A DNA stretch of 32,974 nt from Candidatus Nanohaloarchaea archaeon (lineage in GTDB: Archaea > Nanohalarchaeota > Nanosalinia > Nanosalinales > Nanosalinaceae): positions 1 to 32,974 of the forward strand of contig JBKHHG010000004.1 in assembly GCA_046539225.1 (NCBI GenBank), written 5' to 3'. The notes beneath the pieces are model-generated. The model saw only the letters and a list, made by a program, of their open reading frames with translations. It had not been told where the DNA came from and did not search any database. Below, one piece after another: positions 1 through 32,974 of this stretch; within the stretch, counting starts at the first letter, position 1; every line of letters starts with the position of its first letter. Made by a program: the position numbers and the translations under genes.

Positions 1-92
1 ACCGGTATAAACACGGCTTTAACGGCCTCAGACTGATTTAAAGGATTTAAATTCCTGTAAAAATTTTAAGTATCGATAGCGAGTCCCTATAC

Positions 93-350
93 GTGAGTTA
101 TGAGGTCAGGATCAGAGAATCCGCTGAAGATGAGATAAAGAAGCTTGACAAGTCTAAACAACAGGAGGTCATAGGCTAGTTAGATAAACTTGAGGACTTC
201 CCCAAGAAGTACGGTAAGCCTTTGAGAGGCCAGTTAAGCGGGGTCTGGCAGTTGAGATCAGGTAAGTACAGAATCTGGTATACTGTAGATGAAGATACTG
301 TTGAGGTGCGTGCAGTTAAACATAAAGAAGATGCTGAAAGCCTTTACTGA
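93..350 (+). pseudogene. RelE/StbE-family type II toxin interrupted by one in-frame TAG (177-179)
   Basis: Manual translation from GTG93: MSYEVRIRESAEDEIKKLDKSKQQEVIG*LDKLEDFPKKYGKPLRGQLSGVWQLRSGKYRIWYTVDEDTVEVRAVKHKEDAESLY*. The GKPLRG..SG.W.LR.GKYRI.Y pattern is typical of RelE. Absent from the ORF track. Confidence 0.85.
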
Positions 351-514
351 ATTTCTTCCTTCAGCTTTTTTAGAGACTTTGAAGACTCTTCCTGACTATC
401 CTTCAGCTGGCGCATAACATTCTCGTCCTCCAAGGTCTCAATAGTCGCCTTCATCGATTCGAACTCCTCTTTAGGAATCCGTACGTATCCATCATCAAAC
501 TCGACATCCGCCAT
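344..514 (-). CDS. Small acidic antitoxin-like protein (RelB/YefM C-terminal type), 56 aa
   Basis: Manual translation: MADVEFDDGYVRIPKEEFESMKATIETLEDENVMRQLKDSQEESSKSLKKLKEEIQ*. The I..EEFESM..T.E.L.D pattern resembles YefM/RelB. Overlaps the toxin 3' end by 7 nt. Confidence 0.7.
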   Translation of the reverse strand: MADVEFDDGYVRIPKEEFESMKATIETLEDENVMRQLKDSQEESSKSLKKLKEEIQ

Positions 515-602
515 AATTTACTTTTGAGGCCTGAGAGTTAAATCAATTTTCCAAACAAGGCCTCCAATTACAAAAATTCGCTAAACCTCATCTAAATAGA
601 AG

Positions 603-627
603 TATGCCGGGGCGGAGATTTGAACTC
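603..627. repeat. 25-bp direct copy of the tRNA-Leu 3' end
   Basis: TATGCCGGGGCGGAGATTTGAACTC at 603-627 is identical to 682-706. Confidence 0.95.
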
Positions 628-683
628 GAAGCTCGCAGATATGGAGCTTCTACCATCAAATACCGCCATATTGAAGTATTATA

Positions 684-888
684 TGCCGGGGCGGAGATTT
701 GAACTCCGGAACCCCTGCGGGACAGGATATCAAATCCTTATCCTGAAAGCCGCCTTGCGTGGCTTATGATGCCGCAGATTTCTGTATTGAAATCTGCTTT
801 GAGCACGCTTCACTTAGAAACGTGCGGCTCGAACTTTCAGAAGTTCGGTTCTTAAGTCCTGCGCCTTTGGCCACTTGGCTACCCCGGC
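684..888 (-). tRNA. tRNA-Leu(TAA) with a ~122-nt intron (729-850) in the anticodon loop
   Basis: 5' exon GCCGGGGTAGCCAAGTGGCCAAAGGCGCAGGACTTAAG; 3' exon ATCCTGTCCCGCAGGGGTTCCGGAGTTCAAATCTCCGCCCCGGCA. Anticodon stem CAGGA/TCCTG, long variable arm, T-loop GTTCAAATC. Confidence 0.9.
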
Positions 889-923
889 ATTTTTTGGGAC
901 TTTGGCCGGGTTGGCAAGATTTA

Positions 924-941
924 ACTTGGCTACCCCGGCAT
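924..941. repeat. 18-bp direct copy of the tRNA-Leu 5' end, with an imperfect inverted copy at 905-918
   Basis: ACTTGGCTACCCCGGCAT at 924-941 is identical to 873-890. GCCGGGTTGGCAAG at 905-918 is a near reverse complement. Confidence 0.9.
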
Positions 942-995
942 AAATTGGTGATTACCTGTTATGGATGTTAGAACTGTTGAGTTATTTAAGGCCTG

Positions 996-1298
996 TCATT
1001 CGATTAGCGCCGAGGCCTTGATATAGGTTGACCGGAGCTCCTCCTCTATCTTTTCTACCGTTCTCTGGTCTTCCCTGAATACTTCCGGGCTTTCGCCTTG
1101 CTGCATCATTTCAGATCTGGCCATGTACTCGTGTTCGTAGGCCTCGTCCAGTACTTCGTCCATCTTCTGCTCTATCCAGTCAGAAGAGGCCTGGAGGTCG
1201 ACGTGGTCGCCTCTCGGAGAGTAGTCGATATCCGGATGGTTGTAGGCCAGGTTCTCCAGCTTGAATACTGTTTTGGAATAGTTCTCTACTGTTTGCAT
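996..1298 (-). CDS. Hypothetical acidic protein
   Basis: 100-aa D/E-rich ORF starting 3 nt after the stop of 1302-1856. No family recognised. Confidence 0.7.
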   Translation of the reverse strand: MQTVENYSKTVFKLENLAYNHPDIDYSPRGDHVDLQASSDWIEQKMDEVLDEAYEHEYMARSEMMQQGESPEVFREDQRTVEKIEEELRSTYIKASALIE

Positions 1299-1301
1299 AG
1301 A

Positions 1302-1832
1302 TTAAGGATTTTTCTGGTTGGAAAGGGCTTCATCTACTTCATTGATGTATTTGGCGATTCTTTTGGTTTCCTGTCGAAGCTGTGGAAAGTTTTCCGGGTT
1401 GTATTCTACTGACACACTGGAACTTACATTGGCCCATACATCCGGCATATCTTCTGGCTCTTCGATAGGGTAATCCGCCTCTTCAAGCAGGTGGTCCTTG
1501 TTTATATAGAAAATCTGGACGCCTGTCTCATCAGCCGTTACATCAAGTATCTGGCCGCTCAAAACGGTTTCCTGATCAGCGATCTGGCCAGGGTTAGCTG
1601 GGTCTTCAGCTGCCTGTTCAGGACTGAATCCTATCTCGTACTCCAGAAGATCATTTACATATGAAGCAACCTCATCGTAACTTTCAGGCGAGGGTTCCTC
1701 GTCATCGATCTGCTCCTCTGGTATAGGTACTCTATCTGGAATTGCTTTTCTGGGATCAAAGACCCCCACATCTTCTTCCGGTGTTACAAGCTCATTATCT
1801 TCCTTCGTATATTCATCATCTCCTGGATTCAT
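1302..1832 (-). CDS. Hypothetical acidic protein (start probably ATG1832 rather than 1856)
   Basis: Long, very acidic ORF with an AT-rich TATA-like stretch near 1850-1868. No family recognised. Confidence 0.7.
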   Translation of the reverse strand: MNPGDDEYTKEDNELVTPEEDVGVFDPRKAIPDRVPIPEEQIDDEEPSPESYDEVASYVNDLLEYEIGFSPEQAAEDPANPGQIADQETVLSGQILDVTADETGVQIFYINKDHLLEEADYPIEEPEDMPDVWANVSSSVSVEYNPENFPQLRQETKRIAKYINEVDEALSNQKNP

Positions 1833-1903
1833 AACGTTACTAACTAAGTATAACAAAAATTATATAAGAACCGGTAGAATCTGAATAAGACTTATATGGA
1901 AAA

Positions 1904-2266
1904 TTAAGGCCCTGGATTGTAGCTTGAGGCCCTGAAGCCGGTGAGATGTGATTCTTCGAGCGCTTCTTCTACACTTGATGTTTCAAAGGCCTTTACGATG
2001 TTTAAAACGTTTCTGGCGGCTTTTTCATCGTTTTCAGGGTGTTCTGCTTCCAGCCTTATTTCATCGCCGTTGACTTCGAGTCTATCGTCAGCAGGCGGTG
2101 AGATTTCATACTCTTTGAAGTATCTGGCCAGGGCTTGGACGTACTCTACTGAGGCCTTTCCCTTGCTGTAGCCCCATTCAAGCCTTCCGTCCATCTCGGA
2201 GAGTTGGAGGCCTTTCTCTTCTATCAAACGGTTGTAGGTATCTGGCTTAGAAGCTTGTCCGAACAT
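1904..2266 (-). CDS. Hypothetical protein coupled to rpoD
   Basis: 120-aa acidic ORF whose start overlaps the rpoD stop (TAATG). Confidence 0.75.
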   Translation of the reverse strand: MFGQASKPDTYNRLIEEKGLQLSEMDGRLEWGYSKGKASVEYVQALARYFKEYEISPPADDRLEVNGDEIRLEAEHPENDEKAARNVLNIVKAFETSSVEEALEESHLTGFRASSYNPGP

Positions 2267-2832
2267 TATCCCTGAATCTTCTGTTCGAATTCGACGAGGT
2301 CTGTTTTGATGCTGTCGACTGAGGCCTCGAGGAGTTCCCTGTTTGTGTAGCCCGAGGTGGATTCGATTCGGAAGATGAAGTCGTCTCCGTCTTTTTCGTA
2401 TCCGATTGTTCCGCCCTGGTGTTTGGCGTGTTCGCGGCCTGTTCCAAGCACTGCTGTTGCTTCGAGTTCAAGGTCCTGTCCTTCTTTCAGTGTCACAATA
2501 TCTATGCCTTCGTTGACCGGTTCTGCTTCCTCGTTGTCGGTCTGTATGTCGCCGGATTTTACTGTTGCAGGGCCTTCCTTCTTGATTGCGATGTGAAGTG
2601 TATCGTCCTCGTCAAACTTTTGTGGGACTGTAAACGGCACCTGTCCCAGCCTGTTGGCCAGGTCTTCGTCGAAGAGGCCTGACTCGTTTTTCACTACATC
2701 GATCTCTTTTATCGCAAGCGTCGGGACTCGGGCCATCATTGCTCTTCTGAGTGCGTTTGCGACAGCCGGGTAAGAATCCTTTAACCGGGCTTCCAGAACT
2801 CCATTCTCTTCTTCGCCTATCTCAAGGTTCAT
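2266..2832 (-). CDS. rpoD: RNA polymerase subunit D (Rpo3)
   Basis: ANALRRAMMARVPTLAI, N.SGLFDE.LA.RLG.VP, G.GREHAK and FIFRIES motifs; canonical position after rps11. Confidence 0.97.
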   Translation of the reverse strand: MNLEIGEEENGVLEARLKDSYPAVANALRRAMMARVPTLAIKEIDVVKNESGLFDEDLANRLGQVPFTVPQKFDEDDTLHIAIKKEGPATVKSGDIQTDNEEAEPVNEGIDIVTLKEGQDLELEATAVLGTGREHAKHQGGTIGYEKDGDDFIFRIESTSGYTNRELLEASVDSIKTDLVEFEQKIQG

Positions 2833-3212
2833 ACTCTTCTACCTCTCTTCCCGCCTTTCTCCCTGCAACTGTCGTGAGGTACAGGCGTCACGTCTTCAAT
2901 GTTTCCGACTTCCATGTCTTCGTTCCGGGAAATGGCTCGGATCGCTGGCTGCGCACCTTTTCCTGGGATCTTGTTGCCCTGTCCACCGGGAGCTCTTACA
3001 CGTATATCTACTTTTTCCAGGCCTTTCTCTACGGCTTCTTCAATCGCTTGGTCGGCGGCTTTCATCGCAGGGAATGCGCCCCCCTGTAATCGGCCTTTGT
3101 CCGTCGCCATTCCGGATGTAATCCTTGAAATGGTTTCGGCCCCTGTAGCGTCTGTGACGTGGACAATCGTGTTGTTAAAGCTCGAGTAAATATGTACCAG
3201 TCCTTTCTTCAT
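2829..3212 (-). CDS. rps11: 30S ribosomal protein uS11
   Basis: HIYSSFNNTIVHVTD, PGKGAQPAIRA, IEDVTPVPHD and GGKRGRRV motifs. Confidence 0.98.
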   Translation of the reverse strand: MKKGLVHIYSSFNNTIVHVTDATGAETISRITSGMATDKGRLQGGAFPAMKAADQAIEEAVEKGLEKVDIRVRAPGGQGNKIPGKGAQPAIRAISRNEDMEVGNIEDVTPVPHDSCREKGGKRGRRV

Positions 3213-3763
3213 TATTCTTCCACCTCCTCGTTTTCTTCAGTATTTCCGCTTTCTTCCGTTTCCTCAGATTCTTCATCTTCTTCTGAGGCCTCTGTTTCAT
3301 CGGGTTCTGAAGGTTCTTCGACTTCTATAGTCTTTTCCTCTTCAGTTGTCAGCATGTATCCTGGAATGTTGACTTTCTCGCCGTTGACCTTCACCCGTCC
3401 ATGGGTTACAAGCTGCCTGGCGTGTTTCGGAGAGTCCGCGTGGCCTCTCCTGTCGACTGCGGTCTGCAGTCTACGGTTCAAAATATCTTCTACCTGAAGC
3501 GTAAGCAGGTCTGTAAGCTCCGCGTCCGACTTTACAAGGCCTAAACGGTTCGCCTTGTTGAGAACGTCTTCTGCTTCGCTGCTTTCCTCTCCTACAAGTT
3601 TTCTGGCCTCTCTCCTGAAGTTCCTGAGCTTAGAGTAGGCCTTGTAGATCTCTTCCTTGTTCTTGAGGCCGTAGTTATCTCTCAGCTCGTCTTCTCTCTG
3701 GATTCTCTCCTCGTTCCATGCCCGGTTAGGGGTTTCGTACTGTTTCTTCAGGTTCTTGACCAC
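3212..3763 (-). CDS. rps4: 30S ribosomal protein uS4 with acidic C-terminal tail
   Basis: K.YETP...W, YGLKNKEE, RRLQT and ARQLVTHG motifs; Shine-Dalgarno GGAGGTG at 3771-3777. Confidence 0.97.
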   Translation of the reverse strand: MVKNLKKQYETPNRAWNEERIQREDELRDNYGLKNKEEIYKAYSKLRNFRREARKLVGEESSEAEDVLNKANRLGLVKSDAELTDLLTLQVEDILNRRLQTAVDRRGHADSPKHARQLVTHGRVKVNGEKVNIPGYMLTTEEEKTIEVEEPSEPDETEASEEDEESEETEESGNTEENEEVEE

Positions 3764-3820
3764 TCGAAAACACCTCCTGTATTTTCTGCGAGTCCAGAAA
3801 TTCTTTGAATTTCGTCCATT

Positions 3821-3883
3821 CTATCTAATCCTGTTTTTGAGTTCTCTGTACCTTCTCTTTGCTTTTTCCTTAAGTTCTTTCAT
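3821..3883 (-). CDS. Putative 20-aa basic micro-protein MKELKEKAKRRYRELKNRIR
   Basis: ATG overlaps the rps13 stop (ATGA), with GGAGG just upstream; TAG at 3821-3823. Function unknown. Confidence 0.45.
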   Translation of the reverse strand: MKELKEKAKRRYRELKNRIR

Positions 3884-4350
3884 TCTTCATCTCCTCCTTC
3901 TGCCGCGGCTTCTTCCTTGATTGACGCAGTGTCAACCCCGATCTTGCTGCCGGTTCTGAACGAGGACTTGGTCTTCTGCCCTCTTACCGGAAGACCGATC
4001 TCATGTCTCCAGCCTTTGTAGGAGTCAATCTCCTTCAACCGGCGGATATCGAACTCTTCCTTAAGCTCGAGATCGGATTCGATTAAATGTTCGTCTTCGC
4101 CAGTCTCTCTGTCGTTCCTCCTGTTAAGCAGGTAGGACGGAAGATCCGGATTCTTCAACTCTTCCTCTATCTCATCTATTTCCTCGTCTGAAAGATCTCC
4201 GATCTTTGTGTCGGAGTAACCGAGTTCATGTGCGATGGCGTTGCCGTAGGTGTCGCTCACACCTTTCAGGCCTGTAATCGCTTCCTGTACTGGCTTTGTA
4301 CCATCGATACCGGTTCTGGCTATCCGTACTACTTCTTTTGTATCTGGCAT
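3880..4350 (-). CDS. rps13: 30S ribosomal protein uS13
   Basis: VRIA.T.IDG, LNRR.D.ETGED.HL and SYKGWRH..GLPVRGQKTK motifs. Confidence 0.98.
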   Translation of the reverse strand: MPDTKEVVRIARTGIDGTKPVQEAITGLKGVSDTYGNAIAHELGYSDTKIGDLSDEEIDEIEEELKNPDLPSYLLNRRNDRETGEDEHLIESDLELKEEFDIRRLKEIDSYKGWRHEIGLPVRGQKTKSSFRTGSKIGVDTASIKEEAAAEGGDEE

Positions 4351-4380
4351 GATTACGTAAAATACTGATTCCGGTTAAAT

Positions 4381-4388
4381 CTTATAAA
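4381..4388 (-). promoter_or_regulatory. Probable TATA box of the rps13 operon
   Basis: TTTATAAG on the minus strand, 31-38 nt upstream of the rps13 ATG. Confidence 0.5.
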
Positions 4389-4477
4389 GGTACCAAAGAA
4401 AGGCCTGCCTCTACGAAAAAATAGTTGGGAGGCCTCAAAGAGTCACTTTTCATCGATCCTGGCTTTTTGAGGATCGG

Positions 4478-4503
4478 CTATTTCTCGTCAACTTTCTTTA
4501 TGA
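4478..4503. repeat. 26-bp direct copy of the parvulin gene 3' end including the stop codon
   Basis: CTATTTCTCGTCAACTTTCTTTATGA (4478-4503) versus CTACTTTTCGTCAACTTTCTTTATGA (4542-4567): 2 mismatches, and both encode IKKVDEK*. Confidence 0.9.
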
Positions 4504-4541
4504 TTGAAAATCAGAGATTTTCGGCTTCATCAGAAGATTGA

Positions 4542-4823
4542 CTACTTTTCGTCAACTTTCTTTATGAGATGCCATCCGAACTCTGTTTTCACTGGGTCAG
4601 AAACCTCTCCCGTATCTATTTCAAAGGCCTTTTTCTCGAAAGGTTTGACCATGTCGCCTCTTCCGAACCATCCGAGGTCGCCGCCTTTGTCGCCTGAAGG
4701 GCCTTCAGATTTCTTCTTCGCCATTTCTTCGAAGGATGCTCCTTCTTCGATCTCCTGTTTGATCTGGCGGGCGTGTTCCCTGTTATCCACGAGAATATGT
4801 TTGGCATGCACTTTTCCTGTCAT
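4542..4823 (-). CDS. ppiC: Parvulin-type peptidyl-prolyl isomerase
   Basis: HAKHILV, FEEMAKK.S..PS..KGGDLGWF.RG.MVKPFE..AF and PVKTEFGWHLIK motifs. Confidence 0.95.
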   Translation of the reverse strand: MTGKVHAKHILVDNREHARQIKQEIEEGASFEEMAKKKSEGPSGDKGGDLGWFGRGDMVKPFEKKAFEIDTGEVSDPVKTEFGWHLIKKVDEK

Positions 4824-4857
4824 AAAGGGTTTTTAGGCCTCCATCTTTTTGATTCTT

Positions 4858-5649
4858 TCAGTCGTAGATCGTGCGATGTGTAATGCCGGGGCCGGCAACG
4901 ATCTTTGGACCTTCTTCTATCTTTTCGCATCTCGAGTCTGTCTCTGCTCTCTCTACAGGAACGTCTCCCTCTATTTCAGTGTCTCTTAACCTGATCTCTA
5001 TCCGCTGGGCCTCGCTGAATCTTCCAAACTTCATGGTGTCGAAATCTGTTGAGAACCCGGAGGAGTCGACGGGGTGCCCCGTGGCGTTGTAGAGGCAGGA
5101 CTGAATCCTCAGGCCTTCTGACTCCTCGGGTAGGAATCCTTTCTTTTCCACAGTTGCTTCGCCTATATCCACGGTTTCGTTCATCTCAACACTGTCGACA
5201 AAACTGGAACTGTACTCTGCTTCTTCCGAAACAATATCATAAGCCGCGAGGCCTCCAACCATTACGGTCAATGCTATTAGACTGTAGAGGAACTGTTTTT
5301 TCTCGAGTTGGAACTCTTTCTGTGTCACGAGGTATCCGAGGCCTGCGAAGACCGCTGAGGAGAATGTCAGCGATACCATGATCTGGTCGGAGCTGAAGCC
5401 GAACTTTCCTGTCATGTACATAAGGCCTATGATGTAGGCTCCAGCGGAGAATATGTAGGAGAGTACTGCGGTGTTGCCGTCCCTCCTGATTCCAAAGCCG
5501 AGGAAGCCGAGGAACAGTGCGAAAAGTATTGATGTTATTGTAAAGGGTGAGAGCGCTGTGAGGTACTCGAATCCGAAGTAGAAGATTGCGAGCACTCCGA
5601 GAAATGCTGAGGCTCCGTAGAATATCTTTGTCTGGTCGATGAAGGTCAT
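4858..5649 (-). CDS. Hypothetical membrane protein with ~5 TM segments and an acidic C-terminal domain
   Basis: Hydrophobic N-terminal half and acidic C-terminal half. Confidence 0.8.
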   Translation of the reverse strand: MTFIDQTKIFYGASAFLGVLAIFYFGFEYLTALSPFTITSILFALFLGFLGFGIRRDGNTAVLSYIFSAGAYIIGLMYMTGKFGFSSDQIMVSLTFSSAVFAGLGYLVTQKEFQLEKKQFLYSLIALTVMVGGLAAYDIVSEEAEYSSSFVDSVEMNETVDIGEATVEKKGFLPEESEGLRIQSCLYNATGHPVDSSGFSTDFDTMKFGRFSEAQRIEIRLRDTEIEGDVPVERAETDSRCEKIEEGPKIVAGPGITHRTIYD

Positions 5650-5689
5650 AAATCTTTTTTATCTGAGAAGGGTTTAAAATCTGAGGGTT

Positions 5690-5762
5690 TAGCCCCTCCC
5701 GGATTCGAACCAGGGTCTCCGGCTCCAAAGGCCGACGGACTTGGCCACTATCCTAAGGGGCT
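5690..5762 (-). tRNA. tRNA-Gln(TTG), intronless
   Basis: AGCCCCTTAGGATAGTGGCCAAGTCCGTCGGCCTTTGGAGCCGGAGACCCTGGTTCGAATCCGGGAGGGGCTA folds as a cloverleaf with anticodon TTG. Confidence 0.93.
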
Positions 5763-5804
5763 TCAAGTCAACATTCACAGCAATTCTTAATAACGGTTAG
5801 AGAT

Positions 5805-6707
5805 TCAAAAGGCCTGGAACAGTATGTACGCCAGGAACACCGCAAGTAAAATTAAGGCCTCGATCCTTGAAAACTCTCCTTTCCATGAGAAGATCATTGT
5901 CAGGCCTCCGACCAGCACCAGTCCGAGAAGAACCGGCATCAAGGAGATTATTGATGGTGTGGAGATCAGTCCGAGGAGGCCGAGGCTTAAAGTGATGTTG
6001 ACCAGGGTTGAACCGAATATGTCGCCGAGCGCCAGCGAGTAGTCTCCTTTTCTGATTGCGGTGACTTCGAACGCGAGTTCGGGGAGGCCTGTACCGACCG
6101 CTACAACTGTTGCGCCCAGGATCTCTATCGGGATTCCAATGGCTTCTCCCAGTCCTTTTGCCCCGGCCACCATTATCCTTGCCGAGAGCAGAAGCGCTGC
6201 CACACCTATCAAAGTCAGTAAAATCTCTTTGGAGGAGGCCTCTCCTTCTTCATCTATCTGGAACGCGGAGTGCTCGACCCGGTAGAGAAAAGCTGCGTAG
6301 ACTGTCAAAAGCATTACGACTACGCCGAGCGAGAGACTCTGGAAAACTATCAGGACCAGGGCTGCGAACATTGTGGCGATAACCGCATCCCTTACCAGGT
6401 CAAGGTCTTCTCCGTGAAGTTCCAGGCCTTTAGCGGCCAGGATACTGATGCCAAGCACGAAAGTCAGGTTTACGAGCGAGGATCCGATTATGTCTCCCGC
6501 AGAAAGCTCTGGAACGCCTTCAAAAGTCGATATCAGGGCTGTTGCGAGTTCGGGAAGCCCTGTGGATATGGATATGAAGACTGCTCCGAACATGAAGCCC
6601 GGGATCCCATAGGCCTTGATCAGTTTCTCCGCATTCTCGACAGTTTTATCCGCAGAGATCCAGAGGCCTACAAGTCCTGCTATCAGAAATGCTGCGTATT
6701 CAATCAT
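5805..6707 (-). CDS. Ca2+/Na+ antiporter (CaCA/YrbG family); start probably 6707 (MIEYAA)
   Basis: Two alpha repeats (STGLPEL...GDIIGSSLVN and GTGLPEL...GDIFGSTLVN) and about 10 TM segments. Confidence 0.92.
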   Translation of the reverse strand: MIEYAAFLIAGLVGLWISADKTVENAEKLIKAYGIPGFMFGAVFISISTGLPELATALISTFEGVPELSAGDIIGSSLVNLTFVLGISILAAKGLELHGEDLDLVRDAVIATMFAALVLIVFQSLSLGVVVMLLTVYAAFLYRVEHSAFQIDEEGEASSKEILLTLIGVAALLLSARIMVAGAKGLGEAIGIPIEILGATVVAVGTGLPELAFEVTAIRKGDYSLALGDIFGSTLVNITLSLGLLGLISTPSIISLMPVLLGLVLVGGLTMIFSWKGEFSRIEALILLAVFLAYILFQAF

Positions 6708-6862
6708 ATATCTCTGGAAATATTTCAGGCCTGACCGCATTTAATCTCTCCGGTAGGTGCCGTCCCCTTGATCCTCTCTGCCTGTCAAAGTGACCCGGTT
6801 CTCCTACCCCCCTTGAGATTCTCGTTGTCGTAGAAGCCGGATTCTCTGATCCGCGATGAATA

Positions 6863-7018
6863 TCAGTTTTTGTATACTTCGAGAAGCGTTCTTGTTACAG
6901 CGAGTATTACCGGCCCCAGGAATATTCCTACGGACCCGAATACAGTTATTCCTCCTACGGGGCCTGTTATGACGAGATATGGGTGTACTGGCGTTGATCT
7001 TGCTGGTAACGGGTTATC
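6863..7018 (-). pseudogene. C-terminal remnant of an AI-2E (PerM) family transporter
   Basis: DNPLPARSTPVHPYLVITGPVGGITVFGSVGIFLGPVILAVTRTLLEVYKN* matches the AI-2E signature HP....G..GG...FG..G.FLGP.I.A. No start codon or N-terminal part is present. Confidence 0.7.
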
Positions 7019-7081
7019 GGAAGAAGTGTCGGCTCTACGCCATGCTGGGAATGGACACCAGCGAATAACTCTTATCTCTAT

Positions 7082-7456
7082 TTATTTGACTAGGGCTTCT
7101 TCTCTGTCACCTTCTCTCAGGTTTTCCTGCCCCCATGAAACCATTTCCTTTACCAGCGGGATCAGTCTTTCACCAAAATCCGTTAGCTCGTAGGTTATCT
7201 TGACAGGTTTCTGGTTCTCCACTTTTCTCTCCACCATGCCCTGTTCCTGCATCCTGTCCAGGTTGTTGCTGAGGGTCTTGTTAGTGATTCCGCCGACCGC
7301 TTCTTTTATCTCGGAGAAACGAAGCTCATCGTTGTCATAAATGTGGTAAGCTATCACTGACACCCATTTATGCCCTAAAATCTTGCTAGTGGATTTTAAT
7401 GCACACCATTCCTCGGTTCTACACCAGACTGGAATCTTGTCCCCGTTTTTAGACAT
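7082..7456 (-). CDS. HxlR-family winged-helix transcriptional regulator
   Basis: C......ILG.KW...I, LRFSEIK..V.GIT.KTLS..L, P.KITYELT.FG..L.P and W motifs. Confidence 0.92.
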   Translation of the reverse strand: MSKNGDKIPVWCRTEEWCALKSTSKILGHKWVSVIAYHIYDNDELRFSEIKEAVGGITNKTLSNNLDRMQEQGMVERKVENQKPVKITYELTDFGERLIPLVKEMVSWGQENLREGDREEALVK

Positions 7457-7605
7457 GTGGTATCGGCCTCGAAACCATGTATCTGTCTCCGGACCCGGCC
7501 CTTTAATATCGTTCGGATATCAAGTTCCGATATGATACAGACATACAGTTCTCTCAACACGGCGTATGCAGAAAATCAAAACACAAGAGCGGGCGGTGGC
7601 GAAAA

Positions 7606-8436
7606 ATGAATGATTCAGACGGCATCACTCTTGAATTAACAACTAAACAGGCAGCACTCCTTACCCTGGCTTTGGGTCTGATAATTGGAGGCTTAGGAGG
7701 TTTTGCCGGCGGAATGGCGGTTTCAGGCCCGGTGCAGGATAGTGTGGATGAGCCCAGTGAATCAGCAGATTCTAATTCTGATTCAGCTAATGATGGTTCA
7801 GGTGAGGAGTCAGGCTCTGATCTCGTTAGTTTGGATGGTATAGATCTGGAAGATGAGCCAAGTAAGGGAGAGGAGGATGCTCCTATCAAGGTTGTTGAGT
7901 ACAACGAGTTTGGCTGTCCATTCTGTGCGGAGTGGAATGGAATTGATGCCTCCTCAAGGACTCCTATCGATCAGATGGATATTGCTGGAAGTCTTGAAAG
8001 CCAGTACATTGATGAAGGCGAGGTAGAGCTGATTTCCAAGGATTACCCTGTTCCAAACCTGCATCCGAACGGGCCAGAAGCCCACAAGGCTGCGAACTGC
8101 GTCTATGAACACGAACAGGATAGTTACTGGGATTACCATGACGAACTGTTTGAGAGAAGAGATTCCTGGATGCAGTCCGGCGATGGAGATACAGATGAAA
8201 CGTTTAAAGAGATCTCAGATGATCTAGGGCTTGATACCGAGACAGTGATGCAGTGCTACGAGGACTCCGAGAACACGGAAGCCAATGAGGACAGGGAAAA
8301 CGCGATCGAAAGCCTTGGGCAGTTTGGAACACCAACTTTCTTCGTTGGAAACAAGGAGAAAGGATTCGTCAAGATAGAAGGTGCTCAACCGCTCTCAAGG
8401 TTTGAGGAAGCGTTTGAAACGGTTGAAAGTGAGTAA
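7606..8436 (+). CDS. Membrane-anchored DsbA-family thioredoxin-fold protein
   Basis: N-terminal TM helix, KG.EDAP..VVEY.EFGCPFC, HPN...A..A, GTPTFF and GAQP motifs. Confidence 0.93.
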   Translation: MNDSDGITLELTTKQAALLTLALGLIIGGLGGFAGGMAVSGPVQDSVDEPSESADSNSDSANDGSGEESGSDLVSLDGIDLEDEPSKGEEDAPIKVVEYNEFGCPFCAEWNGIDASSRTPIDQMDIAGSLESQYIDEGEVELISKDYPVPNLHPNGPEAHKAANCVYEHEQDSYWDYHDELFERRDSWMQSGDGDTDETFKEISDDLGLDTETVMQCYEDSENTEANEDRENAIESLGQFGTPTFFVGNKEKGFVKIEGAQPLSRFEEAFETVESE

Positions 8437-8439
8437 GTT

Positions 8440-8994
8440 ATGAGTATCAGGATCGAGGTAAATCCAGGAAACTGGCTTAGTTTCAAACCCGGTAAATGGA
8501 GAAGAGGCTTTGAACAGGGAGTGAGAGGATCTCTCAGGAACAGGAGGAGAACTTTGGGGACGTTGATAGTAGGATTCCTCACTTTCTCTCTCACTGTTTT
8601 TTCAGCTAATCCTGGTTACTCGATTCAGATGCTATTCTCCGGACTTGAATACTGGCCGATCGCATTTATGACACGTTTCACAGGCCTGCTGATGAACTCA
8701 GGTTACACGGGCGCAGCACTGACACTCATCTTCTCTTTACTTGTAGGCATCACAATGACGAATACTGCAGTCCAGTTAAAGATGAATAAACTGAACCTGA
8801 GCTCTCTTGGAGCACTACCAGGATTCCTGGCAGGAGGATGTGCTTCATGCGGGGTAGGAATCCTTTCGCTTCTCGGGTTCGGAGGAGTACTGGCGTCGAT
8901 GCCATTTGCAGGAAACTCTCTAAGACTTGCAGGAGTACTGCTACTCGTAGCGCTAATAATAAGAACAGGTAACCCTGATCTCTGTGAGATATAG
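8440..8994 (+). CDS. Membrane protein with a GCASCG motif, likely a DsbA partner
   Basis: About 4 TM segments with CxxC in a Gly-rich stretch; starts 3 nt after the dsbA stop. Confidence 0.8.
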   Translation: MSIRIEVNPGNWLSFKPGKWRRGFEQGVRGSLRNRRRTLGTLIVGFLTFSLTVFSANPGYSIQMLFSGLEYWPIAFMTRFTGLLMNSGYTGAALTLIFSLLVGITMTNTAVQLKMNKLNLSSLGALPGFLAGGCASCGVGILSLLGFGGVLASMPFAGNSLRLAGVLLLVALIIRTGNPDLCEI

Positions 8995-9064
8995 TAGGTT
9001 GTTAATTTGTGCTGAATCGGTCACCGAACTGCGAGTTTGATGGAGAAGGACACAGGCTTTATTA

Positions 9065-9301
9065 ATGGCGTATAAAGTGATAGAACCGGGAATAAGCATG
9101 GAAAATCCTGTTTCATCGGATGCAATACCGAATCTTCTGATAGGAGGACTGATTTTAGCTGCTTTAGGGCTTGTGATAAGAGGTTTCTTCCCTGAAGCGA
9201 AATCTATTTACCAAGAACTAAGACAGCAATACCTACTTTTTGCCATCATTATAATCGGACTACCTACTGGTCTTTACCTTCTCGCCAGAAACAGACAGTG
9301 A
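9065..9301 (+). CDS. Small two-TM membrane protein (start 9065 or 9098)
   Basis: Two hydrophobic helices; fills the gap before tRNA-Gln(CTG). Confidence 0.6.
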   Translation: MAYKVIEPGISMENPVSSDAIPNLLIGGLILAALGLVIRGFFPEAKSIYQELRQQYLLFAIIIIGLPTGLYLLARNRQ

Positions 9302-9326
9302 CCACACTAATCAAACTGATAGTTAT

Positions 9327-9399
9327 TAGTCCCCCCAGGATTCGAACCTGGGTCACCAGCCCCAGAAGCTGGTAGGATTGGCCGCTACCCCAGGGGACT
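9327..9399 (-). tRNA. tRNA-Gln(CTG), intronless
   Basis: AGTCCCCTGGGGTAGCGGCCAATCCTACCAGCTTCTGGGGCTGGTGACCCAGGTTCGAATCCTGGGGGGACTA folds as a cloverleaf with anticodon CTG. Confidence 0.93.
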
Positions 9400-9444
9400 T
9401 CTAAATCTGTGAGTGGCTTGAAGAGTTAAAAAACAGCGAGGCCT

Positions 9445-9930
9445 CTAAACCGAGATGTAGGGTTTGAGCTGTACCATCAAAAGTATGGTCCACCAAGCTA
9501 TTACCGAGATTATTCCGAAGATTGCGGCTCTTTTCTCGAACTCTGTTACTTCTTCGGTGTGCTGCGGCCATTCATCGGATAAGTCCTGGAACCTCGGGTA
9601 GATTTTCTCGTTGAGTATTACCCCGTTGATGAATACCGCGGTGACAAGCAGCATTTTGATGTGGAAAAATGTGCCGTCCGCGATCTCCGGGTTGGTATAT
9701 ATCAGGAATGCGCCGGTTGCGGAAAGTAAAAAGAGGCCTATCCAGATAAGCATCGACATTAGGACCGATACCTTGGAGAGAACCGTTGAAAACTTCTGCC
9801 TGAAATGCAGGTATATCAGCATCGAGTCCGTCGCTGTTACAGCCCCGACCGCTACTACTGCCGCGACAAAATGCAGGGTCCGGAACGCGACCTGTGGATC
9901 GGTCAAGGCCTCGAGAAGCGTCATCACCAT
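9445..9930 (-). CDS. Four-TM membrane protein
   Basis: Four hydrophobic helices; LH in TM1, WIGL.LL.ATG and F..KM.LV.....NG. Family not firmly assigned. Confidence 0.8.
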   Translation of the reverse strand: MVMTLLEALTDPQVAFRTLHFVAAVVAVGAVTATDSMLIYLHFRQKFSTVLSKVSVLMSMLIWIGLFLLSATGAFLIYTNPEIADGTFFHIKMLLVTAVFINGVILNEKIYPRFQDLSDEWPQHTEEVTEFEKRAAIFGIISVIAWWTILLMVQLKPYISV

Positions 9931-10031
9931 TCTACCTCTTCAAGCCTCTTTACGTGAGTGTAGATGTAGTAAAGCGATACCGCCGAGATTATTAATGCGT
10001 AGACGGCGAAAAATAGGTGGAGGCCTTTCAC
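9924..10031 (-). CDS. Uncalled 35-aa single-TM micro-protein MKGLHLFFAVYALIISAVSLYYIYTHVKRLEEVEW
   Basis: The GTG start overlaps the upstream stop (GTGA) and the TGA at 9924-9926 overlaps the next gene's start. The ORF spans the whole intergenic gap. Confidence 0.7.
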   Translation of the reverse strand: MKGLHLFFAVYALIISAVSLYYIYTHVKRLEEVEW

Positions 10032-10960
10032 CGGTTCATCAACCTGGACAGGAAGGATTCATCCTGCTGGATGGTCTGGACGGCTTCCTCGGCTTTTTCA
10101 TTCTCCTGCTCGATCTGGCTGATGACTTTCCCTAACTCGTTTTCCTCGGATTGGAAGCCTTGAGCGCCTGAAATTCTCTGCTCCATGGACTGGGCTTCTT
10201 CGTAGGCCTCCTGCAGCTCTTCACGGTATCTCTGAGCCTCCGTCTTTATCTGTTCGACAAGCTCTTCCTCCTCCTGTATTTCCTGGCCTACCTGTCTGTT
10301 CTCTGTCCTTACTTCTTCGTTCACCTGCTGCCTCAGCTCCTCAATTTTCGATGCGTAACGGGACTCTTCCTCTCCGCCAATATAATTTACAAACTTCTCC
10401 ATCACATCGAGCTCACTGTTAAACCTTCCGACTTCTTCCTCAAGATGCGATTCAAGCTGGAGATCCGAGCCCTCAGCTCTTTCCATTTCTCCGATCAGTT
10501 TAGCGGCTCCAAGTATCTGATCCGCTTCCACCGACATCTCGGCGACAGCCCTCTCCAGGTCCTGGATAGCCTGGTCAACGGTTTGATGCGACATCTTCTG
10601 GTTCAGGCCTCTGATCTCCTGTTTAACCTTCTCAAGCTTCTGGAAAGTGCTTTTCTCCTCAGAGCCGATACCCTGCTCGTACTCGCTCAACATTCCAATA
10701 AGCTGCTGCTGATCCCGGATAGCTTGCTCGATTCTTTCGGCCTCGTCCTCGATCTCCAGGCCTTCCTTGCCTAACATCTCTTCAAGCCGGTCAAGCTCCT
10801 GCCTCGAAAGATCCTCAGGATCCTTACCGCTCAAAAAATCCTCTATACTTTCCTGCCGGGAGTCAACCTTTCTTCCCTCCTCAGCCAGATCGTTTACAAT
10901 CCCCCGGATCTGCCTCAGAACTCCCTCGGCCTCACCTAACACGTTACCTGTGTCAACCAT
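10028..10960 (-). CDS. Acidic coiled-coil protein of unknown function
   Basis: 310 aa, E/Q-rich with heptad periodicity. Confidence 0.8.
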   Translation of the reverse strand: MVDTGNVLGEAEGVLRQIRGIVNDLAEEGRKVDSRQESIEDFLSGKDPEDLSRQELDRLEEMLGKEGLEIEDEAERIEQAIRDQQQLIGMLSEYEQGIGSEEKSTFQKLEKVKQEIRGLNQKMSHQTVDQAIQDLERAVAEMSVEADQILGAAKLIGEMERAEGSDLQLESHLEEEVGRFNSELDVMEKFVNYIGGEEESRYASKIEELRQQVNEEVRTENRQVGQEIQEEEELVEQIKTEAQRYREELQEAYEEAQSMEQRISGAQGFQSEENELGKVISQIEQENEKAEEAVQTIQQDESFLSRLMNR

Positions 10961-11026
10961 ACAGGCCTGAATTAGAGAAACTGCCTTTTATCAGTTAACC
11001 AAAACCCCGGCCGCCTAAAAAAGGCC

Positions 11027-11225
11027 TCAAACTTCTGAAAGTTTGATCATCAGATTGCATGGCTATTTGAGCCAGGCCTTGCGTGTCAACATAGCGTAAC
11101 AAGTTTTTCGCCGGAGCTGGGTCCGAAACTCGAAGAGTTTCTGGAGCAGCAGAAAGTTCTCTGAACTTTCAAGGGATTTGAACCCGAAGCAGGCAGAATT
11201 GCTGCTTCTCTCATCAAATCCAGCC
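11027..11225. repeat. Hairpin mosaic downstream of tRNA-Ser containing a split copy of the tRNA 3' end
   Basis: Hairpins TCAAACTT-CTGA-AAGTTTGA, GAAACTC-GAA-GAGTTTC, GAAAGTTC-TCT-GAACTTTC and GAAGCAG...CTGCTTC. CGCCGGAGCTGGG (11109-11121) and GGGATTTGAACCC (11173-11185) together copy 11241-11263. Confidence 0.8.
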
Positions 11226-11240
11226 ATAATTAATAGATTA

Positions 11241-11385
11241 CGCCGGAGCTGGGATTTGAACCCAGGAGACCCGTGAGGGTCACCGGTTAGCTTGTCGAAA
11301 GTCAAAGGACTTTCTCTTCCCTTGTCCTCCGAAGAGGACATCAGGTTTTCAAGACCGGCACCTTTAGCCACTCAGTCACTCCGGC
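11241..11385 (-). tRNA. tRNA-Ser(TGA) with a 59-nt intron (11289-11347) at 37/38
   Basis: 5' exon GCCGGAGTGACTGAGTGGCTAAAGGTGCCGGTCTTGAA; 3' exon AACCGGTGACCCTCACGGGTCTCCTGGGTTCAAATCCCAGCTCCGGCG; central bulge-helix-bulge (BHB) helix CTTG/CAAG. Confidence 0.92.
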
Positions 11386-11556
11386 ACAATTGGTTACGCT
11401 CGATTGATACGCAAGGAGCCATTCAGTGGAATGGCTCAGCGAGGTATCTCTTAGAAATTATTGGCTTTTGGAAACTTTAAATTAGAACGGGGAGCGAGGC
11501 CTATCTTTTTGATCTGGGTTATCAGAGTTCTTTGGTTAGGCCTTGGGGGAAAGTCT

Positions 11557-11919
11557 TTAGGGCACGGCTTCCTGTATTTCCTGGTTTTCAAGATTTACTT
11601 TGAAAGTTCTGACTTTTTTGCCGAGTTCTTCGGCCAGTTTTTTCTCTTCAAGGACTCCGTCTGTAACGTTCAGTCCGTGTACTTTTTCCTCTCCCGGGCC
11701 TTTTGTCGCGCCGAAGATCCATACCTGGTCCGCGGATTTTATGTAGGCCTTGTTTGCGGATCTTACTTTCTGTCTTTTAACGGTGTCGAGCATCCAGAAA
11801 GGCCCGTAGTACGGCGTGATGGGTGCGAACTCTTTTTCAAGTACGTACCGGTTTATGTGGTCTTTTGCGAAGTGGAGGTACTTTGGTACAGCGGTGTAGA
11901 CTGTCTTCACTGCTTCCAC
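11557..11919 (-). CDS. Hypothetical protein, nucleoside 2-deoxyribosyltransferase/DUF4406-like fold
   Basis: Pattern VY.A...P..P...I..ADQVWIFG...TDGV..E...A.ELGK.V; overlaps the cbf5 stop. Confidence 0.6.
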   Translation of the reverse strand: MEAVKTVYTAVPKYLHFAKDHINRYVLEKEFAPITPYYGPFWMLDTVKRQKVRSANKAYIKSADQVWIFGATKGPGEEKVHGLNVTDGVLEEKKLAEELGKKVRTFKVNLENQEIQEAVP

Positions 11920-12872
11920 CTCTTGGGGTATTTTCCGGGATCCATGTACACGTTTTGGGGTGATGCTGCCTTTCCTTTCTCCTCGTACATCTCTTCCGAA
12001 CTCATTGAGGCCTCTGCGAGCGCTATCAGCTCTCCTTTCAGGGTCATGACCGCTACTTTTTCTCCTTCTTCTATCCCGCCCTGAAGCTTTGAGACTCCGG
12101 TTGCTCCGAGGTCCGATCCGTTGGCAACAGAGTTCACAGCTGAGTCTTTCACCACTATTTTCGGTATATGCTGTACAGCCTGCTCAAGAGGCCTTAAAAC
12201 TTTTCTGATCTCTTCTTCCCGGTTCTCTTCTTTGTAGAAGTGGTAGGCGTCGACTATATCCTGTATGGTGTCGGCTTCTTTTTCTTTGAAAGGCCCCTGG
12301 ATTGTTCTCCGGAGCTCTGTCATTTCGGCGTCTACTCCAAGCTCTTCTCCCATTTCATCGACTAAAACACGGACGTAGAAGCCTGACTCGCATTTTACGC
12401 GGCTTAAAATCTTTTTACCGTTTTTCTCCAGTAGTTCGACTTCGTAGACCTGTCTTTCTCTTTCTTCTTTCTTGACAGCGGATTTTTCAGGCGGTAACTG
12501 AGTGTTTGAACCTTTGAATCTTTGAAGAGTGTTTTTTATTTCTTTTTCAGGCCTTTCCTTGTTCATCTCTGCCTCGAATATGTATTCTTTGTCTGTATGT
12601 GCGAGCGCCGGGTTTATCCGTGTACCTGAGTTGAGGCCTACCGGGAGTATACCGGTGGCGTTTGGATCTAAAGTTCCGAAGTGTCCGGCTTTTTTCAGGT
12701 TGAGCTCTTCCTTTATCCAGTAGCTGACCTGATTGCTTGTCGGGCCGAAAGGCTTGTCAACGATTAAGAAACTTTTGTCAAGAAGCTCTTCTACAGGCCT
12801 TTTCTCCGGTATGGATCCGAACTCCGGGTCTGTCTCGGCTTCCTCCCGTGTGTACCAGGTTTTCTCGTTCAT
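11907..12872 (-). CDS. cbf5: Pseudouridine synthase Cbf5 (TruB family) with PUA domain
   Basis: DKP.GPTS.QV, GH.GTLDP (catalytic Asp), PP.KSAVK, CESG.YVR and ELRRT motifs; C-terminal PUA domain. Confidence 0.97.
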   Translation of the reverse strand: MNEKTWYTREEAETDPEFGSIPEKRPVEELLDKSFLIVDKPFGPTSNQVSYWIKEELNLKKAGHFGTLDPNATGILPVGLNSGTRINPALAHTDKEYIFEAEMNKERPEKEIKNTLQRFKGSNTQLPPEKSAVKKEERERQVYEVELLEKNGKKILSRVKCESGFYVRVLVDEMGEELGVDAEMTELRRTIQGPFKEKEADTIQDIVDAYHFYKEENREEEIRKVLRPLEQAVQHIPKIVVKDSAVNSVANGSDLGATGVSKLQGGIEEGEKVAVMTLKGELIALAEASMSSEEMYEEKGKAASPQNVYMDPGKYPKRWKQ

Positions 12873-12906
12873 GGTTTCAGGTGTGGAAAGAAGATTTATA
12901 ACAGGC

Positions 12907-13632
12907 TTATGCTATTCCGAGGCCTTTCCTGAACGCAAAGGTGAGTGGCATCGCAAGCAAGATATAGAATCCAAGCCAGTTCAACGCACCGCCTATATAC
13001 CAGACTGAGAACGGGAGCGGGACGAACACCATCGATACTTTTGCTGTGAGGCCTTCGCTGGCTGAGAAAAATCCTCCGCCTTCCTGTACCCCTCTGAACT
13101 CCCATGTCATGCCGTGAGCTTCAAACTCTTCTCCGGGCCTTACCTCTTCCCCGTTCACCACCATTCTTGTATCGTTCTGGTACACCTCTACTTCCTGAGT
13201 TGAGGATGCGTACTCGAGGTCCCCTGTGTAATGCGTGTCGGCCTGTTGAAGGTTGATGCCGGGCGAGAAAGTTGCGCCGAGCCATGGGAAGAACAGGCCT
13301 ACGAACAGCATCGTTACTATCATTGGTTTGAAGTTGAGCATCATGAACTTCTGGTTCAGCTCCAGGGACTTTGACATGTGTTCCGACACCTTGTCGGTCT
13401 CATCGTTTTCCCGAGCCTCCTTCATCTTCTCCTGTTGCTCGTTCAGTTTTTGCTTCAGCTCTTTCTGTCTCTCGATGTCGAGGAACCTCCAGTAGATCAG
13501 CGAGAAGGCTCCGGCAAGGCCTACCGAGAAAAACGCCAGGGCGTAGTAAGGGCTCATCTCCAGCAAAGGCATGAAAACCATGTCGTAGAAACCGAAGAGC
13601 TGGGCGAGCAGTGACTGGACCAGCGAGATCAT
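12907..13632 (-). CDS. DUF106 / EMC3-TMCO1 (Oxa1 superfamily) membrane protein
   Basis: TM1, coiled coil, NFKPM.VTM, and a C-terminal WL.FYIL...RK.LG; next to cbf5 as in other archaea. Confidence 0.9.
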   Translation of the reverse strand: MISLVQSLLAQLFGFYDMVFMPLLEMSPYYALAFFSVGLAGAFSLIYWRFLDIERQKELKQKLNEQQEKMKEARENDETDKVSEHMSKSLELNQKFMMLNFKPMIVTMLFVGLFFPWLGATFSPGINLQQADTHYTGDLEYASSTQEVEVYQNDTRMVVNGEEVRPGEEFEAHGMTWEFRGVQEGGGFFSASEGLTAKVSMVFVPLPFSVWYIGGALNWLGFYILLAMPLTFAFRKGLGIA

Positions 13633-13671
13633 AAACAGGATTCAGAACCCGCAGGTTTTTAAACTCAAGCT

Positions 13672-13935
13672 TTACAGTGTATGCATCACTTCTGAAAGGG
13701 TTTTAGCAGCTTCTAGGCCTTTCTCCGTCAGCTCGAGCTGTTTCTTCCTGCCCTTCATCTTTGACTCGACGAGGCCTGCGTCCTCCATTCTCTGGATGAT
13801 CCTGACAGTGTGAGAATAAGTACAGTCGGTCTTCTTCGAGATAGCGGACGCATAGCTGTCGGTATTCGGATCGTTAAGGACTATCAGTATCCTCACCGGT
13901 TTAACGTTGAGGAAAAACTCCTCTAAATCATCCAT
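13672..13935 (-). CDS. Winged-helix (MarR-like) transcriptional regulator
   Basis: YASAISKKTDCTYSHTVRII..ME..GLV...KGRKK.L.LT.KG motif. Confidence 0.88.
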   Translation of the reverse strand: MDDLEEFFLNVKPVRILIVLNDPNTDSYASAISKKTDCTYSHTVRIIQRMEDAGLVESKMKGRKKQLELTEKGLEAAKTLSEVMHTL

Positions 13936-14050
13936 TTTACCGCTCGAAGGCCTCCACCCATTTATTGGTAACGAAGACTAATAACTTCCGGGGTTGAGGC
14001 GCCACGTTGAAAAACCTTTGTACCAAAAAACGTTTACCGGTGACCGACAA

Positions 14051-14248
14051 ATGGAGTTCTCCAACTCGAAGATGAAAGAGATTATCAAGTCAAACACTGA
14101 CAAAAGAGTGGCTGAAGACGCCGCAGAAGAGCTCAGCCAGGTGCTTGAAATGTTCGCGGGAGATGTCGCAGAAGAGGCACGGGCTGTAGCCGAAGCAGAC
14201 GATAGAAAGACCTTGAGGAGAGAGGACGTAAAACAGGCCTTGAAGTAA
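14051..14248 (+). CDS. Archaeal histone (HMf-like histone fold)
   Basis: MEFSNSKMKEIIK...RVAEDA.EEL...A..A..DRKTLRREDV..A, with the RV and RKT..ED signatures; ATG at 14051. Confidence 0.9.
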   Translation: MEFSNSKMKEIIKSNTDKRVAEDAAEELSQVLEMFAGDVAEEARAVAEADDRKTLRREDVKQALK

Positions 14249-14335
14249 AGGCCTGAATCCCTCAAATTTTTGTCTATCGCTGAAAGACTTCAGGGATTGA
14301 AAGTTGATTTAAGGTTTTTAGTCGATACATTTTAC

Positions 14336-15334
14336 ATGGAAGTCGAAGATCTTGTGGAGAAAGTTGTGGAGGCCTCAGAGCTTTCTGAAGACGATTTAAT
14401 GGAAAAAGTTGATGAGAAAATGGAGGAGTTTGAAGGCCTTGTAAGCGAGGAAGGCGCCGTACACCTGGTTGCGAAGGAGCACGGCGTCGAGCTTGCGGAA
14501 GAGGCCTCGGAAGACCTTAAAATTGAGAATATCGTGCCCGATATGCGGAAAGTAGTTGTAGAGGGCCGTGTACTGAACGTCTCCGACCTCAACACGTTTG
14601 AACGTGACGGCGATGAAGAGGATGGAAAAGTCCAGAATCTTTTGCTTGGCGACGACACCGGCACGATCAGAGTAACTCTCTGGGATGATCAGACCGAGAT
14701 CGCGGAAAACGTTGACGAAGGCGACGTGATCAAAATGGCCGGATGTTACACTGTCGAAGACGACAGAGGTAACGCCGAGTTAAGACTGGGGGATTCCGCG
14801 ACGGTCAAGATGGCGGATGATCAGGACCGGTTCGATGATATTGAAAATCAGGCCTCTACCTCAGAGGTTGCGGTCAGCGAGATAACTACCGAGGGCTCGA
14901 GCTACAGGACAAGAGGAATGATAATGGAGGTCTACACCTCGAACCCGTTCTACAGGGTTGACCCCGAGACAGGCGACACAGTCAGAGAAGACGATGACGG
15001 GAACTATGTCACCGATTCAGGGGAAGAAGTCGAGGATCCAGAGGGACGGCTCGCGATCTCCGGCGTGATCGACGACGGAACGGAGAACATCAGATGCGTG
15101 TTCTTCGGGGAGCAGGCCCGGAAACTTTTGGATCTTGATGAAGAGGCCGAGAAAGAGATGGACGAAGACGCCGTAGAGGAATCGGCTGAAGACGCCAAAG
15201 GCCTTGAAATCGAGGTCGAGGGAAGGACGCGTTACAACGATTACTTTGACAGGATTGAACTGCTTGTAAACAATATGCAGCAGGTTGACACACAGGAAGA
15301 AATCGAGACCATGCTGGAGATCTTACAGGCCTAA
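14336..15334 (+). CDS. rpa: Replication protein A (OB-fold ssDNA-binding protein with DUF2240-like N-terminus)
   Basis: GLVSEEGA..LVA, F.R...GKV.N.L.GDDTG.IRVTLW and IDDGT.NIR.VFFG motifs; ATG at 14336; directly upstream of radA. Confidence 0.9.
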   Translation: MEVEDLVEKVVEASELSEDDLMEKVDEKMEEFEGLVSEEGAVHLVAKEHGVELAEEASEDLKIENIVPDMRKVVVEGRVLNVSDLNTFERDGDEEDGKVQNLLLGDDTGTIRVTLWDDQTEIAENVDEGDVIKMAGCYTVEDDRGNAELRLGDSATVKMADDQDRFDDIENQASTSEVAVSEITTEGSSYRTRGMIMEVYTSNPFYRVDPETGDTVREDDDGNYVTDSGEEVEDPEGRLAISGVIDDGTENIRCVFFGEQARKLLDLDEEAEKEMDEDAVEESAEDAKGLEIEVEGRTRYNDYFDRIELLVNNMQQVDTQEEIETMLEILQA

Positions 15335-15345
15335 GGTGGTAGAAA

Positions 15346-16296
15346 ATGACTAAAGACGAAGAACCAGAACTCGAGGACATCAAAGGCGTAGGAGGAAAAA
15401 CCGCTGAAAAACTGAGGGAAGCCGGCTACGACGACTTGATGAGTATAGCGACCATGAGCTCCGGAGAGCTCTCCGAAGTAGCGGATCTCGGCGACAAAAA
15501 GGCCCAGAGCATAATAACAGAGTCAAGAAAGCATCTTGACATCGGCTTCGAGTCAGGCAAGGAAAAATTCGACAAGAGAAAAGAGATGAAGAGGATCACA
15601 ACTAACTCGGAAAACGTCGACGAAATCCTGGGCGGAGGAGTCGAAACCCAGGCCATAACCGAGTTCTACGGCGAGTACGGAAGCGCAAAGACCCAGCTAT
15701 CCCACCAGCTCGCGGTAAACGTCCAGAGAAGCAACGAAGACGGGGGCCTCGGAAGACAGGCAGTATACATCGACACAGAGGACACCTTCATACCTGACAG
15801 GATCGAACAGATGGCAGAAGCGAATGGGATGGACGTAGACGAAACCCTGGAGAACATCCACGTCGCCAGGGCCTTCAACTCGGATCACCAGATGCTGCTG
15901 GCGGACGAGGCCCAGGATATCTGCGCAGAAAACGATATAGGCCTTATAATCGTGGACTCGTTGACCGCACAGTTCAGAAGCGACTACGTGGGAAGAGGAG
16001 AGCTTGCGCCGCGACAGCAAAAGCTCAACAAACATATGAACACTCTTCTAAGGCTTGCGAACTCTCACAACCTTGCTGTAGTGGTCACCAATCAGGTTAT
16101 GTCCAACCCGGACCAGATGTTCGGAGACCCTACAAAAGCCATCGGAGGCCACATCGTCGCCCACAACTCCGCAGTCCGCATCTATTTAAGAAAATCCAAG
16201 AAAGACAAGAGGATCGCGCGCCTCGTCGATTCACCTTACATGCCGGAAGGAGAGGCCGTCTTCAAAGTGAAAGATGAAGGAATAATCGATGGCTGA
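15346..16296 (+). CDS. radA: DNA repair recombinase RadA
   Basis: HhH N-domain, GGGVETQAITE.YGEYGS.KTQ, YIDTE.TF.P.RI, GRGELA.RQQKL and ARLVDSP.MPEGE motifs. Confidence 0.98.
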   Translation: MTKDEEPELEDIKGVGGKTAEKLREAGYDDLMSIATMSSGELSEVADLGDKKAQSIITESRKHLDIGFESGKEKFDKRKEMKRITTNSENVDEILGGGVETQAITEFYGEYGSAKTQLSHQLAVNVQRSNEDGGLGRQAVYIDTEDTFIPDRIEQMAEANGMDVDETLENIHVARAFNSDHQMLLADEAQDICAENDIGLIIVDSLTAQFRSDYVGRGELAPRQQKLNKHMNTLLRLANSHNLAVVVTNQVMSNPDQMFGDPTKAIGGHIVAHNSAVRIYLRKSKKDKRIARLVDSPYMPEGEAVFKVKDEGIIDG

Positions 16297-16882
16297 TCTC
16301 TCTTTTCTTTTACAATTTTTAGAAATCTCAGTTCTAGTTTCAATTGTTGCAGGGGTTGGAGGATTTGTTTTTCAGAAGAGCTTTCAGTATTTTCTCGATA
16401 AGAATATTGAACAGGTGAGGAATGAGAATAGAAAAGATGAAATTGAATTTACTGAATTTAAACAGCGCCAAATTAAGTCTTTGGAAGAGCTATATGAGCG
16501 TCTAGTTTTATGCTATCAGGAAATGTATTCTTTAACCAGGCCTTATCAGGATGTAAAAGAGCCAGATAAGGAAGAAAAATTACAGTCTGCCGCTGAAGCC
16601 CTCAATGAGTTCCGCAGATATTACGAAAGAAAAAGGATATATCTTCCAAATGAAATGGATCAAAAATTAGATGACTTTCATTCTGAGCTGAAGAGTAATT
16701 TCACATCCTTCAAGAACCTGGTTTTAAGACAGGAAGGAATAAGAGATAGTGAAGTTCAGAAGAAAAAGGTTGATAAGCATGACGAGATATGGGAGAAGAT
16801 AGACAAAGATGTTTCAGAGATGAAAGAGGAGATTAGGGATAAAATAAAACAGATAATGAGGTCAAAAGAACCTCAAATTTAA
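16289..16882 (+). CDS. Hypothetical protein with N-terminal TM and helical body, AT-rich
   Basis: 197-aa ORF overlapping the radA stop, with visibly lower GC than its neighbours. Confidence 0.75.
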   Translation: MADLSFLLQFLEISVLVSIVAGVGGFVFQKSFQYFLDKNIEQVRNENRKDEIEFTEFKQRQIKSLEELYERLVLCYQEMYSLTRPYQDVKEPDKEEKLQSAAEALNEFRRYYERKRIYLPNEMDQKLDDFHSELKSNFTSFKNLVLRQEGIRDSEVQKKKVDKHDEIWEKIDKDVSEMKEEIRDKIKQIMRSKEPQI

Positions 16883-17136
16883 AGTATGTCGTCTTCTGAT
16901 ACGATTACGAAGTCTCCTACGCTTTTTACTGCGGAGAAGGGGATGATGTTCCGGCCTTTGTCGTCGCTCTGCAGCTCTGATTCGTCGAGGTGCTTGGTTG
17001 TGTCTGTGACGAGCAGGTTCATCAGCTCTCCGGAGCTTGATACGAATGATAGGTCCTGTACTTTACCGAATTTTTTGCCGTGTTCTTCGGATACTACGGT
17101 TCTTCCTGTAATCTCTTTTGCACGTGGATTCGCCAT
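16879..17136 (-). CDS. PRC-barrel domain protein
   Basis: I.GR.VVS...GK..G.V.DL......GEL..L.V and IPF.AVKSVGDFVIV motifs. Confidence 0.9.
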   Translation of the reverse strand: MANPRAKEITGRTVVSEEHGKKFGKVQDLSFVSSSGELMNLLVTDTTKHLDESELQSDDKGRNIIPFSAVKSVGDFVIVSEDDIL

Positions 17137-17183
17137 TTAACACACCTTACAACTATTAACTTGTGATCCATAGTTAAAAGTAT

Positions 17184-17717
17184 ATGGCGAGGGCGTTCAC
17201 CGCGATCGATATTCCGGATGAGGTCGCGCAGAGGCTTTCCAGGATACAGGAAGAGATCGGTGTGGGAAAACCGGTGAGGCCTGAGAAGATGCATGTAACT
17301 CTGGAGTTCTTCCAGGATCTTTCCCGGGAAGAAATTGATCAAACAGTTGAAAGTCTTGAAGGCCTGGAGTTCAGGCCTTTCAAAGCGAAAGTTAAAGGCC
17401 TCGGAGTCTTTCCTTCAAAACGGTTTATCCGGGTTTTATGGGCTGGAGTTGATTCCCGGGAAGTTGAAAAGCTGTATGAGCGGAGCTGTTCCGTTACGCC
17501 GGAGTCGGACAACGACCACGATTTCAGGCCTCACATCACTCTTTCCCGTGTAAAGGATTTGAAGAGGGGTGAGAAGAAACGTGTGCATGAGGCGTTGCAG
17601 AAGTACTCGGGCAAAGGTTTTGGAAGCTTTAAAGTGGATAAACTCAGGTTTTACAGGTCGCGGCTGCAGGAAAACGGCAGCGAGTACACCGAACTCTACG
17701 TGAAAGACCTTGGATAA
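17184..17717 (+). CDS. thpR: RNA 2',3'-cyclic phosphodiesterase / 2'-5' RNA ligase (2H family)
   Basis: RAF.AID, the HVTL and F.PHITL.R HxT motifs, G.GVFP and RVLWAG. Confidence 0.95.
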   Translation: MARAFTAIDIPDEVAQRLSRIQEEIGVGKPVRPEKMHVTLEFFQDLSREEIDQTVESLEGLEFRPFKAKVKGLGVFPSKRFIRVLWAGVDSREVEKLYERSCSVTPESDNDHDFRPHITLSRVKDLKRGEKKRVHEALQKYSGKGFGSFKVDKLRFYRSRLQENGSEYTELYVKDLG

Positions 17718-18057
17718 GAGCATTACCGAGACCGATATCTACAGGATCTGTCTTTTTCTCTCGTTGACAGGCCTCGCCTTGATCCATATATCCCAGAGCT
17801 ATATCACGCCGGAAAAAGTCGGGATCGAGAGCATCGACGAAACAGATCTCGGTAACTCTGTCACGGTGGAAGGCAACGTCAGCCTTGAACACTCAACCGG
17901 GAACGCGGATTTCCTGAAGATACGTGATGCCACGGGATCGATCCGTGCAGTAGACTTTGAGCAACGTAGTATACCAGAAAAGGCCTCTGTATCGGGTTAC
18001 GTCGATGTTTACGAGGGAGAGCTCCAGATAGTGGTGGAAGGATTCACTGGAAAATAG
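17710..18057 (+). CDS. Membrane-anchored OB-fold protein
   Basis: N-terminal TM helix followed by V.VEG.V, L.I.D.TG.I.AV and G.VDVYEGELQI. Confidence 0.8.
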   Translation: MDKSITETDIYRICLFLSLTGLALIHISQSYITPEKVGIESIDETDLGNSVTVEGNVSLEHSTGNADFLKIRDATGSIRAVDFEQRSIPEKASVSGYVDVYEGELQIVVEGFTGK

Positions 18058-18093
18058 GTTATTTTATCAACCTCGAGGCCTGAAACTTTTGAT

Positions 18094-18777
18094 ATGTCAG
18101 CTATAATCGATCTGGATAATGTTGGGAAAGTATATCAGATGGGTGACACAGAGTTGGAGGCCTTGAGGGATTCCAACGTGGAGATTGAGGAGGGAGAGTT
18201 TGTGGCTGTTATGGGGCCTTCAGGTTCCGGAAAATCAACTTTGATGAATATGATCGGTGCATTGGATACGCCGAGCTCCGGCGAGGTTTTTGTGGGAGAA
18301 GAGGCTATTTCAGGCCTTGGCGAGGATGAACTGGCTCTTTTAAGGAGTAAGAGGATCGGTTTTATCTTCCAGCAGTTTAACCTGATTCCGAGTATGAACG
18401 CGACGGAGAACGTTGCGTTACCGATGCTTTTCCGGGGAGTTGGAAAGAAGAAAAGGACTGAGAGAGCTGAAGAAATACTGGAAAAAGTAGGCCTTGGAGA
18501 CAGGCTCGAGCATATGCCTTCGGAGCTTTCAGGAGGGCAGAGGCAGAGAGTATCGATTGCAAGATCGCTGGCAAACAACCCAGACATAATACTGGCAGAT
18601 GAGCCTACAGGAAACCTTGACACGGAGACAGGAGAGAAGATCATGGATTTACTGACTGATCTAAACGAGGAGGGTAAGACGATTGTAATGGTAACACATG
18701 ATGAAAACGATGCGGAGTATGCAGACAGAATAATAAAAATCGTGGACGGAAAGACAGGTGTGAAACAGGAAAAATGA
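18094..18777 (+). CDS. ABC transporter ATP-binding protein (LolD/SalX-like)
   Basis: GPSGSGKST, IGFIFQQFNL, LSGGQRQRV, ILADEPTGNLD and VTH motifs. Confidence 0.97.
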   Translation: MSAIIDLDNVGKVYQMGDTELEALRDSNVEIEEGEFVAVMGPSGSGKSTLMNMIGALDTPSSGEVFVGEEAISGLGEDELALLRSKRIGFIFQQFNLIPSMNATENVALPMLFRGVGKKKRTERAEEILEKVGLGDRLEHMPSELSGGQRQRVSIARSLANNPDIILADEPTGNLDTETGEKIMDLLTDLNEEGKTIVMVTHDENDAEYADRIIKIVDGKTGVKQEK

Positions 18778-19964
18778 AAACTAAAATCGTGGTTTTAATC
18801 TTTTTAACAGCTTTAATTTCAGGCCTTGCAACGGCGCAGGGCCAGTCATCAAACCTTGAGATGCAGGTTTTAGACACGGAGCCAGCGCCGCTTCAGGCAG
18901 GAGAGTACGCAGATATCTGGATAAGGGTGACGAACACGGGCTCGGCAGAGGCCTCGGACCCGGTCTTCACAGTCCAGGATAACTATCCGTTTACTCCTAC
19001 CGATAGAACTGAATGGGAGGTAGATGGAGGCCTCGGAACCGGTGAAAGCTACACGATGAGGGCGCAGGTCAAGGTCGATGAGAACGCTGTCTTCGGGAAC
19101 AACAGTTTGAAAGTTGAGAAAAGCGCCAGCGGGGGCTCTACAAGCGTAGAGGAGAGTATTCCTCTGCAGGTCAGGACTGACGATCGTTCGCTGGTTGTCA
19201 GCGATCTGGATTTCCCTGAGAGAGTCGAGCCCGGAAGCTCGGAGGAGTTGAGCATGGAACTGGAGAACCTGGCGGAGTCAAACTTCAGAAACATCGATGT
19301 CTCACTTGACACCTCTGAACTACCTGTAGCTGCCAGAGAGACTTCCAGGAAGAGAATTTCCTCTGTGGGGCCTGACAGCTCTGAGGAGGTCAACTTTACA
19401 TTGGATGTCGACAGTGATGCTGACAACGAGCTACGTGATCTTCCGATCAGCATAGATTACCAGGATCAGGCCGGTAACGAGCTCTCCATGTCGGAGACGA
19501 CAGGAGTATTCATCGGAGGATACCCGAATATCGATGTTGGGATAGACGACTCGGACATCAGATCGACGGGAAGCGGAACCGTTACTTTACAGGTCTTGAA
19601 CCGTGGAGAGGGAGAGGCCCGTTTCGCAGAGGTCCAGATGGAGGAATCGGATCAGTACGAGATTATATCCGAGGACTCGATCTATCTGGGATCGATGATA
19701 GCTGACGACTACCAGACCGCAGAGTTTGAGCTCTACGTAGAGGACTTTGAAGACGGCAGCTTAGACATGCCTGTCACAGTTGACTACAGAGACGGCCAGG
19801 GAGACCAGACAGAAGAATTTGACGTCGAGAGAACGCTTTACTCGGAAGATGAGCTCAGTAGATACGGCCTCAGCCAGTCAGGAAACGTTCTGATTCCTGT
19901 AGTGGTTGCGCTGGCATTGGTCGGAGGCGGAGTCTACTACTGGAGAAAGAGAAAGAAGGAGTAA
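18774..19964 (+). CDS. COG1361 S-layer-domain (Ig-like) membrane-anchored protein
   Basis: Signal peptide, repeated beta-rich Ig-like units, and a C-terminal TM helix with RKRKK; lies inside the ABC operon. Confidence 0.85.
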   Translation: MKTKIVVLIFLTALISGLATAQGQSSNLEMQVLDTEPAPLQAGEYADIWIRVTNTGSAEASDPVFTVQDNYPFTPTDRTEWEVDGGLGTGESYTMRAQVKVDENAVFGNNSLKVEKSASGGSTSVEESIPLQVRTDDRSLVVSDLDFPERVEPGSSEELSMELENLAESNFRNIDVSLDTSELPVAARETSRKRISSVGPDSSEEVNFTLDVDSDADNELRDLPISIDYQDQAGNELSMSETTGVFIGGYPNIDVGIDDSDIRSTGSGTVTLQVLNRGEGEARFAEVQMEESDQYEIISEDSIYLGSMIADDYQTAEFELYVEDFEDGSLDMPVTVDYRDGQGDQTEEFDVERTLYSEDELSRYGLSQSGNVLIPVVVALALVGGGVYYWRKRKKE

Positions 19965-19968
19965 GCCG

Positions 19969-21186
19969 ATGATCCTTGAACTGGCTGAGTTAAGCGGTAA
20001 AAACCTTTTCCGCAGAGGAAAGAGAAGCTGGCTCACAGTAATAGGTGTAATAATAGGGATAACCGCTATAGTAGCGCTTTTCTCACTTGGCCAAGGCCTG
20101 GAAGACTCTGTGACTCAGGAGTTCCAGGATCTGGGCGCCAACACGATCTATATTTTACCTGGATCAGGCCTTCAGGGAGTTTCAGGCGGAGGATCTGATG
20201 CAGGAGAAGGCCTTGAGGAATCTGATCTAGAAGCGGTCAGAAGAACCGGCGGGGTCGGAGAAGCAGGGCCTGTAATCAATGCACAGACGACAGGAGAGTT
20301 CAGAGGCGAGCAACAGCGAGTTCCACTGCTTGGAATCCCGACAGATTCCTCACAGGAGATGATAATGAGAACAAACTCTCTAGAAGTCGATAAAGGTAGA
20401 GATATCCGTTCAACTGACCAGTTCTCAGGCCTGGCGGGTTATGAACTCGTTCAGGGAGATATATTCGAGTACGAGGTAGGCCTGCGTTCTCAGGTAAATG
20501 TTCGAGATACGGATATCAGGGTTGTCGGAACTATGGAGCAGAGCGGCGACCCCGATTATGATCGCAGCCTTGTAATGCCTCTGGAGGCTGTTAGAGACAT
20601 CGTTGACGATGAGGACAGAACAGACTTTATAATCGCGGAAGTATCGAGCGGAGAGCCTGACGAAGTCGCAGACGACATCGAAGAAGAGATCAGGAACGAG
20701 AGAAACGTTAGAGAAGGCGAAGAAGACTTTACAGTCTCGACAGCAGATAATTTGCTGGATTCTTTTCTGGGAATACTGAACCTGGTGCAGTACATCGTTC
20801 TCGGCATTGTTTCAATCGCGTTGTTCGTCGGAGGCCTTGGCATCATGAACACGATGTACATGTCAGTCTCCGAAAGAACCAAGGAGATCGGAATCATGAA
20901 AGCTCTTGGCGCAACGAAAAGGCAGATACTTTCAATCTACTTGGTGGAAGCCGGCGTCATAGGCCTGATAGGCGGGATTATAGGTATTGCGCTAGGCCTT
21001 GGAATCAGCGAGATCGCGTTCTACTTTATTCGTGACTCGGTCGGCATACCTTTAAGGCCTACAAGGTCTCCGTTATTGATAGGAGGTTCTCTCGGGGCTT
21101 CAGTCCTTCTGGGGATGCTCTCAGGTTATCTTCCGGCACGTAAAGCAGCGAACCTTGAGCCTGTGGAGGCGATCAGGCAGGAATGA
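19969..21186 (+). CDS. ABC transporter permease (MacB/SalY/FtsX-like); start ATG19969
   Basis: RSWLTVIGVIIG, VGGLGIMNTMYMSVSERTKEIGIMKALGA and PARKAANL.PVEAIR motifs. Confidence 0.95.
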   Translation: MILELAELSGKNLFRRGKRSWLTVIGVIIGITAIVALFSLGQGLEDSVTQEFQDLGANTIYILPGSGLQGVSGGGSDAGEGLEESDLEAVRRTGGVGEAGPVINAQTTGEFRGEQQRVPLLGIPTDSSQEMIMRTNSLEVDKGRDIRSTDQFSGLAGYELVQGDIFEYEVGLRSQVNVRDTDIRVVGTMEQSGDPDYDRSLVMPLEAVRDIVDDEDRTDFIIAEVSSGEPDEVADDIEEEIRNERNVREGEEDFTVSTADNLLDSFLGILNLVQYIVLGIVSIALFVGGLGIMNTMYMSVSERTKEIGIMKALGATKRQILSIYLVEAGVIGLIGGIIGIALGLGISEIAFYFIRDSVGIPLRPTRSPLLIGGSLGASVLLGMLSGYLPARKAANLEPVEAIRQE

Positions 21187-22343
21187 TTCGAGGCCTTTCC
21201 AAATTAGCTATTCGGAATACTTTGCGTCGAGGTAAGAAGTCCTGGATCACAGTGATTGGAGTCTTCATTGGTATAGCAGCAGTGGTCTCGTTGGTCTCGC
21301 TGGGTCAGGGGCTTGAAGTTGCGATCAATCAGGAGTTTGAAGGCCTGGGAGCGAACAACATCTTTGTATCCGGAAATATAGACGACGATGCTCTGGATGT
21401 GGTGAGGGGCGCCCGTGGTGTCGATGAGGCCGCAGGCACGTACTCCAGCAGCGAGCCGGTGGATTTCTCTGGTGAGACTCAGACAGTAAATGTCCAGGGA
21501 ATAGAGCTGGACAGAGCAGAACTTGTGTTCAGCGGTCAGGGCTGGAGTATAGAGGACGGGAGACAGCTTAGATCGACTGATAGATCCGCAGCAGTTCTGG
21601 GTCCAAGCGTTCAGGACCAGTACGAAAACGATATAGGTATCAGAAGCCAGATGCGGCTCAGAGAGGAAAACTTCAGGGTCACAGGATTCATGTCCGCAGG
21701 CGATCCACAGGCCCAGAGCTCGATGATTATAGGCCTGGAAAGAATGAGAGAGATGTATGACCTGGAAGACGAACTTTCACAGATAGTAGTAGAGGTACAG
21801 CCAGGATTCACGCAGGAAGAAGTCCAGGAAAACATTGAACAGGATCTGAGAAGAGATAGAGGCCTCCAGGAAGGCGATGAAGACTTTTCAACCAATACTC
21901 CGCAGGATATTCAAGATTCACTGACCTCCATACTTGGCGTAGTCCAGGGAATCGTTGTAGGCCTTGCATCGATCGCTCTACTCGTGGGAGGGATCGGAAT
22001 AATGAACACGATGTACATGGCTATCAACGAGCGCACACAGGAGATCGGAGTGATGAAAGCCATAGGAGCATCGAAGAAAGAGATCAGAACCCTGTTTTTA
22101 CTTGAAGCAGGCCTGATCGGATTGATAGGAGGAATAATAGGAGTGATAATCGGAATAGGAATCAGCGAGATCGCGGTCTATCTGGCCTCAAACTTCAGCG
22201 ACATAGCGATTTCAAGAGGCTACAATCTCTCACTCATAGCAGGCGCTCTAACATTTGCCACGTTACTAGGCCTGATTTCAGGTTATCTACCTTCCAGAAG
22301 AGCTTCAAACCTGGATCCGGCGGAGGCCTTGCGTTACGAGTAA
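21183..22343 (+). CDS. ABC transporter permease (MacB/SalY/FtsX-like), second paralog
   Basis: VGGIGIMNTMYM.I.ERT.EIG.MKAIGA and P.RRA.NLDP.EALRYE motifs. Confidence 0.95.
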   Translation: MIRGLSKLAIRNTLRRGKKSWITVIGVFIGIAAVVSLVSLGQGLEVAINQEFEGLGANNIFVSGNIDDDALDVVRGARGVDEAAGTYSSSEPVDFSGETQTVNVQGIELDRAELVFSGQGWSIEDGRQLRSTDRSAAVLGPSVQDQYENDIGIRSQMRLREENFRVTGFMSAGDPQAQSSMIIGLERMREMYDLEDELSQIVVEVQPGFTQEEVQENIEQDLRRDRGLQEGDEDFSTNTPQDIQDSLTSILGVVQGIVVGLASIALLVGGIGIMNTMYMAINERTQEIGVMKAIGASKKEIRTLFLLEAGLIGLIGGIIGVIIGIGISEIAVYLASNFSDIAISRGYNLSLIAGALTFATLLGLISGYLPSRRASNLDPAEALRYE

Positions 22344-22377
22344 ACCCTGACCATTGGCAGGTAAAGTAAGAGGAGGC

Positions 22378-23412
22378 CTAAAAATGCTCCTCGAGGGTTT
22401 CAAAGCCGTCCTCTATAAACTCCACAGTGTCTTCAAGATCCGACATCTTCACTACCTCTATCGGAGAGTGGATGTGTCTTGTAGGAACGCTTATAGAGCC
22501 TGTCGGGACACCGTCTTTTTCGAGTTCGATCGACATTGCGTCTGTAGCCCCTCCTTCAATGATCACCCGGTGATAATCGTATTCTCCGCCTTCGGCAGCA
22601 TCTATCAGCCATTCTTTGACGTTTTGAGGTGTTATAAGGCCTCTTCCCGAGGCCTGGACAAGGTCTATCCCCGGTCCGTCGCCGAGCTCCGAGCTTACCT
22701 CGTTTTCCTCAATTCCGGGAACTTTTGCCATTCCTATGTCGATCGCGAGGCCTACATCAGGGTCTACACTATATGTAGCTGTTTTGGCGCCTTTTGTGCC
22801 GACTTCTTCCCGTGTGGAGAACACGACCGTTAGCTTGTAGTCTTCGTCGAAACGTTTGAAGGCCTCGATCGCGACTGCGCAGCCGACTCTGTCGTCGAAG
22901 GCAGGAGCAGTAACTCTGTCGCCGCCTAACTCTGTGAAGTCTCTCTGGTAATGGATGAAGTCCCCTATCTTTACACCCATTTCGCGGGCTTCTTCCTCGT
23001 CTTCCGCGCCGATGTCGATAAACATTTTGTCGATCTCCGGCAGCTTGTTTTTCTCTTCCTTGTCCTGGAGGTGCGGTGGTTTAATCGAGATTACTCCTGT
23101 GATGTTTCCTTCTCCGGTTTCGATCTCCACTCTCTGGTTCACTACGCCGGATTCAAACATTCCTCCAATCTTTGTAAACCATACAAAACCGTTTTCATCG
23201 ATTCTCTTGACGGAGAGGCCTATCTGGTCCATATGCGCCATCAGCATCAGGTTTTTACCGTTAGATCCTTTCTCAGCTATCAGGTTGCCGAAGTCGTCCA
23301 CCCTGACGCTATCAGCTTCGTCCTCGATCTCTTCCATGATTTTCTGCCTGATTTTGGATTCGTTTCCGGATACCCCGGAGGTCTCCACGAGTTCTTTCAA
23401 AAGCTGTTTCAT
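22378..23412 (-). CDS. M42 family (TET) aminopeptidase
   Basis: GVSG.E, AHMDQ, DDRVG, EEVG..GA, AID, GGATDA and RHIHS ligand motifs. Confidence 0.95.
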   Translation of the reverse strand: MKQLLKELVETSGVSGNESKIRQKIMEEIEDEADSVRVDDFGNLIAEKGSNGKNLMLMAHMDQIGLSVKRIDENGFVWFTKIGGMFESGVVNQRVEIETGEGNITGVISIKPPHLQDKEEKNKLPEIDKMFIDIGAEDEEEAREMGVKIGDFIHYQRDFTELGGDRVTAPAFDDRVGCAVAIEAFKRFDEDYKLTVVFSTREEVGTKGAKTATYSVDPDVGLAIDIGMAKVPGIEENEVSSELGDGPGIDLVQASGRGLITPQNVKEWLIDAAEGGEYDYHRVIIEGGATDAMSIELEKDGVPTGSISVPTRHIHSPIEVVKMSDLEDTVEFIEDGFETLEEHF

Positions 23413-23450
23413 ACTGAAGATTTAGGCCTCTACACTTTAATTTCCCGCTG

Positions 23451-24491
23451 CTAAAAATAGTCTTCAAAGCTCTGGAAGGCCTGCTCCATGAAATCGACCG
23501 CTTCCTCCGCATCCGACATTTTCAAAACTTCTATGGCTGTATGGAGATGCCTTGTAGGTATAACGACGACTCCAGTCGGAACCCCGGCCTTGCTGATGTT
23601 TATATGGGTTGCGTTAGTCTTTCCCTTGTCGTAAAGCTTTCTATGGTAGTTAAAGCCTTCTGCACTTTCTATAAGCCAGTTTCTCACCGATTCGGGGGTT
23701 ATGACTCCTCTACCCGAGGCCTCCATCATCGTAAGGCCGAATCCGTCGCCAGTGAACTCGTCTGATTCGTCGAGATCCATGTTAGGCGTGTCTCCGGCTC
23801 TCGCGGTTTCAAGGACTACAGCCGCGTCAGGCTCCAGATCGAAAGCCGCTGTTCTCGCACCTTTACCTCCTACTTCTTCCTGGGCCGAGAAAACCGCTAC
23901 AAGCTCGTAGTCCTCGTCAAAGTCGTTAAAGGCCTGGACCGCTATCATGCAGCCGATTCTGTTGTCCATAGCCGGGCCTGTGACGTATCCGTTGATCATT
24001 TCCTTGAAGCCGCGGTCGAAGGTGACGTAGTCGCCGACCCTGACTCCTCTATCCTGCAGCTCTTCCCTGTTTTCCGCTCCGACGTCGACAAAGGCCTTCT
24101 TCATCTGCGGCAGGTCGCCATCGCCCGGATTATCTATAAGGTGCGCGGGTTTTGCCCCGATCACTCCCGTCAGGTTTTCCCCTTCTGAAGAATGTACTTC
24201 AACCCGTTGATTAACGATTGAGATGGGGTAGGCGCCTCCGATCTTCGAGACCCTGATGAATCCGTCTTCCGTTATTCTTCTGACGCCCATGCCGATCTGG
24301 TCCATGTGGGCGTCGATCATCAGGGTTTTATCGCCCGAGCCTTTCCTTGCGATCAGGTTGCCGAAGTCGTCCACCCTGACGCTATCAGCTTCGTCCTCGA
24401 TCTCTTCCATGATTTTCTGCCTTACAGGCCTCTCATTCCCTGATACGCCTGGCGTTTCCACAAGTTTCTTCAGAAGCTGTCTGGGGCTCAT
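23451..24491 (-). CDS. M42 family (TET) aminopeptidase, divergent paralog
   Basis: AHMDQ, DNRIG, QEEVG..GA and RHLHT motifs; VLE and KGKTNA replace AID and GGATDA. Confidence 0.93.
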   Translation of the reverse strand: MSPRQLLKKLVETPGVSGNERPVRQKIMEEIEDEADSVRVDDFGNLIARKGSGDKTLMIDAHMDQIGMGVRRITEDGFIRVSKIGGAYPISIVNQRVEVHSSEGENLTGVIGAKPAHLIDNPGDGDLPQMKKAFVDVGAENREELQDRGVRVGDYVTFDRGFKEMINGYVTGPAMDNRIGCMIAVQAFNDFDEDYELVAVFSAQEEVGGKGARTAAFDLEPDAAVVLETARAGDTPNMDLDESDEFTGDGFGLTMMEASGRGVITPESVRNWLIESAEGFNYHRKLYDKGKTNATHINISKAGVPTGVVVIPTRHLHTAIEVLKMSDAEEAVDFMEQAFQSFEDYF

Positions 24492-24543
24492 GTGTAAAGC
24501 TGTTGATACGAGATTTTAAACAGTAATTGGATAAAGACTCTGT

Positions 24544-24918
24544 ATGCTTCGGTACCTGATAGTGCTTTTGCTTGTGCTGCCTTTCATCGACCTCTACATG
24601 CTGGTAGAGGCGTCAGGCCTACTCGGGTTCTGGACTGTTTTAGGCTTTGTAGTCCTGACAGGCCTGATAGGCGCAGAGCTGATAAGAAGAGAAGGGCACC
24701 ACGTACTTCTAAAACTCCAGCGATCCGTAACTGGAGGAGAGGTCTCGAGAAACGTGGCAGAAGGAGCCATCATACTTTTCTCCGGATTGCTGCTGCTGAC
24801 CCCCGGCTTTCTGACGGACGGCCTCGGTTTCCTGCTTATCCTCAGGCCTTTACGGGAGAGGCTGGTCGCCAGAGTCATTGACGGAGGCTCGATGCGTTTC
24901 GAGGTCAGGACCTTCTGA
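24544..24918 (+). CDS. fxsA: FxsA-family membrane protein
   Basis: LP.ID...L, G.W.V...V.LTG.IG and GLLLLTPGFLTD.LG.L motifs. Confidence 0.9.
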   Translation: MLRYLIVLLLVLPFIDLYMLVEASGLLGFWTVLGFVVLTGLIGAELIRREGHHVLLKLQRSVTGGEVSRNVAEGAIILFSGLLLLTPGFLTDGLGFLLILRPLRERLVARVIDGGSMRFEVRTF

Positions 24919-25606
24919 CCGCCACAGCTACAGAAACCGCGAACACGAAGACACCGATATTCTGAGGAACCTCGAACCCGAAAAGCGACAACGATATGAT
25001 TCCCAGAACGGCAAAAGCGCCGTAACGTATGTAGTCCAGCTCCATAGAGTACTTTTTAAGGCCTGAAGCCAGATAAAGCCCAAAGATTGCGAGGCCTGCC
25101 GTCGTCAACGCAGGTGCCACGTATTCAAAGGTTAGAGGCGCCCGACTCACACCTTGGAAAGACAGTACAAGGCCTGTCAGGATCACCGCGGAAGGCGGAA
25201 ACTTTTTAGCTACTTCAAGATCCAGGATCTGAAGCGAGATCGACAGTATCGCGATTCCCGCTGCATACTTCAAAAGCTCTGTGTTAAACATGTGCTCGAA
25301 AACCGGTGCAACAAGCGCCACAGCAACAACGCCGATAAACAATACGGGTATAACGCTGTTAACCATTTTCAAGGCCTCGGAAACGTTTTCCGACTCCGAG
25401 TAAAGTACTGCCAGAGCTCCTGCCCCTGTAAAGATTGTTACAGCCACATTCAGCATCTGGCTGAAAGTGTTTACAGCTCCTGTCACCAGCAAAGTGGCGA
25501 AGACCCCGTCGACAAGCGGCAGGCACAGTATAAACGCCAGTCTGCGCGTACCGGGATCGAACAGAGTCCGCCGTGAAGCACCAGAGGCGAGTTTGTCCAG
25601 AACCAT
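24905..25606 (-). CDS. Haloarchaeal-type multi-TM membrane protein (DUF5794-like)
   Basis: LPLVDGVF..L...GA motif and about 7 TM segments. The family assignment is from recollection only. Confidence 0.7.
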   Translation of the reverse strand: MVLDKLASGASRRTLFDPGTRRLAFILCLPLVDGVFATLLVTGAVNTFSQMLNVAVTIFTGAGALAVLYSESENVSEALKMVNSVIPVLFIGVVAVALVAPVFEHMFNTELLKYAAGIAILSISLQILDLEVAKKFPPSAVILTGLVLSFQGVSRAPLTFEYVAPALTTAGLAIFGLYLASGLKKYSMELDYIRYGAFAVLGIISLSLFGFEVPQNIGVFVFAVSVAVAVRRS

Positions 25607-25755
25607 GAGGAGAACAGCCTGAAGGCCTGGAATTTAATTAAACTTGTTCCAGGTAAAATTGTGCTTGGAAAAAGTGAACGCAGTCTCCGAAAACTGTTTT
25701 GCTATATTGCTTGCTGCGTTCATACAAGCCTGTTAGGCCTCACCTGTTAAAAACC

Positions 25756-26985
25756 TTACTGGTTTCTCTCCGCTACAGTCTTGGTAAGCTGGGAGAGCTC
25801 GACCACATCGTTCATCAGATCCTTGAACTCTTCCTTGCCAATAGCTTCTTCATCCATGCCCTGAACCACCATCTCAAGGTCTTCAAGCTTCTGCTTCAGC
25901 ATGTCGACCTCGGAAACCTTGTCCTCCAAGGCCTCGAGATCCTGAATCTTATGCTCCAAGTACTTGGTCGTATCCTTCAAACGACCGAACTGGTTGACCC
26001 CCTGCTCATCTATCTGATCGATAATCTCCTCGGACTCATCCTGGCGCTCCTCAAGCTGCTTCAAGGCATCCCAGAGACTGCCAACCTCTTTACTGGTAGC
26101 GTACTGGGACGAAATCTTGTCATCAAAGTCTGAAACCTCCTCGTTAAGCTCTCGGCGGAAGTCCTCCATCTCCTCGTGGAACTCCTGCTCCGTGACCGCG
26201 TCCTGATCCTCCAGCCTCTCAATACTCGACCTGATAGACGAGAACTCGTTTCTAACAGATTCAACCTTCGACTCCAGCGTGTCCACCCGATCCTCAAACT
26301 CATTGCTGTCAGGCGTGTTCTGCTTCAAGGCCTCAATCCTGTCCTCAAGCATCTCCAGAGAGGCCCAGAGGCTTCCGACCTCAGACTTGTCAGGAGTCTT
26401 CTCCTCTATCTCGTTCTCCATAGACCCAATCTCTTCCTCAATCTCCTCTCTAAAGCTTTCAAACCTTTCCTCAATCATGGAGAGATCGACTTTCTCCTCT
26501 ATCTCAATATTCTCCAGCTCTTTCTCGACATCAGGCCTTTTATCATCCATCTTCTGCTCCAGATCATCCAGACGGTCTTCAAACAAGGTTTTATCGACTT
26601 TCTCCTCCACAGCAGCAGAAGAGGCCTGGCTCTCGACTTCTTCAAGCCTTGACTCCAGTTCTTCAATCCTCTGTAGAAGCTTGGAATTATCATCTACTTT
26701 CTCGCCTGATCCGGGCTCACCGGGCGAAACCTGCTCAGAGGCCTGAGACTCAAACCTTTGCTGCTTAAAACCTTCATCCTGTTCTCCAGCTTTTTCTTCC
26801 CGAGCATCTTCCTGTTCTACCGGTTGAGGCCTCTGTTCTGGTTCTTTATGCTTTAACTTGTGCAGCTCTCTTCTCAACTCCTTGACCTCATCGTCGTCAA
26901 TATCGATATCAGGGTCTTCTCCTTCAAGCTCCGAGATACCTTTGGATACAGATTCCTGCAGCTCTGCAGAGTTGAACAAGCTCAT
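25756..26985 (-). CDS. Large acidic coiled-coil protein with an internal EVGSLW repeat
   Basis: 409-aa E/D/K-rich heptads containing SEVGSLWASLEMLEDR and KEVGSLWDALKQLEER. Confidence 0.8.
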   Translation of the reverse strand: MSLFNSAELQESVSKGISELEGEDPDIDIDDDEVKELRRELHKLKHKEPEQRPQPVEQEDAREEKAGEQDEGFKQQRFESQASEQVSPGEPGSGEKVDDNSKLLQRIEELESRLEEVESQASSAAVEEKVDKTLFEDRLDDLEQKMDDKRPDVEKELENIEIEEKVDLSMIEERFESFREEIEEEIGSMENEIEEKTPDKSEVGSLWASLEMLEDRIEALKQNTPDSNEFEDRVDTLESKVESVRNEFSSIRSSIERLEDQDAVTEQEFHEEMEDFRRELNEEVSDFDDKISSQYATSKEVGSLWDALKQLEERQDESEEIIDQIDEQGVNQFGRLKDTTKYLEHKIQDLEALEDKVSEVDMLKQKLEDLEMVVQGMDEEAIGKEEFKDLMNDVVELSQLTKTVAERNQ

Positions 26986-27027
26986 TTTTGAGGCCTCATT
27001 TCTGTTTTTGTTCTCCCGGTTTAAATT

Positions 27028-27975
27028 TCATTGCTCGACAAGGAAGACAGGCTCTCCAGAGTCCAGGACTTTTTCACCGTCAAAAAACACCGTCGGATCC
27101 TCACACACCGTATCCCAGTGAATACTGCATTCATTGGATTCATCTCCGTCAACATACGAGGTGTTGTCGCCAAACGCAAAATGAACCGTCCCAAGAACTT
27201 TCTCATCCTGCAGAACTTTTCCTATCAAAGTTGCTTCAGGATTTGTTCCGATGCCGAACTCCGCTACTTTTCTCGAACCTTCTACATCTTCAAAGGCCTT
27301 TGAAAGCTCTGATTCTTCCCCCTGTCGAACCGCAACCGCTTCATTACCCTTTATCTCAACTTCAGTTCCTTCAGGCGCGTACGGGAAGTGATCAATGACG
27401 AGAACGCCTTCCGCATCAGTTATAGCTCCATCAACTTCGCCCGCGGGAAGATTACCGAAGTCTCCGGGCTCGTGTATAAGGCCTGTATCCGTATCGAAGT
27501 ACTCCACGTTGATAGAAAACTTCAGATCAGTTCCTGAAGGCGTTGTAACCCTGACGCGTTCCGTGTCTTTCAGCAGAGAGTAGAGTTTTCCCGAGATCTC
27601 CCCTACTCTACTATAATCCGCCTGAAGGCTTGTACTCCAGATCTCCTGGTTTATGGCGGGCATCGTCGCGATTCTCGCTCCTTCCTCGCAGGCCTCTTTT
27701 CTCGCCGATGTATGGGATATAGATTTCCTGGTCGGCGCAACCACGAGATCAAAGTCTTTCATCGCCTCAGCGATCTCTTCAGGAGGTTCTTCTCCATGTC
27801 TCTCCGGCTCATCGTACTGCTTCAATGCAACGATCGAGGCCTCTTCCCTCGCCACGCTTAAAAGCGATTCAACTATCTGCTCATCGTTTCCATCGTTCAA
27901 GACGAGAACAGTTTCACCATGTTTCAGATCCATGCACTGACTGAGAACTGTCTCGGCTCCTCTCTCAAGATCCAT
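27028..27975 (-). CDS. M29-like (AmpS/AmpT) metallo-aminopeptidase
   Basis: TP.GTDL, NLP.GEV, AEFGIGTNP, DEKVLGTVHFAFG.N and HWD motifs. Confidence 0.9.
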   Translation of the reverse strand: MDLERGAETVLSQCMDLKHGETVLVLNDGNDEQIVESLLSVAREEASIVALKQYDEPERHGEEPPEEIAEAMKDFDLVVAPTRKSISHTSARKEACEEGARIATMPAINQEIWSTSLQADYSRVGEISGKLYSLLKDTERVRVTTPSGTDLKFSINVEYFDTDTGLIHEPGDFGNLPAGEVDGAITDAEGVLVIDHFPYAPEGTEVEIKGNEAVAVRQGEESELSKAFEDVEGSRKVAEFGIGTNPEATLIGKVLQDEKVLGTVHFAFGDNTSYVDGDESNECSIHWDTVCEDPTVFFDGEKVLDSGEPVFLVEQ

Positions 27976-28045
27976 AACCCTGTATACGAGGCCTCAAGTT
28001 AGAAAGCTTTCCCCTGTAGAGGCCTGAAAGCATCAGCTCTAAAAC

Positions 28046-28243
28046 TTACTTCAGCCTGACACCCGTTCCCCTACCAAGATCCACGAACTCGAGATTGCCT
28101 TCACGGGCAAGCCAGCCCACCGCCATATTCACCTTTGACTGCGGACCCTCAACCTCTCTCGAAATCTGGCTCAACGAGGCCTCTCCAGCCTCTTCAAGAA
28201 AATCGTAGACCTCGCCCGCAAGCTCACCTATAGTATGTTCCAT
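28046..28243 (-). CDS. Small winged-helix protein (DUF2582-like)
   Basis: IGE.AG.VY..L and A.GWLAREG motifs. Confidence 0.88.
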   Translation of the reverse strand: MEHTIGELAGEVYDFLEEAGEASLSQISREVEGPQSKVNMAVGWLAREGNLEFVDLGRGTGVRLK

Positions 28244-28325
28244 AGAAAAGATTTAACTCGCTCTACTTTAAACAATTTCCCCGAACTATCCAAATTAAAA
28301 CTTTCACCCCTCCAAACAAAGACAG

Positions 28326-28455
28326 GCCTCGGTGGCTCAGCCTGGCTAGAGCGATCCCCTCGTACGAACTTCTGAAAGTTCGACCATCACCAGCCTTTCA
28401 AAAAAAGGCCTTCCGAGAAAGGGATAGGTCCCGGGTTCAAATCCCGGCCGGGGCT
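28326..28455 (+). tRNA. tRNA-Thr(CGT) with a 55-nt intron (28365-28419) at 37/38
   Basis: 5' exon GCCTCGGTGGCTCAGCCTGGCTAGAGCGATCCCCTCGTA; 3' exon AGGGATAGGTCCCGGGTTCAAATCCCGGCCGGGGCT; canonical BHB with helix CTCG/CGAG and flanking GAA/TTC. Confidence 0.93.
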
Positions 28456-28572
28456 CTACTCTACAAATTCAAAGCCCTTAGAGCTTGACAATTCTTTCAC
28501 TTTTGAACAAAATGTATGGGGATTTGAACCTGTAAGAAACAACTTCTTTAACATAGAAACGAAGCATGAAAT

Positions 28573-29430
28573 ATGGAAATAACGATTGTAGGCTCTGGGG
28601 GCAATTCATCTCCTCCTATGCCAACCTGTGACTGCGAAATATGTGAAGAGGCAAGGGAAAAAGGAGTTCCCTACTCAAGAAGCGGAAACTCAATATTTAT
28701 CCACGACCAGAATATCCTGATTGACACTCCAGAGAGAATCTGGGACTCTCTGAACAGGGAAAATATCGAAAAAGTTGATTACATCTTTATCTCCCACTTC
28801 CACGCAGACCATGTGCTTGGACTAAGAGTTCTACAGCCGCTCGGATTAGAAGAGATACCGGTAGAAAACTTTGTCGGAGAAGACAAACCAACACTGGTTA
28901 TGAGCCAGCAAACATATGATAGAGTGGTAGATGGAAACGAAGTCTTTCAAGCAATAACTGGTAACTGGGCGGATGTAGAAATACTAAACGATGGAGAAAC
29001 TATGGAAATCGGAGATTTAGAGGTCAAGTCTATAGGAGCTGAATTAGAAAAAGGCAATGGAAAAGAAGTCTTCGGATTTCTACTCACAGAAGACGATAAG
29101 ACTGCTTTCATCTCCCCTGATGAAAATAGACACTTCAAACTTGATAGACTGCCAAAATTAGACCTGTGGATAAAGGAAACAGGTTATTTCGAGGAAACAC
29201 CTGACGGAAGACTTCTGAGGACAGAGAAAGCTGAAGAAACAACTTTGAAGCACGAAATGAAGTTTGAGGAATCTTTGGAACAGATTAGACAGGTTAAGCC
29301 GGAAAGAGTCGTTATGACAGAAATAGAGGAGCTCTTCAGAAGAAGCTACGACGACTACAAAGAACTCGAAAAGAAATACCCAGCACTAAATCTAGAGTTC
29401 GCGTACGATGGAATGAAGATCAATCTTTAG
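28573..29430 (+). CDS. Metallo-beta-lactamase-fold hydrolase (PhnP-like)
   Basis: GSGG...P.P.CDCEIC, LIDTP, SHFHADH..GL and a C-terminal AYDGM.I. Confidence 0.9.
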   Translation: MEITIVGSGGNSSPPMPTCDCEICEEAREKGVPYSRSGNSIFIHDQNILIDTPERIWDSLNRENIEKVDYIFISHFHADHVLGLRVLQPLGLEEIPVENFVGEDKPTLVMSQQTYDRVVDGNEVFQAITGNWADVEILNDGETMEIGDLEVKSIGAELEKGNGKEVFGFLLTEDDKTAFISPDENRHFKLDRLPKLDLWIKETGYFEETPDGRLLRTEKAEETTLKHEMKFEESLEQIRQVKPERVVMTEIEELFRRSYDDYKELEKKYPALNLEFAYDGMKINL

Positions 29431-29504
29431 CTATACACCTTGAACTCTTAGGTCAGATCCGGTCAGGGCTTCAGCCTTTGGGTTCAAGGCCCGACAATTT
29501 TTCT

Positions 29505-29978
29505 TCATATCTCCTTGAACTTTACCGAGATATGGTCCTGGAAACTGTTATCTTTCCAGAATTTGTCGGCCCCCTCATTTCCCTCAATCACTCTGGCCTT
29601 TACCAAATCAATGCTTTTTTTCTTGAACCATTCTTCAGCTTTTTTCTCGAGTTTTTCGCCGATTCCCTGGCCTCTTTTCTCCTTTTTTACGAAGACCTTG
29701 CTTATTTCACCGAGTTTTTCCTGCCTGAGTATTTCAGGATGTTCCTCAATAGAAGCTGACAAATAGCCAATTACCTCTTTATCTTCCTCGACTATAAGGT
29801 ATAAGGAATCAGGATTTTCCAGATCTTTTTCTAATTTCTCCCGGTAAATTTTCTCTGCATCCTGCTTTAAAGTAACAAACTTGTGGTGATACTCCTCGTG
29901 GAAACGCATGAACATATTCCACATCTCTATAATATCTTCAGTATCAGAGGCCTCCGCCACCCGGATATTTACAGCCAT
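29505..29978 (-). CDS. GNAT-family N-acetyltransferase (start probably ATG29978)
   Basis: IR.A...D, V....RGQGIG..L and N.GA..FW...F motifs. Confidence 0.92.
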   Translation of the reverse strand: MAVNIRVAEASDTEDIIEMWNMFMRFHEEYHHKFVTLKQDAEKIYREKLEKDLENPDSLYLIVEEDKEVIGYLSASIEEHPEILRQEKLGEISKVFVKKEKRGQGIGEKLEKKAEEWFKKKSIDLVKARVIEGNEGADKFWKDNSFQDHISVKFKEI

Positions 29979-30108
29979 AAATAAATTTTTTCTATCGACT
30001 AAATAAACCTTTGATGCTCTCGAGGAGGCCGCGAGTTTAATTTTTAGAATCAGTACTAAACCGATCAAGAAGGTTAAAGGCCTCTTAACTAAAATAAAAA
30101 AGAGGTGG

Positions 30109-30642
30109 TTAGAGACCGAAGAAGGCGAGTATTCTCTGTATCAGGGATTTTTTCTGTTCCTGTGGCTCTTCCAAGGTTTCCATGGTCTGTCCGTCGTGCT
30201 TGACTTCAAGCTGGAATCCTGGTGAGGCCTCGAACTCTGCGCTGTAGTTAATGTTTGTGACTACCTGTGTGCAGGCCTGCGACCGGTTTTCAAGGCTGTC
30301 TTTCTTGGTTTTGATGTGGAGGCTGTACCTGTTTTCGCCTGTTTCTTTGACATCTTGGTCGATGACGTGGCAGGGTGTCGGAGCTTTGATAGCGCCTTGA
30401 AAAGTTACACCGGATTCTGAATAGGTCGCGTTTCTGACCCGGTTCCCGGTCTCGTTCTGGGTCTGTCCCGTCATGGATACCCGGGCTGTGTACTCTGTGC
30501 CGTTCTCGGTTACTTCTGTGGTTGAGGAGGCTGACTCTCCTGAAGTTATCGATACTTCTCCATCTGAACCGTTGTGGCCTACTACTGCGGCCGCGCCCGT
30601 GATCAGGCCTATCATCGCAAGTATTACAGCTGTCTTTCTCAT
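30109..30642 (-). CDS. Secreted or surface hypothetical protein
   Basis: Signal peptide, PTPC...C.QV cysteine pair and amphipathic C-terminus (IQRILAFFGL). Confidence 0.8.
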   Translation of the reverse strand: MRKTAVILAMIGLITGAAAVVGHNGSDGEVSITSGESASSTTEVTENGTEYTARVSMTGQTQNETGNRVRNATYSESGVTFQGAIKAPTPCHVIDQDVKETGENRYSLHIKTKKDSLENRSQACTQVVTNINYSAEFEASPGFQLEVKHDGQTMETLEEPQEQKKSLIQRILAFFGL

Positions 30643-30703
30643 ACAGAGTTATTGATTAAGGCTTGTTTTTAAGTTGGCGGATTTTGTTCGGACCATGTCG
30701 AAC

Positions 30704-31459
30704 CTATTCTTCTTTCATTTCGGAAACGTAGTTCTTGATGACGGTGCTTTTGGCATCCGCTGATTCGCCCGGGTTTTTGACGTAGAAAGAGGCCTCAAGC
30801 TCTACCCCGTCTTTGCCGGCGCTCCTGTAGTTTACTTCAGGCTCCGGAGAGTTAAGGACCTTGTCGGTTTCCTCGATGCAGTCTGTCAGGGTTTGAGAGG
30901 CCTTCTCGGCTTTCCCGGCTTCTATGTCCGTGCTTATGGATACACGGGTTTTCCTGCCTTTTGTATAGTTTTTCACGACCCCTGTCGTCAAAGCAGCGTT
31001 AGGCACCACTTTTTTCTCGCCTCCACCGTTTAAAGTCGTGGCACGCAGCTTTATCTCCTTTACAACTCCCTCGGTATCTCCTAACTTGATGTAGTCGCCT
31101 TTGATGAACGGGTTGTCGAGATGGATGAGTATGCCCGCCACAAGATTCGAAACCTGGTCTCTCATTCCAAAACCGACAGCAACCGTCGCAGCAGCTCCAA
31201 TCGCCGCAAGGACGCTTACAAGATTCCCAAAGCTTCCGGCCTGTAGGGCGAGAGTAAAAGTTATGAAGAGGCCTGAAACCCCTGTTAGGTTTTCAAGCGA
31301 GTGAACAGCCTTCTCGCTTTTTCTTGAGTAAGCTCTGCGCGTCAAAGGCATCAAAACCGTTCTCGTGAAAAATATTCCCGCAACCAGTACAACAGCAAAC
31401 CTGAAAAGCTAAATGTAGACGCTTGAACCAGTCCAGTAAGCTGCAAGAGCTTCCAGCAT
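30704..31459 (-). CDS. mscS: MscS-family mechanosensitive channel with an in-frame TAG at codon 17 (31409-31411)
   Basis: AVGFG..D.VSNLVAG......PF..GD.I.....GVV.EI.LRAT.L and VPN motifs. ATG31459, 4 nt after the dnaG stop, gives MLEALAAYWTGSSVYI*LFRFAVVLVAGIFF, in frame with the called ORF. Confidence 0.85.
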
Positions 31460-31463
31460 TTTT

Positions 31464-32564
31464 TCAGGCCTCCACGCGCTCCTTCCGCGTCAAAATCCTG
31501 ACTTTACTGGAGTTAACAGAGCCTCCGCGGGTTTTACCCGCGATATAATCGGCTTCAAGCTCCTCGGCTTTTTCCACAGCCGCCTCATCAATTTCACCAT
31601 CTACTACTACCGCATAGGCCTCTTCTGAAAGTTCTCCAATGTTTGAAGCCGGCACGCGCTCCAGTTCGTTTCCCTCTTCGTCGAGGCTCATCGCTGCTCT
31701 CGTCCCCACAAGCTCCCGGAACTCTTCCTCGAACTCAGGCCTTTCATCATCTACTTCTTCAACTTCTGCATACTTGACAGGTTTTTTATCCCGTAGAAGC
31801 TCATGGATCTTTTTCTCGCTGATTTCCTCGACTTCCTCGTCTTCAGGGGCTTTTGCAAAGTATCTGGGAACTTCTTTCTGCTTCAGCTCTTTCAGTATCA
31901 GTTTTCCGCCTCTATCTCCGTCTACAAACGCAGTCACGTCTTTTTCCTCCGCCATCTTCTCTATTTCTTCCGGTACGGACGAGCCGCCGAGCGCCACGGC
32001 GTTTTTCACCCCGCATCTCAACAGGTTTTTAACGTCTGATTCGCCCTCTACAAGTATTATTTCGTCGCTGAGATCTGCGTCAGGCCCTGCGGGAAATCCT
32101 CTGTACTCTGTGACCGCTTCAGATCTTATCTCTTTCTTTAAGTCTTCTTCAATCGCTTTCCTGTCCGGAGAATCTTTTTTTATCTCGTTCAGAAGCTGTT
32201 TAGCCCTTTTTACTATGTAGTCTCTCTTTGATGCGCGTTCATCTCTTATTTCTTTTACTCTGATGTCCGCATTGGAAGGCCCTATCTGTTCGATGGTTTC
32301 GAGAGAAGCCGCGAACAGAGATGTGTCTGTAGCGTTCATAGAGGTCGGAATCTTCAGCTCGGCTTTCTCGCCGTTTTCCTCTAAATCTATTTCAAGTCTG
32401 GATACCTTTCCCTTTTTCCTCAGCTGTTTGAGCTCGAGGTCGCCGAGGAGGCCTTCCGTCTGGCCGAATATCGCCCCGACTATATCGGATTTTTCTACTA
32501 ACCCCGAGGTCTTCACCTCGGCTACAATCACGTAGTTCGCCTGTTTCATCGCTGCTTTTCCCAT
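31464..32564 (-). CDS. dnaG: Archaeal DnaG (TOPRIM domain, exosome-associated)
   Basis: G.VEK.DIVGAIFGQTEGLLG, AA.LETI..IGP, LVEG..DV.NL and FVDGDRGG.LIL motifs. Confidence 0.96.
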   Translation of the reverse strand: MGKAAMKQANYVIVAEVKTSGLVEKSDIVGAIFGQTEGLLGDLELKQLRKKGKVSRLEIDLEENGEKAELKIPTSMNATDTSLFAASLETIEQIGPSNADIRVKEIRDERASKRDYIVKRAKQLLNEIKKDSPDRKAIEEDLKKEIRSEAVTEYRGFPAGPDADLSDEIILVEGESDVKNLLRCGVKNAVALGGSSVPEEIEKMAEEKDVTAFVDGDRGGKLILKELKQKEVPRYFAKAPEDEEVEEISEKKIHELLRDKKPVKYAEVEEVDDERPEFEEEFRELVGTRAAMSLDEEGNELERVPASNIGELSEEAYAVVVDGEIDEAAVEKAEELEADYIAGKTRGGSVNSSKVRILTRKERVEA

Positions 32565-32803
32565 TTTTCCACCTTCTGTTCTACCTCTTCTTCCGTGAGG
32601 CCTACCTTGATTTTTTTGCGTGAAGATTTATGTCCCTTGAGTATCGCAACTTTTTCTCCAAGAACCCGGCCCAGTCTTTCCCTGAGTTCAGAGTTGGCCC
32701 TGTTGTTCTCCGCCTCCTGCGTCAAAGACACCTGAAGCATGTGGCCCGTTTCCACGTCAAACTCTTCCTGACCGGTCTCAACTTTTACATAGATCTCTGT
32801 CAT
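32546..32803 (-). CDS. DUF167 (YggU/UPF0235) family protein
   Basis: I.VKV, L.V.L...AE..RAN.EL...L and I..G.KS..K motifs. Confidence 0.88.
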   Translation of the reverse strand: MTEIYVKVETGQEEFDVETGHMLQVSLTQEAENNRANSELRERLGRVLGEKVAILKGHKSSRKKIKVGLTEEEVEQKVEKWEKQR

Positions 32804-32813
32804 AATGAAAAAC

Positions 32814-32882
32814 GGCTACCTGGTAACACAGACAGTCATTCCAGTCCCTCGAAGGTCCTGCCTGCTGACCATGCAGGTAGCC
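32814..32882 (-). ncRNA. Candidate ~70-nt structured RNA or 5' leader
   Basis: Terminal stem GGCTACCTG/CAGGTAGCC and inner stem CAGCAGGCAG/CTGTCTGTG (G-U pairing favours the minus strand), apical CCT-TCG-AGG, TTAAGA about 25 nt upstream and TTTTT directly downstream. Confidence 0.5.
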
Positions 32883-32919
32883 ATTGAAGTATTTGGGAAG
32901 AACTCTTAAGGCCTCTGGG

Positions 32920-32974
32920 TTACTGGAAGAATACGCCGTCTTTGACCGCGGGCTTGAACTCGGATTCTCGTGTC
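32920..32974 (-). CDS. 3' end of a gene entering from the right edge (...TRESEFKPAVKDGVFFQ*)
   Basis: Open frame ending in TAA at 32920-32922; too short to identify. Confidence 0.4.
   Translation of the reverse strand, partial: TRESEFKPAVKDGVFFQ

Follow-up and report, generated by a model that had tools for sequence, protein, structure and literature searches.

A recurrent arrangement, in which a gene end (X_up) is followed by a spacer, an imperfect inverted copy of this end (X'), a hairpin of the form A-GAA..TTC-G and then a second direct copy of the end (X_down), is a real feature of the order to which the Candidatus Nanohaloarchaea archaeon studied here belongs. This arrangement was examined in the window, i.e., the whole 32,974 nt stretch of contig JBKHHG010000004.1 that was analyzed, as well as in the remainder of this genome and in related genomes. 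The first-pass annotation of this DNA had reported direct/inverted/direct copying of gene ends around hairpins followed by a CATCA foot, and had considered the architecture rather than the sequence to be conserved. The architecture was borne out by our work, whereas the CATCA foot was not and two of the listed sites (GNAT and 28006–28035) proved weak. That view of the architecture and the sequence is correct only in part, as the hairpins fall into two sequence families (GAAGCTC, 30, and GAAAATC, 29, of the 65 distinct units that we collected).

Distribution and structure of the gene-end units

The 65 units, which are T-loop units from this genome and its relatives, are non-coding and 61–121 nt in length. 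In this genome, 9 of the 27 tRNAs have a copy of their 3' end and four of the 27 a copy of their 5' end. The architecture also stands out against shuffled controls: when an exact repeat of at least 12 nt, an inverted copy and a GAA..TTC hairpin were all required, six sites were found in the whole genome (10 with the hairpin alone) versus none in each of 12 block shuffles. A peptide-level scan of 1,010 ORF ends from this genome detected a copy with a hairpin only at ppiC. Searches of GTDB provided 35 matches, of which 22 are from nanohaloarchaea or Asbonarchaeum and 13 are labelled only as archaea, and all 11 of the metagenome matches lie directly 3' of a tRNA. Head-type modules were additionally observed at the rpl6 3', gatD 3', secY 5' and rnp2-like 5' ends (gene names from translations). 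An assembly artefact is unlikely: the Leu 3' and ppiC units are each spanned by Logan contigs (rather than reads) from two runs of one study, one of these runs perhaps being the source sample, and units are also present in complete genomes (L172, L183, and L186).

At the hairpin foot, GAA is preceded by an A in 52 of 55 units and TTC is followed by a G in 48 of 55. The direct copies are 14–45 nt long and their sequences differ among T-loops, D-arms and ppiC. Units accrete in tandem and are found nested within each other; nesting like that at the Ser 3' end was also seen at L163, L164, L166, and L168. The inverted arm is specific for its target to the extent that the cognate X ranks within the top 10% of partners of X' for 33 of 62 units; it takes first place for only 14 of these 62. 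For the 18 units whose two copies differ, X' fits X_up better in 11 and X_down in one, with six ties. Closed units are mostly predicted to fold as rods; the folding energies show no strand preference (unit strand better in 24 of 55) and G.T pairs number 27 versus 14. An internal loop lies between X' and the hairpin, so that the two do not form a contiguous fold-back.

Units and displaced gene ends in the window

The features identified in the window are listed in Table 1. The direct/inverted/direct copying noted earlier at the Leu 3', Leu 5', Ser 3', and ppiC 3' ends was recovered at all four of them, as were the GAA..TTC hairpins at Leu 3', ppiC and Ser. At the Leu 5' end the 18 nt repeat is perfect (18/18) and the unit is without a GAA..TTC hairpin, whereas at Ser the downstream copy is split by the nested insert. 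The folding z-scores of the Leu 3' and Leu 5' units are −3.5 and −2.2, respectively. A counterpart of the Leu 3' unit in another genus shares 87% identity with it and retains a perfect X_down, and the inverted arm of the Leu 5' unit was also observed by eye in L005, L013, L014, and L030, with the same mismatches across families. In the relatives, a 3' copy is present within 110 nt (by eye) at seven of 17 tRNA-Leu(TAA) loci. The membership of the GNAT site is doubtful: it has the repeat and the inverted arm, but its folding is not significant (z −0.7), the copy does not preserve the peptide and no GNAT orthologue above 33% identity was found. The hairpin at 28006–28035 is similarly weak (z −1.4, not significant).

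Table 1. Gene-end units, their hairpins and host genes in the window
Feature	Position	Strand	Basis or remark
X_down, displaced copy of tRNA-Leu T-loop/3' end	603–627	−	25/25 identical to 682–706
Leu tail hairpin, GAAGCTC family, unpaired C on 3' arm	628–650	−	Family common to 35 GTDB loci
Leu inverted arm X', pairs with X with a bulge, holds most of CATCA	655–667	−	Kept in L002–L004
tRNA-Leu(TAA), hairpin-built intron of 122 nt at about 729–850	683–889	−	
Hairpins inside tRNA-Leu(TAA) intron	832–845 (core); 774–797	−	
Leu 5'-end unit, antisense strand	873–941	+	5' end 873–890, arm 905–918, copy 924–941
Downstream copy of ppiC 3' end	4478–4503	−	IKKVDEK*, 2 synonymous codon changes
ppiC tail hairpin, GAAAATC family	4506–4522	−	
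ppiC inverted arm X', directly behind stop codon	4527–4541	−	
ppiC, parvulin PPIase, 93 aa, target gene	4542–4823	−	Rotamase_3, E 1e-25
Head-type module behind Ser downstream copy	11027–11105	−	GGTTAC..CGCAA head, hairpin, TGATG and core hairpin
Ser downstream copy, split by nested doublet	11109–11185	−	Two hairpins at 11122–11172, 51 nt, 3-nt repeat
Ser unit: tail hairpin 11186–11208, inverted arm 11212–11225	11186–11225	−	Fold z −2.9
tRNA-Ser(TGA), two-hairpin intron of 59 nt at about 11289–11347	11241–11385	−	Bulge-helix-bulge by eye
Hairpin and GAA..TTC tail in tRNA-Ser(TGA) intron	11324–11343 (hairpin)	−	
Head-type module, Ser 5' end	11389–11437	+	Identical at tRNA-Ser(GGA), contig C34
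tRNA-Thr(CGT), intron of 55 nt at 28365–28419	28326–28455	+	Anticodon, bulge-helix-bulge by eye
Lone inverted T-loop copy behind tRNA-Thr	28518–28530	+	Sequence
Doubtful degenerate GNAT 3' unit	29438–29521	−	GTTCAA repeat with inverted arm; lacks GAA hairpin

At the ppiC locus, the repeat is 86% identical over 35 nt (19 exact) and the folding is not significant (z −0.6). The corresponding position is filled in seven of 36 orthologous loci, with one further remnant, and it is empty in all three loci from the same genus; at ppiC as at tRNA-Leu(TAA), many orthologous sites in the relatives are empty. A comparison of the two copies at eight loci revealed 29 synonymous versus four non-synonymous codon differences, whereas under a random null (20,000 runs) the non-synonymous codons averaged 25.8 and never numbered below 17; this null was not conditioned on a kept stop codon and the copies were chosen by peptide match, which introduces a small bias in favor of the result. 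Judging from these codons, the two ppiC copies are different working alleles. In L332, three ppiC ends lie in tandem with an inverted arm of its own after each, and the same ppiC codons have been struck repeatedly in two families. Which of the two copies belongs to the host gives a mixed picture in sequence comparisons, as the nearest gene bodies point to X_down for L077 (4/4) and to X_up for L082 and L089, and they are split for L081. The ppiC data indicate that gene ends have likely been exchanged between lineages by an element devoid of any ORF.

The hairpin foot and candidate enzymes

CATCA had been proposed as a foot motif of the hairpins, recognized by a HUH nuclease of the Y1/RAYT type, and neither part of this proposal held. 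The motif (CATCA/TGATG) is present in 12 of 65 units, it is absent from the top 25 5-mers following 3,250 perfect hairpins, and after 351 GAA..TTC hairpins it is only weakly enriched (7 versus 3.0 expected, P = 0.03). At Leu, Ser, and ppiC it forms part of the inverted arm itself, and the conserved foot is limited to the single bases A and G; CATCA was thus rejected as a recognition foot. A reading of the head module as an IS608-type left end (TTAC) was also discarded, as the TTAC is internal to the element instead of being located at the junction. Inspection by eye gave no fit to a C/D-box or a K-turn; the only Rfam matches were tRNAs, with none to the units themselves at E ≤ 5.

The host genomes are ultra-small and contain few mobile enzymes. 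PF01797 (Y1_Tnp) was detected neither in this genome (82% complete) nor in any of 24 family genomes. Y1_Tnp was found in one of 41 genomes, where it belongs to two ordinary tnpA-tnpB (IS200/IS605) elements with no match to the modules. The integron integrase model TIGR02249 had no match over the cut-off in 43 genomes, the control genomes likewise having none, and its one sub-threshold match is from another family; a search for Y2 transposases in 70 genomes found none, the control being similarly without a match. In five genomes no reverse transcriptase, IS110, TnpB, or resolvase exceeded the cut-off, and Cas1 was present in one of the five with no link to the units. This genome has no match to PF00589, a weak family-wide match to it that was considered as a core recombinase turned out to be a DEAD-box helicase, and no core Xer-type gene was found. 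The tyrosine integrases adjacent to tRNAs were also rejected as helpers, since no att structure is shared in their four islands: three of the four have plain 12–13 bp attR cores without a hairpin, unlike the units, and the candidate attR of the fourth is 11 bp long and lies 32 kb away. A gene-carrying version of the unit was not observed in the 2.0–2.6 Mb scanned, and the head and tail patterns had no matches in four targeted viral scans; a looser, hairpin-only pattern had 32 viral matches, which probably arose by chance and do not enter any of the counts.

Origin of the units and relation to tRNA introns

Based upon these observations, we favor, with about even confidence, the explanation that the short non-coding units between two gene-end copies have dispersed as non-autonomous mini-elements, each supplying a gene-end version of its own. 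The distinct ppiC alleles, the tracking of X_up by X', and the occurrence of an Arg-type unit in a Pro locus make it likely that a unit arrives together with a gene end by which the resident one is displaced, and that it is not formed by local copying. In the last case (L190) a unit carrying the 3' end of Arg(TCG) lies behind tRNA-Pro, and in the same genome (L173 and L191) one and the same hairpin precedes Arg and Pro 3' ends. In the proposed mechanism, a rod-shaped, single-stranded circle or fragment would form from X_up, the spacer, X' and the hairpin. Pairing would take place between X' and the resident gene end next to the hairpin, and one strand would be cut and rejoined at the junction of hairpin and X by a trans-acting enzyme, with the resident end becoming displaced behind the hairpin and the gene staying intact. 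In some events upstream sequence would have been co-transferred by ordinary recombination. A point against this scheme is that the T-stem 5' strand of the tRNA fits X_up in L178, L018, L230, and L243, which a single crossover at GTTC cannot explain. Survival would be limited to insertions that restore the gene, which would account for the location of units at tRNA 3' and 5' ends, the ends of housekeeping genes and anticodon loops; in the anticodon loops a bulge-helix-bulge would permit the unit to be spliced out. More tentatively, and with a smaller likelihood, the units may represent a new minimal class of mobile DNA, consisting of rod circles of ~75 nt (replacement end, guide and hairpin) that a host or passing enzyme would integrate by guide-directed single-strand exchange and that would home to any conserved gene end and seed tRNA introns. 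If true, programmable integration with a long guide would exist in nature, and introns could be gained by way of DNA; if the insertion is directed by pairing of the inverted arm, the enzyme responsible would qualify as a programmable integrase. Nanohaloarchaea have been cultured, according to the part of the source consulted (PMC10266531), and the main predictions are therefore testable.

The insertion of a generic hairpin element with a long, variable target duplication (14–45 nt), where X' is made locally by fold-back or template switching and the allele differences arise later by homologous recombination with relatives' DNA up to the element edge, is unlikely, but a number of observations agree with it. 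The duplications include flanking sequence at L162, L188, and the Gly 5' end of this genome, as expected of a target duplication; an identical 45-nt duplication is present at rpl6; two distinct tRNA-Arg genes, each of which has an X of its own, share an identical 48-nt tail; the T-stem is co-transferred; and the outer base pairs of the hairpin adapt to the adjoining start codons (C21 and C37). However, X' would then need to change along with each subsequent allele replacement (L081, L082, and L332), the internal loop between X' and the hairpin does not fit a contiguous fold-back, and both the Arg-type unit at Pro and the repeated targeting of identical ppiC codons in two families are left unexplained. 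Movement of the unit as RNA, by a splicing endonuclease and ligase acting at bulge-helix-bulge-like motifs, reverse splicing into tRNA or mRNA and copying into DNA, appears decidedly unlikely. In its favor are the observations that tail hairpins or heads are present in 12 of 16 intron-bearing tRNAs, that bulge-helix-bulge motifs at position 37/38 were recognized by eye for Ser(TGA) and Thr(CGT), where splicing is a prediction, and that L238 and L239 have a 4-bp helix with a 3-nt bulge at the hairpin foot. In contrast, the X junction of the GAAGCTC-type units is, by eye, without a canonical bulge-helix-bulge, no reverse transcriptase exceeded the cut-off in the five genomes, and DNA is preferred over RNA since the 5'-end units are antisense with the same polarity.

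The model of the first-pass annotation invoked REP/IS200-like hairpins with a CATCA foot, nicking by a HUH enzyme (RAYT/TnpA) and copying by template switching. A process by which insertions associated with hairpins arise at gene ends is supported, but as written the model is largely refuted and very improbable. In IS200/IS605 elements, the right end has a guide at the 5' foot and is cut 3' of the hairpin. The units would resemble such an end, and they share its subterminal imperfect hairpin, that of the units having a constant unpaired base and constant bases at the foot; nevertheless, CATCA is infrequent, Y1 was seen in none of 25 family genomes, and two working alleles are not obtainable by local copying. 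The IS605 elements and PATEs, in the part of the study consulted, make no target duplication (PMC3119063), whereas the units have varied copies of 14–45 nt in place of no duplication and a fixed 4–5 nt target. Purely local copying by template switching, which implies one local template, is contradicted by the functional ppiC alleles, the hairpin common to different loci and the Arg-type unit at Pro. The mini-element explanation that we prefer would still be compatible with a trans-acting HUH enzyme of an unrecognized type. There is likewise only a slight chance that the units are immobile and maintained by selection as functional RNA, forming leaders or trailers that serve as processing signals, as decoys or as small RNAs comparable to RrA/B/F of E. 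coli. The conservation of the Leu 3' unit and its X_down in another genus and the mismatches shared across families in the Leu 5' arm are consistent with such a role, and the E. coli tRNA-linked repeats are transcribed, as stated in the part of that work consulted (PMC8144298). In contrast, the patchy presence, tandem accretion and nesting of the units, and also the antisense 5' units, the heterologous unit at Pro and the displaced protein alleles, argue for movement.

No description of such units was found in the literature searched, but several known systems share some of their characteristics. The e14 prophage restores the end of its target gene at icd. In tyrosine-integrase islands and prophages, too, an intact gene lies upstream and a displaced copy downstream (Islander, PMC4383910, in the part consulted), tRNA 3' and 5' ends as well as protein-gene ends are targeted, and the copies can be different alleles. 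The units similarly have a restored gene upstream and a displaced allele downstream, with a mixed signal as to the host copy, but they are 61–121 nt long, have neither an integrase nor an ORF of their own, and differ in their att geometry, their target-specific inverted arm and their fixed hairpin. The tRNA-linked repeats of E. coli (TLR: RtT, RrA/B/F) are also non-coding, tandem and located behind tRNA genes, and, by the account consulted, they end in an 18–19 bp copy of the 3' end of the upstream gene and have a mostly unknown function (PMC8144298). Units behind tRNAs that end in a copy of the tRNA 3' end are seen here for 9 of the 27 tRNAs of this genome and in the 65 units; the units gave no Rfam match at E ≤ 5. 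Unlike TLR, they are found as well in introns, at protein-gene ends and, on the antisense strand, at 5' ends, and they possess an inverted arm and an allele swap.

The attC sites of integrons and the attP of CTX-phage-type IMEX are folded single-strand recombination sites, and the R boxes of attC have the sequence RYYYAAC/GTTRRRY. The units share with them an inverted target copy, an internal loop, a hairpin with an extrahelical base and a direct copy that begins near GTT, and when closed they are likewise predicted to fold into a rod. However, X is GTTCAAAT and not GTTRRRY, the AAC partner (GAAC in X') is present in only 6 of 55 units, and there is no cassette ORF; IntI, in contrast to integrons, was over the cut-off in none of 43 genomes. 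Integrons are known from archaea (10.1101/2022.02.06.479319, consulted in part). PATEs and SMRs are comparable in being very short, hairpin-based, transposase-free and nested (PMC3119063, in the part consulted). REP/REPIN sequences are similar in this respect, and the two-hairpin doublets seen here resemble REPINs. PATEs and SMR-A make no target duplication according to the same part, and the units, unlike PATE/REP, carry target-specific sequence, with no TnpA or RAYT.

For the arrival of archaeal tRNA introns, a recent Asgard census found no general route, as far as the part consulted goes (10.64898/2026.10.13.758758). The same hairpins, as judged from their sequences, make up most of the tRNA introns in our dataset. 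Transposed bulge-helix-bulge introns of Thermoproteales are similar in that related intron sequences occur across tRNA types (same source, same part), whereas the modules described here are also found outside introns as gene-end insertions. Their presence both inside and outside introns suggests a DNA donor pool, which is testable, as one set of hairpin modules constitutes both the introns and gene-end insertions with empty orthologous sites. The intron of tRNA-Thr(CGT), a gene labelled as Ser by ARAGORN, begins with the core hairpin and CATCA, and the lone inverted T-loop copy behind this gene is probably a decayed unit.

Structure and occurrence of the hairpin units

The duplicated gene ends of the window belong to a genuine family of ORF-less hairpin mini-elements that occurs throughout the order, replaces gene ends and has modules in common with tRNA introns. 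Reading away from the gene, each unit runs from an upstream copy of the gene end (X_up) through a spacer, an imperfect inverted copy (X') and the tail hairpin A-GAA..TTC-G to a downstream copy (X_down). From our genome (607 kb, 82% complete, with the window as its contig C4) and the loci fetched from others, 65 distinct T-loop units of 61–121 nt (median 76) were gathered, 30 with hairpin type GAAGCTC and 29 with GAAAATC, these unit and hairpin-family counts being skewed by the search patterns used to collect them. The hairpin foot bases are constant (A in 52 and G in 48 of 55 units). Pairing between X' and X has a median of 14 bases and X' favours its own X, the cognate being in the top 10% for 33 of 62 units and the single best for 14. 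Units at 5' ends have unchanged polarity and lie on the antisense strand, and circularised units are mostly rods by predicted folding, with equal energy on both strands. Many longer units open with a head module (GGTTAC..CGCAA plus a hairpin), which was found in 17 of 41 genomes, and downstream copies can contain nested two-hairpin doublets, as at the tRNA-Ser locus of our genome.

The first-pass annotation had described such duplications at five loci; those at Leu 3', Leu 5', ppiC and Ser are present in the sequence as described, whereas the GNAT locus and the hairpin at 28006-28035 are weak. The pattern also exceeds shuffled controls, since exact repeats of at least 12 nt that enclose a GAA..TTC hairpin as well as an inverted copy occur at 6 sites genome-wide (10 sites if the hairpin alone is required) and at none in each of 12 block shuffles. 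A local 3' copy is present at 9 of the genome's 27 tRNAs and a 5' copy at four, and of the 1,010 ORF ends that of ppiC alone is followed by a copy of its peptide together with a hairpin. Among 185,579 GTDB genomes the unit motif matched 35 records, of which 22 are named nanohaloarchaea or Asbonarchaeum and the other 13 archaea; taken with the gene content, these matches suggest that our genome is itself nanohaloarchaeal. Because Logan contigs, assembled from two sequencing runs within a single study, bridge the Leu 3' and ppiC units, and complete genomes contain the same units, an assembly artefact is an unlikely source of the duplications.

Locations of units and accompanying features (C-numbers, contigs of the same genome as the window; G020, another genome)
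Location	Feature	Observation
Window 603-706	tRNA-Leu 3'	Unit
Window 873-941	tRNA-Leu 5'	Unit
Window 4478-4567	ppiC 3'	Unit
Window 11109-11263	tRNA-Ser 3'	Unit
Window 29438-29521	GNAT 3' (weak)	
Window 28006-28035	Hairpin	
Window about 90-455	Convergent small-ORF pair	Like RelE/ParE toxin and antitoxin; adjoins tRNA-Leu 3' unit (by eye; putative frame)
Window 999-1298	ORF, 100 aa	Adjoins tRNA locus; no Pfam match
Window about 6860-7010, minus strand	Possible pseudogene	Resembles C-terminal fragment of AI-2E-type membrane protein; no upstream part (by eye)
Window 10031-10960	ORF, 310 aa	Adjoins tRNA locus; no Pfam match
Window 11389-11437; C34 near 3878	Head modules	Identical; upstream of two tRNA-Ser genes with same 5' end
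Window 28326-28455	tRNA	Ser per ARAGORN, but Thr(CGT) with 55-nt intron by loop and bulge-helix-bulge (by eye)
C21 near 8299; C37 near 2996; C17 near 12420	Core-hairpin modules	Adjoin start codons of DP1, dnaJ and pdhC-like genes; outer hairpin pairs take in ATG bases in C21 and C37
C11 near 5907; C27 near 993	One 48-nt tail	Found after two different tRNA-Arg genes; the 3' copy that comes next is specific to each gene
C1 4445-4714	tRNA-Trp intron, 196 nt	C/D-box-like motifs, segment antisense to own anticodon arm, inserted reverse-oriented family hairpins (by eye)
L007; L073; G020 C9 near 165200	tRNA-Leu/tRNA-Gln D-loop insertions	Some with anticodon introns too

Filled sites, empty sites and probable exchange of gene ends

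The empty sites that mobility would predict were found, the orthologous Leu(TAA) and ppiC loci of relatives being both filled and empty. A 3' copy lies within 110 nt in 7 of 17 Leu(TAA) loci (read by eye); for ppiC, 7 of 36 loci are filled and one holds a remnant, in two families, and all three same-genus loci are empty. Five ppiC loci (L070, L078, L087, L330, L333) have no hairpin or second copy, yet by eye carry an inverted-arm remnant directly after the stop codon. Units have accreted in tandem at L223, L178 and L332, and head-type units also occur with duplicated gene ends at rpl6, gatD, secY and an rnp2-like gene (names read from translations). At L190 a unit with a tRNA-Arg(TCG) end is located behind tRNA-Pro, and in that genome the same hairpin stands before the Arg and Pro ends in L173 and L191. 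As all three loci are at contig ends, the two tRNA loci may alternatively have been rearranged with each other; either insertion or rearrangement requires a crossover at the hairpin/T-loop junction.

At eight loci the ppiC copies differ by 29 synonymous versus 4 non-synonymous codons, whereas under a random null the non-synonymous codons averaged 25.8 and numbered at least 17 in every one of 20,000 runs; hence both copies evolved as functional gene ends. In 18 tRNA units with differing copies, X' tracks the upstream copy in 11 and the downstream copy in one, with six ties, and at the ppiC loci L081, L082 and L332 it likewise tracks the upstream copy (by eye), which suggests that the unit consists of X_up, X' and the hairpin. 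Several observations count against a clean minicircle. The nearest gene bodies point to X_down as the host allele for L077, are split for L081, and point to X_up for L082 and L089. The T-stem 5' strand matches X_up in four tRNA loci, which requires that replacement sometimes reaches further upstream; at some loci the duplications extend into the flank, and a single 48-nt tail is shared by two different tRNA-Arg genes.

Models of integration and the search for an enzyme

The simplest model, to which we give about an even chance, is single-strand, pairing-guided integration. X' would pair both with the gene end that the unit carries (in cis) and with the resident one (in trans); cutting and rejoining at the hairpin/X junction would place the unit's allele in the gene and leave the resident allele behind the hairpin, and an insertion would survive selection only where it restores the gene or is removed by splicing. 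A long target duplication with recombination afterwards seems unlikely, an RNA route improbable, and a functional trailer RNA very improbable. Equally improbable is the model of the first-pass annotation, in which HUH nucleases act at hairpins with a CATCA foot. CATCA is no general foot: it follows GAA..TTC hairpins 7 times against 3.0 expected, is not among the top 25 5-mers after 3,250 hairpins and is present in 12 of 65 units. In the Leu, Ser and ppiC units the motif falls within the inverted arm, and it is also part of a second tail type, a core hairpin (10 occurrences in our genome) plus ATCATCAG. Nor was Y1_Tnp found in 25 family genomes, and the sole positive genome has ordinary tnpA-tnpB elements.

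Profile searches of the examined genomes found no enzyme for the units: IntI exceeded the cut-off in 0 of 43 genomes, Y2 in 0 of 70 (the control being likewise silent), and RT, IS110, TnpB and resolvase in none of five, with Cas1 in one of five. Relatives have tRNA-linked tyrosine integrases whose islands end in plain short cores. Integrases of this kind (400-490 aa) lie directly behind tRNA 3' ends at L116, L117, L119-L121, L126, L128, L129, L131, L133 and L136; the tested islands have 12-13 bp attR cores and restriction-modification-like cargo. No gene-carrying version of the unit was seen in 2.6 Mb, four targeted viral scans or 11 metagenome matches.

The proposed integration would act like attC, CTX-type attP or the IS200/IS605 right end, but when tested for membership the unit falls outside each. 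The units are a variant of gene-restoring integrative elements; that they form a new guide-directed class is possible, if doubtful. Comparison was made with published accounts of gene-restoring islands (PMC4383910; PMC8371274), E. coli tRNA-linked repeats (PMC8144298), PATEs and SMRs (PMC3119063), archaeal integrons (10.1101/2022.02.06.479319), a tRNA-Thr insertion model (PMC3293823) and intron-arrival tests (10.64898/2026.10.13.758758). The literature searched held no description of the hairpin mini-element.

tRNA introns and a frequent palindrome

A tail hairpin or head is inside 12 of 16 intron-bearing tRNAs. Several further intron-bearing tRNAs of our genome appear to be mis-called in the same manner as the tRNA-Thr of the window. 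The palindrome AGGCCT gives the impression of being very frequent across the window, in coding as well as intergenic DNA.
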